This document shows, one piece after another, positions 1 through 64,000 of a stretch of DNA of 64,000 bases (positions are counted from its first letter, which is position 1; each line of letters starts with the position of its first letter). The stretch lies in the NCBI GenBank assembly GCA_964553245.1, contig CAZKJM010000001.1:81806-145805 (forward strand). Reading direction: 5' to 3'. The DNA comes from an uncultured Gammaproteobacteria bacterium. GTDB taxonomy: Bacteria; Patescibacteriota; Microgenomatia; Levybacterales; UBA12049. The position numbers and the translations under genes are program-made. The notes beneath the pieces were generated by a model. The model did no database searches and had not been told where the DNA came from. It saw nothing but the letters and a program-made list of their open reading frames with translations.

Positions 1-136
1 ATGCTTTGTCTTATCCGTAATTTGCCCCAATAATTCTCCAGAAGTTGAAATATTATTAGAAATGACAGTTTTTATTATTAAAAGAAGAAAGATCATTGAG
101 ATTAATGACGTTAATATTAAAATCTGTTTTTTCATA
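1..136 (-). CDS. partial gene (N-terminal ~45 aa; continues past window start): small single-TM protein, FtsL-like by position downstream of rsmH
   Basis: Reverse complement of 1-136 opens with ATG at 136-134 and encodes MKKQILILTSLISMIFLLLIIKTVISNNISTSGELLGQITDKTKH, which has one hydrophobic helix. The start abuts the rsmH stop, matching the canonical mraZ-rsmH-ftsL order. Not in the supplied ORF track because it runs off the window. Confidence 0.4.
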
Positions 137-1030
137 TTAATTTTTTTCAAATATTCTTAATTTTGCACTTTTACTCCTGGGATTCTCTTTTTGCTCTTTT
201 TCACTTGGTAAAATCGGTTTTTTCGTAATAATTATTCCCATATTTTCATCTTCGAATTTTCTAAACATATCCTTTACTATTTTGTCTTCCAGGGAATGAA
301 AACTTATTACTGCAATTCTCCCGTTTCTTTTTAAAATATTCATTGCCTGAGGCAATGCTTGCTCTATATTTTCCAACTCGTTATTTACTGCTATTCTTAA
401 TCCCTGAAATACTCTTTTAAATAACTCATTTTTCTTAAAATCTGCAATTTCTTCATCTCTTATCCCGTAGGCTTCTTTTATAACATCCCCTAAGTCCTTT
501 GTTGTTTCGATTTGTTTTACTCTACGGGTCCTAATAATAGTGTCAGAAATGGACCTAGCACGATGCTCCTGACCCAATTTATTAAATAATTCATAAAGTT
601 CTCCTTTCGTTAAAATATTAACAAGATCTCTTGCTTTTACACCCAAGGACCTATCCATTCTCATATCCAAAGGTCCCTGTTTTAAAAAACTAAATCCTCT
701 ATTAGGAGTATCTATTTGATGAGAAGATACTCCCAGATCAAATACTACTCCTCTTACCTCGGTAAATTCTTTTAAATGTGCTATTTCTTCTATGTCTTTA
801 AAATTACCTTTGTATGCTACAAAATTATTATTCCTCCCAATTTTTTTCGTTGCATAAAAGATCGCATCTTGATCTGTATCTATTCCTAATACAATTCCCC
901 CTCTTTTTAAAAATTCTTCTGTATGTCCCCCACCACCTAATGTCGCATCTATATATTTTTCACCCTTTTTAATTCGTAAATATTCTGTTATTTCGCTTAA
1001 AAGTACTGGTGTGTGATAATCAGTTTTCAT
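137..1030 (-). CDS. rsmH: 16S rRNA (cytosine1402-N4)-methyltransferase RsmH (MraW)
   Basis: N-terminal HTPVLL and GGGGHT motifs, ~297 aa, and position immediately downstream of mraZ. Confidence 0.9.
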   Translation of the reverse strand: MKTDYHTPVLLSEITEYLRIKKGEKYIDATLGGGGHTEEFLKRGGIVLGIDTDQDAIFYATKKIGRNNNFVAYKGNFKDIEEIAHLKEFTEVRGVVFDLGVSSHQIDTPNRGFSFLKQGPLDMRMDRSLGVKARDLVNILTKGELYELFNKLGQEHRARSISDTIIRTRRVKQIETTKDLGDVIKEAYGIRDEEIADFKKNELFKRVFQGLRIAVNNELENIEQALPQAMNILKRNGRIAVISFHSLEDKIVKDMFRKFEDENMGIIITKKPILPSEKEQKENPRSKSAKLRIFEKN

Positions 1031-1460
1031 TCTTATCTTTCTCGACTAACTTTTGCGAAATTTTATCTATATTCTTTTCAAGGTTCCCTCTATATTCTTC
1101 CCATCGTTTTTTATCCCAAATTTCCACATATCGCGATAAACCTATAAATACGACTGTGTCTTCAATTTTTCCAAAGTCTCGTAAATATGAAGGCAATACA
1201 AACCTTCCCTTGCTATCGAGCTCAACACTGCTTGCTCCTCCGAGCAGGAAACGCTGTGTTTCCCTTGCTTCTGATTGGATAAAAGGTTTTCCTTCTGTAC
1301 CTTCAAGTAAAGCTTTCCAGTTTTTTTCCGAGACGACAATAAGTGAGTTTTCATATCCAAGTGTTACTATTAATTTATCTCCCAAAAATTCTCTAAATTT
1401 TTTAGGAAATGCAATTCTGTTTTTAATATCAATCTTTCCTTCATATTGACCTATTAGCAT
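1020..1460 (-). CDS. mraZ: transcriptional regulator MraZ
   Basis: 146 aa with duplicated MraZ-type halves (KGRFVLP..., DxKGRxxxP pattern). It is the first gene of the dcw cluster, and its 3' end overlaps the rsmH start by 11 nt. Confidence 0.85.
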   Translation of the reverse strand: MLIGQYEGKIDIKNRIAFPKKFREFLGDKLIVTLGYENSLIVVSEKNWKALLEGTEGKPFIQSEARETQRFLLGGASSVELDSKGRFVLPSYLRDFGKIEDTVVFIGLSRYVEIWDKKRWEEYRGNLEKNIDKISQKLVEKDKNEN

Positions 1461-1498
1461 ACTTTTTACCCAGTTATCCGGGTCCTGCCTTTCGTTAT

Positions 1499-1526
1499 CC
1501 CACTTTTTCCCACTTTAGACCACTTT
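1499..1526 (-). promoter_or_regulatory. MraZ operator: three direct repeats (plus strand CCCACTTT / CCCACTTT / ACCACTTT; minus strand AAAGTGGG-type) at 10-bp periodicity
   Basis: Repeats lie at 1499-1506, 1509-1516 and 1519-1526, about 40-65 nt upstream of the mraZ start codon. Three GTGGG-like direct repeats with 10-nt spacing are the known architecture of MraZ autoregulatory sites. Confidence 0.6.
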
Positions 1527-1531
1527 ATTAC

Positions 1532-1560
1532 ATTTTGAACCGTTTACTAAATATTGTCAA
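1532..1560 (-). promoter_or_regulatory. candidate sigma70-type promoter for mraZ (minus-strand TTGACA -35 at 1560-1555; weak -10 CAAAAT about 17 nt downstream at 1537-1532)
   Basis: A perfect TTGACA hexamer on the minus strand sits immediately upstream of the MraZ boxes. The -10 is a poor match. Confidence 0.35.
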
Positions 1561-1625
1561 GAGGAAAGTAAATAAAATATGGGATAAATTATCCAAAAAC
1601 ACTACTTGTAGAATTTAATAATGTT

Positions 1626-2123
1626 TTATTCTTCCAAACTGAGGGTTTTTTCCAATTGATATGTTTTTCCGTCTTTTTTAACTACTTTTAATACTAATTT
1701 AACCGATGTTACCCCTTCGTCGTAATGACAAACATCAGAACACGTTCCAAGAGTTATCTCTTTTTTTGCTGGATCAAGTTTAAGATCAAGTTGACCAAAT
1801 GCTCCTCTTTCTATACCATCTTTGTCCAAATAAGAAAGAGTATATTCAACTAATGTTAAGTCTTCTACTTTGGAGATTTCCAATATTACCGTTTTTCCCG
1901 CTTTTCCCGATGTGAATTCTAAACCAAGCTCCTCGGGCATTATTGTCGGAATTACCTCAATAATTTCTTCACTAGGTTTAATCTCTGCTTTCCTTGAATT
2001 ATTACCAATAAAAACATATAAAACAACTCCGATAATTATTAAAAATACCGCGACGATTGCAATTATTAGGTTTTTATTTTCTTTCATGTTTTTATGATAA
2101 ATAAAAAAATTGTTTTCTGTCAA
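1626..2123 (-). CDS. hypothetical membrane-anchored protein (N-terminal TM helix, soluble C-terminal domain)
   Basis: ORF of 165 aa with a hydrophobic stretch LIIAIVAVFLIIIGVVLYVFIG. No recognizable catalytic motif. Confidence 0.45.
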   Translation of the reverse strand: MTENNFFIYHKNMKENKNLIIAIVAVFLIIIGVVLYVFIGNNSRKAEIKPSEEIIEVIPTIMPEELGLEFTSGKAGKTVILEISKVEDLTLVEYTLSYLDKDGIERGAFGQLDLKLDPAKKEITLGTCSDVCHYDEGVTSVKLVLKVVKKDGKTYQLEKTLSLEE

Positions 2124-2132
2124 TAGCCTAAA

Positions 2133-3518
2133 TTAACCACAAATTTTTTTATTTATTTTTTCTACTAATTCTGTTATTTTTATGCGTTCTTGTTTTGCAG
2201 TATCCCTATCTCTTACAGTAACTGTATTATTTTCAAGTGTTTCAAAATCTATTGTTATACAATATGGAGTACCAATTTCGTCTTGAGAGAAATATCTTTT
2301 TCCAATATTCCCCCTATCATCAAATATGACTAAACCATTAATCTCTTTTTTAAGTTTTTCGTACACTTCTTTTGCTTTTGATACCAATTCCGGTTTATTC
2401 TTAAGAAGCGGGAAAACCGCTGTTTTTACAGGAGCTATTTTTGGATCAAGAGCTAAATAAATTCGTTTTTCACCCTTTAATTCTTCTTCTTTATAAGAAT
2501 CAAACAAAACTATTCCTGTTAATCTTGATAAACCAAATGTCGGCTCTATAACATGAGGTATGTATTTTTCTTTCGTCTCCAAATCCTGGTAGGATAAATC
2601 TTTTCCTGAGTTTTTTGAATGATTGTTTAAGTCAAAATCAGTTCTGTAGGCAAGCCCGAACATTTCCTTCCAACCAAAAGGATAATTATATTCAATATCC
2701 ATTGTCTTTTTCGAGTAATGGGATCTTTCAAACTCCTCATGTTCTCTCCATCGAAGTTTTTTCTCTTCTAAGCCGATTTTTAGAGCAAAGCTCCACATTT
2801 CTTTCTGCCAATATTTAAAAACTTTTTCCCATTCTTCAGGTTTTATAAAATATTCAAATTCCATTAAATCAAATTCCAATGTTCTATGAATAAATTGACC
2901 CATTGTAATTTCATTCCTAAACGCCTTACCGATTTGAGCAATTCCAAAAGGAATTTTTATTCTCATTGTATCCAGAACATTTTTAAAGTTAAGAAATATC
3001 CCTTGAGCAATTTCTCCTCTTAAATAAGCTTTTGATTTGCTTTCTTCTATTATTCCAATCTCTGTTTCAAAAAGAAGATTAAATCTTCTTGCTTCTGTAA
3101 AATTTACTTCCTTACATTTTGGACACTTTAATTTTTTCTCTTTAATAATTTTAGTAAGTTCATCAACAGGAAGTCCTTCTACCTTAATATCAGAAACATT
3201 ATCTTCAATTAAGTGATCTGCTCTTGTTCTGTATTTGCAATTTTTACAGTCAACTAATGCATCCGTGAAGTTTTTAACATGTCCTGATGCTTCCCAAACT
3301 TTAGCATTTAGAAATATTGAAGCATCTATGCCAACCATATCATCCCTATCTAAAACAAATTTTTTCCACCATAAATCTCTTAGATTGTTTTTTAGTAATG
3401 TTCCATAATACCCATAATCCCAGGCATTTGCCATTCCTCCGTATATTTCGGAAGACGGATAGACAAAGCCTCTTCGCTTACAAAGCGCTGTAACTTTTTC
3501 AATCAAGCTATTTTCCAT
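2133..3518 (-). CDS. glyQS: glycine--tRNA ligase (class II, alpha2 GlyQS type)
   Basis: 461 aa. N-terminal ...RRGFVYPSSEIYGGMANAWDYG... is the GlyRS signature, and a C-terminal anticodon-binding-domain-like region is present. Confidence 0.88.
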   Translation of the reverse strand: MENSLIEKVTALCKRRGFVYPSSEIYGGMANAWDYGYYGTLLKNNLRDLWWKKFVLDRDDMVGIDASIFLNAKVWEASGHVKNFTDALVDCKNCKYRTRADHLIEDNVSDIKVEGLPVDELTKIIKEKKLKCPKCKEVNFTEARRFNLLFETEIGIIEESKSKAYLRGEIAQGIFLNFKNVLDTMRIKIPFGIAQIGKAFRNEITMGQFIHRTLEFDLMEFEYFIKPEEWEKVFKYWQKEMWSFALKIGLEEKKLRWREHEEFERSHYSKKTMDIEYNYPFGWKEMFGLAYRTDFDLNNHSKNSGKDLSYQDLETKEKYIPHVIEPTFGLSRLTGIVLFDSYKEEELKGEKRIYLALDPKIAPVKTAVFPLLKNKPELVSKAKEVYEKLKKEINGLVIFDDRGNIGKRYFSQDEIGTPYCITIDFETLENNTVTVRDRDTAKQERIKITELVEKINKKICG

Positions 3519-3554
3519 AAGCTAATAATAGCAGAAAAACCGGTATTTAAAAAG

Positions 3555-4094
3555 TTAGCTAAAATGAGGCATAATTTGTCTTGCTTTAAGTTTCTTTTCT
3601 AAAAGATATTCAATAATTTGTGATGGATTATCAACTTTCCCATCCAAAAGGTTATAAAATCCTAATATTGACAATAGCTTGATCTCAAAATTTTTAATGA
3701 GGTCTTCTGTTTCTTCACTTACTGATACTTTCTCAAGAATGTTCCTAAGCAGTTCAAAAACTTGCTCATTTTCCTGATTTTCAGGACACAAAGAATCAAT
3801 TAATTCACAAATATGATATGCTACGCCTATCTTTTTTAATTCTTTTTTTATATCTTTAAAATTATTTACTGTTTCTACCTCTGTTAAAAGCGGCAGGCTT
3901 TTCCCTTTATAAATGGTCACTTGAGAATAATTCAAAAGCTCTATATGCGACGATCTCCTGCTTACAATTCTTCTTACACCAATTGCTTTTATTTGAATTT
4001 TCCCAAATTTTTTTGTAAATACCGTTAAAATTCTATCAGCTTCGCCAAAATTTTTTCTTTTAATAATTATTCCTTCTGTTTTGTATGATCGCAT
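3555..4094 (-). CDS. recO: DNA repair protein RecO (short form, N-terminal OB-fold domain plus helical region; no C-terminal zinc-finger region)
   Basis: N-terminus EGIIIKRKNFGEADRILTVFTKKFGKIQIKAIGVRR matches the RecO N-terminal pattern (EGIVL..R.YGE.D.IL.LLT...GK....AKG.R). It is only 179 aa. Confidence 0.6.
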   Translation of the reverse strand: MRSYKTEGIIIKRKNFGEADRILTVFTKKFGKIQIKAIGVRRIVSRRSSHIELLNYSQVTIYKGKSLPLLTEVETVNNFKDIKKELKKIGVAYHICELIDSLCPENQENEQVFELLRNILEKVSVSEETEDLIKNFEIKLLSILGFYNLLDGKVDNPSQIIEYLLEKKLKARQIMPHFS

Positions 4095-4106
4095 ATTCTT
4101 GAGGAG

Positions 4107-6056
4107 TTACGGCTTAAGTTCAAATTTTTTGTCTGTATTTAATATAAACTTTTCTATCTCTTTACCGTTAACATTAAGCTTGTATTCAAAATCCCCTGTT
4201 CCAGGTTGCTTCTGAATCATTACAGGCAAGGTTGATCCTTTCTCCAGTTTAAAAGGTAATTTATATGTGAGAGTAATTTTTGCAACGCCCTGAGGTCTTA
4301 CTGTCATAAAACCTTCAAAAACAGTTTTTCCAAGTTCTTCGTAGGTTTTCATTTTTACCTCTGAGCCTTTACTATCAACCAACTTACTACCCTTAGGAAC
4401 ATAAACCCTAAACCAATTTCTTAATATTGCATTTAAGCATAAGTTTCCTCTTTCTAAGTTACAATCAGACGGAGCGTATGGATTTTTATAGTCGATGGTT
4501 ACTGTTTTTGTTATTGATCCATCAGATTTTACTTGATATTCCTGATTTATGTTTTCCGAAACGTACATATTTGATTTTGCCCCGCCGAAATTCGCTTCGT
4601 TTAAATGAAAATAATCTCCGTCAAAAGCTAATATCCTACCAGAAGCATTTAAACTCTCTAGGCCTTTTTGTGCTTCCTTATCATACATGTAAAACAACAC
4701 GTGTTTTTCTGCTGTTTGAGCAAGAAAAGTCTGGAAAAGCGGTCCCCAATACAGCTTAGGAGAAGACGAAAAAGCCTTATTCATAATTGCATACATTAAG
4801 TCTCCAATAATTCCTTTCCTGTTAGTTTTTTCATAATTTACGGGTCGATCTGCATACTCTTCCAAGGCATATATTACCTGAGGACAATTACATCTTGGGT
4901 CAATTTTTGTTGTAAAAGTCATACCCCCTGCATTAATTTCTCCAAGTATTTCCATAGTAGCAACCAACATATTTGTATCAATGGTTATTATTCCATCAAC
5001 ATCCGGACCTGATGATTTTTCGTAAAGTTTATTAAATTCCTTCATTGACTCAATAAAGTCAGGGGATAAATTAGTATCTCTTAAATTAAAAAGGGGTACT
5101 TTTGGCATATAGGTGCGAAGCGGTTCAGGTGCGCTTTTTTTACCGGAAATTTTATCGTCCAATTCATAAATATCACTTGAGCCTTCTGCATAAATCATTC
5201 CTTGTTCTACTCTAAAAACTGCATAAGCAGTCATAAAACCACCAGTTGGTCTTAGCTCCTTATCGTTTTGGAAAATAACTAAATACCTTTTTTGTTTTGG
5301 CTCTCCCAATAAACTCGGCAATACTTTTATAAGTGGAGTGGCATCGCTTATAAAGGTCACTCCATTATCTGTTAGGTTTTTAAAACTATCTAAACTTTTT
5401 CTGATTTTATCCCCGCCTAAAAAAGACGGATAACGATTCACGTCAACTTTATCAACTTCCTTTTTAACCAACTCAAGCTTTTCCACAACTTCGTCTATTT
5501 TCGGAGTCACTTTTCCCATTGTTTTTACTGCTGTTTGGATACGTTGTTCCGCCGATCCCATTACAAAACTACCTTGTCCTTTTAAGCCTAATACGTCCGC
5601 GTAGGGCTTAACTGCGTCTACCAAAATAGTAGCAGCGTCTAAACCATAAGAAGCTGCATTTGCAAGATGCTTTGCGTCCGAATAATACCAATTTGCAATC
5701 GGAACAAATTGAAGATAACCCATTGATTCTAAGTCTTTTTGAGTCTTGCTAAGCTCAGCCTTCGTTTTAATTAATTCTTCTCCACCCAGTTGAACATTTT
5801 GTTTTTTTAAAGCATCAATCGCTATTTTTGCTTGAGTGTAGGTCTTCTTTGTAGAGTCTAAGGTTTTTTTTGCAGGCAAAACTATTGTGAATACAGATAT
5901 TACGAGTAAGAAAAGAAAAGTTCCCAGTAAAATAAACAAATTTTTTTTACTAATTCTTTTTCTTTTCATCTTCTGTCTTAAAACCGAGGTATTGTTATTT
6001 GTAACATTACGTTCTTTAATATTTGTAGCAAAATCTATTTTATTAAAACCATCCAT
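4107..6056 (-). CDS. exported/membrane-anchored protein of unknown function, DUF4012-like (KRYLVIFQNDKELRPTGGF motif)
   Basis: 649 aa, with a basic N-terminus followed by one TM helix and then a large soluble domain. The LRPTGGF-containing block resembles DUF4012 proteins that flank polysaccharide loci. Family assignment is from memory and has not been searched. Confidence 0.45.
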   Translation of the reverse strand: MDGFNKIDFATNIKERNVTNNNTSVLRQKMKRKRISKKNLFILLGTFLFLLVISVFTIVLPAKKTLDSTKKTYTQAKIAIDALKKQNVQLGGEELIKTKAELSKTQKDLESMGYLQFVPIANWYYSDAKHLANAASYGLDAATILVDAVKPYADVLGLKGQGSFVMGSAEQRIQTAVKTMGKVTPKIDEVVEKLELVKKEVDKVDVNRYPSFLGGDKIRKSLDSFKNLTDNGVTFISDATPLIKVLPSLLGEPKQKRYLVIFQNDKELRPTGGFMTAYAVFRVEQGMIYAEGSSDIYELDDKISGKKSAPEPLRTYMPKVPLFNLRDTNLSPDFIESMKEFNKLYEKSSGPDVDGIITIDTNMLVATMEILGEINAGGMTFTTKIDPRCNCPQVIYALEEYADRPVNYEKTNRKGIIGDLMYAIMNKAFSSSPKLYWGPLFQTFLAQTAEKHVLFYMYDKEAQKGLESLNASGRILAFDGDYFHLNEANFGGAKSNMYVSENINQEYQVKSDGSITKTVTIDYKNPYAPSDCNLERGNLCLNAILRNWFRVYVPKGSKLVDSKGSEVKMKTYEELGKTVFEGFMTVRPQGVAKITLTYKLPFKLEKGSTLPVMIQKQPGTGDFEYKLNVNGKEIEKFILNTDKKFELKP

Positions 6057-6098
6057 AGCTTAAATAATATCTTAAAATAAAAGGTATTGCAAATATTT

Positions 6099-6764
6099 CT
6101 ACAGGGCTCCTTTTCCGGAAATCATTGCCCAAGGAGTTTTAAAAACAATTAAAAAGTCGTAAAAAACTGATCTTTTCTTAACATAATCTGCATCCATTTC
6201 TATACGCTTATCAAAATTAATTTCACTTCTGCCTGAAACTTGCCAATATCCTGTTAACCCAGGTTTTATTGAAAGCACAATTTTTACTGCATCCTTAGTG
6301 TTTGGGTATTTTTTTTGCTGTTCTCTTAGTTCATCCGGATAATATGCTCTTGGACCAACTAAGCTCATATCTCCTTTTAAAATATTGATAAATTGCGGGA
6401 CTTCATCAAGAGAGTGTTTCCTTATAAAATGTCCTACCTTTGTTATTCTTGGATCATCTTTTAATTTGTAACTTCCTCTTCTGTATTGTTCATAATATTT
6501 TGCAAACTTCGGATTATTTCTTAAAATATCGTGCGCGTTAATAATCATCGATCGAAATTTATACATTTTAAATGTTTTTCCGTTTTTACCAACTCTTGGA
6601 GGCGTATCTGCCATAATTGGACCCTTGGAATCAATTAATATTGCTAAAGAAACAATTAATATGATTGGTGAAAAAAATATCAAAAGAGTTGAAGAAAATA
6701 ATACATCCATTAATCTTTTAATAATTTCGTAAAACGTACTTTTTTTTATTTCTTTATATGGCAT
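6099..6764 (-). CDS. polyprenyl-phosphate hexose-1-phosphate transferase (bacterial sugar transferase family, WbaP/WcaJ C-domain-like initiating enzyme)
   Basis: 221 aa with one N-terminal TM helix. Conserved KFRSM...DE(V/L)PQ...GDMSLVGPR motifs of the PGPT family are present. Confidence 0.85.
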   Translation of the reverse strand: MPYKEIKKSTFYEIIKRLMDVLFSSTLLIFFSPIILIVSLAILIDSKGPIMADTPPRVGKNGKTFKMYKFRSMIINAHDILRNNPKFAKYYEQYRRGSYKLKDDPRITKVGHFIRKHSLDEVPQFINILKGDMSLVGPRAYYPDELREQQKKYPNTKDAVKIVLSIKPGLTGYWQVSGRSEINFDKRIEMDADYVKKRSVFYDFLIVFKTPWAMISGKGAL

Positions 6765-6765
6765 A

Positions 6766-7848
6766 TTACGAAAGCTTCTCGTTTGTTGTTCCGTTTAAAC
6801 TCTCTACTAATTTTTTTACTTTAGGGACTGATTTTTTTGGACAAACTAAAATTACATCATCTGTGTTAACCACGAGCATTTGATCAAGATCAATGCCAAC
6901 CACCATTTGATTTGTGTAGTTAAAAATTAAGCTATCCTTACTATCCTCAACCATTACTTTACCTTTAGTAAGGTTATCTTCTTCTTTATCAACCAATGCT
7001 TCTTTTAAAGATTCCCACGCTCCAATATCACTCCATCCCAAATCGCAGCCAATTACATAACCGTCTTTAGGATCAATTTTTTCCAAAATCAAATTATCAA
7101 AAGAGTTTTTTTCAAAATTGGGATAAACCTTATTTAACTCCTGCTGAAAATTATCTTGACCCCAGTATTTTTGAATCTTTAATAATTCTTCGTACATTTC
7201 AGGAGCAAATTTTTTGTATAAAGAAAAAAGGAATTCTGCTGTAGTCCCAAAATATCCGGGATTCCAATAATGCAATTTGCTCTTATGAAAATCTTCTGCT
7301 GTTTTAATATCCGGTCTATAGTGAAAACTTTTAAATCCAAAAACCGAAAGACCATTGGCTTCTTTTACTTTATTACCTTGCTCAATCCAACCTAAATTCT
7401 GACTTGCAAATCTTGAGTCTTGAGCCATAAAAACTATTTTATTATTATCTTTTTTTAAAAGATCGTTTCCTGTAAGGATTACTTTTCTAAATACTTCCTC
7501 ATTTTTTACGAGATGATCGCTCCAGAGAATAAAAAACGGTTCGTTAGGGGAAATTTTTTGAAGCACTGCTGTTACAAGCCCAACAGCTGCACCAACATCA
7601 CGCATTTCAGGTTCGAAAATAAAATTCTGTTCAGGGATATCAGGTAATTGTGAAATTATTAACTCTTTGTATCTTATTCCAGATGAAATAAAGATATCTG
7701 ACGGTTTAAATATCGGATAAACCCTATCGTAGGCAAGTTGCAAAGTTGATTTATCTCCGACAATTTTTTCAAATTGTTTCGGTGTGTTTTTTCTTGATAA
7801 AGGCCAAAGTCTTGTACCAACTCCTCCTGCAAATATTACTACCTTCAT
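6766..7848 (-). CDS. mannose-1-phosphate guanylyltransferase-type sugar-1-phosphate nucleotidyltransferase
   Basis: N-terminal MKVVIFAGGVGTRLWPLSRKNTPKQF (GGxGTRLWPLSR) is typical of ManC/GMP family nucleotidyltransferases. 360 aa. Confidence 0.75.
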   Translation of the reverse strand: MKVVIFAGGVGTRLWPLSRKNTPKQFEKIVGDKSTLQLAYDRVYPIFKPSDIFISSGIRYKELIISQLPDIPEQNFIFEPEMRDVGAAVGLVTAVLQKISPNEPFFILWSDHLVKNEEVFRKVILTGNDLLKKDNNKIVFMAQDSRFASQNLGWIEQGNKVKEANGLSVFGFKSFHYRPDIKTAEDFHKSKLHYWNPGYFGTTAEFLFSLYKKFAPEMYEELLKIQKYWGQDNFQQELNKVYPNFEKNSFDNLILEKIDPKDGYVIGCDLGWSDIGAWESLKEALVDKEEDNLTKGKVMVEDSKDSLIFNYTNQMVVGIDLDQMLVVNTDDVILVCPKKSVPKVKKLVESLNGTTNEKLS

Positions 7849-8948
7849 AATTTTTTAAAATGTCTTATTAATTCCTTTTCTATTAACCTACCTAATTTCT
7901 TTTCAAAATTACCTTCAGAAAACTTTTTAGCGCTAAGCTGTAATAATTTAGTATTATATCTTTTATTATTTACATTTTCCAATACTTTTTTTAAAGAAAA
8001 AGCTGATTGTTCTTTAAAAAATTCTCCCGTTATTCCTTCTTTAATTATATCCAGTGCTCCACCGCCTTTGTATGCAATAACGGGTTTTCCAAAGCTCTGT
8101 GCTTCGGTCATCACTAATCCAAAATCTTCAATTCCGGGAAAAATCAATGCTTTACAATTTTTATAATAAAACGAAAGCTCATCGTCCGTCAATCTGCCCA
8201 AGAATTCAATGTTAGGACCTGCTATTTTTTTAAGATTATTTTCTTCCGAACCTATTCCAACAATTTTTAGAGGGAATTTTAAATAATTAAAAGCCTTGAT
8301 TGCAACATCAATTTTTTTATAACGAACAAGTCTTGAAACAATTAAATAAAAATCCTTGTCTTTTCTAAAAACAGCTTTATTTTTTGTTTTTTTCTTAATC
8401 AAAGTCATCGGAGGATGTATTAAAGATGAATCACGATCATAATATTTCTTAATTCTTTCTTTAACTTCTCTTGAAATTGAAACAAAAGTATCGGGTCTTT
8501 TTGAGGCTATTTTATCCCATCTTCTTAAATAAGAAACAACAGGCTTAGATAAATTTTTAAGCAATGAATTCTTAAAATAGTCTTCATAACCACTCCAAAG
8601 ATATCTAGTCGGTGTTAAGCAATAACAAATATGTAAAGTTTTATCTTTTGTAATAATCCCCTTAGCTGCTTCGCTTGTTACTGATATTACTAAGTCATAA
8701 TCATCAAATCCAAAATTTTCAAAAGCGATTGGCATTAGCGGAGCTAGAATCTCATGTGAGGTTTTTGCATTGGGTATTTTTTGTAAAAAAGACGTTTTTA
8801 CATCAAATTCTTCTGCCCATAAAGCAGTTTTCCTATTATAAACAGATGTGAAAATCGGTGCTTTTGGAAAAATCTTGTGAAGGGAGAGAAGTACTCTTTC
8901 TGCACCTCCCCATTTATTTATTCTGTCGTAAACTAAAGCAACTTTCAT
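7845..8948 (-). CDS. glycosyltransferase family 4 (GT-B, GT1-type C-domain)
   Basis: Motif EDFGLVMTEAQSFGKPVIA (E-x7-E region). 367 aa. Confidence 0.8.
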   Translation of the reverse strand: MKVALVYDRINKWGGAERVLLSLHKIFPKAPIFTSVYNRKTALWAEEFDVKTSFLQKIPNAKTSHEILAPLMPIAFENFGFDDYDLVISVTSEAAKGIITKDKTLHICYCLTPTRYLWSGYEDYFKNSLLKNLSKPVVSYLRRWDKIASKRPDTFVSISREVKERIKKYYDRDSSLIHPPMTLIKKKTKNKAVFRKDKDFYLIVSRLVRYKKIDVAIKAFNYLKFPLKIVGIGSEENNLKKIAGPNIEFLGRLTDDELSFYYKNCKALIFPGIEDFGLVMTEAQSFGKPVIAYKGGGALDIIKEGITGEFFKEQSAFSLKKVLENVNNKRYNTKLLQLSAKKFSEGNFEKKLGRLIEKELIRHFKKL

Positions 8949-10038
8949 AAATCTTAAAGGTTTCTATAGCAGTTTTTTTCCATGAAAATTTAGATGCTCT
9001 TTTATATGCATTTTCAATTTTATTTTTAAAATCCTGTTTTTTCTTTTTGTATACATAAATCATTTTTTCTTCCATATCAAAAATATCATAAGGGTCAAAG
9101 TAAATGGCATCATTTTTGCAGATTTCTTTGACTGATGGGATATTAGAAGCTAAAACTAAGCATTTATTTGAAATTGCTTCTATTACGGGTAAACCGAATC
9201 CTTCCATAAAAGAAGGCATTATTAATGCGATTGCTCCTCTGTATAATTCTTTAAGTTTTTCATCCGTAACTCGTCCTGTTAGAATAACTGATTTAGATAA
9301 TCCATCTTCATTTATTTTATTTTTTATTTTTTTATAAAAGTAATCCTCTTTTCCAACCATAAATAATTTTAGATCTTTAAATTGGTTATTAAGGTTTTTA
9401 AACGCATTTATTAAGCCCTCAAGATTTTTATGTGGGTATGCATTTCCAACATATAAAAAATATCTATCTCTGCTTTCCTTACTAAAAGTTTTACTACTAT
9501 TAACAATTTCAGACCCCTCATGAGTTATATAAATCATATCTTTATTAACTTTTAAGTGACTTATTACCTCCATTCTTGTAGCCTCAGATGGAACAATTAT
9601 TGCAATTGCTTTTTTAGCAATACTTTTAATAACAAATTTATATCCCAGTTTTTTAAATTTATAAATTGGCATAGGCAAAGTCGATGCTTTACCTGTTGAA
9701 TGATGATCTATTATTAAATCGTGAATCGTTACTATATATGGTTTACTGTAAAAAACCGGTACCGAAAAATAAGGAAAATGCATTAAATCTAGATTTTCTT
9801 TATAAATTATTTTAGGAAAAACAAATTGCTCTTTTAAAGAGTGCCAATTAATATCCGCTACTGTTAATTTGAAGTTTTTATTTTTAACATCTTTTTTTAT
9901 AGAAGTCTTGTCACTGCTTTTAATAAATAAAGTATATTCATTTTTTTTATCTATTTTCTGAAGTTCTTTTATTAAATTTCTAGTGTATCTGCCAATGCCA
10001 GTCTGGTTCCAAAATCTTGCATCAATACCAATTTTCAT
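8914..10038 (-). CDS. glycosyltransferase family 4 (GT-B)
   Basis: Motif EGFGLPVIEAISNKCLVLAS. 374 aa. N-terminal MKIGIDARF... GT4 N-domain. Confidence 0.8.
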   Translation of the reverse strand: MKIGIDARFWNQTGIGRYTRNLIKELQKIDKKNEYTLFIKSSDKTSIKKDVKNKNFKLTVADINWHSLKEQFVFPKIIYKENLDLMHFPYFSVPVFYSKPYIVTIHDLIIDHHSTGKASTLPMPIYKFKKLGYKFVIKSIAKKAIAIIVPSEATRMEVISHLKVNKDMIYITHEGSEIVNSSKTFSKESRDRYFLYVGNAYPHKNLEGLINAFKNLNNQFKDLKLFMVGKEDYFYKKIKNKINEDGLSKSVILTGRVTDEKLKELYRGAIALIMPSFMEGFGLPVIEAISNKCLVLASNIPSVKEICKNDAIYFDPYDIFDMEEKMIYVYKKKKQDFKNKIENAYKRASKFSWKKTAIETFKIYESCFSLRQNK

Positions 10039-10084
10039 AAACGAATTATAGCTAAATAAATCCGAGAAGACAATCTATTTTAAA

Positions 10085-10978
10085 TTAAGCACTTAATTTA
10101 GTAAGTTTTTCTTTCAAATTAATTGCAGAAAACATGATCCAATTAATAAAAAATGGGTATTTTTGTTTATAGTTTTTTTTATAAAAAATTCTCATTGCGT
10201 TAAATCTTGCCTTAGACACAATTTCTTTTGTTTTATTATCAGCTGTAGAAATTTCTGATGAAATCTTTTTTATTCCACCAGAAACTCCTTTATAGTGAAG
10301 AATTGCAACATCTGGAACATAATATATTTTCCATCCTTGTTTTTTTAATTGATAACAGAAATCAATATCTTCTCCATAAAAGAAATAGTCTTCGTCCCAC
10401 CAACCTGCTTCACTTCCAGCCTCTCTTTTAACAAGCATAAATGCTCCGGCAAGAGCATCGATTTCGTGAGTTTTATTTAAATCCATATAATTAAGGTTAT
10501 AACCATTGAGAATTTTTAATTTGGGGAATATTTTTGAAAGACCTGAGAAGTGACATAACGAATTCCATGGGGTTGGAAAACCTCTATGAGACGCATCATC
10601 AATTCTCCCATTAACTAAAAGCACTTTACAAGTAGCTGCTCCGGCATCTTCTGTTTTGTTCATAAAATTAATCATACGCTCAATCGTATTCTTATAAATA
10701 ACCGTGTCCGAGTTTAAAAATAGGATGTATTTGCCCTTTGCTTTTTTTAATCCCAAATTATTAGCTTTAGAAAAACCTAGATTCTTATTGCTTCTGATTA
10801 AATTTACTTTAGGAAATTTATCTTTTACCATTTCTACAGAATCATCAGTGGAATTATTGTCTACAACGATTACTTCATAATTTATTTTTCTTGAAATATT
10901 TTCAAAAACTGACTCCAAGCATTTTTTCAAAAAATTGCTTGTATTAAATGAAATAATTATTATAGATAAATCAACCAT
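10085..10978 (-). CDS. glycosyltransferase family 2 (GT-A)
   Basis: N-terminal LSIIIISFNTSNFLKKCLESV...VVDNNSTDDS (DxD-type GT2 signature). Confidence 0.8.
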   Translation of the reverse strand: MVDLSIIIISFNTSNFLKKCLESVFENISRKINYEVIVVDNNSTDDSVEMVKDKFPKVNLIRSNKNLGFSKANNLGLKKAKGKYILFLNSDTVIYKNTIERMINFMNKTEDAGAATCKVLLVNGRIDDASHRGFPTPWNSLCHFSGLSKIFPKLKILNGYNLNYMDLNKTHEIDALAGAFMLVKREAGSEAGWWDEDYFFYGEDIDFCYQLKKQGWKIYYVPDVAILHYKGVSGGIKKISSEISTADNKTKEIVSKARFNAMRIFYKKNYKQKYPFFINWIMFSAINLKEKLTKLSA

Positions 10979-10982
10979 AATT

Positions 10983-12152
10983 TTAAATCGATGCTTTATA
11001 TATATATTCTAATCTCTGCGCAATTTTTTTCCAGTCATATTTATCTTCGATTAATTCTCTTGCATTATTCGTTAGCTTTTCAAACAAATCTTTATTATTT
11101 AATAGGTCAATCAAGCATTTAGAAAATTCATAACTGTCTAATGCTGTTAATACGTGGGTTTTATTTTTTGCTCCAATTCCTTCTACGCCAAGCTCTGTGG
11201 TAACAACTCCAACTCCACTAGCCATTGCTTCAAGAATTTTAAAACTTGTTCCACCACCGATCCTTATTGGAGCAAGTAAAATATCTGTTTTCTTAAATAT
11301 TTCTTCTGTTTCTTCATTGTTGTTATAATCGAAAACTACGTTTTTAAAATCTCGACTTCTAAATGCTTCCGGAATATTTTTTCCAACAATCCATAATTGA
11401 GTATTATCTACTTTTTGTAATACTTTTGGCCAGATATCAAAAAGGATAAACTTTAACGCATCAATATTTTGCACCCATTTAAAATCTCCAATAAAAAGAA
11501 TTTTCTTGTTTTTATTTAAAAAATTTTTTTTATCAAATTTGAATTTTCCGATATCTACACCGTTTGGAATAACTTCTGCATTTTTAATCCCCATTAACGA
11601 CTTTTCTATGTCGGAAACCGCAATAAGTTTTTTTGCCTTTTTCCAAAACTGTTGCTCTTTTATTTTTAACTTATAAACATCCCAATATAAAAATGGCTTA
11701 AGAAAAAAAATCGCCCTGTCGGAAAATCTTTTATAAACTAGGTACTCAACATTATGCTCAACTAAAACTGTTGGCAAATTTGTTTTTGGAAGATTTTGAA
11801 ATACATACGAAGTTTCTATGTGAATAAGATCATATTTTTCATTTTTTAATTCATTTCTAATCTTTTTTCTTAGTAATTTATTCTTATGCCCTGTTATTAA
11901 AAACGGATTTAAAGAAAAAGCGGTTTTTATTATATTTTTAAAGCTCCATTGCTTAAATCTTGGGACAGTTAAAACTTTATCGCAAATTTCTTTGACTTTA
12001 CTTATTTCTTTTTCGTTTTGATTATCTCTTTTTTCACAAATTAAAGTAATTGAGTTTTTTTTTGATAGTTCTTTAATTAAGTTATAAAGCCTAATATGTC
12101 CTCCTGAATAAAGAGGATAAGGTAAAAAAGAAGAAATCATTAATATTCTCAT
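10983..12152 (-). CDS. glycosyltransferase family 4 (GT-B)
   Basis: 389 aa. C-domain with GGTSFKILEAMASGVGVVTT (GT1 motif). Confidence 0.75.
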   Translation of the reverse strand: MRILMISSFLPYPLYSGGHIRLYNLIKELSKKNSITLICEKRDNQNEKEISKVKEICDKVLTVPRFKQWSFKNIIKTAFSLNPFLITGHKNKLLRKKIRNELKNEKYDLIHIETSYVFQNLPKTNLPTVLVEHNVEYLVYKRFSDRAIFFLKPFLYWDVYKLKIKEQQFWKKAKKLIAVSDIEKSLMGIKNAEVIPNGVDIGKFKFDKKNFLNKNKKILFIGDFKWVQNIDALKFILFDIWPKVLQKVDNTQLWIVGKNIPEAFRSRDFKNVVFDYNNNEETEEIFKKTDILLAPIRIGGGTSFKILEAMASGVGVVTTELGVEGIGAKNKTHVLTALDSYEFSKCLIDLLNNKDLFEKLTNNARELIEDKYDWKKIAQRLEYIYKASI

Positions 12153-13618
12153 GGCTTTTCTTTTAAATTAAACAATGCGAAATCCGAGGTTGCTTTTATA
12201 ATTTTATATTCTTTTCCAATTTCTAAATCTTTTTCTGTTGGACTAATGATTGCCAAGTAATCTGCTCCCAGTAAAGACATTTGAGAAAGGGAATTTTGAA
12301 AACTTGCCCAACCTTTTCTTTTTGTCTGATAAAGAAAAGATGTATCTCCATTGTAATTTGCGATTATTTTTGCATCTTTTGGAATTAATTTATCAATTTC
12401 TTCTCCTGCAATAACTATTGAACGATTATTAATATTAAAAAAATCTCTTACAATATACCAACTAAAGAAAAATGTAAACAAAACTATAAGCGCAAATATT
12501 AAATAAGAAATAATTTTGTTTGTTAAATTTTTATTATTTAACAAGAACGAGCTACCTACTCCAAGATAAACAGCAATACTTGGAATTATTAAAATTTGGT
12601 AATAATCATGTTGAACATTTCCTCTTGCTATTACAAATAAATATAATAATGACGACAACGAAAACGAAAATAAAAATAATAAATCATTTTTCTTTTGCCT
12701 TGCGATAAACCCCAATATGAAAAGTCCAATTCCCCAAAATCCTAAAATTAATTTTCCAATTCTTTCTGCAAATATCCAGTAAAAAAAGGATCCTTTAAAT
12801 CGTATATTCCCTCCGTTAAAAAGCCAGTCGCTTGCAGGAATACCTTCTGGGTATTGACTAATCCAAAATCTCCATAAAATAAGCGGAATAATAGAAATAA
12901 CTGCGTAAAGCCATAAATTCCATTTTTTAAGAAAGCTTAAACCAAATTTTTCGTAAGAAAGATATATTAATGGCAGCGTAAAAAATAAGGCATATGGTTT
13001 AACCAAAAAAGCTAAAGTTGTAAATAATAAGCTTAAGATGAACTGATGATTAAAGATTGATAACCTAAGGTCTTTATTAAGCCATTTATCAAAAAAATAA
13101 ATTCCCCCAAGATTTAAGGTAACCATCAATGGATCAGGAAGGATTGTTCTTGAGTAATAAATATTGAATGGCAAAAATAAAAAGAAAAAATACGTCAATA
13201 ATCCAGTCAAGAATCCAAATCTTTTTCTAATAATAAGAAAAAGAAAAAGCCCTGAAAAAACTGAACCAAAAATATTGATCAGTCTTCCCCACTCTTCCAA
13301 GCTTAAAAAATTAAACAAAATAAATCCACCTGCTTGAAGCGCATTAAAAACCGGAAATTCCACAAATCTATATCCTTGAGGATTATTTATTCCTGATGGC
13401 ACATTCGACAAATCGTCAAACCGCGGATGTAAGAAATCAAAACCGTTATTGACAAAATTTCTTGAAACAGATGATGTATCCGCTTGTCTCCATGAATGCC
13501 AATCTGCAATTGGGTTATTAAATCCATAAAATCTTACTAAAAAACCAAGGATGAACAAAATAACCACGGAAATAATTTTATTTTTATTATTTTTGAGCAT
13601 TTTTCTTAACTTCCGCAT
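12149..13618 (-). CDS. polytopic membrane glycosyltransferase, GT-C fold, PMT/ArnT-like variant
   Basis: 489 aa with about 10-12 predicted TM helices. The first extracytoplasmic loop carries an acidic motif (ADWHSWRQADTSSVSRNF...EFPVFNAL) resembling the DE/HPPL region of the GT39/GT83 families. Confidence 0.55.
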   Translation of the reverse strand: MRKLRKMLKNNKNKIISVVILFILGFLVRFYGFNNPIADWHSWRQADTSSVSRNFVNNGFDFLHPRFDDLSNVPSGINNPQGYRFVEFPVFNALQAGGFILFNFLSLEEWGRLINIFGSVFSGLFLFLIIRKRFGFLTGLLTYFFFLFLPFNIYYSRTILPDPLMVTLNLGGIYFFDKWLNKDLRLSIFNHQFILSLLFTTLAFLVKPYALFFTLPLIYLSYEKFGLSFLKKWNLWLYAVISIIPLILWRFWISQYPEGIPASDWLFNGGNIRFKGSFFYWIFAERIGKLILGFWGIGLFILGFIARQKKNDLLFLFSFSLSSLLYLFVIARGNVQHDYYQILIIPSIAVYLGVGSSFLLNNKNLTNKIISYLIFALIVLFTFFFSWYIVRDFFNINNRSIVIAGEEIDKLIPKDAKIIANYNGDTSFLYQTKRKGWASFQNSLSQMSLLGADYLAIISPTEKDLEIGKEYKIIKATSDFALFNLKEKP

Positions 13619-16600
13619 CTAAGATTACTTGATAGTCTGTTACGCTTCCATCGCTATTAAATATTAAAATCTTTTTATCCAAAGACATCTCTGTACTTCT
13701 TAATGCTATATTTAAATCAAGATATTTATTGATTTTTATATTGTCGTTTTTAAAAGACAACCAAACTGCATCCTCTATTCCTACCGGAAAAACCCAAGCA
13801 TCACCGTATTTAATCGGAACATCAACAAAGTTCAACTCAACGGGACCTTTCGCCCACTCGTTTTTATATATTGAATCTATAGAAATAAAAAATTTCTTGC
13901 ACTTATCTCCCGCTCCTAACCAATCAAAGGATGTTTGCCGTAAGCTAATGATGTGGAAAAGAGAATATGTACTAATTAATATAAAAATTGAAAAAACTGC
14001 TATTTGTCTACCGTTAACTAATAAGAATTCAAAAAACTTCTTAACCAAAAGAACAAGAATAAAGATTATTCCAATTGATGCAAGATAACTGTATCTTGAA
14101 GTAATATTTCCAAGACCTATAAAGGGGAGAAGCGAAACCACAAAAAATATAAAACTGAATAAAATAATTCCTTTTTCGTTCCTTTCAAATGCTCGTAAAA
14201 TATTTTTATATACGATGTATAAAATAAATACCACAATTAATATTATTAATGTCGAAGCCAAAATATTTTCTCTTGCATTTATTCTTATTGACTCATAAAT
14301 AGGCAGAGCTATCGGACCCAATAATGTAATAAAAATATAACCGAAAATATTTCCAATAAAGTTAAGAGGTAGTTTTACAAGATTATAGTTATAATCCCCA
14401 TTTAACCAGTGACTGTTTGATAAATATCTTGCGATTAAATAGATAGCTACCGGAATAAAAAAACTTAAAAAGTCCTTTCTTCTAAGAAATGTTTTTATAT
14501 TTGTAATCGAATTATCCTTAAATTTATAAGCTAAGACAAGAAGCGGTAACGCAACTCCTAATTCGTGAAACAACAAGGACATTGCAAAAGAAATAAAAGA
14601 CAGAATAAAAAGATAAAATTTTCGTTTCTCGTCCCAATTAATAAATAATATTAAACCCAGTAATCCAAAAAATGCATTGAACAGGTGTCCTGTCGGAGCA
14701 ATCCAATAGACCATTTCTAGTGATCCGCTCATTGTTAAGAATAATACTGACGCAAAAAATGCTAATAATTTTCTATTAAATACTTTTCTTCCTAAAATAA
14801 AAACTAAGACCGAAATTGCAAAATGCAGAAAAATGGAAACCGAATGATAGACAACTTGATTCAGCCAAAAAATGTTATACATAAAATAAAAGTAAACTTT
14901 TGTTCCTGGTCTATAAAAAAAACCGTCAGACGAGGTAAAAAAACCTAATATTCCATTTTTTGCATCAGCCGCCCATCTAAGCCATGTAAAATCATCGCCT
15001 GTAAAAAAGCTCTCTATGCTTGAAGAAAACAAAAAGAAGGCAATAAAAAATAAATATATCGCAATTGCCCAAGTTGACGTGGCAATCTTTTTTAACTCAG
15101 GCAACAGACTTATTGATTTTTTTTGATAAAGAACAAGCGTTGCAAAAGCTAACCCCATTAAAATCCATAATACAAAAGCAATCTTTGAAGCTTCAAACAC
15201 ATCAATTAACGTTGCATTTAAAGCAAGACCTATCACTCCTGCAACAAAACCCAAAATAAAACTTTTTGCAATTTTCGAGTCAATATCCGGCCAAATTTTT
15301 TTTACATAAACTCCAAAAGATAAAAATATCGCTAAAAAGGAAATAAGACCCAAAAGCCCTACTTCCCCAAGTAATCTAAGATAATTATTGTCAACTGCAA
15401 GACTTACCGAACCATAACCGCTACCTAATAATATGTTTCTATTAAACGCATCAAGAGCCCTTGGCCATTCTCCCTGAAACCTCGTTGTAAAAGACATATC
15501 GTAAGCAGCTGCTCTTTTAACTATAAAATCGCCGTGTAAAACTAAATGATCTGCGCCAATTTTTTCTTTGGCATTTGGAGGAAACTCATAAAAAAAACTA
15601 TCTAATCTATTAACTACTGGTGATAATAATAGATTAATATAACCTGTTCCTTGGGGTAGATTTTCTCCGGTTGAGATGTTTGTTGCAACAACTAATGGTA
15701 CCTTTTCTGGAATATATTTATGGTCTAAAATCGCAGTTGGAGAAGCAAGGGGATCATTTTTATCTCCAGTTAATGCCCTATTTAATTCTTCTTTATCTTT
15801 AACATTTTTTTGTAGTACTATTTTATTTTTAAAGTATTCTTGGTTAACAAATTTAACGTGGCCAACCGACTCTCCTGTTTTTGCATCAACTAACACGTCT
15901 ACTTCTTTAACTGTGCTTTTAAAACGATCAAAAAGAGATGTTTGAAAACTAAGTATTAATATTGAAGAAACTAAAATTATCGGAATCGAGATCAATACAA
16001 GTTTTTTCTTTTGAAAGAAAAGGACTATAAATAACGAAACCAGTAAAACAAAAAAAGAAACTCTCGATACAGTCATAAATAAAAGAATAAATCCAAAAAT
16101 CGAAGTAACTAAAAGAACAAATTTTAAAAGTAGGTTTTTAATTCCGAAAAATAAACTAACAATAATTGGAATTATTAACACCAAATAAGCTGCCAAATCA
16201 TAATGCCCCGCAAAAGTTGACGGAACTCTTGATAATTGAGATAACTGGATTGGAGTACCTTTGGCAAACTCTTCATTCATTGTTAAATAAGCCGGAAAAC
16301 CAAGATATTTTTGACCAAAGCCATATCCAATTACTGCAATAAGTGAGATAACAAGAGCGGCAACTATAAAAGGAAGGTATTTTTTATTTTTCATTCCCTG
16401 AAAAGCAATAAAAAATAAGCTCATGTATTCTATATGTCTTAAGAGGCTCAAGAATGCCACGTTTGGAAAAACATTCGCAATTTTAGGAAAAATCAATAAT
16501 ATTCCATGAAGCGTTGCAACTATTCCAATAGACCAAAAAATAAAAATCGGCATTGTCAAGGGCGTTTTTAAATTGATTTTTTTTAAGAATAAAAGGGCAA

Positions 16601-16769
16601 CCCAAAACAAAAGAACAAATAAAACAATAAAATCTTCAAGTCTTACATATACCCATGTATTTCTAATATCAACCATTGGTATTTTAGGATAAAGCGGAAT
16701 AAATGCTAGTAAAAAAAGTGATATTAAAAATAAAATATTATTCTTAATAAAAGCAATTAATTTATTCAT
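13587..16769 (-). CDS. 1060-aa fusion membrane protein: N-terminal O-antigen-ligase/polymerase-like (Wzy_C-type) domain plus C-terminal GT-C-like polytopic domain
   Basis: The N-half has many TM helices, a large extracytoplasmic loop of about 190 aa, and a GSGYGSVSLAVDNNYLRLLGEVGLLGL block that matches the WaaL/Wzy_C signature (GxGxG...HNxYLxxLxExGxxG; here D replaces H). The C-half (from ...FFTGDDFTWLRWAAD...) resembles the first-loop region of the GT-C-like paralogs at 58275..60572 and 60569..62203. Confidence 0.6.
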   Translation of the reverse strand: MNKLIAFIKNNILFLISLFLLAFIPLYPKIPMVDIRNTWVYVRLEDFIVLFVLLFWVALLFLKKINLKTPLTMPIFIFWSIGIVATLHGILLIFPKIANVFPNVAFLSLLRHIEYMSLFFIAFQGMKNKKYLPFIVAALVISLIAVIGYGFGQKYLGFPAYLTMNEEFAKGTPIQLSQLSRVPSTFAGHYDLAAYLVLIIPIIVSLFFGIKNLLLKFVLLVTSIFGFILLFMTVSRVSFFVLLVSLFIVLFFQKKKLVLISIPIILVSSILILSFQTSLFDRFKSTVKEVDVLVDAKTGESVGHVKFVNQEYFKNKIVLQKNVKDKEELNRALTGDKNDPLASPTAILDHKYIPEKVPLVVATNISTGENLPQGTGYINLLLSPVVNRLDSFFYEFPPNAKEKIGADHLVLHGDFIVKRAAAYDMSFTTRFQGEWPRALDAFNRNILLGSGYGSVSLAVDNNYLRLLGEVGLLGLISFLAIFLSFGVYVKKIWPDIDSKIAKSFILGFVAGVIGLALNATLIDVFEASKIAFVLWILMGLAFATLVLYQKKSISLLPELKKIATSTWAIAIYLFFIAFFLFSSSIESFFTGDDFTWLRWAADAKNGILGFFTSSDGFFYRPGTKVYFYFMYNIFWLNQVVYHSVSIFLHFAISVLVFILGRKVFNRKLLAFFASVLFLTMSGSLEMVYWIAPTGHLFNAFFGLLGLILFINWDEKRKFYLFILSFISFAMSLLFHELGVALPLLVLAYKFKDNSITNIKTFLRRKDFLSFFIPVAIYLIARYLSNSHWLNGDYNYNLVKLPLNFIGNIFGYIFITLLGPIALPIYESIRINARENILASTLIILIVVFILYIVYKNILRAFERNEKGIILFSFIFFVVSLLPFIGLGNITSRYSYLASIGIIFILVLLVKKFFEFLLVNGRQIAVFSIFILISTYSLFHIISLRQTSFDWLGAGDKCKKFFISIDSIYKNEWAKGPVELNFVDVPIKYGDAWVFPVGIEDAVWLSFKNDNIKINKYLDLNIALRSTEMSLDKKILIFNSDGSVTDYQVILDAEVKKNAQK

Positions 16770-17632
16770 ATTTTAAAAGCCTCTAGGTAAGTATTTTCTA
16801 AATATTTATTATTGACTATTTTGCCTAAAACCACAAGAATCAATGCCTTTGTTTTAAGGAAAAATACTGCAATTAGATACTGCCATCTTGGTTTATATTT
16901 TTTATAGAAAAATTTTATGCCTTTATAAATATTTAGTATCGCAAATGTTTTATTACTGCTTCCTCTCTCTTTGTGAATTATTTCTATATCTTTATAAAAA
17001 TAAGTATCAAAACCTCTTAATTTTGCTCTAAAACAAAGTTCCTGATCTTCCATATACATAAAAATTTCTTTTTCAAACATTCCCAGTTTATTAAATAAAT
17101 CTTTTTTTATCATCAAGCTTGCTCCACTTACCCAATCAACTTTTTTGTTATTTTTGGGGCTAAATCTTAAAAATTCAAACCTTTCAAGCCCTAAAAGCAT
17201 TAAAAAAAGATTAAAGAGTGTATAAAATTTTCCTGCTGATTTTTGAATCGATCCGTTGGGAAATTTTAATTTTGCACCCAATATTCCGATTTTTTTATTT
17301 CCCTTCATAAACTCAATCATTTTTAAAAATCCTCTATCTTTAACTTCTGTATCCGAGTTTAGAAATAATAAATATTCTCCCTTAGCTTTATCAGCGCCAA
17401 GATTGCAACCCTTGGAGAATCCAAGGTTTTCTTTTAATTCAATTAATTTAATTTTTGAACTCAATTTTTTAAATGAGGAGATAGAATCATCAATTGAATT
17501 ATTGTCCACAAGAATGACTTCTAGCTCTTTTGAATCTAATTCTTTCTTATATTCTTTGTAAATTGATTCAACGCAAGATGTAGTTAAGTCTTTTGTATTG
17601 TAGTTTAAAATAACTATAGAAAGAGTAGTCAT
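16766..17632 (-). CDS. glycosyltransferase family 2 (GT-A)
   Basis: LSIVILNYNTKDLTTSCVESI...VDNNSIDDS signature. 288 aa. Confidence 0.8.
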   Translation of the reverse strand: MTTLSIVILNYNTKDLTTSCVESIYKEYKKELDSKELEVILVDNNSIDDSISSFKKLSSKIKLIELKENLGFSKGCNLGADKAKGEYLLFLNSDTEVKDRGFLKMIEFMKGNKKIGILGAKLKFPNGSIQKSAGKFYTLFNLFLMLLGLERFEFLRFSPKNNKKVDWVSGASLMIKKDLFNKLGMFEKEIFMYMEDQELCFRAKLRGFDTYFYKDIEIIHKERGSSNKTFAILNIYKGIKFFYKKYKPRWQYLIAVFFLKTKALILVVLGKIVNNKYLENTYLEAFKI

Positions 17633-17640
17633 TATATAAA

Positions 17641-18195
17641 TTATCTAAACCAGGCGGGTCTACCAAGTTTGTAATTTAGCTCTTTTACTTCTCGTTTCTT
17701 TATCGGCTTTGCGGGAACGCCTCCAACAACCATATTTTCCTCAACGTCTCGATTAACTACTGCTCCAGCTGCAATAATTGCACCTTTTTTAATCGTCACT
17801 CCAGGAAGGATTATTGATCTTGGTCCAACAAAAACATAATCTTCAATCACAACTGGTTCTGTTATTGCTTTAAACTTAGAATCATTAATATCATGCTCTG
17901 CGTTATAGACCATTACCTCTGAGGCGAAATCAACGTGATCTCCGATTATTAATTTATCTCTTCCATCCAAAACCACACCTTCTCCGATAACCGTATCCTG
18001 ACCGATTCTAATGCCACTTGGTTTATAAAACCTTGCGTTCGTATGAATTGCTGATCCTCTACCGATCCGCATTCCAGAAAGTCTATAAAAAAACTTCCTA
18101 AATTCGTGAGAGGGAACATGTCCAATCCAAATTAGAAGCATATTTAAAAATTCCAGTGAAATTGCTTTTATTCTTCTTGTTATTTTTTCTCCCAT
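17641..18195 (-). CDS. hexapeptide-repeat (left-handed beta-helix) sugar O-acetyltransferase (WcaF/maltose-acetyltransferase-like)
   Basis: Repeated [LIV]-G-x-x-x-x hexapeptide units (IGQDTVIGEGVVLDG...IGDHVDFASEV...). 184 aa. Confidence 0.75.
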   Translation of the reverse strand: MGEKITRRIKAISLEFLNMLLIWIGHVPSHEFRKFFYRLSGMRIGRGSAIHTNARFYKPSGIRIGQDTVIGEGVVLDGRDKLIIGDHVDFASEVMVYNAEHDINDSKFKAITEPVVIEDYVFVGPRSIILPGVTIKKGAIIAAGAVVNRDVEENMVVGGVPAKPIKKREVKELNYKLGRPAWFR

Positions 18196-18215
18196 ATATT
18201 TTAAGCTTAATACAT

Positions 18216-19313
18216 CTATTTTTTATTTACCAATTCTTCCAGTGCTTTTAAAGTCTCTCTTGCTGTTTTTTCCCATGAAAATTTTTTAACCTGCTCATAA
18301 CCTTTTTTAATCATTTGTGCTCTTAGTTTCTCATTTTTTAAAACCTGATTAATTTTTGTTGTAATGTCGGAAACATTTTCTGGATCAATATAAACGGCAG
18401 CATCTCCACCTGCTTCGGGAAGAGAGGAAATATTGCTGGTAATTACAGGGCAACCGTATTTCATTGCCTCAAGTACAGGAAGACCAAATCCTTCATACAA
18501 AGATGGTAAAACAAAACATTTTGCATTTTTATAAAGTGACGGTAAATCTTCATTAGTTACAAAATCTAGAAACTTAACCCTATCCCTAACCTTATATTTA
18601 TCAGGAGCCGCTAATATTTCTTCATATAGCCAGCCTTTCTTACCAACAATAACTAAATCAACTTTTTTATCTTCAATTTTTGAGAATGCCTCAATTAGTC
18701 TCGAAGTATTTTTTCTTGGCTGAAGAGTCCCAACGAATAATAAGTACTGTTTATCTATTCCAAATTTCTTTAAGTCTGTATTTTTCATATCTTTTAACTG
18801 CTTAATGCCTGGGTAGGTCACAACTATCTTTTTTGAATCCACTTTATATTCTCTAATTATATCACTCTTGCTGGACTTGCTAATTGTAAAGATTAACTTT
18901 GCATTTACTGCAGAATATCTAGTCCAATTTATTAATTGATATAAATCATTTTTTTTAAATAAATCTGGAAAATGAATATAGGAAAGATCCATTATGGAAA
19001 TTGCTGTTGATGTAGGTGAGTATCTTGGGGCATAATGAGACGGTGTAAAAAAAACATCAGTTTTCTCTTTTTCAAACATTAATCTAAAAGGGAGAGCAAT
19101 TTGAGTCCACATTTTTTTAGGTCCAATTACTTTGTATTTCCAATTGCTAGACTCATTTGGCATATCTGAAAGAGGATTATCTTTTAGGTAAATTCTAAAA
19201 TCTAAATTCTGAGTCTTGAATTCATTGAGTTGCTTAAGCAACTCATATGCGTACTCACCTATTCCAACTCTATTTTTTACATTGGCTTCATTACCATCAA
19301 TTCCTATTATCAT
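18216..19313 (-). CDS. glycosyltransferase family 4 (GT-B)
   Basis: EGFGLPVLEAMKYGCPVITSN motif. 365 aa. Complete N- and C-domains. Confidence 0.8.
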   Translation of the reverse strand: MIIGIDGNEANVKNRVGIGEYAYELLKQLNEFKTQNLDFRIYLKDNPLSDMPNESSNWKYKVIGPKKMWTQIALPFRLMFEKEKTDVFFTPSHYAPRYSPTSTAISIMDLSYIHFPDLFKKNDLYQLINWTRYSAVNAKLIFTISKSSKSDIIREYKVDSKKIVVTYPGIKQLKDMKNTDLKKFGIDKQYLLFVGTLQPRKNTSRLIEAFSKIEDKKVDLVIVGKKGWLYEEILAAPDKYKVRDRVKFLDFVTNEDLPSLYKNAKCFVLPSLYEGFGLPVLEAMKYGCPVITSNISSLPEAGGDAAVYIDPENVSDITTKINQVLKNEKLRAQMIKKGYEQVKKFSWEKTARETLKALEELVNKK

Positions 19314-19317
19314 AATC

Positions 19318-19851
19318 TTAAAATCCTGGATAGATCACCTTTAATTTTTGCTTATCTATACCTAAGATATCAATTGCATCCTGTTTCGTAGCCTCAGAAA
19401 TACAAAATACTATATTAGACTCTTTTTTTACCCAATTAAGTTTTCTTCTTTGCGTCTGAACAATTTTATTGTCTGTTTCTTCTGGTTTAGAATATACAAT
19501 AAGGTCATATAAAATTGTAGCCTTAATTGCCTTTCTTGCTGGCGGTTCCGTCCAATCTGAAGTAATAAATAAATCTATGTCTCCGATAAAATTTTCGATT
19601 GGAACAATGTGAAGCTTATTCCATAAAATATTAAGTAAAGTTGGAGGTAGATTAAACGATTTTATCTTTACGTTATTTGAATTACTAAAATTTAACAAAG
19701 ACGAATCAATTTTTTTTCTTAAAGATGAAAAAAATAAAACATATTCATTCTTTGTGTCAATTTCCAAGAGAGCATTAACTAAGTTTTTAAGATATTCTGA
19801 AACTCCAGTGTTTTTGTATGCTAACTGAGAAATATCTATTCCAATTCTCAT
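19318..19851 (-). CDS. GT4 N-terminal-domain-only ORF (177 aa; possible gene remnant or stand-alone half-domain)
   Basis: It aligns with the N-domains of neighbouring GT4s (MRIGIDISQLAYKNTGVSEYLKNL... versus MKIGIDARFWNQTGIGRYTRNL...). It stops after VIYPGF, and there is no C-terminal nucleotide-binding domain with an E-x7-E motif. A complete GT4 starts 4 nt downstream. Confidence 0.5.
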   Translation of the reverse strand: MRIGIDISQLAYKNTGVSEYLKNLVNALLEIDTKNEYVLFFSSLRKKIDSSLLNFSNSNNVKIKSFNLPPTLLNILWNKLHIVPIENFIGDIDLFITSDWTEPPARKAIKATILYDLIVYSKPEETDNKIVQTQRRKLNWVKKESNIVFCISEATKQDAIDILGIDKQKLKVIYPGF

Positions 19852-19917
19852 TCTTTAATTTTACTATTATTTAACCCTAATCTTCAAATATAAATTATTA
19901 TTTGTTAAAATGCTCCA

Positions 19918-20871
19918 ATGGGAATTGAAACAGAAAACAAAAGTATTATTAATTTAGGATCAAATCCTGAGCAAGAAACAAAAACATACAACATTAATGT
20001 AGATAATTTTATAAAAAAATACAAAGTAGAAGATCAAAAAACCATAGAAGTATTACGAGATTTTCCTACTCTTTGCTATCTTTTAGGAAATGTAACAGAG
20101 GAACCTCAAGGAACTGATTCAAGCCCAGATGGAATAAATCGTCATATTTTTTATTTAACAGAAGGTTCTGGAATGTTCGGATTAAAAAACCCAGAAGATG
20201 CTCAAAGATGGAAAGGTATTTTTAATCATATAATGGGATCTTCTAGGCATGTATATTTTTTATCCGAAAAAATTAATGCTTCAACAGCTAATCAAAAACA
20301 AGAATTATTCGATTTGGGATTTGATATTAATTCTCTTCGACAAATAAATCCTAAAATTCTTAGAGATTTTATGTTTGTTAACCATGCTGCAAGAAGACGA
20401 TTTGATGAAAGAAAATGGCATAATCTAAGAGATGATGCACACCCTGAAGGAGAAAGCGAAGATCTAACTACAAATTTACTTCTAGAAAATGATGCGCCTG
20501 AAGAGTTGATAAATTTAATGCGAGCAGAAAACCATACTTACTTAACCACACTTGGACGGAATAATTATCTTCCGAATCTTTCAATTAATATATTGACCTA
20601 TGGTGACTGGACATTTGGTCAAAAACCAGTCACCATAAAGGAAAGGTTTACTCAGCTAAGAAAATCCCGAAGACAACCCGAAGTAGTACTTAATAAACTT
20701 GAAAACTTCGCGCTTTACTTTGAGAAGTCTATAAAAAAAATATTCGGGGAAAGTATTTTTAGCGACATGATAAAATCTGGTCCTTATAGATGGGAAACAA
20801 AAATTCGAGACGCATATTGTTCTGCTTCTGGATTAACCATCGAAGATGTTTTTCCGAGTTATCGCAGGTAA
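19918..20871 (+). CDS. hypothetical cytoplasmic protein, no recognizable family
   Basis: 317 aa with no TM segments. It is rich in D/E/R/H/G, unlike the Lys/Ile/Phe-rich neighbours. It is the only plus-strand gene in the first 43 kb, lies divergent from 19318..19851, and has a TAAAAT hexamer about 10 nt upstream of the ATG. Confidence 0.5.
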   Translation: MGIETENKSIINLGSNPEQETKTYNINVDNFIKKYKVEDQKTIEVLRDFPTLCYLLGNVTEEPQGTDSSPDGINRHIFYLTEGSGMFGLKNPEDAQRWKGIFNHIMGSSRHVYFLSEKINASTANQKQELFDLGFDINSLRQINPKILRDFMFVNHAARRRFDERKWHNLRDDAHPEGESEDLTTNLLLENDAPEELINLMRAENHTYLTTLGRNNYLPNLSINILTYGDWTFGQKPVTIKERFTQLRKSRRQPEVVLNKLENFALYFEKSIKKIFGESIFSDMIKSGPYRWETKIRDAYCSASGLTIEDVFPSYRR

Positions 20872-20886
20872 TAATTTAATAAAATT

Positions 20887-21117
20887 TTATCCCTTGGATT
20901 CATTTTTAAGCTCCTCAATAAATATAAAGATTATTGCTAAGGCAATAAAGGAAGCTGCATAATAAATCAATCTTTGGGCGGTAAAAAATATCCAACTTGA
21001 AAACAAAGGAATCGCCAATATTAAACAAGCCAATCCTAGACTTAAAGTAAGCTTAAAACTTCGTTTGAAAATTAAAAAAACAAATATTATTAAAAAAATA
21101 GCATCTTGTGGTTTCAT
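20887..21117 (-). CDS. small membrane protein (76 aa, 2 predicted TM helices)
   Basis: Hydrophobic ORF located between the unknown plus-strand gene and the GtrB-like gene. Confidence 0.35.
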   Translation of the reverse strand: MKPQDAIFLIIFVFLIFKRSFKLTLSLGLACLILAIPLFSSWIFFTAQRLIYYAASFIALAIIFIFIEELKNESKG

Positions 21118-21164
21118 TTAAACTGTTAAATAAGATTTAAGCCCGTTTTTTAAAAACATTTTCC

Positions 21165-22118
21165 TTAATCCGTACTATATTTTAGTATATACGAAGAAGA
21201 ATCTACTTGATCGTTTTTCTGATTTAAGTGAAGTAAAAGATCTGCTAAAAATCCAGTAAAAAACACCTGAATACCAGCCAATACTAAAAGAATTCCAAAT
21301 AAAAGAAGTGGTCTGTTACCAATTGATTCACCTTGAAATCTAAGTATGCTTAAGTAGGCTAAGATTATTGAGCCTATTCCAAATAAAATTGATCCAAAAA
21401 TTCCAAAAAAATGCATTGGTTTTTTGCTGTATTTGTGAAGAAATATCATTGTAAACATATCTGGAAGGTCTTTAACAACCTTAGATATACCATATTTAGA
21501 CTTTCCATATCTTCTTTCTTCATGCTTAGTTGGTATTTCTGTTACTTTAAAACCTTGCGCAAAACTAAGCAAAGGAATAAAACGATGCATCCCGCCATAA
21601 AGATTTAAGCTTTTTGCTGCCTCTTTTTTATAAGCTTTTAATCCGCAGTTATAATCATGAAGTTTAACTCCCCAAATCGTAGAAGCAAGAAGATTAAAAA
21701 CTCTCGAGAAAAAAACCTTACCAAGCGAGTCTTTTCTATTTTTTCTCCAACCGGATACAACATCGTATCCTTCATCGAGCTTATTAAGAAGAGCTTTAAT
21801 CTCATCAGGTTTATCTTGTAGATCAGCATCAAGAGTGACCATAAAATCGCCTTTTGCTTTCTGAAAACCAATGGTTAAAACCTCAGCTTTACCCTGATTT
21901 TTCCTTAAAGAAAAAATCCTAACATTCTTATTCTTCTTTTCAAAATCCTTTAAAATCTCTAACGAGCCATCATTTGATCCGTCATCAACGAAAACTACCT
22001 CATAAGATTTGTTAATCTTGGAAAGATTTTTAATAAGCTCATCATAAAAATACTGAAGGCTTTCTTTTTCGTTAAAAACCGGCACAACTATACTCAACAT
22101 ATAGTTGTATTCTACCAT
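21165..22118 (-). CDS. polyprenyl-phosphate glycosyltransferase, GT2 (GtrB/DPM1/ArnC-like) with two C-terminal TM helices
   Basis: MLSIVVPVFNEKESLQYF...YEVVFVDDGSNDGS followed by the DAD region. 317 aa. The C-terminal hydrophobic hairpin is typical of GtrB-type Und-P-sugar synthases. Confidence 0.8.
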   Translation of the reverse strand: MVEYNYMLSIVVPVFNEKESLQYFYDELIKNLSKINKSYEVVFVDDGSNDGSLEILKDFEKKNKNVRIFSLRKNQGKAEVLTIGFQKAKGDFMVTLDADLQDKPDEIKALLNKLDEGYDVVSGWRKNRKDSLGKVFFSRVFNLLASTIWGVKLHDYNCGLKAYKKEAAKSLNLYGGMHRFIPLLSFAQGFKVTEIPTKHEERRYGKSKYGISKVVKDLPDMFTMIFLHKYSKKPMHFFGIFGSILFGIGSIILAYLSILRFQGESIGNRPLLLFGILLVLAGIQVFFTGFLADLLLHLNQKNDQVDSSSYILKYSTD

Positions 22119-24154
22119 TTTTTGGTTACATAACCAAACCCAAGGAAGAATAAAATTGAGGCTAAGGTTATTCCACTTAGAATTAAGCCTGTATCTACGT
22201 ATTTTTGCGGTTCATAATATACTGTTGCAGAGTAAGTCCCATCCTTATTGAGCTTAAAACTGTTAAATAACTTATACTTATCAGACATTATTTTTGAATC
22301 ACCAGCTATAAAACTCCAGTTCTTGTCAAAGCTTTCTGAAAAAATTAAATATGTATTTTTTTGAACATTTTCTAAGCTAACCTCATATTTAACTGGACTT
22401 ACATATTCATATTCAACATTACCCTGCCCAACTAGCCAAAAATGATCTTTTGGATCACTAACTTCAAAAACTTTTATTTTCCCAAAGCCTTCAGCGGGTC
22501 TTAACCAAGCTATCTTATTAATCTCATTTACTGTCTTTAAATATTCAACCTCGCTATATACCCTATCTTCTAAAAATATTTCTCCCTCAGAATCATATGG
22601 AACAATAACATACTTAACTGCTGATTCTCGTAAAAGGTTTTCTGTTTCTTTTTTGTCTAGACTCATAAATAAAGCAGAACTACTTGAGGTATTAAAAAGT
22701 TGAGAAGAGGAAATACTTGGATGTCTATTTGTTCCCATTGCAAATCGTTGTGTTGTTGGAACCCAAAAAGTTCTAAAAAATTGATCTTTTGACGAAATAA
22801 AATTATTTAATTTATCATATTCCAACGGAATACTACCCGGTTTAAAAGTTCCTGTCAGTTGACCAAGAATTGCAGGACAAATAAGAAACATTAAATAAAA
22901 GATAACAAGTAGTAAGAATAAATTTGGTAGGATTTTTTTATTTTTAAGTTGTAATTTTGAATTTTGAATTTTGAATTTTGAATTTATGAACACATATATT
23001 TTCGATACAGAGAATGGAATTAACATCGAATAAGATAAAACAATCAAGGCATAAAACTTCGTCGGGTCTCTAAACATCTGCATACCGGGAAGATGATTAA
23101 ATAGCCATAAATATATATTTCCAAACGGCTCATTTGATCCCTTTGCCAAAAATGCTCCAAATAGTCCCAATACTAAAAAATAGATAATATAAAGTTTTTC
23201 TTTTGAACTTTTTAATCCTTTAATAAAAAATAAGCTTAAATAAGCTAATATTGGTAAAATCAAGAATTCCGGCTTTAAAAAATATACTTTTCCAAAAATA
23301 TTTTCCGGCCAATTCGGATGAAGAAGAGAAAAAGAATTCTCAAATTTTGCAAAACTAAAAAACATTACGCCTTGAGAAGTGCTATACGCACTACCCATCT
23401 GCTCTATTGGATTTTGCCCAACAAGTAAAATTGGCAGAATCCAGTAAGAATTTAAAAGCAAAACAATAAATAAAGATAAAATAAACAATATTAAAGTATT
23501 GAAAAATACTTTCTTGTTTACATTTAATAAATTAAAAAGTAATAGAAGCAAAAATATAGAACATATTGCAACATATCCGATTCTTAAATCAAGCATTATC
23601 TGGATAGTTAAAATTAATCCTATTATTAATGTTTTTCTAAATAATTCATAAAAAGATATTTTTACAAAATTGTCTTTGGCAAAAATATTAATAAAAGAAT
23701 ATAAAGTTATTGGAATAAGTGCTATGGATAATGCAATAAATATTTGTCCGCCTCCAACAAGCATTAAAACATAGGAATTAAATAAAAATATTAAAGGGGT
23801 TAAAAAATAAAAATTATTATTTTTAAATAATCTCTTAAAAAGAAAACTTGAGGAAATTATTGAAAGTACAATAAAAGAATAAAAAAATGCAATTTTTTGA
23901 ATTAATTCTAAATTTATTTTTAAAAGATTACCTAAGAATAAAGGAAAACCAATAATAAAATTTAACCATCCATAAGCGTACATTGGTCCTCCCAATCCAC
24001 TTAAACCATTTCCCCAAGCGAATGCATTTAAAGTTGGGTTACTTACTGACAATGTAAAATCTCCCGAATTAACAGCGTTTCCTATAAACCAATTTCTAAA
24101 AACCGTTATTGTTAAAACAAAAAACAAGACTAGGGGAAAATTTTTTAATTTCAT
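22112..24154 (-). CDS. polytopic membrane protein, GT-C/YfhO-like architecture (about 14 TM helices, then a C-terminal soluble domain and a terminal TM anchor)
   Basis: 680 aa. The start overlaps the GtrB-like gene by 7 nt. The ORF contains a heptanucleotide tandem repeat. Confidence 0.5.
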   Translation of the reverse strand: MKLKNFPLVLFFVLTITVFRNWFIGNAVNSGDFTLSVSNPTLNAFAWGNGLSGLGGPMYAYGWLNFIIGFPLFLGNLLKINLELIQKIAFFYSFIVLSIISSSFLFKRLFKNNNFYFLTPLIFLFNSYVLMLVGGGQIFIALSIALIPITLYSFINIFAKDNFVKISFYELFRKTLIIGLILTIQIMLDLRIGYVAICSIFLLLLLFNLLNVNKKVFFNTLILFILSLFIVLLLNSYWILPILLVGQNPIEQMGSAYSTSQGVMFFSFAKFENSFSLLHPNWPENIFGKVYFLKPEFLILPILAYLSLFFIKGLKSSKEKLYIIYFLVLGLFGAFLAKGSNEPFGNIYLWLFNHLPGMQMFRDPTKFYALIVLSYSMLIPFSVSKIYVFINSKFKIQNSKLQLKNKKILPNLFLLLVIFYLMFLICPAILGQLTGTFKPGSIPLEYDKLNNFISSKDQFFRTFWVPTTQRFAMGTNRHPSISSSQLFNTSSSSALFMSLDKKETENLLRESAVKYVIVPYDSEGEIFLEDRVYSEVEYLKTVNEINKIAWLRPAEGFGKIKVFEVSDPKDHFWLVGQGNVEYEYVSPVKYEVSLENVQKNTYLIFSESFDKNWSFIAGDSKIMSDKYKLFNSFKLNKDGTYSATVYYEPQKYVDTGLILSGITLASILFFLGFGYVTKKW
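22953..22987. repeat. heptanucleotide tandem repeat: four perfect AATTTTG units (22953-22980) plus one imperfect unit (AATTTAT, 22981-22987) inside the coding sequence of 22112..24154
   Basis: Read directly: gtAATTTTGAATTTTGAATTTTGAATTTTGaatttatgaa. On the minus strand it encodes ...NSKFKIQNSKLQ.... The unit length is not a multiple of 3. Confidence 0.85.
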
Positions 24155-24474
24155 TTTTTATAAAATCTATCTTTAAATAAAAGATAAAAATATTTAGCTA
24201 ATGACAAAACGAGAAACCCATAAACAAAAGACATATAATGATTTGCTTCGACGGGAGAATTTAAAAGAAAGCTTACTATGCTTATACAAAAAAATATTAA
24301 AGCACAAATTTCAAAACTGAATCTTAATAAAACTAATATTATACAAAAAGTATAAATTACAAAATAATTTATATCGAATATCTGTCTTAATATAAAATAA
24401 TACAAAATAAAAAAAGGCCATTGCAAAAATCTATTGCTTTTTTTATCAAAATATTTTAACCACAACTTTTTCAT
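24151..24474 (-). CDS. small 3-4 TM membrane protein, possible GtrA-like flippase component
   Basis: 107 aa. It sits between two GT-C-like genes and downstream of the GtrB-like gene. The basic C-terminal tail ...AKYFYLLFKDRFYKK resembles GtrA-family C-termini only loosely. Confidence 0.3.
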   Translation of the reverse strand: MKKLWLKYFDKKSNRFLQWPFFILYYFILRQIFDINYFVIYTFCIILVLLRFSFEICALIFFCISIVSFLLNSPVEANHYMSFVYGFLVLSLAKYFYLLFKDRFYKK

Positions 24475-27400
24475 TTTTTATTAAGTCTTATATACAAAAT
24501 TAATGTTAAAATGAATACTGCTACTAAGATAAAAGCATTTCTTATCGTCTTTTTATACCCGATATATTCAATAATTATCGTGTCCGTTGGAGAATCTATG
24601 TACCATGCATTCGAGTATGAACTAGAAAAATGGTAATAATTTTTTTTATTATCATCTATTGGATAAGCAATCCAATCTTTATTATACGTTTGATTAAAAG
24701 CTAAAAATCCAGAAAAATTTTTTGACATTTTTAATTCATATTTCATTGGACTGTTTTTTCTTACATCTAAAATTCTTCCTGTTGTTTGTTTTTTGGAAGT
24801 TTCTAGCAAACAGTAAAGCCTTACATCGTCATTGCCTACTTCAGGAGAAATTATAAAATCATTATAAATACTAGGATTATTAGAATTCGTATCTAAATTA
24901 ATCACATAAAAATAATACACTGGGTGATCAAAATTATTCACATTAAATTCCTTCGAAAAAGCTTGTTGCTTATTGCTCTTTTTGAGTATCGTTCCAAAAA
25001 CAATAGAATTTTTATCGTGTACTCCATCTCTTATTTCATTTAAATCTAATTTTCCCTTGGACAATAACAAAACATATGTTCCTTCAGATTCTTCATTAAG
25101 AGTAAAACCAATATGATAGCTTCCATTTTTTAGCAAACCAGCTTTTATCTCATTTATACCTCCTACATTTTCCTGCAGACTATCTAACTCTAAGATATTT
25201 TTTACATTATATTTAATCTCTGCTTGAAAGCTTCCTTTTGAAAGAGTAATGTAACCCGGAAGAGATAACTCGTTATTGTTAATAGTAACTTTATTAATAT
25301 TTAAATTACTATTTCTTGCCTCAGCGAAACACCTATAATCTCCTGTATGTGATATATCAAGCCTCATTCTGTAAACTTTTTCAATATAATCTGTCTCCCA
25401 AATATTGTTTTTAATATCATTAATTGACTTTTCTATGTATGATAAAAGATAAAGTATTTGCGTATTCAGCTCATTATCTCTTAGGGGATTGATTTTTGTA
25501 GGATTAAAATTTCCACCGGTAACAAAGTTTATCAATTTTTCCTGCTGTGGGATTAGAAAATTAATTACTTCAATACTTTTGTTGTTTTTTGTAAAAAAAT
25601 CTGAATTTAACGAATTTAAATTATTTATCGTGTCTCTAAAAGATAAAATATATTTTGACGCCTGGTCCTTAACTTCGCCTGTTGTACCATTATCTATTTT
25701 TTTAAATAAATTCAAAAATTCATTCTGGGTATGAATTAACGAATAACTAATTTTATCTTCATCGGTTAATATTACTGGATTTGTCTTTCCGATAATTGTT
25801 TTTATTACCGTTTTAATTTTCTTTATGAAGCTATCGTCATCTACTTGAGGTAATTTTGCATTAATCTTAATGCAGCCTACGCAATTGGCAACAGAAGAAT
25901 AATCACTAATTTTTTCACTAAATTGCTTTAGTAAAGTATTTTCACTTACAATGATGTATCCCTCAACTGCGCCTATTTGTCTTGATAAAATCTCAAATTC
26001 CTCCCCTGAATTTAGTTGTAAATTAGTATATACCAGCCTTGAAGGCGTTGAAAAACCATAGTTAAAATCTTTAATTGTATTTAACTTAAATAACTTAAAA
26101 TATGTATTTTCATAAATCTTATTAAATTCTTCATCTTTTTCAAGCCCAAAAGCTATTTTTTCCGGATCAATATCATTTAAGTTTAAATAATTTGTGTAGT
26201 AAAAAGGCACATTATCTTTTTTTACTAAAACTAAACCTATTTGGTTTTGGACTAGAAAATTTTTAAAATCTTGCAAGTTATCTTTTTGAAGCATCAAATA
26301 TGGAGACATATTAAAAGAATCAGGTTTGTTTTGAATAAATTGTGTATTTAAAAAACTGCAATTTATCAACCTGTTTAAAATTTCCTGTCCAACATAGGAG
26401 TAACCCGTTTTTTCCCATACTGCGTTTGAGATAATTGATGTTTTCGGAATAACAAGAGTTGTCGTACGTTGACATTCCTTTTCTAAATTGAGTTTTAAAT
26501 CATAATATTCAACTGGAATTTGAGTTTTTGAACTAAAAACATAGTCTTTATTACCGTAAGTGAAATTAACTTTTTTAACATTGTCGTAAGAAAAAATAAA
26601 AAATGGTCCCGTTATTATCGCGGTAACACACAGCACAAGAAAAAATGTAGCAAATATTGTCTTTTTCATTTTGTAGCGAATAAGATAATCCAGTAGTAGC
26701 ATTAAACCAACACCTGTTAAAACAAAGTAACTGAAAAAGTAAAAAAGTCCTGCTTTTTGATACGCATCTCTAAACGCTCCAAAAAATGGAATATAATCAA
26801 ATGCAAATCTTAATATCCAAGACAATGGAGGATTCCCGGCTTTCATAATAAATATGAACATCAGAAGTAAAAATAAAAAATATATTAAAATATTTTTATT
26901 CTTTATATTTTTTAGCCTAAGCATCAAAAAAACAATCAAAAAGGGAAGAAGGAAAATCGGTAAAGTGAAAACAGAACCGCTGACATAAAATTCATTCCAG
27001 CTAAATGCATTATTTATCATCATCGGACTACCCAAGATCCTTAAAATATTTAACAAGGTGCTCCCTTGGGCATTAACGTCAAGATATATAGAGGTTCCCA
27101 AGCTAGCCTGGGATTCATACTGCTTAGCCAAAATTGAGATTATTGGAGAAAACCACCACGAGTTAATTAAAACGACTAATAAAAAGAATAAACAAATATT
27201 TAATGTTTTCCTACTGATTAATTTTGTATTAGAAGTAAAAAAATAAAAGAATAGGTATATAAAGATGATTATTAAATATTGAGCAAGATAGATATATGAA
27301 ATAAATCCTGGGATTAAAAATAATTCACTCAAAAAAAATGCGAATAACCAAAATGACCTTTTATGCTGATTATTTTTGTCTAATGGAAAAAGCTTAATAA

Positions 27401-27893
27401 GACATAAAAAATTAAATGGAAGCATGCTGTAAATATAAATTTGGGGATTAAACATAAAATAAGCATAATAAAAAGTGTAAAGATTTAAAGAATAAATAAT
27501 TGAAAATGAAATGATGCCGAGTGAAATATATTTATTCTTATTAATTTTTAGATAACTGGCAAGATAGCTCAAGAATAAATAATAGCTAATAATAGATAAC
27601 ATTATGAAAGAAATATATAGAAGAAATTGCGCAGTTGACAAGCTTGAAAATAACTCCGCAAATAAGGATGTTGGCAAAACATAAGGAATCCAAGCCCAGC
27701 CAAAACCAAAATCACCAGGAAAAATATTGCTATCCCATGTATCAAGAAAATGTAAAGAATGCGTTAAATCAAAAGAAAGAAGACTATCCCAATAATAAAT
27801 GATTGTACCTCCCTCAAACCATTTATGTACTGCCATTACCGCAATAAAAAAACTAAATATAATTAAAACAACTGCCTTCAGGATTTTGCTCAT
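24471..27893 (-). CDS. 1140-aa giant membrane glycosyltransferase-like protein (N-terminal GT-C-like polytopic domain, about 680-aa extracytoplasmic domain, C-terminal TM anchor; AftD-like architecture)
   Basis: About 12 N-terminal TM helices with an acidic first loop (YYWDSLLSFDLTHSLHFLDTWDSNIFPGDFGFGW). A long hydrophilic region rich in N/Y/T follows, and the final segment is a TM helix, ...AFILVAVFILTLILYIRLNKK. Confidence 0.5.
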   Translation of the reverse strand: MSKILKAVVLIIFSFFIAVMAVHKWFEGGTIIYYWDSLLSFDLTHSLHFLDTWDSNIFPGDFGFGWAWIPYVLPTSLFAELFSSLSTAQFLLYISFIMLSIISYYLFLSYLASYLKINKNKYISLGIISFSIIYSLNLYTFYYAYFMFNPQIYIYSMLPFNFLCLIKLFPLDKNNQHKRSFWLFAFFLSELFLIPGFISYIYLAQYLIIIFIYLFFYFFTSNTKLISRKTLNICLFFLLVVLINSWWFSPIISILAKQYESQASLGTSIYLDVNAQGSTLLNILRILGSPMMINNAFSWNEFYVSGSVFTLPIFLLPFLIVFLMLRLKNIKNKNILIYFLFLLLMFIFIMKAGNPPLSWILRFAFDYIPFFGAFRDAYQKAGLFYFFSYFVLTGVGLMLLLDYLIRYKMKKTIFATFFLVLCVTAIITGPFFIFSYDNVKKVNFTYGNKDYVFSSKTQIPVEYYDLKLNLEKECQRTTTLVIPKTSIISNAVWEKTGYSYVGQEILNRLINCSFLNTQFIQNKPDSFNMSPYLMLQKDNLQDFKNFLVQNQIGLVLVKKDNVPFYYTNYLNLNDIDPEKIAFGLEKDEEFNKIYENTYFKLFKLNTIKDFNYGFSTPSRLVYTNLQLNSGEEFEILSRQIGAVEGYIIVSENTLLKQFSEKISDYSSVANCVGCIKINAKLPQVDDDSFIKKIKTVIKTIIGKTNPVILTDEDKISYSLIHTQNEFLNLFKKIDNGTTGEVKDQASKYILSFRDTINNLNSLNSDFFTKNNKSIEVINFLIPQQEKLINFVTGGNFNPTKINPLRDNELNTQILYLLSYIEKSINDIKNNIWETDYIEKVYRMRLDISHTGDYRCFAEARNSNLNINKVTINNNELSLPGYITLSKGSFQAEIKYNVKNILELDSLQENVGGINEIKAGLLKNGSYHIGFTLNEESEGTYVLLLSKGKLDLNEIRDGVHDKNSIVFGTILKKSNKQQAFSKEFNVNNFDHPVYYFYVINLDTNSNNPSIYNDFIISPEVGNDDVRLYCLLETSKKQTTGRILDVRKNSPMKYELKMSKNFSGFLAFNQTYNKDWIAYPIDDNKKNYYHFSSSYSNAWYIDSPTDTIIIEYIGYKKTIRNAFILVAVFILTLILYIRLNKK

Positions 27894-28897
27894 ATTATGT
27901 TTTTACCAATTGAACCCTCGCGAACTATTTTATTTAACGAATATCTTTTCATAAACTTTAACATTAACTTTGGGATTAACAATGAAGAAACTAACCAAAA
28001 CCAGAAAGAAAAACTATATAAAAATTTTTTTCTTAATTGTATTACCCTTCTTGCTCCTTTTATTAGGTTAAAATTGGTATTAGAATACTTATTTGCCGGA
28101 AAATGTCTAATTAATTCTCTTATTATTTTGTCAATGAACTCATTTGCTTCTTCTTTATTAAGTGACTTTTGTAAAAATAATAAATACTTTTCAAATGAAA
28201 ATTTACCTTCTTTTATGTAAAAAAAGGGGTGATTAGGGTTTTTATCTTTATCTATCCACCGAGCAAAAAATAAATATTTGGAAATAAAAAATCCTCCGCT
28301 CTCTTTTATATTACCTATTAACATGTCTATCCATGGGATAAGCTCTGAATTAATTAATCTATTTTTTTTATTCTGCTTCAATATGATTCCCGTAAGAAAA
28401 AATGGATCCACTTTTTCAAGGAATTTGATAATTTCATAATTGCCCAAATTAGGATTCAGACTCTTATTTGTTAAAAATTTATTATCCTTATTAAAATTAA
28501 AAATTTTTCCTGTTTTATCATTAACGCTTAAGTAATTTGCTCTAATAAATCCATAATTATTCTTTGTTAAATGTTTATAAATATGCTTTAAAGCATTACT
28601 ATTCTTCATATAGTCGTCGTCTCCATGAAAAATAATGTATCTTCCCTTAGATAATGAAATTGCTTTCTGAAGGTTACCTATCCAAGTAATTTTTTTTGCA
28701 TTTTTTATATACTTTATTCTTGAATCCTTAAAGCTTAATACGATTTCTCTTGTTGAATCACTAGAGTTGTTATCAGAGATTACAATCTCAAAATTTTTAA
28801 AAGTTTGTTTAAGTATGGCAACTATTGCTTTATTAAGATATTGTTCTCTATTGTAAGTGGGTATCAAAATTGAAAAAAAGGGGTTATTTACTTTCAT
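27890..28897 (-). CDS. glycosyltransferase family 2 (GT-A)
   Basis: FFSILIPTYNREQYLNKAIVAIL...ISDNNSSDST. 335 aa. Confidence 0.75.
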   Translation of the reverse strand: MKVNNPFFSILIPTYNREQYLNKAIVAILKQTFKNFEIVISDNNSSDSTREIVLSFKDSRIKYIKNAKKITWIGNLQKAISLSKGRYIIFHGDDDYMKNSNALKHIYKHLTKNNYGFIRANYLSVNDKTGKIFNFNKDNKFLTNKSLNPNLGNYEIIKFLEKVDPFFLTGIILKQNKKNRLINSELIPWIDMLIGNIKESGGFFISKYLFFARWIDKDKNPNHPFFYIKEGKFSFEKYLLFLQKSLNKEEANEFIDKIIRELIRHFPANKYSNTNFNLIKGARRVIQLRKKFLYSFSFWFWLVSSLLIPKLMLKFMKRYSLNKIVREGSIGKNII

Positions 28898-29856
28898 TTA
28901 TATAACATTTGTTCCATTGTTTGATAATATTTGAGAAACTTCTTAACTTTTATTTCGTCTGGTAATACAATATAGAATTTTTTACATTCAATTAGTAATT
29001 CTTTTTCTTCATCTGTAAAAAGTTTCTCTGTAATTTTCTCTCCGTTCCTTTTTCCAACAATTTTTATTTTTATTTTTTTACTATTTGAGTTCTTTATAAT
29101 AGTTTTTTTTGCTAATTGATAAATATTTTCCTCGTCCATCTTTAACACAAATATCTCTTGACCTTTCATTAACGTAGCCGCAAGAAAAACTAAATTAACT
29201 GCATCGGGAATTGACATAAAAAACCTTTTCATTCTTTTATCGGTAACTGTTACTGGTCCTCCTTCATTAATTTGATTAATCCATACTGGTATAACAGATC
29301 CTCTTGAGTTCATAACATTCCCAAATCTAACAACTGAAAACTTAGTAAGAGCAGACCCAGAGTAATATTTGGAACAGATTACCATTTTTTCCATAAGAAG
29401 TTTTGTAATACCCATAACATTATTAGGATATACTGCTTTATCGGTAGATATGGCAATTAACCTATCAACATTATTTTTAATTGCCAAGTCAATTATATTT
29501 TGTGTCCCATAAACATTGGTCTTTATTGCTTCAAAAGAATTATTTTCACAATATGGAACGTGTTTTAATGCAGCTGCATGAAAAACAATATTAACCCCTT
29601 GAAAGGCTTTTTCAAGTCTATCTTTGTCTCTTATATCTCCAATAAAATATTTAATATCTACTGGACTAGAAAGTTTTTTCAGTTCTTGTTCAAGAAAAAA
29701 ATGCTTAGACTCATCCCTGGAGTATACTCTAACTTGCTTTGGCCTGTATGGCAAAATTTGTCTTACGATTTCACTTCCAATTGATCCAGTTCCACCAGTT
29801 ACCAAAATTATTTTTTTATTAAAAGTTCGAAATAATTTTTTATTTAATTTTGTCAT
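28894..29856 (-). CDS. nucleotide-sugar (UDP/GDP-GlcNAc) 4,6-dehydratase of the PseB/FlaA1/CapD/LegB family
   Basis: KKIILVTGGTGSIGSEIVRQIL...VRVYSRDESK...FIGDIRDKDRL...FHAAALKHVP...ISTDKAVYP is collinear with Campylobacter/Helicobacter PseB. 320 aa. Confidence 0.8.
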   Translation of the reverse strand: MTKLNKKLFRTFNKKIILVTGGTGSIGSEIVRQILPYRPKQVRVYSRDESKHFFLEQELKKLSSPVDIKYFIGDIRDKDRLEKAFQGVNIVFHAAALKHVPYCENNSFEAIKTNVYGTQNIIDLAIKNNVDRLIAISTDKAVYPNNVMGITKLLMEKMVICSKYYSGSALTKFSVVRFGNVMNSRGSVIPVWINQINEGGPVTVTDKRMKRFFMSIPDAVNLVFLAATLMKGQEIFVLKMDEENIYQLAKKTIIKNSNSKKIKIKIVGKRNGEKITEKLFTDEEKELLIECKKFYIVLPDEIKVKKFLKYYQTMEQMLYK

Positions 29857-30685
29857 TAAAGCTTTTTCTTATAAAACCAGGCAGATTATTTTTAAATTCT
29901 ATTTTAATTTCTTTGGATAGTTTATCGTTTGATATATTTTCTATATTCTCGTAAGGCTCACGTTTAGCGTATTTTACCTTAAATTTACTTTTTGTTAAAG
30001 TGGAAACAAGTTTTATAAACTCTCTTACTGTATATTCCTCTTCTCCACTTAAATTATAAGTACCATAAATGTCTTGCAACATGGACTCAACAATTAAATT
30101 TGCACAATCGTCAACGTGCATAAAAAACCTTTTTAATGAACCGTTATTATTAAAATATAATTTTCTATCTGATATAAAAGATTTATAAACATATCCACTT
30201 ATTCCTTTTGAACCAATTCCATATAGATTAGATATTCTATATATAGTTTTTTTTCGGTCAGGAATAAATTCATTAATCAAAAACTCCGAATATGCCTTGC
30301 ATGTTGAATAAGGAGTCTCTGGGTTTAAAGGATTTTCTTCCAAAGCGTAATCCGTAGTTCCATAAACTGCAACGGTTGATAATTGAATTAGCTTCTTGTC
30401 ATATTTATTACAAATTTTGATTAGATTTAAAATTGCTTTTGAATTAAGCAAAAAACATTGATTTATTGGAAAGCTTATTTGTCCAGTACAGTTAACAACT
30501 GTATCGAAAGCCCTAGACTCCTCTTCAAGCTGATTATAGTTAAGAATATCAATTCTCTTATTTCTAGAATTTTTATTATGCATAGATGCAAATCCTGTAT
30601 TTCTAATCCCTCTTTCGGATAGTTTTTTTACTATGCTTTTACCAAGGAATCCACTACCACCTAATACCATTACCGACTTATTCAT
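29840..30685 (-). CDS. NAD(P)-dependent epimerase/dehydratase (short-chain dehydrogenase/reductase superfamily, extended class)
   Basis: VMVLGGSGFLGKSIVKKL Rossmann motif. 281 aa. Confidence 0.6.
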   Translation of the reverse strand: MNKSVMVLGGSGFLGKSIVKKLSERGIRNTGFASMHNKNSRNKRIDILNYNQLEEESRAFDTVVNCTGQISFPINQCFLLNSKAILNLIKICNKYDKKLIQLSTVAVYGTTDYALEENPLNPETPYSTCKAYSEFLINEFIPDRKKTIYRISNLYGIGSKGISGYVYKSFISDRKLYFNNNGSLKRFFMHVDDCANLIVESMLQDIYGTYNLSGEEEYTVREFIKLVSTLTKSKFKVKYAKREPYENIENISNDKLSKEIKIEFKNNLPGFIRKSFNDKIK

Positions 30686-31832
30686 AAAATTTTTTTTGAA
30701 TGATGTTACTGAGAGGAATTGTCTTTAATACTTTAACAATTTTTTCTGCAGAATTACCTATGCCATAAGGATTTCTAATTTTTTTAATTGAGTTTAGAAA
30801 TTTTTTATCATATAGAGCTTTTTTTATAGCTTCCATAATTTCTTTTTTGCTATATCCTACATCTATAACGTTGCTAGACCTTTCTCTGCCTTGTTGTCGG
30901 GTACCAATGTTAACCACTGGAGTTTTAAAGGTAGCTGCCTCATGAATACCAGAGCTTGAATTCCCTATTAAAACAGATACATATCTTAATAAATTGGAAT
31001 ATTTTGTAGAAGATAGTGTTGGATAGTATTTTACATTAAGTTTTTTCAATTGCTTGATAATTCCAGAATATCCAGCATCGTTATTAGGAAATAATATTAT
31101 ACTTTGTATTTTTAAAGTTTTTAAAGCTTCAATCGTTTCAATAATCTGAGAATCTGATTTGTTATTTTCAGTTGTAACAGGATGCTGAATCATTAATGCT
31201 ACTGGTTTTGAAAAATCCACATTGAATTCTTTTTCCAGCTCCTTCTTCGAAATCTTCTTCGAATTTAAAAGGGTATCTATTGATGAACAACCTACTGTAA
31301 AGATAAATTTTGGGTCTTCTCCAATTCTTATTAGTCTTTTTTTAGATAGCATCGTTGCTGGAAAATGTATATGAGCAAATTTACTCATTGCATGTCTTAT
31401 GCTCTCATCGATGCTTCCTGTAAGTTCTCCTCCCTGAATATGAGCAACGGGAATATTCATATGCGCAGCTGCTATAGTTACTGCAAAATTTGCTCCAATA
31501 TCAAATCCCGATAAAACTATATCTGGCTTAACCTTTTCTAGCTCATCGACAATCTTCAACATAAATCTACTCATACCCCTTACCATCTCTGCACCAGAAT
31601 CTTCCCCATTGTCTTTAAACATTTTTATTTCGGAAGAAATTTTAAAACCATCATTTTTTATGTTTTGAATATCATGCCCATGACTTTTTAATAAACAAAT
31701 TCCTGTAACCACAATATATAGTTCAAAAAAAGGATCTTCTTTTATCTTTTCTAAAACAGGCTTGAATCTACTATAATCAGCCCTTCTTTCTATGACTACA
31801 AAAATTTTTCTCATTTCCCTATATCCCTCCAT
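30678..31832 (-). CDS. neuC: UDP-N-acetylglucosamine 2-epimerase (hydrolysing), NeuC/LegG family
   Basis: ADYSRFKPVL...LYIVVTG...GFDIGANFAVTIAAAHMNIPVAHIQGGE...DESIRHAMSKFAHIHFPAT is collinear with NeuC. Confidence 0.8.
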   Translation of the reverse strand: MEGYREMRKIFVVIERRADYSRFKPVLEKIKEDPFFELYIVVTGICLLKSHGHDIQNIKNDGFKISSEIKMFKDNGEDSGAEMVRGMSRFMLKIVDELEKVKPDIVLSGFDIGANFAVTIAAAHMNIPVAHIQGGELTGSIDESIRHAMSKFAHIHFPATMLSKKRLIRIGEDPKFIFTVGCSSIDTLLNSKKISKKELEKEFNVDFSKPVALMIQHPVTTENNKSDSQIIETIEALKTLKIQSIILFPNNDAGYSGIIKQLKKLNVKYYPTLSSTKYSNLLRYVSVLIGNSSSGIHEAATFKTPVVNIGTRQQGRERSSNVIDVGYSKKEIMEAIKKALYDKKFLNSIKKIRNPYGIGNSAEKIVKVLKTIPLSNIIQKKFYE

Positions 31833-32887
31833 TTTAACTGAGTGTTAATAGGCAAGCTTCTAATTATTTTTTTACCTAAAATTTTTCTATAGTCCTTTGC
31901 TTTAATCTCACCTGTTCCAGGTCTCTTTACCCAAATATTTTCTTCTGTGAGTAGATCGCCTTTTTTTATTTCTTTTGTCGTCACGACGCAAGCGTAAGCA
32001 AAATTAATAGTAGGTTGTTCTTCTTTTAAAATATTTTTTGAACCACCAAGTGCCTTATGAATAAAATCCGTACCTTTAATTAATTCACTAAGCTCAGTAG
32101 GATCGATTGAGATAGGAATATCTGGCCCAGGCCACTTCTTGCTCGATGTAAAATGTTTTTCAATTATTGATGCGCCACAACTTATAGCAGCAAAACTAGT
32201 ATAATTTCCTATTGAATGATCGCTTAATCCTACTACGGTATTAGGAAATGTTTTTGACAGATCAACTAGTGCCCCCAATCTTACTTTTTCGTAAGGCGTT
32301 GGATAAATTGAAGTACAATGTAATATTGCAAATTCAGTTTTATAGCTTCTAAGTATCTTAACTGCCTTTTTTATAGAAGGGATATCATTCATTCCCGTAC
32401 TTAGAATAATTGGTTTTTTAAATCTAGCAATATGCTCAATCAATGGATAATTATTGCACTCTCCGGACCCAATTTTGTAAGCATCAACATTCATTCTTTT
32501 CAATCTTTCTGCTGCTGCGCGCGAGAATGGAGTAGATAGATAAATCATACCCTTAGATTCAACATATCTTTTTATCTTAAAATCCTCTTCCTCTGATAAT
32601 TTGCATCTTTCCATAATTTTCCAGATGGTTTCCTTGGTATTTCCAGGCACGACCTTATTTGGAATCATCTCATCCTCTATTACATGTGCCTGAAACTTAA
32701 CGCACTCACAACCTGCATTATGGGCATCATCTATCATCCTAATTGCTTTCTTAATATTTCCTTCGTGATTAATCCCCACTTCTGCAATAATAAATGGCTT
32801 AAAAGAAGGACCAATCTTTCTATCCTTTATTTTTATATACTGCTTTGAATTCATATTAAATCTAAAAAACCCTAAACTGCATAGCAA
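31811..32887 (-). CDS. neuB: nonulosonic acid (N-acetylneuraminate/legionaminate/pseudaminate-type) synthase, NeuB family with C-terminal SAF domain
   Basis: FIIAEVGINHEGNIKKAIRMIDDAHNAGCECVKFQ is the NeuB TIM-barrel N-terminal signature. 358 aa. A C-terminal antifreeze-like (SAF) domain region is present. Confidence 0.85.
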   Translation of the reverse strand: MLCSLGFFRFNMNSKQYIKIKDRKIGPSFKPFIIAEVGINHEGNIKKAIRMIDDAHNAGCECVKFQAHVIEDEMIPNKVVPGNTKETIWKIMERCKLSEEEDFKIKRYVESKGMIYLSTPFSRAAAERLKRMNVDAYKIGSGECNNYPLIEHIARFKKPIILSTGMNDIPSIKKAVKILRSYKTEFAILHCTSIYPTPYEKVRLGALVDLSKTFPNTVVGLSDHSIGNYTSFAAISCGASIIEKHFTSSKKWPGPDIPISIDPTELSELIKGTDFIHKALGGSKNILKEEQPTINFAYACVVTTKEIKKGDLLTEENIWVKRPGTGEIKAKDYRKILGKKIIRSLPINTQLKWRDIGK

Positions 32888-34017
32888 ATTGTATCAGCAA
32901 TTTCCTCAGTCAAGTGTCTAAGATAGAATTTATAATTTTTGTTAATTTTGTAAATCTTTAAAATTATTTTCCAAATGTGATCTGGATGATGATATACAGA
33001 AATTGCTAATTTAGGCTTATGTTTTCTAATTATATCTTTCGCTCCATCAAGCGCCCTATATTCAGAACCTTCTATGTCCATTTTAATTAATGTTGGTTTT
33101 TCTTTACGGTTATGGAAAAAATCATCAATCGTAGTAACATGTATATAATCTTTACCTGCTTTATTCTTTTTAACTACTTCTTTTAAGGAGATACTCGAAT
33201 CAAAACTGTTGTTACAGATAAATTTAACCCATGAATTGGAATTATATACTCCTTCTTTTAATAGGTGTATGTTTTTTAAATTATTTCTTTTTATCAAATC
33301 TCTAATTTTACGAAGATTTTTAGGATCAGGCTCAAATGCATAAATACTATTATAGTTTTTTTTTGCACTTAAGAATGCCTTTATTGTATCTCCATCATAT
33401 GCTCCGCAATCAACATACACTTCATCTTCTTTTAAATGTAAGATATCACTTTCTAAAAATATTGGAAATTTTGATTTAGATTTATCTATGTATTTATAAT
33501 CTCCAGTAATCCTGAATTTTTGTAGATTAGACAGAACCTTTTTTGACTCATCATCGCTTAAAAGCGTCTTCACCTTAAGTATATTAAAGTTATAATTATT
33601 ATTAAAAATTTTTTTATGCATTTTATCAATCTGAGGCAAAGGAAATATTTTTGGAGAAAAAATATTTAATATATAAGGAATAAAAATCGACTTAAACCCA
33701 TTCTTTTTTAGTTGTTTATATATCTGATTTGTATATAAAAGACTACCAATAATTATTAATTGATTTTTTATAACTTTCGCTTCTTTTAAAGAAATAATTT
33801 TTGTATTTTTATATTTTTTTCCTTGAACCTTCAAATCATTGTCAATAAATGCTTCTGTCCTAATACCTTTTTTTTCTAAATTATCGTGATATAACCTACC
33901 AAGACCTCCTGCTCCAAAAATTAAAACTTTTTTTTTACTATCGAAGATTTGCTTATATTGCGAGTATTTATTTTTTTTAAAAAATATTTTTTTTTCAAAG
34001 ATAAACTTATTTAACAT
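32872..34017 (-). CDS. fusion protein: N-terminal NeuD/PglD-like Rossmann-type domain plus C-terminal FkbM-family methyltransferase
   Basis: N-terminal VLIFGAGGLGRLYHDNL resembles the NeuD N-domain IIGAGGHGKV motif. The C-terminal VYVDCGAYDGDTIKAF...IKMDIEGSEYRALDGA...LAISVYH matches FkbM methyltransferase. Confidence 0.65.
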   Translation of the reverse strand: MLNKFIFEKKIFFKKNKYSQYKQIFDSKKKVLIFGAGGLGRLYHDNLEKKGIRTEAFIDNDLKVQGKKYKNTKIISLKEAKVIKNQLIIIGSLLYTNQIYKQLKKNGFKSIFIPYILNIFSPKIFPLPQIDKMHKKIFNNNYNFNILKVKTLLSDDESKKVLSNLQKFRITGDYKYIDKSKSKFPIFLESDILHLKEDEVYVDCGAYDGDTIKAFLSAKKNYNSIYAFEPDPKNLRKIRDLIKRNNLKNIHLLKEGVYNSNSWVKFICNNSFDSSISLKEVVKKNKAGKDYIHVTTIDDFFHNRKEKPTLIKMDIEGSEYRALDGAKDIIRKHKPKLAISVYHHPDHIWKIILKIYKINKNYKFYLRHLTEEIADTICYAV

Positions 34018-34021
34018 TTTA

Positions 34022-34801
34022 CTAAATTATTGTCCAGCCTCCATCAACTATTAAATTATGACCTGTTATGTATGATGAGGCATTCGAAGAAAGAAACAAT
34101 ACGGGCATAATAAAATCTTTTGGAGTTGCCATTCGACCAAGCGGAGTAAATTTTGAATAATTTTTTACGAATCTAGGATTTTGATTATCGAATACTCCAC
34201 CTGGGCTAATACAATTTACCCTTACATTATATTTACCAAAATATGACGCAAAATATCTTGTCATTGTATTAATCCCACCTTTAATTAAAGGATAAGCCGC
34301 AGCGGTAGTCATATTAGTTCCTTCATAAATATTGAAATTTGGTCCTACTAAGCCATATATTGAGCTGAAATTTATAATACTGCCTTTTTTTCTTCTGCTC
34401 ATATCTATTGCAACTTGCTGAGAAACATAATAATAACCACCCAAATGATCCAATAAATTTTTTCGAACAGACTGCAAAGGAGTTTTTTTTATATCAACTT
34501 GCCAATCTAAAGTTCTTGGAAAACTGCAATTAATTAAAACGTCAATATTTTTATACTTATTTTTAAAGTTTTTTAGCAAAAAATCTATGCTATTTTTACT
34601 TGAAATATCAAACTTAACGGTTGTAATTTTTTTCTCTTCCTGGTTTAAGTATTTAACTAACTCTTTATCAATAACCTTATCTGCAATAAGTAATTTACTC
34701 TGTAATTTTACAAAAGCCTTTACAAGCTCTTTTCCTATTAAACCAAAACCCCCAATTAGCAAAATATTTTTATCTTTTAAATCTGAAAAATCGTATCTCA
34801 T
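34022..34801 (-). CDS. SDR-family oxidoreductase (classical short-chain dehydrogenase)
   Basis: NILLIGGFGLIGKELVKAF glycine-rich motif. 259 aa. Confidence 0.6.
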   Translation of the reverse strand: MRYDFSDLKDKNILLIGGFGLIGKELVKAFVKLQSKLLIADKVIDKELVKYLNQEEKKITTVKFDISSKNSIDFLLKNFKNKYKNIDVLINCSFPRTLDWQVDIKKTPLQSVRKNLLDHLGGYYYVSQQVAIDMSRRKKGSIINFSSIYGLVGPNFNIYEGTNMTTAAAYPLIKGGINTMTRYFASYFGKYNVRVNCISPGGVFDNQNPRFVKNYSKFTPLGRMATPKDFIMPVLFLSSNASSYITGHNLIVDGGWTII

Positions 34802-34831
34802 TTTATTTTACCGTATTATATAACGAAATTA

Positions 34832-35821
34832 TTAGTTTATTTCAATCATTTTTTCAAGCCTAACTGACTTATGAATGGCAAGTAATATTTTTAAATTTCT
34901 TATTCCATCCTCTAGTGATATTTCTGCTTCTTTTTTATTCTTAACGCTGTCTATAAAACTTTTTATTTCTGAAGCAAACATATCATTTCTTTCAAATTTT
35001 TTAAATTTAAAGGTCTCAATATTAATATTTCCTTTACGGTTGAACCTATAAACCGTTATTTTTTTTAAAAAATAATCAAATTCAATTCTTCCATTTTCTC
35101 CAATAAAATACCATTGCCTTTTTGGTGGATTTTGCAAAAAATCAAGATGAATATTTGCAATTACGCCATCTTTATATCTGAATAATATCTCTGCCACATC
35201 TTCTGTATTAATTACCATATTAGACAAATGACCAGAGAATGCAAAAACACTTTCTGGACATCCAAGAAAATATGTCAATAAGTCAACTTCGTGACAAAGT
35301 GTAAATATTACCCCTCCACCTAATTCTCTTCTAGCGGAATATCCTTTCGCGTAATCCTCTTTTGGATGCCATAATGGAAGAAATTCACCACATGTAAGAT
35401 TGCAATACAATATCTTTCCAATATAATTCTTATTTAAAAGCTCTTTAATTTTTATTACTGCTGGATGATATCTCATCATAAAACCAACAAATACCAATCT
35501 TTTGCTTGCTCTTATTGTTTCCAATAATTTTTTTGCCTGATTTAAATTAGTACCCAATGGCTTCTCGATAAATATATTGCTTTTATTTTTAGCTGCTAGC
35601 AATGCAAACTTTAAATGCAGTGATGATGGATTTGTAATAAAAACAATATCTGGTTTTTCGGAAAATGCTTTTTTTAAACTATAAAATTGCTTTACGCCTA
35701 AATTATCTTTCTGATAATTTTTTTTAGATCTAAAAGCTATTATATTTTTTTCGCCACATTCTATTAAATTTTTTAAATGTCGCTGGCCAATAGAACCAAG
35801 TCCGCAAAAAAGATACTTCAC
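34832..35821 (-). CDS. Gfo/Idh/MocA-family NAD(P)-dependent oxidoreductase
   Basis: MKYLFCGLGSIGQRHLKNL N-terminal Rossmann fold. 329 aa. A EKP motif region is present (IFIEKPLG). Confidence 0.7.
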   Translation of the reverse strand: MKYLFCGLGSIGQRHLKNLIECGEKNIIAFRSKKNYQKDNLGVKQFYSLKKAFSEKPDIVFITNPSSLHLKFALLAAKNKSNIFIEKPLGTNLNQAKKLLETIRASKRLVFVGFMMRYHPAVIKIKELLNKNYIGKILYCNLTCGEFLPLWHPKEDYAKGYSARRELGGGVIFTLCHEVDLLTYFLGCPESVFAFSGHLSNMVINTEDVAEILFRYKDGVIANIHLDFLQNPPKRQWYFIGENGRIEFDYFLKKITVYRFNRKGNINIETFKFKKFERNDMFASEIKSFIDSVKNKKEAEISLEDGIRNLKILLAIHKSVRLEKMIEIN

Positions 35822-36711
35822 TTTTCGACCTTCCTAATCCTGCTAATAGCAAAATAATCATCTTTTATAAGAAACTGTTTACTTATTATTGATTTATTAT
35901 TTTTTAAATGTTGGTATAATTTTAAGATTCCCTCTTCATATGAATAAAACTTCAATAGCGGCATTTCATTTCTTAATCTAGAATTATCTCCCGTGTATTG
36001 ATAGTTCAATCCTTTATTGACGACTGTTATTTCTGAATTCTTTCTTGAAATTTTATTTATTATTTTTACTATCTCTACCAAGCTTATGGATGTATCAGGT
36101 GTAACATTATAATCAGAGTACGTCACATTTGCCTTAAGAAAGAAATCTAAAACCTTTATCAAATCATCTATAAATAAATAGTCGAAAACCACATCTTGCT
36201 TTATAGATATCGGTAGATTAAAAATATTCTTCGCAACTGAATTTGATATAAATTTTTTTAAATAGTCTTCTCCCGGTCCATATATCCCAAAAAGCCTTAA
36301 GTTGGTAATATTTTTTACCTTACTCCCTTTTTCTTGTATTAAAAACTTCGCAAACCCATATGAATCCTGTGGCACATATTTTCCCCAATCTGTTTCTTTT
36401 ACTTTAACTAAGTTCCTGTTTTTCGCATATTCTGCTCCTGAACCAAAGTGAATTATCTTCTTAACAACATCTGAATTTCTAAAGATACTTTCAAACATTC
36501 TTAAATTATCTTCAAAACCCTCTGACCCATTAACTATTGCAGAATGTATAATCGCATCTATCTTTTTTAATTTTAAATATTTTCTTAACAATAGTTCATC
36601 TTTAATATCCAATTCATTATGAGAGGGTGAAAAAAGAATGTGTTTTTTCTTCAACTTCGATATAATATTCTTGCCTATAAAACCTCTTCCTCCTGTTATT
36701 AAAATTTTCAT
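35818..36711 (-). CDS. NAD-dependent epimerase/dehydratase or reductase
   Basis: MKILITGGRGFIGKNII. 297 aa. Confidence 0.6.
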   Translation of the reverse strand: MKILITGGRGFIGKNIISKLKKKHILFSPSHNELDIKDELLLRKYLKLKKIDAIIHSAIVNGSEGFEDNLRMFESIFRNSDVVKKIIHFGSGAEYAKNRNLVKVKETDWGKYVPQDSYGFAKFLIQEKGSKVKNITNLRLFGIYGPGEDYLKKFISNSVAKNIFNLPISIKQDVVFDYLFIDDLIKVLDFFLKANVTYSDYNVTPDTSISLVEIVKIINKISRKNSEITVVNKGLNYQYTGDNSRLRNEMPLLKFYSYEEGILKLYQHLKNNKSIISKQFLIKDDYFAISRIRKVEK

Positions 36712-36715
36712 ATTA

Positions 36716-38497
36716 TTATTTTTTAAATAAGTTCATATTTTTATTAAACTCTTTCCTGTCTAAAAAGGGATATAGATCTTCCAATGGTCTTGATTCTAAT
36801 ATCCCGTCTTTCCTTTGATAAGTTGATGTTCTTGGAATTCTTTCCTGATTATATTCAATATTAACTTCGCATAACGCCGGTGAATTATTTTTCAAGACAT
36901 CTCTTATCTTTTTTTCTACTTCGTCATTATTTGAAATGCAATAATATTTAAGCTTATATGCGCTTGCAATATCTTTAAAATCTGGATTTATAACACCTGT
37001 ATTCTTATCTGCTCCAACTAATCTCCCTTTAAACAAATTATTTTGCGTATCTCTAATTGATTTATATCCTTCATTGTTAAAAACAAAAATTTTCAGTGGT
37101 AATTTATTAAAAGAGATCGTGCTAAGCTCTTGGATATTAAATTGAAAACTACCATCACCGGTGACTACAATTGTTTTTTTTCTGTTATTCGCTAAACAAG
37201 CCCCAATTCCAGCTGGTAAACACCAACCCATTTGTCCGAAATTTTTATTAACATAAAGTCTCTGATTTTTCTTGATCTTAAAAGACTGAATAATACTAAC
37301 TATGTCTTGACCCATTCCTGTAACTACGGTATTCTCAGACATAAGTAATTCTGAAAGTTTATACACAAAATAATAACTGTTAACATAATTTGTTTTTTTT
37401 AAATGGAGAGGATCTAAAATCCCATATCTATTTTTCCAATCACTACAAGCTCTAGCCCACTTTTTATCAAATTTAACATTTAACTTACGCGATATCTCAT
37501 ATATTTTTTTAAGAAAAAATGCTGCATCTGTATTTATCTTCAAATCAATTTCCATATCGTCTTTTTCCAGCTCTGATTTGTCTATATTAACCATAATAAT
37601 TTTTGCATTACGTCCAAAATCTTTTCTGTTAAATCCTGTCGATGCCACATTTAAACTCGCACCGATTGAAATAATTAAATCTGAATTCTGAAGCACAAAA
37701 TTTGCTCTTCGCTGTCCTTTTGGACCATATCTTCCCATATATGACGGGAGATCCTCAGAAAACATATCCAAACCGTTTTCATCCGTAACAACAGGAACTT
37801 TAAAATTATTAATAAATTTATGAAGTATTTGAATCCCGCCTGCTAATCTAATTCCGTTTCCCGCAATAATTAATGGTCTACTAGATTCTTTTAATAACTT
37901 AGTTAGTTTACCAAATTGTTTTTTATCAAAAATATTTTTTTTTCTAGGAGGAATAAATTGTGTAAAACTGCTCTTTTCTATTTCAGCATTCTGTACATCA
38001 AGTGGAATACTGATCCAAACTGGCCCTGGTCTGCCTGATGTAGCCTCATAAAAGGCCTTTTGCAAGTTAAACTGGACATCAGAAGGATTTAAAAGTTGAA
38101 CTGCATATTTTGTAATCGGTTTTACCATGTCTATTATATTTATTTCTTGCGGTCCTTTTTGCCTTGATTTTGTGTAATCTGCAATTATTTCTTTTTTTAC
38201 CTGTCCTGAAATTACAATCATTGGAATAGAGTCAACCCAAGCAGCGGCCACACCTGTTATCGCATTAGTTCCACCTGGGCCAGATGTAACAACACATGCC
38301 GACACGCCATTTTTCATCCTAGCATAACTTTCTGCGCAAGTAGCTGAAGCTTGCTCATGGAAATTAGCACAATATCTAATGTTCTTATTCCTATAGATGG
38401 CATCAAGAAGATACATTATTCCCCCACCAGATACCAAGAAGATGTCTTTTATCCCTTTCTTTTCTAGAAAACTTATTACAAATTCTGAAACGGTCAT
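36716..38497 (-). CDS. thiamine-pyrophosphate-dependent enzyme, acetolactate-synthase-large-subunit-like (YerE-like candidate)
   Basis: 593 aa. N-terminal TPP Pyr domain (FLVSGGGIMYLLDAIY), a central domain, and a C-terminal TPP-binding domain with GDGSFQFNIQEL (GDG-x24-30-N motif). Confidence 0.75.
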   Translation of the reverse strand: MTVSEFVISFLEKKGIKDIFLVSGGGIMYLLDAIYRNKNIRYCANFHEQASATCAESYARMKNGVSACVVTSGPGGTNAITGVAAAWVDSIPMIVISGQVKKEIIADYTKSRQKGPQEINIIDMVKPITKYAVQLLNPSDVQFNLQKAFYEATSGRPGPVWISIPLDVQNAEIEKSSFTQFIPPRKKNIFDKKQFGKLTKLLKESSRPLIIAGNGIRLAGGIQILHKFINNFKVPVVTDENGLDMFSEDLPSYMGRYGPKGQRRANFVLQNSDLIISIGASLNVASTGFNRKDFGRNAKIIMVNIDKSELEKDDMEIDLKINTDAAFFLKKIYEISRKLNVKFDKKWARACSDWKNRYGILDPLHLKKTNYVNSYYFVYKLSELLMSENTVVTGMGQDIVSIIQSFKIKKNQRLYVNKNFGQMGWCLPAGIGACLANNRKKTIVVTGDGSFQFNIQELSTISFNKLPLKIFVFNNEGYKSIRDTQNNLFKGRLVGADKNTGVINPDFKDIASAYKLKYYCISNNDEVEKKIRDVLKNNSPALCEVNIEYNQERIPRTSTYQRKDGILESRPLEDLYPFLDRKEFNKNMNLFKK

Positions 38498-39414
38498 TGT
38501 TTAATACTTTTTAAAATGGAACTCTCAATTTGATCAATTGATAATTCATTAACTTTTCTCATATACTCTTGTGAACCGATGCTTCTAGTAAAATGGTCTC
38601 TTACTCCTAGTCTTCGAAAGGGAATCTTTATTAAGTTTTCTGCAAGTACTTCAGCAACTAGACTTCCTAATCCTCCTGTTAAAAAATGTTCTTCAAGTGT
38701 AAAAATTCCTCCAGTCTTTTTTGCTGATTCCACAATAATATCAATATCTAAAGGTTTAATCGTATGCATACTAATAAGCCTTGAGGCAATATTTTTTTTA
38801 TCTAATTTCTCGCATACTTCAAGACCAGTACTTAACATACTACCAGTGGTTATCAGAGTAACATCTTTTCCTTCTCGTATAAGGCGACCTTTTCCCATCT
38901 TAAGGGAAAAATTTTTATTCCAGGTAATTTTTTTATCCAATCTTCCTAATCTAATATATACAGGTCCCTTTATCTTTATTGCTTCTTTTGTAACAAATCC
39001 AACCTCCATAGAATCTGCTGGGGAAAAAATTGTCATATTGGGGAGCGTTCTTAAAATGCCAATATCTTCGAGGGCATGATGAGTATGTCCATATGGACCA
39101 TATGTGAATCCTGCTCCCATTCCAACAATTTTTACGTTTAGATTTTGGTAGCAAATATCATTTCTTATTTGTTCAAAATTCCTCATTGTACAAAATGGAA
39201 TTATTGAATAAATGATAGGAATTTTATCTTCAATTGCCATACCCGCTGCAACTCCTGTCATATTCTGCTCTGCAATTCCTGCATTTAAATATTGTTTAGG
39301 AAATTGATTAATAAAACTTTCAAAAACTGAAAATCCTAAATCACCTGTTAATAAATGAATTTTACAATTTTTCTTTGCTAACTCTTCTAATGTTTTTATA
39401 AAAGTTGTTCTCAT
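38494..39414 (-). CDS. split transketolase, C-terminal (pyrimidine-binding plus C-terminal domain) subunit
   Basis: 306 aa resembling TktB-type subunits (LTGDLGFSVFESF...AEQNMTGVAAGMA...). It is adjacent to the N-terminal subunit gene. Confidence 0.75.
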   Translation of the reverse strand: MRTTFIKTLEELAKKNCKIHLLTGDLGFSVFESFINQFPKQYLNAGIAEQNMTGVAAGMAIEDKIPIIYSIIPFCTMRNFEQIRNDICYQNLNVKIVGMGAGFTYGPYGHTHHALEDIGILRTLPNMTIFSPADSMEVGFVTKEAIKIKGPVYIRLGRLDKKITWNKNFSLKMGKGRLIREGKDVTLITTGSMLSTGLEVCEKLDKKNIASRLISMHTIKPLDIDIIVESAKKTGGIFTLEEHFLTGGLGSLVAEVLAENLIKIPFRRLGVRDHFTRSIGSQEYMRKVNELSIDQIESSILKSIKQ

Positions 39415-40223
39415 TCTATTATTTTAAGTTTTCTTAAATTATCCTCTGTAATTGACTTATAATGCGATTCAACAGTTGCCTCATTCTCAATAACTCCACC
39501 TTTTCCTTTAATCGTATGTGCTATTAAAACAGAAGGCTTATCTTTTTCAAACGGTAAATTTTCAAGAGATGAGATAATTTCCTCAATATTATGACCATTA
39601 GCTTCCTTTGTTGCCCATCCAAAACATTCCCATTTTTTTGCAAAAGGTTCAAGATTTAAAACCTCATTCGTTGCCCCAAAGCCCTGAAAACCATTGTAGT
39701 CAATTATTGCAATTAAATTATCAAGCTTATGATGTCCCGAGAAAAGGATTGCTTCCCAAACAGATCCCTCATCGCATTCGCCATCGGAAAGAAGAACGAA
39801 TACTTTATGCTTTTTTTTGTCAAGTTTGCCTACGTATGCCATTCCTGCAGCCATAGACAATCCATGTCCCAGTGATCCGGCTGAAACCTCTACGCCAGGA
39901 ACGCAATTTCTGGTTGAGTGACCAGGTAATTTTCCTCCATCTTTTTCATAACTTTTAAGGATCTCTTTATTAAAAAAACCTCTCTCTGCTAAAACAGCAT
40001 AAAGTGCCTTTACATCATGTGCCTTGCTTAGAATTAGCCTATCTCTGTTTACGTTGTTTGGGTCATTTGGGAAAATGTTTAATATTTTAAAGTATAAAGA
40101 AACTAAAATTTCTACGCTTGATAAAGAACCTCCAACATGTGCGCTTTTAGCACGATAGCTCATGAGCAGAATTTCCTTTCTTACATTTTCGCAGATTTTT
40201 AAAAGCTTTCTGTCTTCAGGCAT
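39411..40223 (-). CDS. split transketolase, N-terminal (TPP-binding) subunit
   Basis: 270 aa with SAHVGGSLSSVEILVSLYF...GSLGHGLSMAAGMA...LLSDGECDEG. Confidence 0.75.
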   Translation of the reverse strand: MPEDRKLLKICENVRKEILLMSYRAKSAHVGGSLSSVEILVSLYFKILNIFPNDPNNVNRDRLILSKAHDVKALYAVLAERGFFNKEILKSYEKDGGKLPGHSTRNCVPGVEVSAGSLGHGLSMAAGMAYVGKLDKKKHKVFVLLSDGECDEGSVWEAILFSGHHKLDNLIAIIDYNGFQGFGATNEVLNLEPFAKKWECFGWATKEANGHNIEEIISSLENLPFEKDKPSVLIAHTIKGKGGVIENEATVESHYKSITEDNLRKLKIIE

Positions 40224-40239
40224 AAAGCTTATTTTAGTA

Positions 40240-42324
40240 TTATTTTACTGATTCGTAAAGAGATATTGTATTAAATGAATTTTTATTAATTTGCTTGTAT
40301 TTCTCTTCTATTATCTTTTCGATTTCCGGAGTTAAAAACTCATATTCCCCAACATGATATATTTTTGTTACAAAAACTTTATATTTTTTATTATCTCTTA
40401 AAAATTTAATTAGCCTATCTACATCCTCTTTTAAGAAAAGCTCCATTAATCCTGGTGAATCAAAAGCAGAAACTGTATCAGATTCTGCATAATATACACT
40501 TGGAAAACTAGAAATTATAATAATTTTTTCCTTTTTGTTTGTATGTTTTTTAATAAAATTTATCTCTGATATTATCTCTCTTGAATTATCTGGATCGTTA
40601 GTTAATTTTTTAAAAATATATTTAACATTGTTTACATTTCCCACTGAAAAATTGGTAAAATTTTCAACCCAATAAGGTAGATACGATAACATAAATAAAA
40701 ATAAAATAATAAAAAAGATAAAGTTGTGATAAAGTTTTAACCCATACTTTTTATAAAAATAAAATAGGTCATCGGTATATATAATTAATAAAAGCACAAA
40801 GCTATACATCGGCCCCCACAAATTTGAATCAACACTCCTTCCTTGGTAAAAAGAAAACGTTCCCAAACCAAGAATTGATAATAAAAATATAATGACTGGT
40901 CGGTCTTTGTTATCGCATTTTTCTATAAACGCTTGTATTGAATATATCAAACCTATTATATATGTAATAAAAACGATATTCCACGGATGAATAAGCTTCA
41001 TTTTTATCATATTAAATCCCATTAGATAATAATGGGTCTGGGATTTAAGGAATAAATTTAAATCTGGAAATATTCCTCTTGTTATGAAAATATACAAGGA
41101 ATAAATAATCAATAATGCTAAAAAGATAAATATAATTTTTACAAAATGTTTAAATATTTCTTTTATCGCCGACCTAAAGCCGGATCGAAAAATTTCGTAA
41201 TATGAAATTGAAGCTAACCATGTAATAAAAATGATTATTCCGGTATCTGCATTCCATAAAACGGAAGCTGAGGCAACTATTGAGTTAATATAATAAGTTA
41301 AGCTACTTTTATTTTTAAAATATAAATATGAAATAAATATAAACAATGAAGGGAAAAAAATCCTAATAGGCACAAACTGAAAATAAGGATCATTTTGAAA
41401 ACCTGGCAGTATATATCCACCAGCCATAAAATAAAAAATAAAATAAAAAGATATACCAATAAAACTTATAAATCTATTTTTAATAAAATATTTAATAAAC
41501 AAAGAAATTATCGTTATGGATACTCCTGAAAGGAATGCCATAATAACCGTAAATTTAAAAACACTAATTCCACCTGTCAACTTAAATAATGGCTCAAGAA
41601 AATGAGGATATAACCCGTATAGATTTATAAAATTATTAGTGAGTAAAGCTTTACCCGCATAAGACTGAGACACGGAATAAAAAACAGTTTCTAAATTATG
41701 CGCTCTTTCGTAATTTGATATTCCTGTTACAATTAAATCTTCTACATCGAAAATTTTTTGTGAAAAGATAGAAAAAAATATTATAAATATTAATCCTTTA
41801 AATAAATAATTTGTAATTTTTGTTGACAATCGGATTTTTTTTATTATTTTAATTTTTAAAAAAACAAAAGCTGTTAGTAATGTAATGGAAAAGTATAAAA
41901 GGGGATATTTGTAAGCATAGCTGTTTTTAATGTAGTCATTAAATTCTTTAAAATCATAATAAATTAAAAGTAACGTTACCACTAAGCTTAATAAAAAAGA
42001 AAGTAAATATAAATAACTTATTCTTTTTTTTATTTTATTTAAAACTTTTTTAAAAATATAAAAAGATAAATATGAAAAAATAGGTAATAGAAATATTGAT
42101 GATATATATTGAATCCTCTCTATAGGTTCAGGGGAAAAATAAATTCTATCTCTAACTGACAGCCTAATTGAAGAATTAATTATTTCTTGCACATTTGGAT
42201 CGTAGTATTTTCGAATTATAAATATTGTTATTAACAATAATATAATTGTAAGTAAAGTACTAAAAAAGAAAACTATAAAACGTTTGTACTCAGAAGTTAA
42301 TAAAATATCTTTTTTGCTAGACAC
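40240..42324 (-). CDS. polytopic membrane protein of unknown function (694 aa; many TM helices, C-terminal soluble domain)
   Basis: Hydrophobicity pattern only. It could be a polymerase or GT-C-like protein, but no motif was recognized. Confidence 0.4.
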   Translation of the reverse strand: MSSKKDILLTSEYKRFIVFFFSTLLTIILLLITIFIIRKYYDPNVQEIINSSIRLSVRDRIYFSPEPIERIQYISSIFLLPIFSYLSFYIFKKVLNKIKKRISYLYLLSFLLSLVVTLLLIYYDFKEFNDYIKNSYAYKYPLLYFSITLLTAFVFLKIKIIKKIRLSTKITNYLFKGLIFIIFFSIFSQKIFDVEDLIVTGISNYERAHNLETVFYSVSQSYAGKALLTNNFINLYGLYPHFLEPLFKLTGGISVFKFTVIMAFLSGVSITIISLFIKYFIKNRFISFIGISFYFIFYFMAGGYILPGFQNDPYFQFVPIRIFFPSLFIFISYLYFKNKSSLTYYINSIVASASVLWNADTGIIIFITWLASISYYEIFRSGFRSAIKEIFKHFVKIIFIFLALLIIYSLYIFITRGIFPDLNLFLKSQTHYYLMGFNMIKMKLIHPWNIVFITYIIGLIYSIQAFIEKCDNKDRPVIIFLLSILGLGTFSFYQGRSVDSNLWGPMYSFVLLLIIYTDDLFYFYKKYGLKLYHNFIFFIILFLFMLSYLPYWVENFTNFSVGNVNNVKYIFKKLTNDPDNSREIISEINFIKKHTNKKEKIIIISSFPSVYYAESDTVSAFDSPGLMELFLKEDVDRLIKFLRDNKKYKVFVTKIYHVGEYEFLTPEIEKIIEEKYKQINKNSFNTISLYESVK

Positions 42325-42376
42325 AGGATTATCTTACAATAAATGCTTATTTTCAACAATTAATGATAAAACTTTA

Positions 42377-43447
42377 TTATCTAATAGTTTCTATGCTTTT
42401 AGGGTTAGCTTTTTTAAACCAATCAACTGTTAATTGAATGCCCTTGTCTAAATCATACTTAGGACTCCAGCCAATTATTTTTTTTGCTAAACCATTATCT
42501 AAAGCTCTAGTTGGCACACCTTCTGGCTTTGTTTTATCAAATATTATTTTCTTTGGATAAAAATTTGTAGCATTAAATATCATTTCTACAACATCTTTTA
42601 TCTTATATCTTTTCGAAGTTCCTAAATTAACCACAGTTGCATCCTTTATTTTTTCGCATGCTAATAATGTACCGGAAACTATATCATCTAAATACGTAAA
42701 ATCTCTATCTTGCTCTCCTGTTCCCCATACAATATAAGGATCTTTTTTCTCTATAGCTCTTTTAATTAAAGCAATAATAGCATGAGTATCATTTTCGCCT
42801 GGACCATATGCAGTTACATATCTAGTAATCGATGATTTTAAACCATACTGTTTATAGTAAGCTTTTAATGTAAGCTCGCCCATTAATTTTGCCCATCCAT
42901 ATTCTTGATCTGCATTTGCCCAATTATTGTTAAATGCATCTTTTTCTTTTAATAAATACTTAGAGTTGTAACCTTTTTGTAAATCAAGAGGATAAACACA
43001 TGCAGAGCTTGCAAAAGCTACTCTCTCTACCTTTGCAAGATAAGAAGCATGAAAAACGTTTGTATTTATGGCAAAATTAGTTGAACAATCTGCGGGGTGA
43101 GTATCTATATAACCCCTTCCTCCAAAATTACAAGCCAAATGAAAAACAATGTTTTGTCCTTTAATTATGGAGATTATATCGCATAAATTTAGACAATCTG
43201 CAAAAATAAACTTATGACCTTTGTTGGTAGATATCTTTTTATTCTTATAGCTACTAAACTCAATATTTTTATCCTTAAAAATTCTTTTAATATTTGTCAA
43301 TAACCCAGTAGAAAGATTATCTACTATTGTAACTTTAGCTCCTAGATCTATTAAATTCCTAACAATGTTACTACCAATAAATCCAGCACCGCCTGTTACG
43401 CAAACTTTTTTATTTTTATAAAAACTATTTTTCGTATTACTATTCAT
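42377..43447 (-). CDS. NAD-dependent nucleotide-sugar epimerase/dehydratase
   Basis: KKVCVTGGAGFIGSNIVRNL...ASSACVYP...YGWAKL (catalytic Y-x3-K). Confidence 0.65.
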   Translation of the reverse strand: MNSNTKNSFYKNKKVCVTGGAGFIGSNIVRNLIDLGAKVTIVDNLSTGLLTNIKRIFKDKNIEFSSYKNKKISTNKGHKFIFADCLNLCDIISIIKGQNIVFHLACNFGGRGYIDTHPADCSTNFAINTNVFHASYLAKVERVAFASSACVYPLDLQKGYNSKYLLKEKDAFNNNWANADQEYGWAKLMGELTLKAYYKQYGLKSSITRYVTAYGPGENDTHAIIALIKRAIEKKDPYIVWGTGEQDRDFTYLDDIVSGTLLACEKIKDATVVNLGTSKRYKIKDVVEMIFNATNFYPKKIIFDKTKPEGVPTRALDNGLAKKIIGWSPKYDLDKGIQLTVDWFKKANPKSIETIR

Positions 43448-43477
43448 TTAAGTTTAATGATAAAATAATTATAATTT

Positions 43478-45220
43478 ATGATAAGACTATTTATTAATTT
43501 TTTCAATAACAAAAATGTGTTACGGGTATTCATTACAACTATTATTGGTTTAATACTATCTATTATTGTTAAAGAATATGGAACACTTCATTTTACAGGA
43601 ATGGATTATGGGGTACTTACGAGCGCTGCTTATCAATATTTCTTGGGATATAAACCTTATTCAGACATAATAACTGGTACACCACCTGTATATTTAATAT
43701 TAGGAAAAATATCCTTCGACCTGTTTGGAGTAAAATTTGCTTCCTTTGTATACATTACTGCAATTGTAACATTTTTCACATTCTTGTATTTGGTCTGGGT
43801 TTGGTACAAAATCTCTAATTCGTTAATCAAATCATTGATCTATTCTTTAACAGCTGAAATTGTAATAATTTTTACTTTTTCAACAATTAATTATAATCGA
43901 TTTTCGCTTATTTCAGCAACGATGTATATTTTAACCCTCATTTACTTTATAAAACAAAAAAGGCAATTATTTTCATCATTTTTATTAATAATTCAAGGAG
44001 CAATATTGCTTTTAGTGAAAGCTAATATTGCAGTTTCATTAATTCTTTTCTCTTTTATAATTTTAATTAGACTCAATAACAAAATAAAAACTTTAATAAT
44101 TTATACAACATCTTTCTTAGTATTCTTATTATTACTATCTTTTTCTAATATAAATATTTTTAATTTAATTAAAAATTATTTATGGCATGGGGGAAGAGCT
44201 TTTGATCCAAGCGTCTGGAAGATATTTATCTTAAATGGATGGGAAGTAAAACAAACATTTATTTTTTTTACTCCAATTACGGTAATTTTATTAATCTCAC
44301 TAATCGCAGTTGTAATAAATAAGTCAATCTTTAAAAAATGTAATTTACAGTTTGTATATTTTCAAATAATTTTATTGTCAGTTTTAATAGGAATAATCGG
44401 TCTTATAACAAATAACGATCTTAATTTTGTCGATGGTTTTCTAATACTTAATGGCATAATTTTAATACCCATAATTTACAAAAATATTCTCCAGAATACT
44501 AACATCTATAAAATTTATAATATCGTAATCTATGCTACATGCAGTTTTCTAATTATATACGGATTAATTATAGGAATTAATAGAGTTAATATTTCTGAGG
44601 GAGGACCAAGCTTCTTCTATGAATATGCTTATTATCCAAGCGAAAAATGCTTATTTTTATCTGATACTAAATGTCGACAACTCATCATAGGATCTACTGC
44701 AAAATTATTAAATTTAAATGTTCAAGACACAGGAAATTTTAGATACTTAGTTAAATCTAAATACTCTTTTTTTAATTCTATGCTTATTGAGCAAAATTTA
44801 GAAGAAACAGAAGATGAAATAAATAAGGTAATATTATTTTTTAAAAAAAATGGTGTAAATAAAGATAAAATAGGCTTTGGTCCAAGGATTGATTTTAATT
44901 ATGCAACTTTTAAAATTAAACCTCCTAAAGGTCCGCTATGGTGGGAAGCATTTAGTTATGTAAAACCAGATGAAAAGTTAATATCTATGGTTCAAAAATA
45001 CAGAAATAATAATAAATTGATTTTTATTCATCTAAAACAAATTTATCAATTTTATCCTCCTTTATTATATGGTGGATATATAATTAGCGAACATGATCTA
45101 GTTCAAACAAGCATGTTAGATATCTGGTTTAACAAGCAAGATAAGCAAACACAAAAAATAAAAGAAGCTTATAAAAAAATGCTAAAAGATGAAGGTATTG
45201 AATATATCGAATCCGAATAG
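43478..45220 (+). CDS. polytopic membrane protein, GT-C-like (first loop HFTGMDYGVL...TPPVYLIL), C-terminal soluble domain
   Basis: 580 aa with about 12 TM helices, on the plus strand. Confidence 0.45.
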   Translation: MIRLFINFFNNKNVLRVFITTIIGLILSIIVKEYGTLHFTGMDYGVLTSAAYQYFLGYKPYSDIITGTPPVYLILGKISFDLFGVKFASFVYITAIVTFFTFLYLVWVWYKISNSLIKSLIYSLTAEIVIIFTFSTINYNRFSLISATMYILTLIYFIKQKRQLFSSFLLIIQGAILLLVKANIAVSLILFSFIILIRLNNKIKTLIIYTTSFLVFLLLLSFSNINIFNLIKNYLWHGGRAFDPSVWKIFILNGWEVKQTFIFFTPITVILLISLIAVVINKSIFKKCNLQFVYFQIILLSVLIGIIGLITNNDLNFVDGFLILNGIILIPIIYKNILQNTNIYKIYNIVIYATCSFLIIYGLIIGINRVNISEGGPSFFYEYAYYPSEKCLFLSDTKCRQLIIGSTAKLLNLNVQDTGNFRYLVKSKYSFFNSMLIEQNLEETEDEINKVILFFKKNGVNKDKIGFGPRIDFNYATFKIKPPKGPLWWEAFSYVKPDEKLISMVQKYRNNNKLIFIHLKQIYQFYPPLLYGGYIISEHDLVQTSMLDIWFNKQDKQTQKIKEAYKKMLKDEGIEYIESE

Positions 45221-45221
45221 A

Positions 45222-45926
45222 CTAATCTGCAAATTTTATTTTTAGCAATCCTACTCCATTGCTTAACGCGATAGATGGTATTTTTTTAAAATGATAAACC
45301 TGCGTTTGTCCATCAATTCTATTTCTGTGATTTATCTGTATTTCATTTAATTCAATATTTCTTTTAATGCAAGTAGCAACGAATCCCCACCAAAAACCTT
45401 CCCTCATTCTATTTAGTAATTTTAAATGAGGAAGAATTTTTGTTTTTTTAAATAAAACAAAAGGTGCACTCGGATCATGAATTGTGCATTTGAATAAAAG
45501 CTTTAACAACAAAAAGAAAGATTTTGAATATAAAATTCGACTTCTTGAATCAGATCTATTAACTCTCCAACCAATTAAAACTTTATTTTTATCTCTTTTT
45601 TTCCAAAACTTTATTACATCCTTTGCGTCGCATTGACCGTCTGAATCAATACAGAGTACGTATTCAGAATTTGATAATTTAATTCCATCTATTACTGCTG
45701 GTCCGTATCCTCTTCTATATGGTTTTTGACTTAAAATTATCGGGTATTGATTTTTTATTTTTGACAATAGTTCCTTAGTCCCATCAGTTGATCCATCCTC
45801 GCAAATAATAAAATTATGAGATATTTTTGTTTTTTTTAAAACTTTTTCCCATTCATTTAGCACCTTTTTTATAGATTTTTTTTCATTATAAACAGGTAAG
45901 ATAATATCTATATTTTTTCTTTTCAT
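45222..45926 (-). CDS. glycosyltransferase family 2, DPM1/GtrB-like polyprenyl-phosphate sugar synthase-like (no C-terminal TM helices)
   Basis: IDIILPVYNEKKSIKKVL...FIICEDGSTDGT...IDSDGQCD. 234 aa. Confidence 0.65.
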   Translation of the reverse strand: MKRKNIDIILPVYNEKKSIKKVLNEWEKVLKKTKISHNFIICEDGSTDGTKELLSKIKNQYPIILSQKPYRRGYGPAVIDGIKLSNSEYVLCIDSDGQCDAKDVIKFWKKRDKNKVLIGWRVNRSDSRSRILYSKSFFLLLKLLFKCTIHDPSAPFVLFKKTKILPHLKLLNRMREGFWWGFVATCIKRNIELNEIQINHRNRIDGQTQVYHFKKIPSIALSNGVGLLKIKFAD

Positions 45927-46879
45927 TTAATAAAATTATACCAATTATTTACAAACTTTATAGTATTGGAAAATGTAAAATTATTTTTCCAGCCTAGTTT
46001 TTTTATTTTATTATCGTTAAGGTGTTGATACGGAATTTCATTTTTTGCGTTATTTATAATTTTATACTTAATTTTTGTTTTCAATACTTTCTCTGTTTTT
46101 TTTATTAATTCTAAAACAGATAATGTATCTTTTGATGAAAAATTAAATGCTTCTCCTCTTGTTTTTTCAAAATTTTTTAATAAAAAAATATACCCATCGA
46201 CCACATCCTTAACATACAAATAATCTCTTACGTATGAACCATCGCTTCTTATTTCTAGGATTTTATCTTCCGCTATTGCCTTGCAAATTCCAGGAATTAT
46301 TCTATTGAAGTATAAATCACCCTCTCCATAAACATTTCCAAAACGAGTAATAACAATTGGAAGATTATATGTTTTTATGTAAGTTTGGCAGATTAAGTCC
46401 ATGCATGATTTAGATACATCATAAGGATGATCTCCTTTTAGAGGAAACTCTTCTGTGTATTTTTTAATTGTTTTTCCATAAGCTTTATCGGACGAAGCAA
46501 CAATCATTCCTTTTATTTTTTTATTTTTTCTTAATTCTTCCAAGAGGTTTATTGTCCCATTAATATTTGTCTCAAATGCATCAACTGGATTTTCATATGC
46601 TTTTTCTACAATTGGCTCTGCTGCTAAATGAAAAATATATTCCGGAGTGTATTTTTTAAAAAAATTACCTAGCTTTTTTTTATCTCTTATGTCGATAATT
46701 TTCAAATCTACTTTATTTTTAAGTTTATTTAAAACAAACGTTGACTTTGGATTAACTTTTATATCTATAATAGTTACTTTTACTCCCAATTTTAGCAGCT
46801 CTTCTACTAAATGTCCTCCAATAAATCCCGTACCTCCTGTAACTAAAATTTTCTTTTTTGTTATTTCCATACTTTCCAT
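45923..46879 (-). CDS. CDP-glucose 4,6-dehydratase-like (RfbG/DdhB-type extended SDR)
   Basis: ILVTGGTGFIGGHL...ASSDKAYG...HPYDVSKSCMDL fits the CDP-glucose 4,6-dehydratase pattern (SDKxY, PYxxSKxC). It is translationally coupled to the downstream rfbF. Confidence 0.6.
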   Translation of the reverse strand: MESMEITKKKILVTGGTGFIGGHLVEELLKLGVKVTIIDIKVNPKSTFVLNKLKNKVDLKIIDIRDKKKLGNFFKKYTPEYIFHLAAEPIVEKAYENPVDAFETNINGTINLLEELRKNKKIKGMIVASSDKAYGKTIKKYTEEFPLKGDHPYDVSKSCMDLICQTYIKTYNLPIVITRFGNVYGEGDLYFNRIIPGICKAIAEDKILEIRSDGSYVRDYLYVKDVVDGYIFLLKNFEKTRGEAFNFSSKDTLSVLELIKKTEKVLKTKIKYKIINNAKNEIPYQHLNDNKIKKLGWKNNFTFSNTIKFVNNWYNFIK

Positions 46880-47637
46880 TTTAGACTATCACTCCAAATC
46901 TTATTTAAACTCTCCACATCCGGATAGGTATCCATAGAATGCCAAAACCCATCATGCAAAAAGACTGACAATTGATTTTCCTTAACCAATCTCTTTAATC
47001 CCTCGTGCTCCATTTCTCCCGGTTTAATGTAATCAAAAAAATTGCGTTTAAAAATCATAAATCCACCATTCGTTCTATCTTGTAGCACGGGTTTCTCAAT
47101 AAAACTTTCTGCCTTAAAGTTTTTGTTAATTTTTAAAAGTCCATACTTACTTCTTGGATGTACCCCCGTAACTGTTCCTATTGTTTTTTGTTTTTTATGA
47201 AACGAGATCAATTCCTTTATATTTATGTCTGAAACACCATCTCCATAGGTAACCATAAAATCCGTATCCTCTTTTGGAATATAATTTTTAACTTTTAAAA
47301 TTCTTTCTCCTGGTAAAGTTTCTTCCCCCGTATCAACAAACGTAATCTTAAAATCATCTGCTTTAATACTGCCCTTTTTATGAATTTTTGTAAAACCTGA
47401 TTTTGTATGGAGGGTAAAATTATGTTGAAGCTCTCTCTGGTTTAAGAAATATCGTTTTATATAGTCACCTTTATAACCCAAGGCTATAATAAAATCATTA
47501 AAGCCATAATGGGCATAAATTTTCATTATGTGCCATAAAATTGGTTTTCCACCAATATTTACCATTGGTTTTGGCTTAAATTCGGTTTCTTCTTTTAACC
47601 TATAACCTAATCCACCACAAAGAATTACAGTTTTCAT
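46861..47637 (-). CDS. rfbF: glucose-1-phosphate cytidylyltransferase
   Basis: MKTVILCGGLGYRLKEETEFKPKPMVNIGGKPILWHIMKIYAHYGFNDFIIALGYKG is near-collinear with RfbF/DdhA. 258 aa. Confidence 0.88.
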   Translation of the reverse strand: MKTVILCGGLGYRLKEETEFKPKPMVNIGGKPILWHIMKIYAHYGFNDFIIALGYKGDYIKRYFLNQRELQHNFTLHTKSGFTKIHKKGSIKADDFKITFVDTGEETLPGERILKVKNYIPKEDTDFMVTYGDGVSDINIKELISFHKKQKTIGTVTGVHPRSKYGLLKINKNFKAESFIEKPVLQDRTNGGFMIFKRNFFDYIKPGEMEHEGLKRLVKENQLSVFLHDGFWHSMDTYPDVESLNKIWSDSLKWKVWK

Positions 47638-48668
47638 ATTTTTCCTTTTAATTTAAGCTTTATTAAATAAATAGCTGTAAACCTAGTATAATATATCAGA
47701 AACAACCAACAAGCAAGTGGATGAATAAACCAGGAAACGTCTTTAATTCTTAAAAATCCTTTTATGCTTCTATACAATGGCTCAACGATTGTTACGGTAA
47801 ATAAAATATATTTTACAAGATTCTTCTTGTCAACTGATGAACTTAAATCAAGCACAGAATATCTCCGTACCAACGCATATTCAGATAATGAAAATCTTTT
47901 TAGATAGAGCACTCTTCTTTTTACCAAATCGATCAGACTATTGCCTATTACGTGATTTATTTGAGTCGATTTAACAACGCCAAATCTTTTATATCCAATT
48001 TTAAGAAGATCTACATAAACGTCAATATGTAAGTAATTTTTGGGCGATGTTTTTGCTTTAAGTAAAATTTCTCTTTTTGTTAAAAAACCATTATCACCAA
48101 CTGTTGGAAGATTTTTAGTATTAAATTCTACAACATCATATTCTTTTCCTATTTTTATTATTTTTCCTTTTTTATATTGTTTATTTACCCACCATTCTCT
48201 ATCTGCTTTTCCTAAATAAAATACCAAAGGATCACTTACGCCAAAAAGAGCACAATACCTATCAATTACACTCATTTTTTTGTTATAGCCATAATGATGA
48301 GTATATGTAGCGATTATTTGATTATCTTCCATAAAAGGCTTAATCAAGTTAAAAAGAGTATTCTTGCTCGGTAAAATATTATCGGATTCTAAACAAAAAA
48401 CTATTTGATTTTTCGCTTTTTTTAAAGCATATGATCTCCTTGCTTCGCTTTGATCTCTAAGATTTTTCATTACTAAGACTTTACATTTATATTTTTTCAT
48501 TAATTCTAGAGCCTGCTTAGAAGATCCTCCGTCAACAACAATATGTTCAATTTTATTCTTGGGATAATCTTGTTTTTTTATTGATCTTAGAACATTTTCA
48601 AAAATAGAAAGATTAGGATTATAAGTAATAGTTAAAATGGAAATTGAAGGGTATTTTATTTTTTTCAT
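47634..48668 (-). CDS. glycosyltransferase family 2 (GT-A)
   Basis: SILTITYNPNLSIFENVLRSIKKQDYPKNKIEHIVVDGGSS. 344 aa. Confidence 0.7.
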   Translation of the reverse strand: MKKIKYPSISILTITYNPNLSIFENVLRSIKKQDYPKNKIEHIVVDGGSSKQALELMKKYKCKVLVMKNLRDQSEARRSYALKKAKNQIVFCLESDNILPSKNTLFNLIKPFMEDNQIIATYTHHYGYNKKMSVIDRYCALFGVSDPLVFYLGKADREWWVNKQYKKGKIIKIGKEYDVVEFNTKNLPTVGDNGFLTKREILLKAKTSPKNYLHIDVYVDLLKIGYKRFGVVKSTQINHVIGNSLIDLVKRRVLYLKRFSLSEYALVRRYSVLDLSSSVDKKNLVKYILFTVTIVEPLYRSIKGFLRIKDVSWFIHPLACWLFLIYYTRFTAIYLIKLKLKGKI

Positions 48669-48699
48669 TTTTTTATTTTAACATATTTATTGTTATATC

Positions 48700-49950
48700 T
48701 TGATAAACAGAAAACTAAAACCTATAATAAGATGTATGACAAAAATTAAGAAACCGCTCAGAATTACCTACGGACTTTCCGTATATGACAACAAGGAAAT
48801 ATTAAGGGTAACTAATGTTTTAAAAGAACACCGCTCCAACATGGGAATAGAAACAAAGCAATTTGAAAAAAGTGTGGCAAAATATTTTGGTAAAAGATAC
48901 GGAATTATGGTTAATTCAGGATCATCCGCAAACCTCTTAGCGCTAGAGCTTTTAAACTTGCCTGAAGGATCCGAGGTAATTACTCCTTTATTAACTTTTT
49001 CAACAACAGTAGCTCCAATCATTCAAAAAAAACTTACTCCTGTTTTTATAGACGTTGAAGAAGGAAAATATATTATCGATGTTAACAAAATCGAAAAAGC
49101 AATTACAAAAAAAACAAAATTGTTAATGATTCCCAATCTTTTCGGAAATATTCCAAATTTAGAAAAATTGGAAAAAATAGCTAAGAAACATAATTTATAT
49201 TATATTGAAGATTCTTGCGATACCTTAGGTGCAAGATTTAACAAAAAACCCAGCGGAAGTTATTCCGATATTTCAACTACAAGTTTTTTTGGCTCGCATA
49301 TTATAACAGCCGGTGGAAATGGCGGAATGATAATGGTAAACAAAGAAGAATGGAGGGATAAATTAAAGGTTCTAAGAGGATGGGGAAGAAGTTCTTCTTT
49401 ATTTAGTGAATCAGAAGACATTAAAGAAAGATTTAAGAAGAAGATAGACGGGATACCATACGATGCAAAATTTATTTTTGAAGAGATTGGATACAATTTT
49501 TTACCAGTAGAAATGTGTTCTGCTTTTGGCAATGAGCAAATTAAAAAACTTCCAATATTCAGAAAAACAAGAGAAAAAAATTTTAAAGTATTAAGAAAAT
49601 TTTTCGAAAAATATGAAAAGTATTTTATACTTCCAATTCAGGAAAAAAATGTTCAAACCCAATGGCTTGCTTTCCCACTTACTATAAAAGGGAATGCGCC
49701 ATTTACAAGACTTGAAATAACAACATTTTTAGAAAAAAACAATGTGCAAACAAGACCTATTTTTACAGGAAACATTCTAAAACAACCAGGATTTAAAAAC
49801 ATTAACAGAAAAGTATTGGATAAAAAATATTCTGTTGTTGATGAAATTATGGAAAGAGGATTTGTTGTTGGTTGTCATCATGGACTAGAAAGTAGACATA
49901 TAAAAACATTAACCTCATTGTTTGAAACTTTTTTAAACAAATTCAACTAA
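48700..49950 (+). CDS. PMP-dependent nucleotide-sugar 3-dehydrase of the DegT/DnrJ/EryC1 fold (E1/RfbH/DdhC- or ColD-like)
   Basis: GIMVNSGSSANLLALELL fold-type-I motif. At the position of the Schiff-base lysine the sequence reads SFFGSHIITAGGNGGMI, where His replaces Lys. This is the hallmark of E1 and ColD 3-dehydrases, not of aminotransferases. 416 aa. Confidence 0.65.
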   Translation: MINRKLKPIIRCMTKIKKPLRITYGLSVYDNKEILRVTNVLKEHRSNMGIETKQFEKSVAKYFGKRYGIMVNSGSSANLLALELLNLPEGSEVITPLLTFSTTVAPIIQKKLTPVFIDVEEGKYIIDVNKIEKAITKKTKLLMIPNLFGNIPNLEKLEKIAKKHNLYYIEDSCDTLGARFNKKPSGSYSDISTTSFFGSHIITAGGNGGMIMVNKEEWRDKLKVLRGWGRSSSLFSESEDIKERFKKKIDGIPYDAKFIFEEIGYNFLPVEMCSAFGNEQIKKLPIFRKTREKNFKVLRKFFEKYEKYFILPIQEKNVQTQWLAFPLTIKGNAPFTRLEITTFLEKNNVQTRPIFTGNILKQPGFKNINRKVLDKKYSVVDEIMERGFVVGCHHGLESRHIKTLTSLFETFLNKFN

Positions 49951-49957
49951 ACTTTAC

Positions 49958-51289
49958 CTATTGCTCATTATAATTTAAAATCGTCCAATTGGTTAAAAAC
50001 AAAATTAAAATAAGCATCGAAAAAGCAATTATATTAGATGTTTTTTTTGCTCTTGGAAAAAAAATAGGCAGCAAAGTTAGGCTCGTTGTAAAAATAAATA
50101 TCCTTAAGATTGAATATGAAAAACCAAACGATTGCGCAAATGATAATTGAAACATCGATAAACTAGTGACTATTAGATAAATAAAAGTTAATAAATAATC
50201 CTTTACAAAATAATCTTTTAAGAATAAAGCAATTGAAATAATTAAAAATGGATAAAATGGATATCTATACCAACCATGCCCAGGTTCATTTGGAATAGCA
50301 AAAACGAACATTAAAAAATATGCCAAGAACGGAAAAACTACAAAATAATTTTTTTTAAGATCTTTTGTAAATAAAATAAACATTGCTACCCACCCAAAAT
50401 ATATCCATCCGTCTATCAAAAATCTATCCACTAGATATGGAGATGTAAATAATGCAAACACACTATTAAAGGCCATGTCATATCTATTAAGTTGAAATTG
50501 CCAGAGGTTTATAAAAAGATCCCAATTATAATAAGCTCCATAAACTAAATATAATAACGAAATCGATATCACTATCATTAAAAATTTATATATATCTTTA
50601 TATTTCTTTAAAAAAAGAAGTATAAAAAAAGCAGCAAAGGAAGCAGCAACCCATGGAACTTTTGCCAAAATCAGTAATCCGCAAATTACCGCAGCGATGT
50701 TTCTAAAAATAGTTTTTTTAGTTTTTACAAATTTAGATATTAAAAATAACGACAAAAGAAAAAATGGAATAAAAAAATTTTCGTTTTGAACAATCCTTGA
50801 ACCAACCGCAATTGTTGGGACAATTGAATAAATAAAAGCTGAGAGTAATCCAATTTTGTATCCATAAATTTCCGAAGCAAAAAGATAGATTATAAATATC
50901 GAGAGAATACCTAAAATTAATGAAAGTCCCCTGACATGATTCACTGTCAAGTCGCTCATGTTATGTACTCCATTAAAAATTGCATATGATCCAGCAACTA
51001 ACCCAAACAATGGCGGGTGTTCAAGATATGGCGTTACTAACCTAAAGTGAACCTTGTTATAAAAAACATCCTTTGCATTTTTATATTGAGGATGAGGTGA
51101 CCATGATATTGGCGCTCCAGATTGAATAAGATTCATTCCCTGCCATGTCCATGCATATTCATCAAAAGTTGCACCGGTTCTCGGCCAAGTATATAGATCA
51201 TGACTTCTAAGTAGGTACCCAAGAACAATTACTAGGATTAGTAATAAATATTTAAACTTATATAAGTTTTTAACGTTTATAAAGTTCAT
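49958..51289 (-). CDS. PMT/ArnT-like GT-C glycosyltransferase (GT39/GT83-type)
   Basis: After TM1 the loop carries TFDEYAWTWQGMNL...YLEHPPLFGLVAG, i.e. the DE motif and the HPPLG motif diagnostic of Dol-P/Und-P-sugar-dependent PMT/ArnT enzymes. 443 aa with about 11 TM helices. Confidence 0.7.
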   Translation of the reverse strand: MNFINVKNLYKFKYLLLILVIVLGYLLRSHDLYTWPRTGATFDEYAWTWQGMNLIQSGAPISWSPHPQYKNAKDVFYNKVHFRLVTPYLEHPPLFGLVAGSYAIFNGVHNMSDLTVNHVRGLSLILGILSIFIIYLFASEIYGYKIGLLSAFIYSIVPTIAVGSRIVQNENFFIPFFLLSLFLISKFVKTKKTIFRNIAAVICGLLILAKVPWVAASFAAFFILLFLKKYKDIYKFLMIVISISLLYLVYGAYYNWDLFINLWQFQLNRYDMAFNSVFALFTSPYLVDRFLIDGWIYFGWVAMFILFTKDLKKNYFVVFPFLAYFLMFVFAIPNEPGHGWYRYPFYPFLIISIALFLKDYFVKDYLLTFIYLIVTSLSMFQLSFAQSFGFSYSILRIFIFTTSLTLLPIFFPRAKKTSNIIAFSMLILILFLTNWTILNYNEQ

Positions 51290-52398
51290 AAAGTTTTAGT
51301 TTTGTAAATTCGCGAAAGCAAAGTAAAGCTTTGATTTGTAACGTTTTCCCATTTTAAACTTTTTGACCAACTCAAAGATTCTTTTTGAAAATTTAGGTAT
51401 CTCGTTTTACTCTTTAAAAGCTTTATGGCTTCATTTGCCATTTCTCTTGGTGTATTATTTTTTAATACAATTCCTGTTTTTCCATTAATAACAGAATCCC
51501 TAAGTCCACTTACATCATAAACAATAGAAGGAGTAGATTGACTAGCAGCTTCAATCACTACCAATCCCCATCCTTCTTTAACCGATGCGTGTAGCAATAA
51601 ATGTGACTTTCTCATAAGCTCTAATTTTTTTTCTTCGGAAACTTGTCCCCAAAATTTAACTTTTGCAGGGATAGAATATCTATTCATCGTTATCTTTAAG
51701 TATTTAATATAATTTTTATCGCCATCGCCAACTATCCAAAGCTGAGCGTTTTTTACTTCTTTTATAATATAAAAAAAGGCTTTTATAACTTCTTCTATGC
51801 CTTTCATTTTTACAACTCTTGAAACAAATATGAATGTTGGCACTTTCTCTTTTGTCGACAAATTCTCTAATGTCTTATTTCTAACAGGACACGGAATTGC
51901 TGTGCATTTTTTTTCTTTTATTCCATGCTTTACTAACTCGTCTATTGTGGATTCTGCGTCTGTCCAAAAAAAATCATTTTTATATATTTTAAAGTATAAA
52001 CGTTCTAATAATTTTCCGAGCAAGTTAATTGGAAATGAATACATTGAATCCCAAATTTTACCAGCTATTTCATGAATAAACGCAACCCTTGGCTTTTTTG
52101 AATAAAGTGGAGTAAAAAAAGGCAACCCATGAATTTCGTCAATAATAAAATCAATTTTTTTTCTATTTAACAAATAAAAAAAAGGGGCTATTAAATAAAC
52201 AGAAAATGAATTACCTTTTCTTATAAATTTAATTCCATCAACGATTTCTGTTTTTTTAGATCCTTTAAATCTGGAACAAAACCATATGATATTATTCCCT
52301 TTTTTTATCCAAGATTTGGCATGCTCATTAGTAACGTATTCCGCCCCACCGCTTTTGGGATTTTTTGGATCTCTCCAATTTAAAATCAAAATATTCAT
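51286..52398 (-). CDS. glycosyltransferase family 4 (GT-B)
   Basis: EGWGLVVIEAASQSTPSIVYD. 370 aa. Confidence 0.75.
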   Translation of the reverse strand: MNILILNWRDPKNPKSGGAEYVTNEHAKSWIKKGNNIIWFCSRFKGSKKTEIVDGIKFIRKGNSFSVYLIAPFFYLLNRKKIDFIIDEIHGLPFFTPLYSKKPRVAFIHEIAGKIWDSMYSFPINLLGKLLERLYFKIYKNDFFWTDAESTIDELVKHGIKEKKCTAIPCPVRNKTLENLSTKEKVPTFIFVSRVVKMKGIEEVIKAFFYIIKEVKNAQLWIVGDGDKNYIKYLKITMNRYSIPAKVKFWGQVSEEKKLELMRKSHLLLHASVKEGWGLVVIEAASQSTPSIVYDVSGLRDSVINGKTGIVLKNNTPREMANEAIKLLKSKTRYLNFQKESLSWSKSLKWENVTNQSFTLLSRIYKTKTL

Positions 52399-53135
52399 TT
52401 CTTGTCGTAATAATGTAAAAATCGTAATCTATAAAAAACAGCAGCCGTATCCCAAAGCATCCAAAAAATTATTCTCCAAAAGTTTGAAGATGTAATACTA
52501 CTTGCTTTATTAAAATTAAGCTTTACTGGTGCTTCGTATATTTTTTTATATCCAAGTTTATTTGCAACAGTTAAGACTTCTATATCAAACGCAAAACGCT
52601 TAATAATGATTTTTGAAAAGATTTCCTTTGCTGCCTTTTTTTTAAATATTTTTAAACCTACTTGTGTATCCCTAACTTTAAACCCGAATAAGATATGAGT
52701 AAGTGTTCTGTACCCCCATGAGAGAACCTTTCTCCAAAAAGGATAATTAACCTTTGATTCAGGATGAAGCTTACTTCCAATAACGATATCTGCCTTGTTC
52801 CATTCCATAATATCAAGCATTATAGAAATCTCCGTCGGGTCTAAATCCATTCCTGCATCTATAAATCCTACAATTTCTTTACTTGCTTTTTTAATTCCAT
52901 ATTTAATCGCAAAACCTTTTCCCATGTTTTTTTGGTATCCTAGTACTTTTAAATTATCCAATTTTACCGTTCTTGCCTTTTCATAAGTATTGTCATTAAA
53001 TCCATCAACAACAAGAATAATTTCATAATTTGGGGTTAATTTTAATAATGCGCTATTTAATATTTTTATTTGTTTTACGATTGTTTTTTCTTCTTTATAG
53101 GCAGGAACTATTAAGGAGATTGATTTTTGAATCAT
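52395..53135 (-). CDS. glycosyltransferase family 2, DPM1/GtrB-like polyprenyl-phosphate sugar synthase-like
   Basis: ISLIVPAYKEEKTIVKQI...YEIILVVDGFNDNT...IDAGMDLD. 246 aa. Confidence 0.65.
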   Translation of the reverse strand: MIQKSISLIVPAYKEEKTIVKQIKILNSALLKLTPNYEIILVVDGFNDNTYEKARTVKLDNLKVLGYQKNMGKGFAIKYGIKKASKEIVGFIDAGMDLDPTEISIMLDIMEWNKADIVIGSKLHPESKVNYPFWRKVLSWGYRTLTHILFGFKVRDTQVGLKIFKKKAAKEIFSKIIIKRFAFDIEVLTVANKLGYKKIYEAPVKLNFNKASSITSSNFWRIIFWMLWDTAAVFYRLRFLHYYDKK

Positions 53136-53689
53136 AACTCATTTTTTAATGATAGGGCTTTTCTAACTAAATCCCATGAAAATGGAGTACCATCTTCTAT
53201 TCTTACATCAGCTTTTTCAAACGGCATTCTTCCTTCTTCCTCCGGGTTATATAAAGCTGTTGGAAAATTAATTAAAATAGCAGGCTCTTTTGAACTTACA
53301 AAAAATGCATGAAAAGTATTTTTGGGAATTAATAATAAATATGGATCCTCTAATGCATTAACTCTAAATAGATTAATGACATCTTTTGTTTCTGAATTTT
53401 CTCTTTTATCTGCTATTGCAATAATTACCTCACCTTGAATTACTCCCATTCTATCCTCTTGAACTGTTGGGTGAAAATGCCACACATCCTCATCTCTTGC
53501 AAGTCCTGGAGGAGTAATCGAATAATACTGCATTGAAAATTCCCTACCGGAACCATAAATATCTTCCCAATTAGTTTTTAATGTCTCAACTAACACGCCA
53601 GATTCATCTTTATTAACCTTAAGTGGATGCATTACCACGTCTTTTATTATTTTAAAATCATTTTTGTTTTTTAAATTAATAAATTCCAT
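53132..53689 (-). CDS. RmlC-like cupin: nucleotide-4-keto-6-deoxy-sugar 3,5-(or 5-)epimerase or ketoisomerase
   Basis: 185 aa. ...DESGVLVETL...WHFHPTVQEDRMGVIQGEVIIAIADKR...LLLIPKNTFHAFF matches the RmlC/AscE-like fold pattern. Confidence 0.5.
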   Translation of the reverse strand: MEFINLKNKNDFKIIKDVVMHPLKVNKDESGVLVETLKTNWEDIYGSGREFSMQYYSITPPGLARDEDVWHFHPTVQEDRMGVIQGEVIIAIADKRENSETKDVINLFRVNALEDPYLLLIPKNTFHAFFVSSKEPAILINFPTALYNPEEEGRMPFEKADVRIEDGTPFSWDLVRKALSLKNEL

Positions 53690-53725
53690 AATTAAGATAA
53701 TATCAAATTTGAATGATTATTGCTA

Positions 53726-55045
53726 TTAAATAGTTTGATTACTAGAAACGGAAAGTGATTTTTTAATAGCACTAATATCAAAATAGTTTTTTGCAAAATA
53801 AATTAATAAATATAATAAAAGCAGAGAAGAACTCATTAAAGATACGCCAATTACTTGAAAAAAACTATTATGAAATAAACAAATTCCTAATACTTGAATT
53901 AATGTCGTAATAAAAACCGGAATAAAAACCATCGTTTTACCAACAGATAAAAAGAAATTTACAAACACATTCAGGATACTAAAAACTGTTACAAATACAG
54001 CAAATATTCCTATATACGGAGCTATAGCAATATAGCTCTTTCCAAGTATAAGATTTACACTAAATTCTGAAAATATAAAATAGAATGATGTAATCGCAAC
54101 AGATGGTAATACTACTAAAAAAATTGCAAGGTAAAATAAATTCGTAATGCTTTGCCCCTTTGAGTTTCTTTTTACGATCAACGGAAACATTACATTGGGA
54201 ATCATTCCCGTAAAATAATAAATTATTCTTCCAATTAAAGATAATCCTCCATAATAACCTGCTTCTACGGGCTTAAAAAAGTGCTTTACCAAGATTACAT
54301 CCATAGATATTAAAGAGGTTAATGATAAAACAGAAATACAAGCTGGTAAGGCATAAATTATTATCTCTTTTAATTTTAGGTCTATCTTTTTGCTTCCATT
54401 TTTTCGAAAGGCAATTTTTTTAACAGGAATAAATCCCATTATAAACGACGTAACTAAAGCAAGTACAACAGCTATTAATGCTCCAAAGATTCTGTAGCCT
54501 ATTAAGACTAATATAATTCCTGAAATAAGTCTTACGAAAGCACTTATTGTAAGAACTAAGGAAGAAAAAGAAAATTTTAGCAAACTCTGAATATATGCTC
54601 CATTTACTATGGAAAGATAATTTATACAAATTGCAACTCCTATAATCGCTGTATATAATGGGTTTTCTATCCTTAAAAAACTGCTAATCGATAATGACAA
54701 TGTAAGAAATGTTACAAATATTAAAATTGATACGATAAAAAAAACTTTAAATGTTTTCTTATAGAACTCGGATGCAAAATCAAATTTTTCCCTAGAAAGG
54801 TAATCCGTTGCAAATTTAACTATTACCGTTGATATTGATTGCGCAGGAATAATGGTTAAAGTAAATAGAGATATCAAGCTTGCATATATTCCGTAATCAG
54901 ACGCTGTAAGATTTCTTGCAAAAAATAAGTTTAAGATAAAAGCAATAAATGACGAAAGTAATGACCCAATAAAAATGAATAGGCTTCCTGTAATTAATTC
55001 ATGTCTTAATATTTTTTTACCTAAATGTAATGCTTTATCTTTCAT
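53726..55045 (-). CDS. Wzx-type oligosaccharide flippase (MOP superfamily, polysaccharide biosynthesis protein)
   Basis: 439 aa with 12-14 TM helices. The N-terminus ...FIAFILNLFFARNLTASDYGIYASLISLF...IVKFATDYLSRE is typical of RfbX/Wzx. Confidence 0.7.
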   Translation of the reverse strand: MKDKALHLGKKILRHELITGSLFIFIGSLLSSFIAFILNLFFARNLTASDYGIYASLISLFTLTIIPAQSISTVIVKFATDYLSREKFDFASEFYKKTFKVFFIVSILIFVTFLTLSLSISSFLRIENPLYTAIIGVAICINYLSIVNGAYIQSLLKFSFSSLVLTISAFVRLISGIILVLIGYRIFGALIAVVLALVTSFIMGFIPVKKIAFRKNGSKKIDLKLKEIIIYALPACISVLSLTSLISMDVILVKHFFKPVEAGYYGGLSLIGRIIYYFTGMIPNVMFPLIVKRNSKGQSITNLFYLAIFLVVLPSVAITSFYFIFSEFSVNLILGKSYIAIAPYIGIFAVFVTVFSILNVFVNFFLSVGKTMVFIPVFITTLIQVLGICLFHNSFFQVIGVSLMSSSLLLLYLLIYFAKNYFDISAIKKSLSVSSNQTI

Positions 55046-56090
55046 AAACTACTTTTTTGTAAACATCTATTGTCTTGTCTGCTGTGTCTTTCCAGGAAAA
55101 ATTTTTAGAATTCTCTTTTCCTTTTCTGGAAAGCTCTTCTTGAATTTTTATATCATTAAATACTTTAATAATACCTTCTGCAATTTCGTCTTCGTCATAT
55201 GCATTTACATAATACGCAGCATTATTTGAGACTTCATCTAAAGATCCCTCTTTAGAACAAATTACAGGAAGACCAGATGCCATTGCCTCCAAGACCGGTA
55301 GACCAAAGCCTTCATAAAGAGATGGCATTGTAAAAACAGTTGCAATCTTATAAAGCTGAGTCAATTCCTCAGATGAAACAAATCCAAGACTTATTATATT
55401 TTTGTTTTCGCTTGCTAATTTCTGAACCGCAACTAAATCCTTATTCCAAGGATTTTTTTTATCATAATTTTTTGATGTTAAAGCTTGTCCAATCATAACC
55501 AATGGAACATTTGCTTTCTTAACTGCACTTAGAAGCCTAGGTAAATTTTTATTCCATGTAACATCTCCAACATATAAAACAAATTTTTCTGGTAATTTGT
55601 GTTTCTCTCTGATTTTTGTAATTAATTTTTCATTCCTTTTAGAATTAACAAACTCTTCTGCTGCTGCTAGATAGACCGTATTAACTTTTTTCTGATCAAT
55701 ATTTACATATTTTAGAATATCTTTTTTGGAAGAATTAGAATCGGTAATAATTGCATCTGTTTTTGCAAGAGATTGCTTTTGCATCTGCCACCTAAACCAT
55801 CCCTTAATTCCCTTAGGAAATTCCTTCGGAAAAACAATTGGAGTTAAATCATGAACTGTAACAATTGATTTAAATTTACTATATATGGGTTTTGCTAAAA
55901 AAAATGGCTCAAAATAAGGAAAATGTATCAAATCCACATCGTTGGGTATTTTTTCTCCTCGAGTAAAAAATGTATATGAAAATTCTGGATGATAATTTAA
56001 CAAAGACTTTTTTAAATTCTCTAAATAAAAACCTACTCCCCTTACCCTGTGTCCTGTATGAAGTGGGGATATATCTATTGCTATCTTCAT
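55035..56090 (-). CDS. glycosyltransferase family 4 (GT-B)
   Basis: EGFGLPVLEAMASGLPVICSK. 351 aa. Confidence 0.8.
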   Translation of the reverse strand: MKIAIDISPLHTGHRVRGVGFYLENLKKSLLNYHPEFSYTFFTRGEKIPNDVDLIHFPYFEPFFLAKPIYSKFKSIVTVHDLTPIVFPKEFPKGIKGWFRWQMQKQSLAKTDAIITDSNSSKKDILKYVNIDQKKVNTVYLAAAEEFVNSKRNEKLITKIREKHKLPEKFVLYVGDVTWNKNLPRLLSAVKKANVPLVMIGQALTSKNYDKKNPWNKDLVAVQKLASENKNIISLGFVSSEELTQLYKIATVFTMPSLYEGFGLPVLEAMASGLPVICSKEGSLDEVSNNAAYYVNAYDEDEIAEGIIKVFNDIKIQEELSRKGKENSKNFSWKDTADKTIDVYKKVVYER

Positions 56091-57277
56091 CTACTTTTTC
56101 CTTTATTCTTAAAATAAAAAATGTATGCTTTTTGAAAAAAGGATATTGCTAGTATATAAAAGAAAGGAATGATTGTTAAGAAATAATTAGTTGAAGAATA
56201 ACCAGTTGATAAAGTCAAAGTATAAACAATAAGCCAAATAAACAAAAACTTTTCTGGATTATTAAGCTTTAATTTTTTCATTAAAAAGTAGACGCCATAA
56301 ATAATGGTAAAAATAACTGAAACTGGCCAAGTAATCATCCATTGAGGATCCTTAATTATTGCATTATTTCCCCACCAAGTGTGCCATCTATTAAAAAGCA
56401 ATAAATCCCAAAAAGAAAACGGAAGAATGAATTTAGACTTGTGATAAGCGAGAATATATTTTTGTATTCCAAAGATTTGAATAATTGAATACCCATCCAT
56501 AATTGTTCTTGTATATGATGCAATTAAGACAAATAATGACAAAGGTAAAGTTATCATAAAAATTCCAAGCTTTTTGCTTAATCCTCTTTTTTCAATAAGT
56601 AAGTATAAAACCATGCAAAAAGTAATTACCGTTCCAGTAACAAAAAATCTTATACTAATAACGCAGCCTAAGAAAAATGAAGTTAGGATAAACCACTTTA
56701 AATATTTTTTATCATCTGCTGCTTTTATAAAAAAATAGAAGGAAAAAAGAATAAACGGGAACTGGATCGGCTCGACCAATGGGATATATTTTAATTTATT
56801 CAAAAATATTGGCTCATTAATAAATATTCCAACTGGTATTAATGAAATTAAAGAATTATTTGTTGCTTGTTTTGTTATAAGAAATATTCCAAGTGTTGAA
56901 AATGCTAAAAGTAAAACTACTATTGTACGTGGATTATCAAATAGAAAAATTGAAAGAGAAATTATGTAATTTCCAAGCGGTGGATGGTCATGAGTTATCA
57001 TTATTGGATTAAGTCCTTTTAAAAAAGCCCCACCTGCAAACGATCTAAATGTCTCATCAGTAATTATTACTGGATTTTTCTTTTGAACAAACTGTGAAGT
57101 GTAATACAGCTTTTTATAATTCTCGTATTGACTATCAAACCCTGGAGAAAAAAGATAATCAGAACTATTTGCTATAATCTCAATTGGTTTTACTAAAATT
57201 ATTAAAAGTAAAAATATAAAAATTAATTTATATCTTTTTTTTATAAATGATTCAAATACAGAAAATGCCTTTTTCAT
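56087..57277 (-). CDS. PMT/ArnT-like GT-C glycosyltransferase (GT39/GT83-type)
   Basis: Loop motif IITDETFRSFAGGAFLKGLNPIMITHDHPPLGNYI (DE and HPPLG motifs). 396 aa with about 10 TM helices. Confidence 0.65.
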   Translation of the reverse strand: MKKAFSVFESFIKKRYKLIFIFLLLIILVKPIEIIANSSDYLFSPGFDSQYENYKKLYYTSQFVQKKNPVIITDETFRSFAGGAFLKGLNPIMITHDHPPLGNYIISLSIFLFDNPRTIVVLLLAFSTLGIFLITKQATNNSLISLIPVGIFINEPIFLNKLKYIPLVEPIQFPFILFSFYFFIKAADDKKYLKWFILTSFFLGCVISIRFFVTGTVITFCMVLYLLIEKRGLSKKLGIFMITLPLSLFVLIASYTRTIMDGYSIIQIFGIQKYILAYHKSKFILPFSFWDLLLFNRWHTWWGNNAIIKDPQWMITWPVSVIFTIIYGVYFLMKKLKLNNPEKFLFIWLIVYTLTLSTGYSSTNYFLTIIPFFYILAISFFQKAYIFYFKNKGKSR

Positions 57278-57292
57278 TATTTAAGGACAGGA

Positions 57293-58270
57293 TTATAAAT
57301 CCTGTTGTTTTTTGTGCCATTGCCATGCGGTTTTAATAATTGTTTCAAGATCTGAATATTTCGGTAAAAAACCAAGTTCTTTATTAATTCTTGACGGATC
57401 AGCAACTAAAATATCTGCATCTCCTGGTCTCCTTGCTGTAATTTCAACTTTAAAATCTGTCCCTGTTACCTTTTTAACCATCTCCACAATTTCCTTGTTT
57501 GAGTATCCTTTTCCCGTTCCAACATTATAAAAATATGAACCAGGGTTTTTTATTAGTTTCTCTATTGCTAAAACATGCGCCTCTACTAGATCTAATACAT
57601 GAATGTAGTCCCTGACACATGTTCCATCCTCGGTTTTATAATCATCACCAAATAACTTAAACGGTTTGTTCTCTAAAACTGCTCTTATTATGTTTGGAAT
57701 AATATGCGTCTCTGGTTCATGCTGCTCTCCCATGGAACCGTCAATCGCTGCTCCGGCAGCATTAAAGTACCTTAAGGCAGCAAAGCTTAATCCTTTTGTT
57801 TTTGCATACCAAGAAAGTATTTTTTCAACCATTAATTTACTTTCTCCATACGGATTTTCAGGAATTTTTTGATGATCTTCTGGAATTGGGGTTTTTACTG
57901 GGTTCCCATAAACCCCAGCTGTGGATGAAAACACAATATTTTTAACCCCATGAATAACTGCTTCATCTATTAAATTTAAAGAACCAAAGGTGTTATTTTG
58001 AAAATACATGTTGGGATTTTCCATTGACTCTCCCATGGAAATGTACCCTGCAAAGTGAATAATTGCATCATACTTCTTGCTAGAAAAAACTTCTTCTAAA
58101 AACTTTTTGTCCAAGACATTGCCTCGTATAAATTCTGCTTTACTGTCTATTACCTCCTTATGTCCTCTTTCAAGACTATCTAGGACGCTAACGCTATCGC
58201 CTTTTTCGACAAGACGTTTAACCATGAAGCTTCCTATGTATCCTGCTCCCCCAGTTACTAAAATATTCAT
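57293..58270 (-). CDS. galE: UDP-glucose 4-epimerase
   Basis: MNILVTGGAGYIGSFMVKRL...FSSTAGVYG...YGESKLMVEKIL is collinear with GalE. 325 aa. Confidence 0.85.
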   Translation of the reverse strand: MNILVTGGAGYIGSFMVKRLVEKGDSVSVLDSLERGHKEVIDSKAEFIRGNVLDKKFLEEVFSSKKYDAIIHFAGYISMGESMENPNMYFQNNTFGSLNLIDEAVIHGVKNIVFSSTAGVYGNPVKTPIPEDHQKIPENPYGESKLMVEKILSWYAKTKGLSFAALRYFNAAGAAIDGSMGEQHEPETHIIPNIIRAVLENKPFKLFGDDYKTEDGTCVRDYIHVLDLVEAHVLAIEKLIKNPGSYFYNVGTGKGYSNKEIVEMVKKVTGTDFKVEITARRPGDADILVADPSRINKELGFLPKYSDLETIIKTAWQWHKKQQDL

Positions 58271-58274
58271 AAAA

Positions 58275-60572
58275 CTATTTACCTATCTTTTCCATTATAT
58301 AATTTTTTAAGGAAAAATTGGACCTTAATTCATGTTTTTTTGACCAACCTATTAACTCATCATACACATCTGCCTTATTAACTCCAATCCAAAGCTTTTC
58401 ATTTTTATCAATTTTTATTCCTCTTAAGTCATATATTGGAACATCATATATTGATGTAACCACTGGATAATCAAATCTTGAACAGCCAGTCCACCAGCAA
58501 CCTATCCCAAGAGGAATACCATCTTCATCAGTTAAGTTTCTATTATCCATTAAGATACTAATTGCCATACTTGAGCCATAAACAAGGTATTTGTAATCAT
58601 AAAGCTTAAATTTTGAATCAGGGAACTTTTTTACAATCTGATCAATTTTACTGTTTATAATTTCAACTGGACTTTTATTAACAATTGAGTTTTTAATAGT
58701 AATAAAGTTGCATCCAATAATTATTATTAATAGTATTATTGCTGTGTATTTAAACAAAACCTGTTTTATCTTCTTAAAACTAAAATCATAGATTGAATCA
58801 ATAGACCAAGCAGTAAAAATTAATATAAAAGGTAAAAAATACAGGAGGTATCCTTCTGATCTTTCCCCTTTATAAAACCTTCCAACAATAAAGAATATAA
58901 ATAAAATAATTCCCAAAGTAAATAACGGTTTTGAGATTTTATTTATTATACTTTTATAAATAAATATTAATCCTGCAAGAATAATAACCACTGAAGACAA
59001 AAACTTATATCTCCCAACTACAAAAGACCAATAATCCGGGAAGTAATGCGTTAAGTATAGCGTCCAGCTATTTGGAACATAAAGTCTATATTGTCCTATT
59101 AAAAAATAATCCATTAAATTATTTAAATTAGCGAAGTTTTGAAAATAATCCCAATAAAAAAGTGGAAATGACGGAATTAAAAAGCCTAAAACCATTAAAA
59201 AGAAGCTTAAGATTCTTTTTTTAAAATTAAGACTAGGCACAATAAGTATTGCAGGGAAAAATATTAGCAAGTTTAATGCTTGGTAATGCATGCTTAATGC
59301 AATACCTAAAGCAATTCCCATTAAGAACGCGAAAAAAGGTCTTTTTCTTTTCCAAAGTAAAATAAAAAATAATATTAACAATGCTGAAAAAGTAGAAATA
59401 TAAGTATGAGGCGTAAGCATTATCGACCTAATAACTAATTGAGGGGATGTAGCGGCCAATACCCCAAGAATTATAGCTAGTTTTTTGCCGCTAATTAGTT
59501 GCCCCAAATAGATGAAAACTCCTATTGTTAATACTCCGACTATCCCCGTAAAAAAGAAGGGAGCGCTAATTAAGAAAGGAAATAGTACATAAGAAAGCAT
59601 TATAAAGTAATAAAATACAGGACCAAATACAAAAGGACCCGCAGAACTAAATGGACCAACTAAGGGCAATTCCATTCTTCTTAACGCTTCAAGACCAATT
59701 ATCGCATCTCTTGCATTATCTCCTCCTAGTCCCCACCGATTTGGATAATTATAAAATCTTAAGACTATAGAAATTAGTAATATTGTAAATACTAAAACTT
59801 TATACCAGCCTAAATATTTAAGATATGATGCCGGAAATCTAAGAGCAGAAAACAAAGAGAAAACAAACCCTGCCCAAAGATCCATAAATCCCTTGTGGCG
59901 AATAAAGGTAAGCAAAAACCAATAGAAAGGCTTAATTAAAAGGTAGTCAAACCCAGAAATTATTTTTGAAAAGATATTTTTTTTAGATTCTTTTTGTTCT
60001 ATTTCTTTGGCAAATAACTTGTTATAAGTATTCCATTTACTCAAATAATGCTTAAAGTTTTTATATGGGTAATGCAAAAGTGCTCCTTTAAAATACCCAA
60101 CTTTTCCGCTAACTTCTGCTTGCTCATGAACATCTTTTTGAGGAAGTTTTCCTCTGCCACGTTTATAAAATCTTAAGGTGTAATCCGGATATTGTCCGCC
60201 TTTCATTAAAAATCTATGAATAAACCAATTTTTTCTCGGCATCCAATAGCCGGTAAATTCTTTTTTATCGCTTGTTAAAACGTCCACTATTTCCTCTTTT
60301 AGCTCTTTTGATAAATGCTCATCTGCATCCATTTGAAGTATCCAATCCTTAGTTGCCATATCAATTGCCATTTGTTTATTAATGTGAAAATTTGGTTTAT
60401 TGGTGGTTATCTTTATTTTCGCTTTATATTTTTTTGCTATTTCAACAGTCTTATCAGTCGATGAACCATCAACAATAATTATTTCATCAGCAATATCTTT
60501 TAAACTATTAAGACAAGCTGATAAATTTTTTTCTTCGTTATAAGTTGCTAATACAACAGATAATGTCTTCAT
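58275..60572 (-). CDS. fusion protein: N-terminal GT2 (polyprenyl-phosphate sugar synthase-like) domain plus C-terminal GT-C-like polytopic membrane domain
   Basis: Residues 1 to about 230 carry LSVVLATYNEEKNLSACLNSL...IIIVDGSSTDKT...QMDADE (GT2). The remaining roughly 530 aa have about 12 TM helices, with first loop GGDNARDAIIGLEALRRMELPLVGPFSSAGPFVFGPVFYY, which is similar to the loops of 60569..62203, 62270..63787 and the C-half of 13587..16769. Confidence 0.65.
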   Translation of the reverse strand: MKTLSVVLATYNEEKNLSACLNSLKDIADEIIIVDGSSTDKTVEIAKKYKAKIKITTNKPNFHINKQMAIDMATKDWILQMDADEHLSKELKEEIVDVLTSDKKEFTGYWMPRKNWFIHRFLMKGGQYPDYTLRFYKRGRGKLPQKDVHEQAEVSGKVGYFKGALLHYPYKNFKHYLSKWNTYNKLFAKEIEQKESKKNIFSKIISGFDYLLIKPFYWFLLTFIRHKGFMDLWAGFVFSLFSALRFPASYLKYLGWYKVLVFTILLISIVLRFYNYPNRWGLGGDNARDAIIGLEALRRMELPLVGPFSSAGPFVFGPVFYYFIMLSYVLFPFLISAPFFFTGIVGVLTIGVFIYLGQLISGKKLAIILGVLAATSPQLVIRSIMLTPHTYISTFSALLILFFILLWKRKRPFFAFLMGIALGIALSMHYQALNLLIFFPAILIVPSLNFKKRILSFFLMVLGFLIPSFPLFYWDYFQNFANLNNLMDYFLIGQYRLYVPNSWTLYLTHYFPDYWSFVVGRYKFLSSVVIILAGLIFIYKSIINKISKPLFTLGIILFIFFIVGRFYKGERSEGYLLYFLPFILIFTAWSIDSIYDFSFKKIKQVLFKYTAIILLIIIIGCNFITIKNSIVNKSPVEIINSKIDQIVKKFPDSKFKLYDYKYLVYGSSMAISILMDNRNLTDEDGIPLGIGCWWTGCSRFDYPVVTSIYDVPIYDLRGIKIDKNEKLWIGVNKADVYDELIGWSKKHELRSNFSLKNYIMEKIGK

Positions 60573-62203
60573 CTTTTTATAATTTTATAACTAATAAGAG
60601 AAACAATAAATAATAAACTTATTAAAGAGATTATATCTGAATATGTTCTAACTTTTGTATTTTCAAACACAGCTTCAATTTTATGATTTCTTCCAGTTAC
60701 ATAAAAAGTCATTAGGCCTCTATATTTTGGATCCTGAAACTGAGTTGGTTCTTTTTTGCCGTCAACATAGATTGTCCAATTTGGAAAATATAAAGTATTT
60801 ACTAAAAGTCTTGCGCTATTTATCCCCTCAAATTCATATACTCTATAATTTGTTTTATGAATAACTTCTTTTACTTCTCCCCTTCCTTCAATAACTTGTA
60901 TCGGGGTTGCTGGTTTTTTTTCCATAAACCTAACAGACCAAATTGGTGAACTTTCCCCAGTATCAGTAGTGCTTTCAAAAACTCCAGTATAAAAAGATTC
61001 AGGTTTTATTAAATAACCCTTAGGCTTCATATAGCTTATGCTTAAAAGAAATAATACCGCTATAAGACCAAAAATTACTTTTTTTCTTACTCTTTCTTTT
61101 AAGATAGATACTGTTAATGCTCCAAGAAGTGACATTGAAAAAACAGGAATCGCTAAAAGCCTCCAAGGAAATTGAAAATTTTGCAAAATCATTATTTTTT
61201 CCCATATAAAATTAGACTCAATAAGCATTAAAAATATTCCGACAATGGTGTATATTATTCCAGCTAAAACGAGCCAAAAATTGTTTTTTTTCTTTAGCTT
61301 AAAGTAAAAAAGAGCAATAAATGAAACCAAAAATGATATCCAATGGATTGGACCAAGCTGTACTGTAAATTCACCTGATTGACCATAATTCCAAGGTCCA
61401 TAAATTAATGAATTAAAATCAACAAATCTTCTAATGTATGTCCCTGAAGTTAAAATATTTCTTAATGTATATTTACCTTCAAGCAATGCTGGCAACCAGA
61501 AAAATGCTGATAATAAAAATCCAAGCATAATTGAAGTAAGCGAATAAATTAAATATGATTTTTTAAATTTTAATCTAGACCATAAAAATACTGTATAAAA
61601 AAATAAAAAAGGTAAGAAAATAAGACTTAATGCGTTATGAGCTAAAATTAAAAAAGCCAAAGAAATCGACAGAAGCGAAAAATTAAAAACATTTTGTTTT
61701 TTATACAATTTATATAAAAACAAAAGAATTAATGGTAAAAAGATAAATGCAAAATTTTCTCCAATTGCACCTCTTACGTAAAGGTCAACAAATCTATAGG
61801 GTGCATACACATAAAGAACTCCTCCAAAAATTGCTTCTTCCCTTCTTAGAAACTGAGATAACCATAGATACATAAAATACCCAGATAAAGCGAAACCTAA
61901 AGCAAATACGAGTTTCGTTGAATCTATAAAATTAAATCCTATTAAATGAAAAAGCGAAGCGGTGTACGAAGGTAATGGATATAAAAACATTGGAATTGGA
62001 TGACCATATCCCCAATTAAGATTTCCCGCCCAACGAGGAATAATAATCCCCTCGGATAAACTCTGGTAAAAATTAGCAATTCTTGCAACATGATCTCTAC
62101 CATCATGAGTAAAAGGAAGTCCTTGATTTAATAGTGATATAAGCGGGACTATTAAAACTAAAATAAATACTAAATTTAATATCCAATTTTTAAATCTCTT
62201 CAC
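60569..62203 (-). CDS. GT-C-like polytopic membrane protein with C-terminal soluble domain
   Basis: 544 aa. First loop LPFTHDGRDHVARIANFYQSLSEGIIIPRWAGNLNWGYGHPIPMFLYPL is a paralog pattern shared with the neighbouring genes. The start overlaps the stop of the fusion gene by 4 nt. Confidence 0.5.
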   Translation of the reverse strand: MKRFKNWILNLVFILVLIVPLISLLNQGLPFTHDGRDHVARIANFYQSLSEGIIIPRWAGNLNWGYGHPIPMFLYPLPSYTASLFHLIGFNFIDSTKLVFALGFALSGYFMYLWLSQFLRREEAIFGGVLYVYAPYRFVDLYVRGAIGENFAFIFLPLILLFLYKLYKKQNVFNFSLLSISLAFLILAHNALSLIFLPFLFFYTVFLWSRLKFKKSYLIYSLTSIMLGFLLSAFFWLPALLEGKYTLRNILTSGTYIRRFVDFNSLIYGPWNYGQSGEFTVQLGPIHWISFLVSFIALFYFKLKKKNNFWLVLAGIIYTIVGIFLMLIESNFIWEKIMILQNFQFPWRLLAIPVFSMSLLGALTVSILKERVRKKVIFGLIAVLFLLSISYMKPKGYLIKPESFYTGVFESTTDTGESSPIWSVRFMEKKPATPIQVIEGRGEVKEVIHKTNYRVYEFEGINSARLLVNTLYFPNWTIYVDGKKEPTQFQDPKYRGLMTFYVTGRNHKIEAVFENTKVRTYSDIISLISLLFIVSLISYKIIKR

Positions 62204-62253
62204 TTGAATAAATCCTTAAGCTAATCTTAACATATTTAAAGCTGGTTTTTAAA

Positions 62254-62262
62254 TGATATAAT
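62254..62262 (+). promoter_or_regulatory. perfect extended -10 element TGATATAAT upstream of 62270..63787
   Basis: Read directly. It ends 7 nt before the GTG start at 62270, so the transcript would be leaderless or nearly so. The divergent 66-bp intergenic region is shared with 60569..62203. Confidence 0.45.
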
Positions 62263-62269
62263 CAAAAAG

Positions 62270-63787
62270 GTGTTTAAAAAAATTACTAAAAAGCTTTGGT
62301 TACTTGCAATTATTATCCCTTCTGTCTTTTATTTCTGGTATGTTTTTAATGGAGAAGCAATTCTTTCTTCAGATATAGCCAGAGACTTCTTGCTTTATTC
62401 AGAGATTACGCAGAAAAAAATTATCTTAATTGGACCAAAATCTAGCGTTATGGGAATCTTTCATGGTCCTTTATGGTTATATCTAAATTATCCAGCGTAC
62501 GCATTGGGTGGAGGAAATCCAGTTGTTATTGAAGCATTCTGGATATTCCTTACTTTTCTTTTTATATATTCATGTTATTTTGTTGGAAAAAATCTTTTTG
62601 ATAAAAATACAGGTTATTTATTCTCGGCAATGGTAGCGCTATATATGTTTTTTCATATAAATCAATTTTACAATCCTATGGGGGCAATGTTTTTAATACC
62701 AATAAATTTTTATTTTTTTATAAAATACCTACAGACTTATAAGAAAAAATTTATCATTGCATACTTTTTGCTTTTAGGACTTATTATCCAATTTGAACTT
62801 GCGATTGGAATTCCGTTTCTAATCCTTTCTATTCTTTATTTATTCATAAAGCTAATAAGATCAAAATATAGAAAACACCTTTTAGCAATTTTTCTAGTAA
62901 TGATTCCTCTATTAAACTATGTTGTTTTTGATATAAGGCACGAGTTTCTTTTAACAAACTCTATTCTTCGTTATCTTTCCCCTGAGAGCGGAGATTCAAT
63001 TAAATACAACTATCTATATATGCTTTATGACCGCCTTAAGTTAATGATTACAAATGTAGAAATACTAAGATCTGACCCAGGAAATAGAAATTTATTAACG
63101 GGACTTATTTTTATTTTCTTTTTAGTTTTGCAATTTAGAAATAAAAAATATAAACAAATTTACTTTCTGTTTTTGTACTTTTATGTCGGTTTTTATGCTT
63201 TAACATTTATAAATAAAGGGCCAGTTTTATATTTTTATATGTTCCCGCTTTTTCCTTTTGTGTTCTTAATTTTTTCATCTTTTATCACATCTAAATATAA
63301 AAGGGTGTTTTTAGCTATTTTTATTATCGTTTACTGCATAAATCTAACTACCTTATTTAAGGATATTAAGATTTTTACAAATACATACTTAGGCAAATCT
63401 GAAACTTCGTGGAAATTTTTATCCACAATGGCAAATAGTCTCTATCAGGGGCCTGAGGAAGGATTTGGGTATTTTGTCTATACTCCTGACATCATTGCGT
63501 ATGGACCAAAATATGCATTATTTTACGAAGAAAAAAGGCATAAAAACAAAAAACCAGTATACTTTGAAAAGAAAAAAATAACCTATATCGTAGTTGCGCC
63601 TCCCGCCAAGGATAATCCGTATCTTTCTTATGAATGGTGGAAAGAACAAAGATTAAATATAAAAAAAGACCCCATAAAAACAATAACTTTTTCAAATGGA
63701 TACAGGATTGAAAAATATGAATTGAATAACCGAGAAGTAAGTGAATCTTTTGATAAAGGAATAGATCCTGGACTTTCTTTTAGATAA
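62270..63787 (+). CDS. GT-C-like polytopic membrane protein (paralog of the domain in 58275..60572)
   Basis: 505 aa, GTG start, about 12 TM helices. First loop SSDIARDFLLYSEI...GIFHGPLWLYL. Confidence 0.5.
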   Translation: MFKKITKKLWLLAIIIPSVFYFWYVFNGEAILSSDIARDFLLYSEITQKKIILIGPKSSVMGIFHGPLWLYLNYPAYALGGGNPVVIEAFWIFLTFLFIYSCYFVGKNLFDKNTGYLFSAMVALYMFFHINQFYNPMGAMFLIPINFYFFIKYLQTYKKKFIIAYFLLLGLIIQFELAIGIPFLILSILYLFIKLIRSKYRKHLLAIFLVMIPLLNYVVFDIRHEFLLTNSILRYLSPESGDSIKYNYLYMLYDRLKLMITNVEILRSDPGNRNLLTGLIFIFFLVLQFRNKKYKQIYFLFLYFYVGFYALTFINKGPVLYFYMFPLFPFVFLIFSSFITSKYKRVFLAIFIIVYCINLTTLFKDIKIFTNTYLGKSETSWKFLSTMANSLYQGPEEGFGYFVYTPDIIAYGPKYALFYEEKRHKNKKPVYFEKKKITYIVVAPPAKDNPYLSYEWWKEQRLNIKKDPIKTITFSNGYRIEKYELNNREVSESFDKGIDPGLSFR

Positions 63788-63830
63788 AATAATAAAATTA
63801 TAGATTTTTTTGCGATACTTTTAAAATTAT

Positions 63831-64000
63831 TTATTTCTTTAAAAATGCCAAGAGTAAAAGACCAATAAAGCCAAGACAACTTATAAAAACGGCTAAGTAA
63901 AAATATGAGGGAAGATAATTAAATTCAATTGTTGATTCACCTTTTGGAACAATGATTGCCCTAAAATTATAATTAGCTTTATAAATTTTAACATCTTTTC
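63831..64000 (-). CDS. partial gene (C-terminal 56 aa; continues past window end): C-terminal soluble domain plus terminal TM anchor, like the C-termini of 22112..24154 and 24471..27893
   Basis: Reverse-complement frame gives ...KDVKIYKANYNFRAIIVPKGESTIEFNYLPSYFYLAVFISCLGFIGLLLLAFLKK* with a TAA stop at 63833-63831. It is not the 63628..63879 ORF in the supplied track. Confidence 0.4.
   Translation of the reverse strand, partial: KDVKIYKANYNFRAIIVPKGESTIEFNYLPSYFYLAVFISCLGFIGLLLLAFLKK

Follow-up and report, generated by a model that had tools for sequence, protein, structure and literature searches.

What is built by a surface-glycan locus in which membrane glycosyltransferases of the GT-C type are unusually numerous? 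The host is a member of Candidatus Levybacteria (Microgenomatia, Patescibacteria/CPR) with a tiny genome, probably of about 1 Mb, and genes for building and decorating surface sugars occupy at least 70 kb, including DNA past the end of the window (the whole 64,000-nucleotide stretch that was analysed). A sequence-only reading had described one super-locus from 6099 onwards, almost entirely glycan-related, tightly packed with 4-nt overlaps and unlike a standard O-antigen or capsule layout. Pfam and NCBIfam searches placed about 45 of the 48 ORFs between 6099 and 64000 in glycan families. The coding density was about 99%, 26 of the 41 same-strand junctions overlapped (17 by exactly 4 nt), and only five gaps exceeded 20 nt. 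The size, packing, unusual layout and wealth of GT-C-type enzymes (about 17, and at least 17, genes within about 70 kb) were confirmed, in a CPR host.

The idea of a single super-locus had to be given up. The locus is two joined things, a class-wide conserved core operon, which starts at 4107 and thus outside the coordinates first considered, and a variable, modular GT-C array in a distal mosaic of cassettes. Since the same genes were found on contigs of several independent assemblies, an assembly artefact does not account for the layout. Such a locus has not been described before, and it is built from known kinds of parts.

The conserved core operon

The proximal 16 kb (4107-19851), often extended to 24154, formed a strictly syntenic operon, detected in the genomes of at least 571 Microgenomatia species. 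The same 14 genes were found in the same order, with median identities of 42-72% between classes of Microgenomatia, and the operon was colinear in every locus sampled, from Levybacteria to Gottesmanbacteria. Synteny counts below are out of 80 related loci.

4107..6056, minus strand: DUF4012 single-pass membrane protein, 649 aa (Pfam DUF4012, 1.8e-21)
6099..6764, minus strand: initiating phosphoglycosyltransferase, small, monotopic, PglC-like, 221 aa (Pfam Bac_transf, 2.3e-60)
6766..12152, minus strand: cytoplasmic assembly genes (Pfam)
12149..13618, minus strand: GT-C of PMT_2 type, 489 aa, at least nine TM helices (Pfam PMT_2)
13587..16769, minus strand: 1060-aa fusion of a WaaL/Wzy-fold N-half and a PMT-like GT-C C-half
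16766..19851, minus strand: GT2 (16766), hexapeptide acyltransferase (17641), GT4 (18216), stand-alone GT4 N-domain (19318) (Pfam)

The DUF4012 gene closes the conserved part of the operon, with a syntenic homolog in 45 loci (median identity 55%); this family is reportedly enriched in CPR and Gram-positive bacteria and tied to EPS clusters (PMC6744442). The protein at 6099, previously proposed as the initiating transferase, proved to be one, with a single TM helix and a presence in 55 loci at 72% median identity. The assembly genes encode a ManC-like NDP-sugar pyrophosphorylase (6766; Pfam NTP_transferase and ManC beta-helix), three GT4 enzymes (7845, 8914 and 10983; Glycos_transf_1, Glyco_transf_4) and a GT2 (10085; Glycos_transf_2), each syntenic in 57-72 loci, and the genes at 16766..19851 were syntenic in 62-73. 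Homologs of 12149 were found in 73 loci. Its PMT_2 match was 1.6e-6 (28.9 bits, cutoff 26.1), its family profile matched the PMT/PMT_2 paralog profile at 98.2%, and the first-loop residues D39 and D47 were invariant in 73 of 73 sequences.

The fusion protein 13587 belongs to a family with members in at least 571 species genomes. It carries a WaaL/Wzy fold in its N-half, contrary to the earlier statement that no Wzy was evident. The accompanying statement on exporters and Wzz held, with neither an ABC exporter nor a chain-length regulator in the window, and no LCP ligase was found there either. The N-half (about residues 1-547) spans the membrane 12 times, with a large loop ahead of the final three helices, as in the WaaL/Wzy/PglL-WsaB superfamily (Pfam Wzy_C; PDB 7tpg, 7tpj). 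The likeness is one of fold, the Wzy_C score of 15.5 bits being far under the gathering threshold of 31.7, and such subthreshold matches recurred throughout the family. In contrast to the superfamily, the large loop carries a beta-rich extracytoplasmic insert of about 140 residues, and the domain shares one polypeptide with a PMT-like GT-C. Unlike for WaaL, a lipid A-core acceptor is not expected in a CPR host. The C-half, spanning residues of about 560-1060, has the predicted fold of a PMT-like GT-C and scored 96.5% against the PMT/PMT_2 profile; D592/D593 were invariant in 81 sequences, as were numerous Arg, Glu and His residues.

The distal cassettes and GT-C array

The distal mosaic comprises a pathway for nonulosonic acid (NulO), another for a CDP-dideoxyhexose, TPP/transketolase genes, and modules of GT2 and GT-C genes.

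20887..24154, minus strand: semi-conserved module of a 76-aa TM protein (20887), an ArnC/GtrB-like glycosyltransferase (21165) and a 680-aa GT-C of AftD/YfhO/PTPS_related type by profile (22112)
24151..27893, minus strand: 107-aa TM protein (24151) and 1140-aa GT-C (24471)
27890..28897, minus strand: GT2 glycosyltransferase (Pfam Glycos_transf_2, 8.4e-29)
28894..36711, minus strand: nonulosonic-acid-type sugar cassette (Pfam, NCBIfam)
36716..40223, minus strand: acetolactate-synthase-like TPP enzyme (36716) and split transketolase (38494, 39411) (Pfam)
40240..42324, minus strand: probable GtrC-like or GT-C transferase, 694 aa, 13 TM helices (profile, context)
42377..43447, minus strand: NAD-dependent sugar epimerase/reductase (Pfam Epimerase, 4.3e-43)
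43478..45220, plus strand: 580-aa polytopic protein, at least nine TM helices, possible GT-C
45222..49950: TM-less GT2 (45222), CDP-glucose 4,6-dehydratase-like (45923), glucose-1-P cytidylyltransferase-like (46861), GT2 (47634), RfbH-like dehydrase (48700, plus strand)
49958..53689, minus strand: PMT_2 GT-C (49958), GT4 (51286), DPMS-like GT2 (52395), RmlC-like epimerase (53132)
53726..58270, minus strand: Wzx-type flippase (53726), GT4 (55035), PMT_2 GT-C (56087), GalE (57293) (Pfam)
58275..60572, minus strand: 765-aa fusion of a GmaR/SunS-like GT2 (1 to about 240) and a PMT_2 GT-C (about 250-765) (Pfam)
60569..62203, minus strand: PTPS_related-type GT-C, 544 aa, C-terminal TM helix (Pfam PTPS_related, 2.5e-11)
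62270..63787, plus strand: 505-aa GT-C (profile and paralog)
63829..64000, minus strand: C-terminal end of a YfhO-family GT-C (full protein 779 aa) that runs off the window

The nonulosonic cassette encodes a PseB/FnlA-like dehydratase, an epimerase, NeuC, a NeuB-like synthase, an FkbM methyltransferase, an SDR, a GFO/IDH/MocA oxidoreductase and a second epimerase, with NCBIfam scores of 394 bits for NeuC (cutoff 236), 364 bits for NeuB (cutoff 400) and 305 bits for PseB. The neighboring TPP enzyme (Pfam TPP_enzyme N, M and C; NCBIfam acolac_lg 386 bits, under its cutoff) and the split transketolase (Transketolase N, pyr and C domains) are the probable source of a branched or extended sugar. 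The protein at 42377 is similar to GDP-L-fucose synthase (7.5e-40), and the NCBIfam scores within 45222..49950 were all below cutoff (G1P_cyt_trans 273 bits, CDP_4_6_dhtase 216 bits, RfbH 346 bits). Two related loci (L082 and L086) kept the split transketolase and a 24471 homolog with unchanged neighbors. Since the NulO/TPP cassette is absent from one of them, the Levybacteria locus L082, the distal part is modular, its variable extent being documented in only a few relatives.

This modularity would suit an ordinary strain-variable Wzx/Wzy O-antigen or capsule-type island, with the GT-Cs as serotype-converting accessories without a conserved role. The 24471 family is also rare (only 38 clusters, identity 32-44%), and aquatic bacteria are generally hypervariable in surface-glycan genes (10.1101/2022.03.23.485478). 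However, the proximal 16 kb is far from variable, the number of GT-C-type genes far exceeds Gtr-type add-ons, and the literature suggests a Gram-positive-like envelope for CPR hosts (PMC6744442). We consider such an island very improbable.

Ten of the 12 polytopic GT-C candidates named earlier were supported, namely 12149, the 13587 C-half, 22112, 24471, 49958, 56087, 58275, 60569, 62270 and the YfhO end fragment, whereas 40240 and 43478 were only probable. Pfam detected PMT_2 in 12149, 49958 (2.9e-12), 56087 (2.3e-9) and 58275, and PTPS_related in 60569; predicted folds identified the 13587 C-half and 24471 as GT-C, and profiles identified 22112 and 62270. By hhalign, 49958 matched the 12149 family at 98.2%, and the 22112 family, in which D32 is invariant, matched the 24471 family at 99.7%, 60569 at 99% and 62270 at 92.3%. 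The AF2 model of 24471 (pLDDT 82) was AftD-like in Foldseek (AftD 6w98, E 3.1e-11, TM 0.44/0.39; ArnT 5ezm, 0.018). This protein has a large region of beta-sandwich and coiled coil outside the membrane, and a TM anchor at its C terminus. A 502-aa paralog of 62270 (x13898; blastp 1.4e-18), encoded just past the window, matched the PMT_2 domains of 58275 and 49958 (7.6e-7). The end fragment, whose translated tail has a TM helix at its end, corresponds to gene 11562-13901 (precomputed Pfam YfhO) of locus L085, which overlaps the window from 52270. Beyond the window end, the YfhO gene and four tandem PMT/PMT_2 paralogs continue the array for at least 10 kb, and the earlier count of 11-12 is if anything an underestimate. 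These are the true tandem GT-C paralogs. The proposed paralogous expansion was not found within the window, where all-vs-all blastp of the polytopic proteins gave nothing better than E 5e-4. The window GT-Cs are at least four to five ancient, mutually very divergent families, and a recent paralog burst is rejected.

It is unlikely that 40240, 43478 and perhaps 62270 are instead transporters, permeases or polymerases of another fold. Neither Pfam nor PDB sequence searches matched 40240 or the 43478 family (42 members searched against Pfam), one JGI record calls a 40240 homolog a 'DMT-like permease', and profile probabilities were only 55-81% (40240 family, 70.5% to the 13587 C-half and 80.8% to the 22112 family; 43478, by hhalign, 55% to the 40240 family and 66% to the 62270 pair). 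Nevertheless, 62270 is linked to PMT_2 via its paralog and to the 22112 family, and in the 40240 and 43478 families alike the acidic residue that immediately follows TM1 does not vary (D43 in 43478, which has 313 representative homologs). Homologs of 40240 often bear fused extracytoplasmic LamG or TPR domains, and in L083 and L084 one comes immediately after a GT2 and a GtrA_DPMS_TM gene, a GtrB-GtrA-X layout. One 43478 homolog has the UniRef name 'RgtA/B/C/D-like'. Judged from sequence, 40240 is a probable GtrC-like or GT-C transferase, and 43478 is a possible GT-C with the weakest evidence among the candidates.

For the other glycosyltransferases, the expected seven or more GT4s amounted to six complete enzymes (7845, 8914, 10983, 18216, 51286 and 55035, the last with Glycos_transf_1) and one stand-alone N-domain (19318). 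Six plus four GT2s was an overcount of eight GT2 domains (10085, 16766, 21165, 27890, 45222, 47634, 52395 and the 58275 N-domain). The single Wzx flippase was found again in 53726 (Polysacc_synt_3, 2.1e-13, and Polysacc_synt, both above cutoff), and GalE scored 413 bits (cutoff 262). Three of the four supposed DPM1-like GT2s were supported. The module of 21165 followed the core in 28-36 of the 80 loci. By its sequence matches (PDB ArnC 2.9e-46 over the full length and GtrB 2.9e-30; NCBIfam ArnC model 4.6e-54), two C-terminal TM helices and DAD motif, 21165 is clearly assignable as an ArnC/GtrB-like polyprenyl-phosphate glycosyltransferase. The nearest PDB entries to 45222 were ArnC (1.9e-9) and DPMS (4.8e-8), with a DSD motif, and 52395 was closest to DPMS 5mlz (1.3e-15), its aligned DxD site reading a non-canonical DAG; two of the three lack TM helices. 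The fourth, the GT2 domain of 58275 (Glycos_transf_2 4.8e-23; PMT_2 3.8e-6 in the GT-C part, which matched the PMT paralog profile at 91.9%), was rejected as DPM1-like, because it was nearest to the protein/peptide glycosyltransferases GmaR (2.2e-14) and SunS (4.5e-13), with DPMS only at 3.3e-4.

Proposed mechanism

Since the GT-Cs adjoin GT2s resembling polyprenyl-phosphate sugar synthases, extensive extracytoplasmic glycosylation, as suggested earlier, is a natural inference. Family and fold assignments, synteny and conservation were shown above; the donors, the order of steps and a flippase for monophosphate donors are what we infer. We think it likely that the core assembles a lipid-linked glycan, and that the distal extension supplies rare sugars and extracytoplasmic GT-C steps. 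Most likely, an oligosaccharide would be built on undecaprenyl phosphate at the cytoplasmic face by the PglC-like phosphoglycosyltransferase, the ManC-like supplier, three to four GT4s, two GT2s and the acyltransferase. After flipping, 13587 would handle the glycan outside the membrane. Its modelled WaaL/Wzy-fold half may transfer the undecaprenyl-diphosphate-linked glycan en bloc or polymerise it, and its PMT-like half and the adjacent 12149 would add sugars from polyprenyl-monophosphate donors.

The extension begins at about 24.5 kb and reaches at least 10 kb beyond the window. It would supply a nonulosonic acid, a sugar of the CDP-3,6-dideoxyhexose type and, probably, a branched or extended sugar made in a TPP-dependent way, together with the Wzx flippase and more GT4/GT2 enzymes. 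Synthase and GT-C modules, paired here by adjacency (21165 with 22112 and 24471; 45222 with 40240 and 43478; 52395 with 49958), and the long GT-C array would decorate, extend or attach the exported glycan on the external side of the membrane, as in Gtr, CsbB/YfhO and GacI/L. Nothing in the window was recognised as a GtrA, SMR or MATE flippase for polyprenyl-P-sugars, and the small TM ORFs 20887 and 24151 had no Pfam match. Candidate acceptors are an S-layer or pilin protein, a polymer linked to the wall, and a lipoglycan; searches of the literature found no biochemical or glycan-structure data for any CPR bacterium.

The locus might also be chiefly a general protein O-glycosylation machine, which we regard as possible but doubtful. 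The WaaL-fold half of 13587 would then be a PglL/PilO/WsaB-type O-oligosaccharyltransferase moving an undecaprenyl-PP-linked glycan to an S-layer protein or type IV pilins, and the PMT/PMT_2 enzymes would add single sugars to Ser/Thr of secreted proteins, like O-mannosyltransferases. O-OTases share the Wzy_C/WaaL superfamily matched by this half, although the fold does not distinguish ligase, polymerase and O-OTase. Several downstream paralogs match Pfam PMT itself, the GT2 domain of 58275 has the GmaR and SunS affinity noted above, and CPR cells reportedly depend on pili and surface proteins (PMC6744442). However, the window contains no S-layer protein or pilin acceptor gene, and GT-Cs of the AftD, YfhO and PTPS_related types (22112, 24471, 60569, YfhO) are known from polysaccharide/teichoic-acid modification and less so from the glycosylation of proteins.

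Comparison with known systems

Three-component GT-C glycosylation is a known precedent (PMC11127046). Gtr-type systems combine a GtrB/CsbB/GacI-type polyprenyl-P-sugar synthase, a flippase and a GT-C such as GtrC, YfhO, GacL or GT136 (PMC11127046, PMC8035078). Similarly, ArnC/GtrB/DPMS-like GT2s adjoin GT-C genes here, the array has YfhO and PTPS_related types, and a 40240 homolog elsewhere lies in a GT2-GtrA-X arrangement. In contrast to those small accessory cassettes, the present genes form one giant operon array with no recognisable flippase of that kind in the window, and the GT-Cs (at least 17) far outnumber the three synthases, two of them without TM helices.

The dual-chain rhamnose-rich CWPS of lactococci and streptococci (WpsA/B, the flippase WpsG, the GT-C polymerase and ligase WpsH/I/J; GacI-L) shows that GT-Cs not only decorate with single sugars but also polymerise and ligate C55-P-linked oligosaccharides outside the membrane (PMC10821137). 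Shared features are a conserved backbone part with a variable part, a Wzx-type flippase and a reportedly Gram-positive-like envelope. However, rhamnan genes, an ABC transporter and a recognisable GacJ/WpsB-type activator are absent here, a PglC-like PGT initiates through a diphosphate-linked intermediate, and a WaaL-fold domain is present.

In the mycobacterial arabinogalactan/LAM set (EmbA-C, AftA-D, PimE, Mpt enzymes, Pmt; decaprenyl-P-sugars), many GT-C families likewise act serially on one envelope glycan, and 24471 shares the AftD-like fold with extracytoplasmic carbohydrate-binding-type beta-sandwiches. The DPA or DprE pathway is absent here, and the sequences are only about 8-10% identical to those of the mycobacterial enzymes. 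In mycobacteria the genes lie dispersed across a genome of about 4.4 Mb, whereas a comparable number of GT-Cs is packed into about 70 kb in this locus.

Gene content and packing of the glycan region

The G+C content of the window was ~29%, and almost all genes were carried on the minus strand. When all 54 ORFs were scanned with Pfam and NCBIfam, 48 of them began at or after 6099, and ~45 of these were glycan-related, in agreement with the sequence-only reading. The operon-like packing that it had proposed was also observed: neighboring genes overlapped at 26 of 41 same-strand junctions (exactly 4 nt at 17 of them), only 5 gaps exceeded 20 nt, and the coding density was ~99%. The following glycan genes, named by their start coordinates where these are given, were recognized:

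6099: Bac_transf phosphoglycosyltransferase (PGT), monotopic, 221 aa
from 6099 onward, among the glycan genes: ManC-like pyrophosphorylase
GT4: six complete genes and one stand-alone N-domain (19318)
GT2: eight domains in total
hexapeptide acyltransferase: one gene
53726: Wzx-type flippase
28894-36711: nonulosonic-acid (NulO) cassette with PseB-like, NeuC (394 bits, above cutoff), NeuB-like, FkbM methyltransferase and oxidoreductase genes
TPP enzyme resembling acetolactate synthase, with a split transketolase
CDP-hexose set: glucose-1-P cytidylyltransferase-like, CDP-glucose 4,6-dehydratase-like, RfbH-like and RmlC-like genes
GalE

From the rare-sugar cassettes, a product of elaborate chemistry is to be expected. 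Despite the NeuC, NeuB-like and PseB-like genes in 28894-36711, a CMP-sugar synthetase (CTP_transf_3) was not recognizable anywhere in the window. Neither tRNA nor Rfam RNA was found in the window. The upstream neighbors of the glycan region are mraW, a class II tRNA synthetase and recO, together with mraZ; the latter is presumably the 146-aa ORF at 1020-1460 (-), which looks like MraZ by sequence pattern and accounts for a seeming gap of 595 bp ahead of mraW (137-1030).

An exact-sequence look-up placed the genes also on metagenome contigs, including ENA ERZ27257500 k141_7794 (129 kb), a Logan contig (78 kb) and others of up to 0.56 Mb. Since several independent assemblies carried the same genes, an assembly artefact was rejected. 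Many GTDB species-representative records with a Levybacteria-type operon (L002-L081) were titled "uncultured Gammaproteobacteria bacterium", which appears to be a submission-level mislabel.

The conserved core operon and its fusion protein

ORFs were called in 80 related loci, 10 kb on each side of the homolog of 13587, a 1060-aa membrane protein, and matched to the window proteins. The order recO, DUF4012 (4107), PGT, ManC, GT4, GT4, GT2, GT4, PMT_2, 1060-aa protein, GT2, acyltransferase, GT4 and GT4 N-domain was colinear in all inspected loci, from Levybacteria to Gottesmanbacteria. Each core gene recurred in 45-80 of these 80 loci with a median identity of 42-72%, and contig ends explain many of the absences. 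Hence, the proximal 16-20 kb is a class-wide core operon and not a strain-variable antigen island. What had been read as a single locus is instead a composite of this operon and a distal part that behaves differently.

An ArnC-like gene and 22112 followed the core in ~30-36 loci. The family of 24471, a large polytopic protein of the distal part, comprised only 38 clusters at 32-44% identity. Two related Levybacteria loci, L082 and L086, kept the series GT2, 24471 homolog, small TM ORF, 22112 homolog and ArnC-like GT2, as well as the split transketolase. L082, in which the upstream genes were readable, lacked the entire NulO/TPP cassette (28.9-38.5 kb of the window). In both loci a Fic gene lay inside the core, between the stand-alone GT4 N-domain and the complete GT4. 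A pair of genes for an acetolactate-synthase-like TPP enzyme (~595 aa) and an epimerase (~295 aa) recurred beside 40240-family genes in unrelated loci. This recurrence hints at a conserved cassette that would serve both to make an unusual sugar, possibly a branched-chain one, and to transfer it. One of the loci with this pair also encoded AglB/STT3. The positions of these features are:

L082 19662-21259: Fic-insertion region
L086 15708-17312: Fic-insertion region
window 35818-38497: TPP-enzyme/epimerase pair
L083 2948-5633: TPP-enzyme/epimerase pair
L084 1791-4476: TPP-enzyme/epimerase pair
L087 4217-6902: TPP-enzyme/epimerase pair

The stand-alone GT4 N-domain gene (19318-19851, minus strand, 177 aa) adjoins a complete GT4 and was kept in 62 of the 80 loci. 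A 317-aa soluble ORF (19918-20871, plus strand) lies between the core operon and the ArnC-like gene and had no Pfam or NCBIfam match; a 316-aa ORF without a Pfam match occupied the same position in L082 and L086.

The 1060-aa protein 13587 had homologs in >120 clusters, with 55-75% identity over the full length, and was found in at least 571 genomes when GTDB was scanned with one genome for each species. Among the closest named homologs, Candidatus Levybacteria/Levyibacteriota ranked first and Roizman-, Gottesman- and Woesebacteria next, which places the organism in the Microgenomatia within Patescibacteria (CPR). The AlphaFold model was that of a two-domain membrane protein (pLDDT 77, pTM 0.76). 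In this model the N-terminal half (~1-547) has a predicted WaaL-type fold of 12 helices with a beta-rich insert (~285-425) in a large outer loop. The Wzy_C match on this half was below threshold (15.5 bits against a gathering cutoff of 31.7, E 0.015). It recurred at E≤0.1 in 20 of 30 family members (best 8.9e-5), and two homologs carried a precomputed PF04932 match. Eight residues of the N-terminal half, R181, R236, R282, R430, D460, N461, R465 and E469, were invariant. The "DNN" at 460-462 may sit where canonical ligases have "HN", which is a lead only. When compared with a profile built from genuine PMT/PMT_2 paralogs, the C-terminal half (~560-1060) matched at 96.5% (E 7.5e-10).

Because a WaaL/Wzy-superfamily domain was thus found in 13587, fused to a GT-C, the earlier statement that the window holds no Wzy does not stand. 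This domain is the sole Wzy-like candidate among the components of a Wzx/Wzy cluster; the PGT at 6099 and the Wzx at 53726 were present, and no family match to a Wzz/PCP chain-length regulator was found in the window with Pfam. The predicted fold alone would be compatible with a ligase, a polymerase or a protein O-glycosylator.

GT-C candidates within and beyond the window

Eleven to twelve polytopic proteins had been proposed as GT-C enzymes, and a hydropathy scan found twelve proteins with 7-22 TM segments. The PMT_2 cutoff of 26.1 bits was exceeded by 12149 (28.9), 49958 (47.5), 56087 (38.1) and the C-terminal part of 58275 (27.6), and 60569 matched PTPS_related with 43.2 bits (cutoff 26.4). 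The gene at 58275-60572 (-) is a GT2-PMT_2 fusion that joins a cytoplasmic GT2 to an outward-facing GT-C. PDB sequence searches with 13587 alone and with the family profiles A1, A2, A3 and A4 gave nothing meaningful, and only fold comparison was informative. The polytopic proteins could not be named usefully with NCBIfam, which gave spurious or weak matches such as MmpA for 22112 (2e-5) and archaeo_STT3 for 49958 (4e-4).

A GT-C fold, with a TM bundle and a first extracytoplasmic loop carrying juxtamembrane helices, was predicted for the C-terminal half of 13587 and for 24471. The 24471 model (35-sequence alignment, pLDDT 82) had mycobacterial AftD as its top Foldseek match (E 3.1e-11, TM 0.44/0.39), with ArnT lower in the list; the model also shows a large ectodomain of beta-sandwich and coiled coil and, at the C-terminus, a TM anchor. 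With hhalign, 22112 matched the 24471 family at 99.7%, and 60569 and 62270 matched the 22112 family at 99% and 92.3%. A full-length paralog of 62270 just past the window end (blastp 1.4e-18) matched the PMT_2 domains of 58275 and 49958. The window breaks off inside the gene of a 779-aa protein with a Pfam YfhO match, of which it includes the C-terminal end.

For 40240 and 43478, neither Pfam nor PDB sequence searches gave a match, and for the 43478 family none of the 42 members scanned with Pfam matched a GT-C model. In hhalign the 40240 family reached 70.5% to the C-terminal half of 13587 and 80.8% to the 22112 family, and the 43478 family 55-66% to the 40240 and 62270 profiles. Fusions to LamG or TPR ectodomains were frequent among 40240 homologs. 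In another Patescibacteria locus a GT2 and GtrA_DPMS_TM directly preceded a 40240 homolog, which is the classical GtrB-GtrA-GtrC order. One 43478 homolog was named "RgtA/B/C/D-like" in UniRef. The assignment of these two families to GT-C is only suggestive. Ten of the twelve candidates were supported by Pfam, predicted fold or profile, whereas 40240 and 43478 reached only 55-81% in hhalign. A transporter identity was rejected for the ten, none of which looks like a transporter. The proteins 24471, 40240 and 43478 appear to represent three GT-C-like families without any Pfam model, and they could found new CAZy families.

As had been noted, each candidate family kept an acidic residue shortly after TM1, which is a weak, low-information criterion. 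Invariant residues were D592/D593 of 13587 (81 of 81 sequences), right behind the first TM helix of the C-terminal half, D39 and D47 of 12149 (73 of 73), D32 of 22112 (29 of 29) and D43 of 43478. Conservation was ~90% for D36 of 24471 and for E66 and E69 of 40240, and the remaining candidates were judged on single sequences. The GT-C candidates would use polyprenyl-phosphate-linked donors at the outer membrane face.

The proposed paralogous expansion was not seen within the window. Since the best pairwise E value was only 5e-4 in an all-vs-all blastp comparison, a recent expansion there was rejected. True tandem duplication was observed just outside. Past the window end, the contig L085, which overlaps the window from 52270, carried the 779-aa YfhO protein, the 62270 paralog (502 aa), four tandem PMT/PMT_2 genes and a methyltransferase (L085 11562-21518). 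The four tandem paralogs, of 546-560 aa and 26-37% mutual identity (blastp), were interrupted by the methyltransferase, and the GT-C array was still running at +10 kb. Over ~70 kb of contiguous sequence there are therefore at least 17 GT-C-type genes.

Sugar synthases, proposed pathway and known systems

Four GT2s, 21165, 45222, 52395 and the N-domain of 58275, had been called DPM1-like. The best supported was 21165, which matched ArnC (2.9e-46, residues 8-295), GtrB (2.9e-30) and DPMS (2.7e-16) in the PDB and has a DAD motif at 97-99 and a C-terminal TM hairpin (240-258 and 271-289). These sequence features place it clearly in the ArnC/GtrB/DPMS branch of GT2. It was rejected as an ArnC ortholog, since its score of 184 bits is below the NCBIfam equivalog cutoff of 529. 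By nearest relatives, 45222 (ArnC 1.9e-9, DPMS 4.8e-8; DSD motif) and 52395 (DPMS 1.3e-15), both without TM helices, are putative members of the same branch; in 52395 the aligned DxD site is DAG, with DLD three residues later. The call failed for the GT2 domain of 58275, whose best PDB matches were GmaR (2.2e-14) and SunS (4.5e-13), with DPMS only at 3.3e-4, so that support was found for three of the four candidates. GmaR and SunS are glycosyltransferases acting on proteins or peptides.

In the classical Gtr three-component system a GtrA-family, SMR or MATE flippase accompanies the synthase and the GT-C, whereas no ORF of the window matched GtrA_DPMS_TM, SMR or MATE. Two small TM proteins, at 20887-21117 (-, 76 aa) and 24151-24474 (-, 107 aa), are sandwiched by GT2 and GT-C genes, and a 119-aa ORF (L086 9417-9776) has the same position in a relative. 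Neither window ORF gave a GtrA-, GacJ- or SMR-like match; they could be flippase or activator subunits of a kind not recognized.

The locus anatomy, as read from the sequence, would fit an undecaprenyl-phosphate-based pathway. The PGT and the cytoplasmic GT4 and GT2 enzymes would build a lipid-linked oligosaccharide, which a flippase would export, Wzx 53726 being the only one recognized. The WaaL-fold domain of 13587 may then transfer or polymerize it, and outside the membrane the many GT-Cs may add sugars, extend them or attach them, with polyprenyl-monophosphate sugars from 21165, 45222 and 52395 as putative donors. Precedents for this last step are the Gtr-type three-component systems (PMC11127046) and the lactococcal wall polysaccharide, where GT-Cs also polymerize and ligate C55-P-linked glycans (PMC10821137).

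The GmaR/SunS-like GT2 in the locus also fits a serious rival, in which the machinery O-glycosylates an S-layer protein or pilins. The nearest GT-C fold, Pmt4, and the Pfam PMT matches in the tandem array point the same way, whereas enzymes of the AftD, YfhO and PTPS_related types typically modify polysaccharides and teichoic acids.

That a genome which has shed most biosynthesis still keeps 16 kb of glycan genes, conserved throughout the class at 42-72% identity, suggests that a surface glycoconjugate is central to the biology of these bacteria, and the at least 17 GT-C enzymes stacked beside the core operon point in the same direction. A wider proposal, possible in our view but rather doubtful as a whole, is that the 14-gene fusion-centered operon makes an undescribed, class-defining, probably essential Microgenomatia glycoconjugate, or equally O-glycosylates S-layer or pili, and that the array of at least 17 GT-Cs is a combinatorial "glycan-writing" region diversifying the surface for host attachment and phage evasion. 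If true, the array would serve ultra-small, probably episymbiotic bacteria and take an estimated ~5-7% of a bacterial genome that is probably ~1 Mb.

A huge share of bacterial diversity, almost uncultured, belongs to the CPR/Patescibacteria, and to our knowledge their envelopes and host-contact surfaces are chemically essentially uncharacterized. The 13587 fusion is a clean marker gene and a target for structure, biochemistry and glycoproteomics on enrichments. In the literature on CPR/Patescibacteria with GT-C, glycosyltransferase, O-antigen ligase and mannosyltransferase, we found no description of the operon, of a WaaL-fold and GT-C fusion with a 14-gene operon as a conserved Microgenomatia feature, of such a density of GT-C genes or of the three GT-C-like families without a Pfam model. 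The only related remark found concerned DUF4012, described as enriched in CPR and associated with EPS clusters (PMC6744442).

Our result is descriptive. The feature is real and the observation was largely right: the main thrust of the sequence-only reading held, but its statements on Wzy, paralogy, the unity of the locus and one GT2 did not. All parts come from known superfamilies and follow a known logic, and the locus extends a known kind and does not define a new one. The GT-C gene density rivals the whole complement of Mycobacterium tuberculosis, but here the genes are contiguous.

Follow-up and report, generated by a model that had tools for sequence, protein, structure and literature searches.

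A conserved Microgenomates membrane protein joins two classes of lipid-linked-sugar transferases and most likely builds and decorates a cell-surface sugar polymer

The O-antigen ligase WaaL (PDB 7TPG/7TPJ; CAZy GT121; PF04932) carries a catalytic His. The His of O-ligases aligns with the essential Asp of SEDS proteins and with the Asp/Glu of polymerase families, and SEDS proteins and many Wzy-type polymerase families normally carry Asp there (PMC10920833). The GT-C_A enzymes include PMT/Pmt4, STT3/AglB/PglB, ALG12 and ArnT. In Lactococcus, the GT-C enzyme WpsJ transfers the polymer made by WpsI onto rhamnan (PMC9574508). Our literature searches returned no described fusion of a Wzy_C domain with a GT-C enzyme, and no work on CPR glycosylation dealing with the fusion family reported here, whose database records read 'hypothetical' or 'O-antigen ligase family protein'. 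Microgenomates are uncultured and host-dependent; the lineage (Patescibacteria/Microgenomates) is regarded as monoderm, without LPS or a lipid A-core.

We analysed a window of 64,000 nt (GCA_964553245.1, contig CAZKJM010000001.1, positions 81,806-145,805, forward strand). Translation of the window gave an uninterrupted ATG-to-TAA frame of 1060 codons; this confirmed the ORF that a first-pass annotation had proposed and placed it on the minus strand, no strand having been given before. At 29% GC, a run of 1060 codons without a stop would arise by chance with a probability of about 1e-39. The start of the ORF and the stop of the upstream GT2 gene share 4 nt (ATGA). The peptides quoted in the annotation were all present, at residues 232-240 (MTVSRVSFF), 449-475 (GSGYGSVSLAVDNNYLRLLGEVGLLGL), 591-602 (GDDFTWLRWAAD) and 618-628 (FYRPGTKVYFY). 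Relatives of the fusion occur in no fewer than 571 species genomes. Of their loci, the best 80 (80/80), from Levy-, Roizman-, Gottesman- and Woesebacteria, contained it at full length, with a match spanning approximately residues 1-1045 or more. At least 120 homologs were 952-1086 aa long (nearly all 1045-1086) and covered 90-100% of the query, and an identical protein was found on four independent contigs. Because at least 571 genomes encode relatives and the best 80 loci all hold the full-length fusion, the 1060-aa ORF is a genuine gene and not an assembly join. The architecture had been called unusual, which holds relative to characterised systems; in hundreds of Microgenomates genomes it is the standard form.

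The two modules are separate neighbouring genes in some related organisms. In loci L086 and L087, the N and C halves are adjacent genes, with the first ending and the second beginning at the Lys-rich linker; both split junctions fall at A-runs, and an assembly error of one base in such a run could look like a split. The C-module occurs alone in L088-L090, and the N-module occurs alone, adjoining PMT_2, in L092. These N-less and C-less operon variants showed that the pairing of the modules is not obligatory. An apparent 'C-only' representative (P0154), starting at about query position 534, proved to be a contig-end fragment rather than a stand-alone gene; other representatives starting near that position were left out of the stand-alone counts as being of the same type. 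A hydropathy scan and AF2 secondary structure showed two polytopic blocks and a large extracytoplasmic loop (~276-470) in the first of them, as the annotation had described. Based on the Lys-rich linker and the TM count, both conserved motif sets are predicted to face the outside of the cell.

The fusion lies in a conserved operon identified by Pfam and NCBIfam scans (Table 1). Core genes (6099-19851) were kept in 57-77 of the 80 best related loci, and the outer genes in 32-50 of 80, a count limited by the 10-kb flanks. The conserved block contained no Wzx-type flippase; the sole one in the window belongs to a non-conserved cluster ~37 kb off. The 64 kb showed no genes for lipid A or core.

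Table 1. Features of the fusion gene and its operon (window coordinates).
Feature	Coordinates	Strand	Remarks
Conserved operon around the fusion	3555..24154	minus	RecO to 680-aa membrane protein; Pfam and NCBIfam scans
RecO, DUF4012		minus	operon genes; listed before the WbaP-type gene
WbaP-type phosphoglycosyltransferase	6099-6764	minus	operon gene
ManC-like	6766-7848	minus	operon gene
GT4 (two), GT2, GT4		minus	operon genes; listed between ManC-like and PMT_2 GT-C
PMT_2 GT-C	12149-13618	minus	adjoins the fusion in the operon listing
Whole fusion ORF, two-module polytopic membrane protein	13587..16769	minus	1060 aa; stop codon 13587-13589
N-module, WaaL/Wzy_C-superfamily (GT-C_B) fold	15114..16769	minus	residues 1-552; ~12 TM helices and large external loop
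R236 (in MTVSRVS), counterpart of E. coli WaaL R215	16062..16064	minus	HMM and hhalign alignments to WaaL LTQTRAT
Beta-rich insertion in large external loop	15495..15917	minus	residues ~285-425; AF2 secondary structure and alignment
R430 (in FTTRFQGEWP), putative second Arg for phosphate binding (WaaL R288 class)	15480..15482	minus	motif resemblance
D460 (in AVDNNYLRLLGEVGLLG), site of WaaL catalytic His / essential SEDS Asp	15390..15392	minus	shared Pfam HMM coordinates
Lys-rich cytoplasmic linker at module junction	15072..15113	minus	residues 553-566
C-module membrane part, GT-C_A fold	13872..15071	minus	residues 567-966
D592-D593, acidic pair in first external loop just after TM1	14991..14996	minus	candidate catalytic or metal site
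FYRPGTKVYFY, conserved FFYRP motif of first-loop helix 2	14886..14918	minus	residues 618-628; R620, P621 invariant
C-terminal alpha/beta domain, predicted extracytoplasmic	13590..13871	minus	~95 residues; conserved NVPI..G.AWVFPVGL.DA motif
GT2, hexapeptide acetyltransferase, GT4, GT4 N-domain		minus	operon genes; listed between fusion and ArnC-like gene
ArnC-like polyprenyl-P-sugar synthase (ArnC/PgfS/AglJ-like GT2)	21165-22118	minus	183.6 bits
680-aa membrane protein		minus	last in operon listing

The N-module showed a WaaL-like three-dimensional fold. Wzy_C (PF04932) was the sole Pfam match of the fusion, at 15.5 bits (E 0.015, residues 418-479), under the gathering score of 31.7 bits; the first-pass annotation had itself held that the lack of a hit above threshold would speak against its reading, which formally applies to this score. 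The gathering score was exceeded by two relatives (P0249, 45.9 bits; P0252, 42.1 bits) and by the split N genes of L087 (33.1 bits) and L086 (32.3 bits), and 25 of 36 close homologs (the alignment of 55-75% identity used throughout) matched Wzy_C at E<=0.1. Because of the fold and of these relatives passing the Pfam threshold, we assigned the N-module to the Wzy_C superfamily. The SEDS model FTSW_RODA_SPOVE (GT119), which gave 450.8 bits with E. coli FtsW, had no match in the fusion at E<=0.1. An NCBIfam scan of the protein gave no match, and PDB sequence and profile searches with the whole protein and family alignments yielded nothing relevant.

Three residues of the N-module stand out. R236 was aligned with WaaL R215 by both hmmsearch (17.5 bits) and hhalign; it is invariant in 36/36 close homologs and R or K in distant relatives. 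Its WaaL counterpart belongs to the residue class that binds lipid diphosphate (E. coli WaaL R215, C. metallidurans R191). R430 lies in the large external loop and is invariant in the 36 close homologs and in the alignment of stand-alone and fused relatives; its motif resembles that of WaaL R288/R265, of which it may be the counterpart. D460 sits at the start of the helix preceding the last TM helices, as expected of an acceptor-activating His/Asp/Glu. Extrapolation puts it and WaaL H338 alike at Pfam Wzy_C position ~130, which bore out the earlier view that Asp replaces the catalytic His; this equivalence was read from shared Pfam HMM coordinates, a motif-only HMM having failed to align the WaaL His region. 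Comparison by hhalign of the N-family profile with single E. coli sequences picked out the expected regions of WaaL (E 0.016) and FtsW (E 0.069), not significantly. In the FtsW alignment, D460 precedes the SEDS Asp by one residue, so that this equivalence is approximate. The beta-rich insertion of the external loop was common to the three fused sequences in the wider alignment and was variable or of low complexity in stand-alone relatives.

The catalytic His of O-antigen ligases sensu stricto (WaaL, GT121) is absent from the fusion, with Asp460 in its place. D460 is invariant in 36/36 close homologs, and Asp is at least 90% conserved across stand-alone and fused relatives. The first-pass annotation had asked whether the H-to-D change marks an inactive or repurposed domain. 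Because Asp is the consensus of the stand-alone and fused family and is normal in SEDS and many Wzy-type families (PMC10920833), the alignments argue that it is neither a lesion nor a sign of repurposing.

The C-module showed a GT-C_A fold, and its top fold matches included the oligosaccharyltransferases STT3B, AglB and PglB as well as protein O-mannosyltransferases. Directly after TM1 (residues 567-585), the first extracytoplasmic loop carries the conserved acidic residues typical of GT-C_A enzymes: D592 and D593 are invariant in 36/36 close homologs and remain conserved at 90% or more in distant stand-alone relatives. The module has the motif set DDFTW, FFYRP, GDYxYN, LGLGNIxxRYxY and AWVFPVGLxDA, and its DD...YRP spacing may recall TMTC-type O-mannosyltransferases. 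Neither WWD nor W[WY]D[YW]G, as in oligosaccharyltransferases (STT3/PglB/AglB), occurred in residues 561-1060. The C-half of every family member was without a Pfam match, even at E<=10, and Pfam, NCBIfam and PDB sequence/profile searches matched it to none of the curated GT-C families (PMT, PMT_2, STT3, ArnT-like, ALG and others). The GT-C family of the C-half is abundant but escapes every Pfam and NCBIfam model, which hides the fusion architecture from domain databases. A first-loop pattern shared with neighbouring GT-C paralogs had been reported. The C-half HMM, run at full sensitivity against the other window ORFs, gave zero matches, including to the PMT_2 neighbour, whose first loop differs; close paralogy was therefore ruled out.

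In our main reading, to which we give a probability of roughly 0.55, the fusion is the product of a two-gene fusion and a bifunctional extracytoplasmic enzyme, a polymerase/ligase joined to a decorating or transferring GT-C. It would have arisen when two neighbouring genes of the operon merged, giving a membrane glycosyltransferase of ~25 helices with both predicted catalytic sites outside. The WbaP-type phosphoglycosyltransferase and the GT4/GT2 enzymes would make a polyprenyl-diphosphate-linked oligosaccharide, and the N-module, through its Arg-Arg-Asp set, would polymerise it or ligate it to an acceptor; the SEDS/Wzy-type Asp slightly favours polymerisation. The ArnC-like GT2 would make a polyprenyl-monophosphate sugar donor for the C-module, and the genomic context (this GT2 and the phosphoglycosyltransferase) would suit use of a polyprenyl-phosphate-linked sugar by the C-module. 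The C-module would most likely add that sugar to the glycan of the N-module; less likely, it would move the finished glycan to its final acceptor. No characterised GT-C could be linked to the C-module at the sequence level, so its donor and acceptor are guesses. Also counting against the main reading are the lack of a Wzx-type flippase in the conserved block, the sub-threshold Wzy_C score of the protein itself, the operon variants with a single module and the A-runs at the split junctions. Strong sequence conservation is likewise unusual for Wzy polymerases; that of the fusion suits a WaaL-like ligase or a WzyE-like conserved polymerase equally well. More generally, we infer the substrates, the choice between polymerase and ligase, the order of the steps and the benefit of the fusion, which would be to couple two outside steps in making a surface glycopolymer conserved across Microgenomates.

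A less probable alternative is that the N-module is not a polymerase but a ligase or O-oligosaccharyltransferase of the WaaL, PglL or WsaB type, acting en bloc on a protein (pilin, S-layer) or a core glycan, with the C-module only decorating. That the group is monoderm and without a lipid A-core speaks against a ligase. PglL-type O-oligosaccharyltransferases, too, retain a His. The acceptor-activating residue here is Asp, against the His reported for O-ligases (PMC10920833), and a candidate acceptor protein was not identified.

Somewhat doubtful is the reading of the C-module as an OST/PMT-like transferase that moves the polymer of the N-module en bloc, which would make the protein a fused polymerase and ligase, comparable to lactococcal WpsI plus WpsJ. 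The STT3B, AglB, PglB and protein O-mannosyltransferase fold matches, the conserved and predicted extracytoplasmic C-terminal domain, and the transfer of the WpsI polymer onto rhamnan by WpsJ (PMC9574508) all support it. The fusion might then be a self-contained assembly line outside the membrane, unlikely as we rate it, in which a Wzy-type polymerase hands a lipid-PP polymer to the attached GT-C for transfer to a protein or cell-wall acceptor. If true, such a polymerase-ligase fusion would define the major conserved surface glycoconjugate of Microgenomates (CPR), and the C-module would be a new GT-C_A family.

It is quite improbable that one half is a dead scaffold, either a repurposed H-to-D ligase or a non-catalytic GT-C-fold subunit like PIG-U/GAB1. 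SEDS and polymerase families function with Asp at this site (PMC10920833). Moreover, R236, R430, D460, D592, D593 and R620 are invariant in the 36 close homologs and conserved in distant stand-alone relatives, and the (near-)invariance of R236, R430, D460 and D592/D593 in fused and stand-alone relatives argues for retained catalysis. An assembly or frameshift artefact joining two genes, which the first-pass annotation had considered, is hardly credible: two genes do occupy the equivalent position in L086 and L087, but a homopolymer error, if anywhere, is more plausible in those split versions, no frameshift was found, and the identical copies on four contigs, the homologs spanning 90-100% of the query and the continuous match in the best 80 of at least 571 genomes all oppose it.

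Under the main reading, the most likely role of the fusion is to build and decorate a conserved sugar polymer of the cell surface. Each half falls into a known enzyme class, and nothing is categorically new. The protein is a natural 'Rosetta stone': a widespread, strongly conserved fusion of GT-C_B (WaaL/Wzy/SEDS-type) and GT-C_A (PMT/STT3-type) enzymes, which argues that the two classes work one after the other on a single glycan on the outer side of the membrane. A single polypeptide with both activities could reveal how a polymerase/ligase cooperates with a decorating or transferring GT-C. Few conserved cell-envelope pathways can be seen in Microgenomates, and the operon is one of them. For annotation, Asp at the WaaL 'His' site would point to polymerase-type chemistry rather than inactivation.

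Compared with WaaL, the fusion has Asp for the catalytic His, a beta-rich loop insertion of ~140 residues, a Wzy_C score under the Pfam threshold, no LPS context and a second enzyme joined to it. It shares Asp/Glu at the WaaL-His position with SEDS RodA/FtsW (GT119) and with the Wzy-type polymerases of clan GT-C1 (PMC10920833), and its GxGxGxS...D..[FY][IL]..[IL]GE.G..G resembles GQGLGNS...TDFIFAIIGEELGYVG of E. coli FtsW. These polymerases use lipid-PP-linked donors, and we infer the same donor type for the fusion. The C-module has no Pfam, NCBIfam or PDB sequence match to the GT-C_A enzymes at permissive thresholds, lacks the WWDYG motif and has its own motif set. In the L. lactis pellicle system (WpsI polymerase plus WpsJ) and in GtrA/GtrB/GtrC-type systems, an outside polymerase and a GT-C share one lipid-linked glycan (PMC9574508), and a GT2 lipid-P-sugar synthase lies nearby, as in the fusion operon. 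The lactococcal subunit is carried on C55-P (PMC9574508), whereas the fusion operon begins with a phosphoglycosyltransferase (PP-linked). The components of those systems are separate proteins; in the fusion, two of them are combined in one polypeptide.

A single reading frame of 1060 codons, running from ATG to TAA, makes up the fusion gene. At a window G+C of 29%, a run this long without a stop codon would arise by chance with a probability of about 1e-39, and all peptides quoted from it in the first-pass annotation were found in this frame. Its start codon and the stop codon of the upstream GT2 gene share the sequence ATGA, an overlap to be expected if the gene is translationally coupled within its operon. 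The identical protein was present on four independent contigs. Among 5.8 billion proteins searched, 1328 relatives were detected; the best 120 were 952-1086 aa long (nearly all 1045-1086), covered 90-100% of the query at 55-75% identity and carried Levybacteria, Roizmanbacteria or Patescibacteria as source names, some being annotated 'O-antigen ligase family protein'. Among one-genome-per-species contigs, at least 571 stretches coded for a relative. All 80 loci retained from these (Levy-, Roizman-, Gottesman- and Woesebacteria) gave a single continuous match, roughly residues 1-1045 or more. An assembly join or a frameshift as the source of the fusion was thus excluded by the four contigs, the homolog coverage and the 80 continuous loci. 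Many MAG records with a Microgenomates-type operon (loci L005-L084) are titled 'uncultured Gammaproteobacteria bacterium', apparently a systematic labelling error within this series of MAGs.

The sole Pfam match of the protein was Wzy_C, at 15.5 bits against a gathering score of 31.7 bits, and the above-threshold match anticipated in the first-pass annotation was therefore not obtained. Wzy_C was matched in 25 of 36 close homologs (best E-value, 8.9e-5), and its threshold was exceeded by two relatives (P0249, 45.9 bits; P0252, 42.1 bits) and by the N genes of L087 (33.1 bits) and L086 (32.3 bits). At E<=1e-3, exhaustive profile searching recovered 44,558 representatives, among them many stand-alone proteins of 480-620 aa that matched the N-half with E about 1e-75 to 1e-100.

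R236 (MTVSRVS) aligned with R215 of E. coli WaaL (LTQTRAT) in the N-half HMM alignment (17.5 bits) and by hhalign. The invariant R430 is a candidate counterpart of WaaL R288, by motif resemblance to the R288 region rather than by explicit alignment. WaaL 205-354 matched Wzy_C model positions 6-146 and fusion residues 418-479 matched positions 67-149, placing both WaaL H338 and D460 at about position 130; D460 therefore occupies the position of the catalytic His, in support of the earlier assignment. That this H-to-D change might mean inactivation, as had also been raised, did not hold: the Asp was invariant in 36 of 36 fused homologs, and 'TDN[ND][YF]LR.LGE.GL.G' was the consensus across the whole N-half family, fused and stand-alone. 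Schultz et al. found that the essential Asp of SEDS polymerases aligns with the proposed acceptor-activating His of O-ligases (PMC10920833). By eye, GQGLGNS...AHTDFIFAIIGEELGYVG of E. coli FtsW and GSGYGSVSLAVDNNYLRLLGEVGLLG of the fusion share one motif; hhalign of the N-family against FtsW was not significant and was offset by one residue. As judged from sequence, the invariance, the family consensus and the SEDS equivalence favour an active site maintained by selection and using polymerase-type chemistry over a dead or repurposed domain.

In an alignment of fused and stand-alone relatives, a beta-rich insertion of ~140 residues (285-425) within the large external loop was common to the three fused sequences; this region was variable or low-complexity in the stand-alone ones. 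Proteins from other lineages, outside the window (P0200, P0211, P0229, P0252 and P0270), carry an N-domain of the same Wzy_C-like family with a different C-terminal region of ~600 residues, which in P0229 includes a calcineurin-like phosphoesterase (Metallophos) domain.

Pfam and NCBIfam gave no match to the C-half of any member, even with the cutoff relaxed to E<=10, and no PDB sequence matched its profile. Its top fold matches included STT3B (score 18.3), ALG12 (18.3), Pmt4 (18.2), AglB (18.1), Pmt2 (16.7), ArnT (15.9), AftA (15.7) and PglB (14.3). WaaL and SEDS structures were absent from this list, which shows that it is the N-half that accounts for the WaaL match of the full model. The C-half is a GT-C_A family without any Pfam or NCBIfam model, and the two-enzyme nature of the protein is thereby hidden from domain annotation. 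The invariant D592-D593, just past the first C-module helix (567-585), lies where GT-C_A enzymes carry their catalytic or metal-binding acid and is the candidate site. FFYRP, GDYxYN, LGLGNIxxRYxY and AWVFPVGLxDA were kept even in stand-alone relatives at 29-40% identity; the C-half has no WWDYG motif. Both motif sets, like the C-terminal alpha/beta domain of ~95 residues, are predicted to lie outside the cell, judging from the number of helices and from the Lys-rich linker between the modules (QKKSISLLPELKK). The first-loop pattern that the C-half was said to have in common with neighbouring GT-C paralogs was not recovered: at full sensitivity its profile matched no other ORF in the window, and the first loop of the neighbouring GT-C gene differs.

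Four module arrangements occurred in related operons otherwise alike in gene set and order. This window and the 80 top-ranking genome loci had the fused form. In L086 and L087 the modules were encoded by separate neighbouring genes, with an overlap of 11 or 20 nt inside the linker. L088, L089 and L090 had the C-module only (the L089/L090 protein, P0221, was on 7 contigs), and L092 had the N-module only, followed by PMT_2. Thus, the halves are autonomous enzymes, former neighbour genes that fused in a Levybacteria-centred clade. The overlaps (L086:2982-2992 and L087:8001-8020, +1 frame) lie at A5-A6 runs. Since one A fewer restores the fused frame, some of these splits may be homopolymer sequencing errors, or the junctions may mark recent gene fission or fusion; this caveat does not touch the operons with only one of the modules.

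Synteny placed the core genes (6099-19851) in 57-77 of 80 related loci and the outer genes (RecO, DUF4012, ArnC-like GT2, 680-aa protein) in 32-50, a count limited by the 10-kb flanks. WaaL/Wzy/SEDS enzymes act on lipid-PP-linked oligosaccharides, and GT-C_A enzymes usually draw on a lipid-P-monosaccharide as donor; from its gene content, the operon can make both.

Features of the fusion protein, the conserved block (in window order) and the second cluster
Feature	Coordinates	Strand	Remark
N-half	residues 1-552		
MTVSRVSFF	residues 232-240		
GSGYGSVSLAVDNNYLRLLGEVGLLGL	residues 449-475		
C-half	residues 567-1060		
GDDFTWLRWAAD	residues 591-602		
FYRPGTKVYFY	residues 618-628		
RecO			block gene 1
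DUF4012 protein, 649 aa	4107-6056	(-)	block gene 2
WbaP/EPS-type phosphoglycosyltransferase	6099-6764		71% median identity
ManC-like enzyme			after phosphoglycosyltransferase
Two GT4 enzymes			after ManC-like enzyme
GT2, then GT4			after two GT4 enzymes
PMT_2 GT-C	12149-13618		
Fusion gene	13587-16769	(-)	between PMT_2 GT-C and GT2
GT2, then WcaF-like acetyltransferase			after fusion
GT4			after WcaF-like acetyltransferase
Stand-alone GT4 N-domain (Glyco_transf_4 N-terminal), 177 aa	19318-19851	(-)	
ArnC/PgfS/AglJ-like polyprenyl-P-sugar synthase	21165-22118		183.6 bits, full length
680-aa membrane protein			after ArnC-like synthase
Three consecutive membrane proteins (1140, 107, 680 aa)	22112-27893	(-)	unannotated
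NeuB, UDP-GlcNAc 2-epimerase, PseB-like dehydratase			second cluster
FkbM methyltransferase			second cluster
Acetolactate-synthase-like TPP enzyme, split transketolase genes			second cluster
Wzx-like flippase	53726-55045		second cluster
Three further PMT_2 GT-Cs, PTPS_related membrane protein			second cluster
765-aa GT2/PMT_2 protein	58275-60572	(-)	second cluster

The 177-aa gene, which has a complete GT4 gene immediately downstream, was kept in 64 of 80 related loci and hence appears to be a genuine half-glycosyltransferase, not a pseudogene. In the DUF4012 protein, an N-terminal TM helix is accompanied by a stretch that, on visual inspection, may form a coiled coil; its gene adjoins the phosphoglycosyltransferase gene in 50 of 80 loci. 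Speculatively, it might be an analogue of a co-polymerase or chain-length regulator. The 1140-, 107- and 680-aa membrane proteins adjoin the ArnC-like GT2, and none had a credible Pfam match; the 680-aa protein was kept in 37 of 80 loci. A similar-sized trio in the same order (1129, 122 and 633 aa; L088:1163-6809), likened by size and order alone, lies upstream of a GT2 gene and the stand-alone C-half gene.

The rest of the window, about 27890-62203 (~28-62 kb), is a glycan cluster not syntenic in related loci. The window's second two-enzyme fusion lies here, a 765-aa protein in which an N-terminal GT2 domain is followed by a C-terminal GT-C domain of PMT_2 type; it might link a lipid-P-sugar synthase with the enzyme that consumes the lipid-P-sugar.

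The first-pass annotation was correct in its central call that a Wzy_C-like part, carrying Asp in place of the His, is fused to a GT-C-like one. We consider it slightly better than an even bet (about 55%) that the fusion is a bifunctional extracytoplasmic enzyme in one glycan pathway. The N-module would bind a lipid-PP-linked oligosaccharide through R236 and R430, D460 would activate the acceptor hydroxyl, and repeat units would be polymerised or the glycan ligated. The C-module would add a side-chain sugar from lipid-P-sugar via the DD site or, alternatively, pass the product to the final acceptor. The folds, the conservation of site residues, the content and synteny of the operon and the history of the gene fusion are established here; the substrates, the polymerase or ligase role, the reaction order and what fusion gains (coupling or hand-over) are what we infer. 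Some points weigh against the bifunctional reading: in its strong conservation the protein resembles WaaL or WzyE more than a typical Wzy, the conserved block has no flippase gene, and some lineages lack one or the other module in the operon.

Literature searches found no description of this fusion architecture; it is not categorically new, because both modules belong to known superfamilies and hundreds of copies are in databases. The fusion is a Rosetta-stone link of GT-C_B (WaaL/Wzy/SEDS-type) to GT-C_A (PMT/STT3-type) enzymes and an entry point to a conserved surface glycan of Microgenomates. Its closest described multi-protein analogues are the polymerase WpsI and the GT-C transferase WpsJ of the lactococcal pellicle pathway, and three-component GtrA/B/C-type systems (PMC9574508).

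Follow-up and report, generated by a model that had tools for sequence, protein, structure and literature searches.

Three-component glycosylation systems consist of a polyprenyl-phosphate sugar synthase, a flippase, and a GT-C glycosyltransferase; the flippase varies in family (GtrA/SMR-like or MATE) and is not experimentally proven (PMC11127046). The question raised by the 64,000-nucleotide stretch of DNA analyzed here (the window) is whether it encodes such a system and which of its genes belong together. The initial annotation placed a Gtr-like three-gene module at 21165..22118, 22112..24154, and 24151..24474. All three open reading frames are present at these positions on the minus strand, and all are conserved genes, with at least 964 homologues (E ≤ 1e-3) of the 680-aa product of the second, 59 clusters for the 107-aa product of the third, and orthologues 57 to 63% identical to the GT2 encoded by the first. 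They are embedded, as had also been claimed, in a much larger locus, a ~58-kb glycan locus, in a genome of the Levybacteria type (Patescibacteria). The concept of an Und-P-sugar synthase acting with a GT-C and a small membrane protein holds, but the composition, family labels, and gene order of the first reading do not. In our best explanation, to which we give a probability of about 0.6 as a whole, the minus-strand genes at 20887..28897 form one translationally coupled run that encodes two extracytoplasmic glycosylation cassettes.

We first consider the 317-aa protein encoded by the longest open reading frame at 21165..22118 (minus strand). Pfam Glycos_transf_2 (PF00535) matched aa 9 to 169 with an E value of 2e-35, and hydrophobic stretches at about aa 234 to 262 and 265 to 298 form two C-terminal TM helices by hydropathy. 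Full-length matches in the PDB included ArnC (9bhc; E 3e-46) and Synechocystis GtrB (5ekp; E 3e-30), the alignments to 9bhc, 8vxh, and 5ekp covering aa 8 to 295 of 317, and the motifs VDDGS and DADLQD aligned onto the matching ArnC and GtrB motifs. Identity to E. coli YfdH was 28% (E 4e-23). The GT2 domain, the DADLQD motif, and the two C-terminal TM helices bear out the description of this protein as a textbook GtrB/DPM1-type GT2 with a C-terminal TM hairpin, and its sequence supports a role as a GtrB/ArnC/DPM1-type polyprenyl-phosphate sugar synthase. The NCBIfam models ArnC (4.6e-54) and PgfS (1.2e-41) also matched, but because these scores fall below the equivalog cut-offs (183.6 bits versus 529 for ArnC and 143 versus 500 for PgfS), sugar specificity is not fixed. 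The stop codon of the 680-aa gene had been said to overlap the start of the GT2 gene. This holds for the longest open reading frame, with an overlap of 7 nt, and does not hold for the start chosen by the gene caller, Met7 at 22100, which gives a 311-aa protein and an 11-nt spacer after the GT-C gene. The GT2 orthologues in four other loci start at the equivalent M[IL]S[IA]V.PV[FY]NE, whereas that of the closest relative, L090, retains the MVEY[NG]YM extension and is called with the overlap. Met7 is thus the probable start, although the L090 extension leaves the assignment ambiguous.

The adjoining gene (22112..24154, minus strand) encodes a 680-aa protein, whose polytopic nature was confirmed by hydropathy and by an AF2 model (pLDDT 77.9). 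The protein is laid out as ~13 TM helices (aa 1 to 430), a beta-rich extracytoplasmic domain (aa 460 to 647), and a C-terminal TM anchor (aa 649 to 677). When the model was compared with the PDB using Foldseek, ranks 1 to 25 were occupied exclusively by GT-Cs at a probability of 1.0, with AftD first at an E value of 2e-6, and the first non-GT-C matches appeared only at E ≥ 0.14. No Pfam family, including YfhO (PF09586) and PMT_2 (PF13231), matched the 680-aa protein at E ≤ 1. Among 57 relatives, the sub-threshold Pfam matches were to GT-C_AftD in seven, DUF6541 in seven, and YfhO in one (E 8.3e-5), with zero matches to PMT_2. Asp32, within the motif S.GDF in the first outer loop just past TM1, is invariant in 57 aligned family sequences (alignment A1), and the loop at aa 254 to 294 is highly conserved and of low pLDDT, reminiscent of ArnT and PglB, whose catalytic loops are mobile. 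Of the earlier label GT-C/YfhO-like, the predicted fold upholds the first part, and the YfhO/PMT_2 part is left without a profile match. The model supports the assignment of the 680-aa protein as a GT-C by predicted fold, in an unnamed, Levybacteria-centered family whose members are all "hypothetical" or unannotated and almost all come from Levybacteria/Patescibacteria.

The 680-aa gene contains the heptamer repeat that had been reported for it. In the gene sense (minus strand), TTCAAAA is perfectly repeated four times at 22953..22990, scored by TRF as 5.3 copies, and the repeat encodes a cytoplasmic loop (aa 391 to 400). In silico, gain or loss of one unit cut the protein short at 405 or 418 aa. 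Heptamer arrays occur at the equivalent gene position in eight other species, with specificity for a period of 7. Slipped-strand mispairing at this repeat could toggle decoration on and off, and the 680-aa GT-C may thereby be phase variable.

Further upstream on the minus strand, a gene at 24471..27893 encodes a 1,140-aa protein. Homology to the TM domain of the 680-aa family covers its first 486 aa (hhalign against A1: probability 96%, E 2e-9, 425 columns) and includes the shared motif K.GN.P...P.F..FRD, which makes the 1,140-aa protein a paralogous GT-C. It also has an extensive extracytoplasmic region and, at the C terminus, a TM anchor. Before it lies a gene for a generic 335-aa GT2 (27890..28897, minus strand), PglI/TuaG/WcaA-like by Pfam and NCBIfam. 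The 335-aa and 1,140-aa genes overlap by 4 nt (27890-27893), as do the 1,140-aa and 107-aa genes (24471-24474), and the described 4-nt coupling between the stop codon of the 107-aa gene and the start codon of the 680-aa gene was confirmed at 24151-24154. At locus L007, a 1,167-aa protein in a matching gene context is 44% identical to the 1,140-aa protein over its full length, and a 349-aa GT2 is 44% identical to the 335-aa GT2; this gene pairing is kept in both L007 and L090.

To place these genes in context, we compared 80 loci, comprising the window and species-level genome loci, and scored GtrB orthologues at ≥200 bits within 10 kb of the GT-C gene. The genes for the polyprenyl-phosphate sugar synthase and the GT-C adjoin in the window, are contiguous in 14/80 loci, and lie within 10 kb of each other on the same strand in 44/80, with the GT-C upstream of GtrB in all but one; in 36/80, no GtrB orthologue was found in the 10 kb around the GT-C. 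The synteny in those 44 loci gives indirect support for a lipid-phosphate-linked sugar as the putative donor of the 680-aa GT-C. The fold alone does not fix a monosaccharide-phosphate-lipid donor, because the oligosaccharyltransferases STT3, PglB, and AglB (E 5e-6 to 1e-3) match the model almost as well as AftD; ArnT matched more weakly (E 1.6e-2). These matches, together with the large extracytoplasmic C-terminal domains, favor an alternative that we regard as unlikely but worth weighing, namely, that the 680-aa protein, the 1,140-aa protein, or both act as oligosaccharyltransferases, ligases, or polymerases and transfer Und-PP-linked glycans, produced by the genes around them, onto protein or the cell wall, with the GtrB-like gene serving other GT-Cs of the locus. 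It is also in keeping with this alternative that the locus encodes a phosphoglycosyltransferase (Bac_transf initiator; 6099..6764) and a Wzx-like flippase (53726..55045) and no clear Wzy or ligase. Elsewhere in the window are two more short PpgS/DPM1-like GT2s and at least five further GT-C-type proteins, so that donor-enzyme pairings are not unique; the latter include four PMT_2 matches and one PTPS_related GT-C that could consume lipid-linked monosaccharide donors. Against the alternative, a WWDxG-type motif is seen neither in the sequence nor among the columns conserved in A1, the strongest signals, in fold as in sub-threshold Pfam matches, are of the AftD type, which uses polyprenyl-phosphate monosaccharides, and the GtrB-like orthologue keeps the proximity to the GT-C described above.

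The 107-aa product of the gene at 24151..24474 (minus strand) had been described as a GtrA-like protein with three to four TM segments. Its AF2 model (pLDDT 85.9) has four helices, in agreement with that count, with a predicted N-in/C-in topology and K/R-rich termini, and the protein resembles GtrA in shape only. A Pfam match to GtrA had been named as the test of this label, and the label failed it: neither Pfam nor NCBIfam matched the 107-aa protein, and PF04138 was found in 0/16 family members, even at E ≤ 10. Alignment of the family (A2) with E. coli GtrA (YfdG) gave an hhalign probability of 0.15%, and the model had no fold match in BFVD or the PDB. When 1.84 billion proteins were searched exhaustively with a profile of this family, which is marked by the motif EANHY.SFVYG, only 36 relatives were returned, all of 71 to 139 aa. 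As a partner of the 680-aa GT-C, the 107-aa protein was dropped; its family occurs in only 5/80 of the 680-family loci and always directly behind a 1,140-like gene. At L005, the 107-like gene remains with the 1,140-like gene and the 688-aa GT-C gene lies 2 kb away, and L035 carries two tandem pairs of 1,140-like and 107-like genes. By synteny, we assign the 107-aa gene to the upstream 1,140-aa GT-C paralogue.

The run ends with a gene beyond the span originally annotated (20887..21117, minus strand), which encodes a 76-aa membrane protein with three hydrophobic segments. Members of this family lie downstream on the same strand in 62/80 loci: directly after the GT-C in 23, in the contiguous order GT-C, GtrB, 76 of the window in 14, and directly after a displaced GtrB in 9. 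Orthologues with 49 to 52% identity are found immediately behind the GtrB-like gene (L001) or the GT-C gene (L005), and L090 keeps the full order GT2-1100-102-673-GtrB-74-GT4N. Conserved neighbors farther downstream are an open reading frame for a GT4 N-domain only (19318..19851; 177 aa) and a complete GT4 gene (18216..19313; 365 aa), both on the minus strand and identified by Pfam, an order common to L001, L005, L014, and L090; in relatives, the two come directly behind the 76-aa gene. The small partner that is conserved alongside the 680-aa GT-C and the GtrB-like gene is this 76-aa protein. Its family alignment (A3; 39 sequences, mean identity about 50%) contains seven invariant residues and the motif SIPLFxxWIFFTA[QE][RH]. 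We rejected it as a GtrA: the family had no Pfam match, PF04138 matched 0/39 members at E ≤ 10, the hhalign probability for A3 versus YfdG was 0.07%, and there are three hydrophobic segments only. Comparison of the 76-aa and 107-aa families by hhalign gave a probability of 19%, at which homology is unproven. The 76-aa protein is a candidate donor flippase or accessory GT-C subunit; an accessory or active-site-side role is favored because the invariant polar residues Q4, D5, and T46-A47-[QE]-[RH] are predicted to face outward. Both small proteins may physically associate with their GT-Cs.

It is improbable, and more so than the oligosaccharyltransferase alternative, that the 76-aa and 107-aa proteins are conserved membrane peptides without a role in glycosylation (factors for membrane insertion or stability, or what is left of the C-terminal helices of GT-Cs) whose linkage reflects operon inertia. 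Their very small size and the lack of a recognizable domain or fold match would fit such an origin. However, the 76-aa gene stays beside the GT-C or GtrB-like gene through at least four arrangements in its 62 loci, the seven residues are invariant at that level of divergence, the 1,140-like and 107-like genes are duplicated as a unit in L035, and more divergent ~1,130-aa GT-C-like genes also carry an overlapping small hydrophobic open reading frame. The least probable reading, a canonical GtrA-GtrB-Gtr(type) or CsbB/YfhO/GtcA unit in which the 107-aa protein is a GtrA-family flippase for a YfhO-like 680-aa protein, accommodates the small four-helix, N-in/C-in product, its 4-nt coupling to the GT-C gene, and the GtrB-like GT2, but is largely refuted as to family membership by the PF04138 and hhalign results, the few and uniformly small relatives, the lack of a viral or solved fold match, the placement of the 107-aa family behind 1,140-like genes in five loci, its separation from the 688-aa GT-C at L005, and the lack of a YfhO or PMT_2 match to the 680-aa protein.

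Under the preferred two-cassette reading, cassette 2 would carry out extracytoplasmic decoration with the GtrB-like GT2, the 680-aa GT-C, and the 76-aa protein. The GtrB/ArnC-type GT2 would transfer one sugar from a nucleotide sugar onto undecaprenyl phosphate at the cytoplasmic face, the lipid-linked sugar would be flipped to the outer face, and the 680-aa GT-C would use it as the donor to decorate a pre-formed acceptor, possibly a cell-wall glycopolymer, a lipid-linked glycan, or a surface protein. We infer the identities of donor and acceptor and the flipping step; no GtrA, SMR, or MATE protein is encoded adjacent to the cassette as a dedicated flippase, and the only Wzx-like protein lies 30 kb away. 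The 76-aa protein would be the third component, either serving the GT-C as an obligate accessory subunit or standing in for GtrA in donor translocation. Cassette 1 (the 335-aa GT2, the 1,140-aa GT-C, and the 107-aa protein) would form a parallel pair of large GT-C and small partner and may use the lipid-linked donor of cassette 2 or another.

Among known systems, the mycobacterial arabinofuranosyltransferase AftD, a GT-C with large periplasmic domains (PDB 6W98/6WBY), comes closest in structure to the 680-aa GT-C and is likewise built from a GT-C TM module at the N terminus and, after it, a beta-rich extracytoplasmic domain; GT-C_AftD (PF11847) and DUF6541 (PF20176) are the commonest sub-threshold Pfam matches among the relatives. 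Unlike AftD, the 680-aa protein is half the size and reaches no Pfam threshold, its TM-scores are 0.2 to 0.4, and the donor synthase associated with it is ArnC/GtrB-like rather than part of a PRPP-dependent DPPR synthase route. In the ArnC-ArnE/F-ArnT pathway for lipid A aminoarabinose, ArnC is the nearest relative of the GT2 among solved and curated proteins, and a small-membrane-protein flippase is paired with a GT-C, whereas no ArnE/F (SMR/EamA-like) proteins are found here and the ArnC score is far under the equivalog cut-off. Patescibacteria are monoderm, so that lipid A production by the host is not expected.

The CsbB/GtrB, GtcA, and YfhO systems of Bacillus and Listeria teichoic acid (PMC5836110, PMC7389260) share with the window a monoderm-type envelope and the logic of a cytoplasmic GT2 synthase, a small membrane protein, and an extracytoplasmic GT-C; they differ in that the 680-aa protein has no YfhO match and the small proteins of the window fall outside the GtrA/GtcA family. 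The GT136 three-component pentofuranose systems provide precedents for a variable flippase, with MATE in place of GtrA, and for new GT-C families founded from such loci (Kelly et al. 2024; PMC11127046), but their donor synthase is a PRPP-dependent phosphoribosyl transferase rather than a GT2, and no MATE gene is adjacent here. With the phage and enterobacterial gtrABC units for O-antigen glucosylation (e.g., E. coli CPS-53 yfdG-yfdH-yfdI; Shigella and Salmonella gtr), the window shares a GT2 that is a full-length GtrB homologue including the two TM helices, a polytopic GT-C partner and a small membrane protein within one operon, and the logic of a lipid-linked monosaccharide donor plus a GT-C (PMC11127046). 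The gene order does not mirror GtrABC, as the initial annotation had it: the three genes are transcribed as small protein, GT-C, GT2 (A-C-B), and with the 76-aa gene as small-GT-C-GT2-small, versus gtrA(yfdG)-gtrB(yfdH)-gtrC(yfdI) in CPS-53. Also unlike in those units, no GtrA-family protein is present, the 680-aa GT-C shows no sequence relationship to YfdI and carries a large C-terminal domain with a TM anchor, and the genes lie not on a prophage but inside the chromosomal glycan locus. These comparisons suggest that the window holds a variant of three-component surface decoration, with the 76-aa protein as the conserved third partner.

All genes of the run studied here lie on the minus strand of the window, whose G+C content is approximately 29%. 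In transcription order, they encode a 335-amino-acid (aa) GT2 glycosyltransferase (27890..28897), a 1140-aa polytopic protein (24471..27893), a 107-aa protein (24151..24474), a 680-aa polytopic protein (22112..24154), a 317-aa GT2 (21165..22118) and, after a 47-nt spacer, a 76-aa hydrophobic protein (20887..21117). The first three junctions (335/1140, 1140/107 and 107/680) each consist of a 4-nt stop/start overlap, and a 7-nt overlap at the 680/GT2 junction holds only for the longest GT2 open reading frame (ORF). The gene caller and four orthologues place the GT2 start at Met7 (22100), resulting in an 11-nt spacer, whereas the closest relative, locus L090, keeps the six-residue N-terminal extension, and the start is thus ambiguous. 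A terminator scan of 19800..29000 found no terminator-like site and a promoter scan found fewer promoter-like sites there than in shuffles; these scans are consistent with one long transcript without being informative about it.

The initial annotation had described a GtrABC-like module at 21165-24474, composed of a GtrB-like GT2, a GT-C/YfhO-like enzyme and a GtrA-like protein, the latter being the 107-aa protein. The first of these assignments was borne out. The 317-aa GT2 matched Pfam Glycos_transf_2 at 2e-35, and its best NCBIfam models were ArnC (4.6e-54) and PgfS (1.2e-41), although each scored far under the equivalog cut-off. Residues 8-295 aligned to the solved structures of ArnC (3e-46) and Synechocystis GtrB (3e-30), an alignment that takes in the 'DADLQD' motif and two C-terminal transmembrane (TM) helices, and E. 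coli GtrB/YfdH shared 28% identity with the protein (E 4e-23). Together, these database, structural and homology matches make the prediction of a GtrB/ArnC-type polyprenyl-phosphate glycosyltransferase well supported.

For the 680-aa protein, the GT-C part of the claim stood and the YfhO part did not. A Pfam search of 22112..24154 returned no match, excluding by sequence both YfhO and PMT_2, which had been suggested as families to check. The sole NCBIfam match was to the MmpA family (E 2e-5, 23 bits, far under the cut-off), and PDB sequences yielded no match to the family, whether searched by sequence or by profile. We identified 964 homologues, nearly all of them full-length with 42-62% identity, which come from Levybacteria/Patescibacteria assemblies and are without exception annotated as 'hypothetical'. 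Among 57 relatives, sub-threshold Pfam matches were to GT-C_AftD (7), DUF6541 (7), PTPS_related (1) and YfhO (1). In an alignment of 57 sequences, Asp32 within 'S.GDF', just past TM1, was invariant; further invariant residues were densely packed at aa 263-292, and the motif 'K.GN.PFG...P.F.MFRD' was evident. The AF2 model (pLDDT 77.9) comprises approximately 13 TM helices and a beta-rich domain at aa 460-647 followed by a C-terminal TM anchor, with low confidence in the conserved loop at aa 254-294. When this model was compared with the PDB using Foldseek, ranks 1-25 contained only GT-C glycosyltransferases, with AftD at 2e-6 alongside STT3, DPY19, AftA, PglB, AglB, ArnT and ALG12; unrelated folds began at E>=0.14, and TM-scores were low (0.2-0.4). 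Judged by predicted fold and the first-loop Asp, the 680-aa protein is a GT-C, nearest to AftD-like enzymes and outside YfhO and PMT_2.

The 1140-aa protein had no family-level match in Pfam or NCBIfam. The 680-family profile, however, aligned to its aa 10-486 over 425 columns by hhalign (probability 96%, E 2e-9), and the motif 'K.GN.P...P.F..FRD' is common to both, indicating a GT-C paralogue whose external region is far larger. In locus L001, 775-aa and 318-aa proteins lie upstream of the 680 homologue; BLASTP ruled out that they represent a split 1140-aa protein, and the 775-aa protein has a motif, 'FPGFVVFRNFYDK', that recalls the 'FRD' motif of the GT-Cs.

The 107-aa ORF is a real, conserved gene: its family comprised 16 and later 59 clusters, which share the motif 'EANHY.SFVYG', and AF2 modeled it confidently as four helices. 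Its assignment as GtrA failed every test applied. There was no family-level match in Pfam or NCBIfam, PF04138 was found in none of 16 family members even at E<=10, and hhalign of the family with E. coli GtrA (YfdG of the annotated CPS-53 gtrABC unit) gave a probability of 0.15%. When the family profile was run exhaustively with HMMER against 1.84 billion representative proteins, just 36 relatives of 71-139 aa were recovered, and Foldseek searches of the model against viral predicted structures and the PDB yielded no match below E=1. Nor was any GtrA-family protein detected among the window ORFs scanned.

To learn which small protein accompanies which enzyme, we ran a profile of every component against the window and 80 fetched loci, all from species-level genomes and all encoding a 680-family protein. 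In each of the 80 loci that were classified, a 680-family gene scored in full (>=250 bits), and in 74 of them the sequence continues for 1.3 kb or more downstream of this gene. The 107-aa family occurred in just five loci, each time immediately after a 1140-like gene. Two such pairs stand in tandem in L035 (1764-8892), and in L005 the large gene retains its 106-aa neighbour, while the 688-aa GT-C lies approximately 2 kb off, beyond an epimerase and a GT2. Orthologues of the 76-aa protein were present in 62/80 loci, always downstream and on the same strand: directly after the GT-C in 23, in the contiguous GT-C, GtrB, 76 arrangement of the window in 14, immediately behind a displaced GtrB orthologue in nine and elsewhere downstream in 16 (for example, GT-C, epimerase, 76 in L014). 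In 44 loci, a GtrB orthologue (>=200 bits) lay no more than 10 kb away, downstream in every case except one, and identity was 57-63% in the four loci compared directly. The order in L090 (61% identity) is identical to that of the window, GT2-1100-102-673-GtrB-74-GT4N, where GT4N denotes an ORF consisting only of a GT4 N-domain. Synteny across the 80 loci thus defines a conserved module of the 680-aa GT-C, the GtrB-like GT2 and the 76-aa protein, and places the 107-aa gene in a neighbouring cassette with the 1140-aa GT-C. The small partner and the gene order initially proposed were wrong, the 76-aa ORF lying outside the annotated span.

In six further loci, each of the more divergent GT-C-like ORFs of approximately 1130 aa is overlapped at its stop by a downstream hydrophobic ORF of 93-129 aa (L021 4461-4739, L030 8280-8645, L039 7094-7462, L045 10351-10737, L050 4347-4670 and L087 4644-4985). 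A large GT-C-like gene (1000-1170 aa) with an overlapping hydrophobic ORF (93-133 aa) is a recurrent pairing, and near their last helix the small ORFs of these pairs have the motif 'vAE.lG..YLiL' in common. The 76-aa protein had no match in Pfam and none at family level in NCBIfam, and its family showed no resemblance to GtrA; in a 39-sequence alignment, Q4, D5, P37, F39, F44, T46 and A47 were invariant. The 70-aa protein of L001 matched the 107-aa protein weakly in BLASTP (28% identity over 68 aa). By hhalign, probabilities were only 19% for the 76-aa against the 107-aa family, 9% for the divergent ORFs against the 107-aa family and 31% for the divergent ORFs against the 76-aa family, but the register was identical in all three low-probability comparisons ('TAQR' / 'EANH' / 'VAE.'). 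Homology among the three groups is possible but unproven. The charge distribution suggests an outward orientation for these conserved polar motifs, putting them on the same side as the GT-C active site.

The 680-aa gene contains four copies of the heptamer TTCAAAA (gene nt 1173-1200; window 22953..22990), encoding a cytoplasmic loop. One unit more or fewer would cut the protein short, at 405 or 418 aa, and three-unit changes keep the frame. At least three perfect heptamer copies, of differing unit sequence, were present in 18 GT-C genes across the 80 loci (among them L019 11120-11147, L025 11152-11179, L026 11152-11179, L030 11122-11149, L046 11112-11139 and L028 11304-11331), and nine arrays, including that of the window, occupy one relative site at 0.56-0.61 of the GT-C gene. 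Across 1.53 Mb, arrays with four or more perfect copies were almost exclusive to period 7: 30 arrays, 13 of them inside GT-C genes (80 per Mb versus 12 per Mb outside), compared with one each for periods 4 and 8 and none for periods 5, 6, 9 and 10. A second hot spot lies at relative position 0.26-0.30 of the GT4N ORF (~179 aa), which relatives carry after the 76-aa gene (L021 12958-12985, L033 18789-18816, L039 16663-16690, L040 21075-21102, L044 6125-6152, L065 19263-19290, L068 12052-12079 and L070 16383-16410); the GT4N ORF of the window (19318..19851) has no array of at least three perfect units. The distribution of the arrays suggests lineage-wide slipped-strand contingency loci. Since none of the 80 loci held an OFF allele, that is, a GT-C gene split at its array, and a metagenome scan for repeat-length variants matched nothing, the window allele itself included, phase variation of the 680-family GT-C is a point that we infer, with good motivation. 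The recurrence of heptamer arrays suggests that surface decoration may alternate between on and off, which would matter for host or phage recognition.

The gene run is embedded in a glycan locus of approximately 58 kb, which spans roughly 4.1-62.2 kb of the window and encodes NeuB, UDP-GlcNAc 2-epimerase, a PseB-like protein and other sugar-nucleotide enzymes, many GT1, GT2 and GT4 proteins, a Bac_transf initiating transferase and a Wzx-like flippase. Also present are four PMT_2 proteins, one PTPS_related GT-C and several polytopic proteins without a Pfam match. One PMT_2 protein is a natural 765-aa fusion (58275..60572, minus strand) of an N-terminal GT2 domain to the GT-C membrane domain, and the PTPS_related gene (60569..62203) adjoins it. 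Two short minus-strand GT2s of 234 aa (45222..45926) and 246 aa (52395..53135), with best NCBIfam matches to PgfS, ArnC, PpgS, AglJ and dolichyl-phosphate hexose transferase, are probably extra polyprenyl-phosphate sugar synthases serving the other GT-C proteins of the locus. Large ORFs without a significant Pfam match lie at 13587..16769 (minus, 1060 aa), 40240..42324 (minus, 694 aa) and 43478..45220 (plus, 580 aa); the polytopic 1060-aa protein had a weak Wzy_C match (E 0.015) and was unrelated to the 680 family by hhalign. A plus-strand 317-aa ORF (19918..20871), with no Pfam or NCBIfam match, breaks the otherwise conserved minus-strand order from the 76-aa gene to GT4N. Because relatives (L001, L090) carry Fic, HicAB or AbiEii-type genes at nearby positions, this site may be a hot spot at which accessory or defence-like genes insert. 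Many public metagenome-assembled genome records with this Levybacteria-type locus (L011, L016, L028, L029 and others) are titled 'uncultured Gammaproteobacteria bacterium', which, from gene content and nearest named relatives, looks like a bulk-submission mislabel.

The locus co-encodes, mostly with translational coupling, a GtrB-type synthase, two proteins with a GT-C fold and two conserved mini membrane proteins. By analogy with three-component systems, whose logic is established (PMC11127046; also PMC5836110 and PMC7389260), the GT2 would load one sugar onto undecaprenyl phosphate at the inner face, the lipid-linked donor would be flipped, and the 680-aa GT-C, perhaps together with the 1140-aa protein, would attach the sugar to a pre-formed acceptor outside. 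The principal alternative has the GT-Cs moving Und-PP-linked glycans, as oligosaccharyltransferases or ligases do. The GT-C fold alone is compatible with such transfer, but the synteny with GtrB speaks against it and a WWDxG-type motif is absent, so we disfavour it relative to decoration with single sugars. Under the latter reading, the strongest candidate for the third component is the 76-aa protein, which would act as a subunit or translocation factor.

A broader, tentative proposal, to which we would give roughly three chances in ten, is that the 76-aa, 107-aa and divergent 93-129-aa ORFs form an unrecognised class of bacterial GT-C mini membrane partners, with the GT-C they serve switched by lineage-wide heptanucleotide repeats. 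Such partners might be obligate subunits completing the outer-face active site, or a polyprenyl-phosphate-sugar translocator of a new kind replacing GtrA. If the proposal is true, candidate-phyla-radiation (CPR) bacteria would thereby gain their first described contingency locus of the simple-sequence type; our literature search found nothing relevant on GT-C enzymes or phase variation in Patescibacteria.

Patescibacteria/CPR bacteria are tiny, mostly uncultured episymbionts whose surface is the interface with their hosts, and to our knowledge their envelope glycobiology is almost unknown. We are likewise aware of no settled flippase identity even for classical Gtr and Arn-like systems. Two compact candidates for this missing third component are the 76-aa and 107-aa proteins. 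As predicted from its genes, the locus would show CPR bacteria using the widespread strategy of lipid-linked monosaccharide plus GT-C without GtrA, and with a GT-C family of at least 964 members that is unannotated. The initial annotation was largely correct in observation and right in concept, and erred on YfhO/PMT_2, GtrA, the small partner and gene order. The GtrC-type YfdI of E. coli CPS-53 had no similarity to the 680-aa family by hhalign, as expected given the diversity of Gtr GT-Cs. Compared with such systems, the locus appears to be a three-component-type decoration system of a CPR lineage, a variation on a known logic whose parts are a GT-C family lacking annotation and mini proteins outside the GtrA family.
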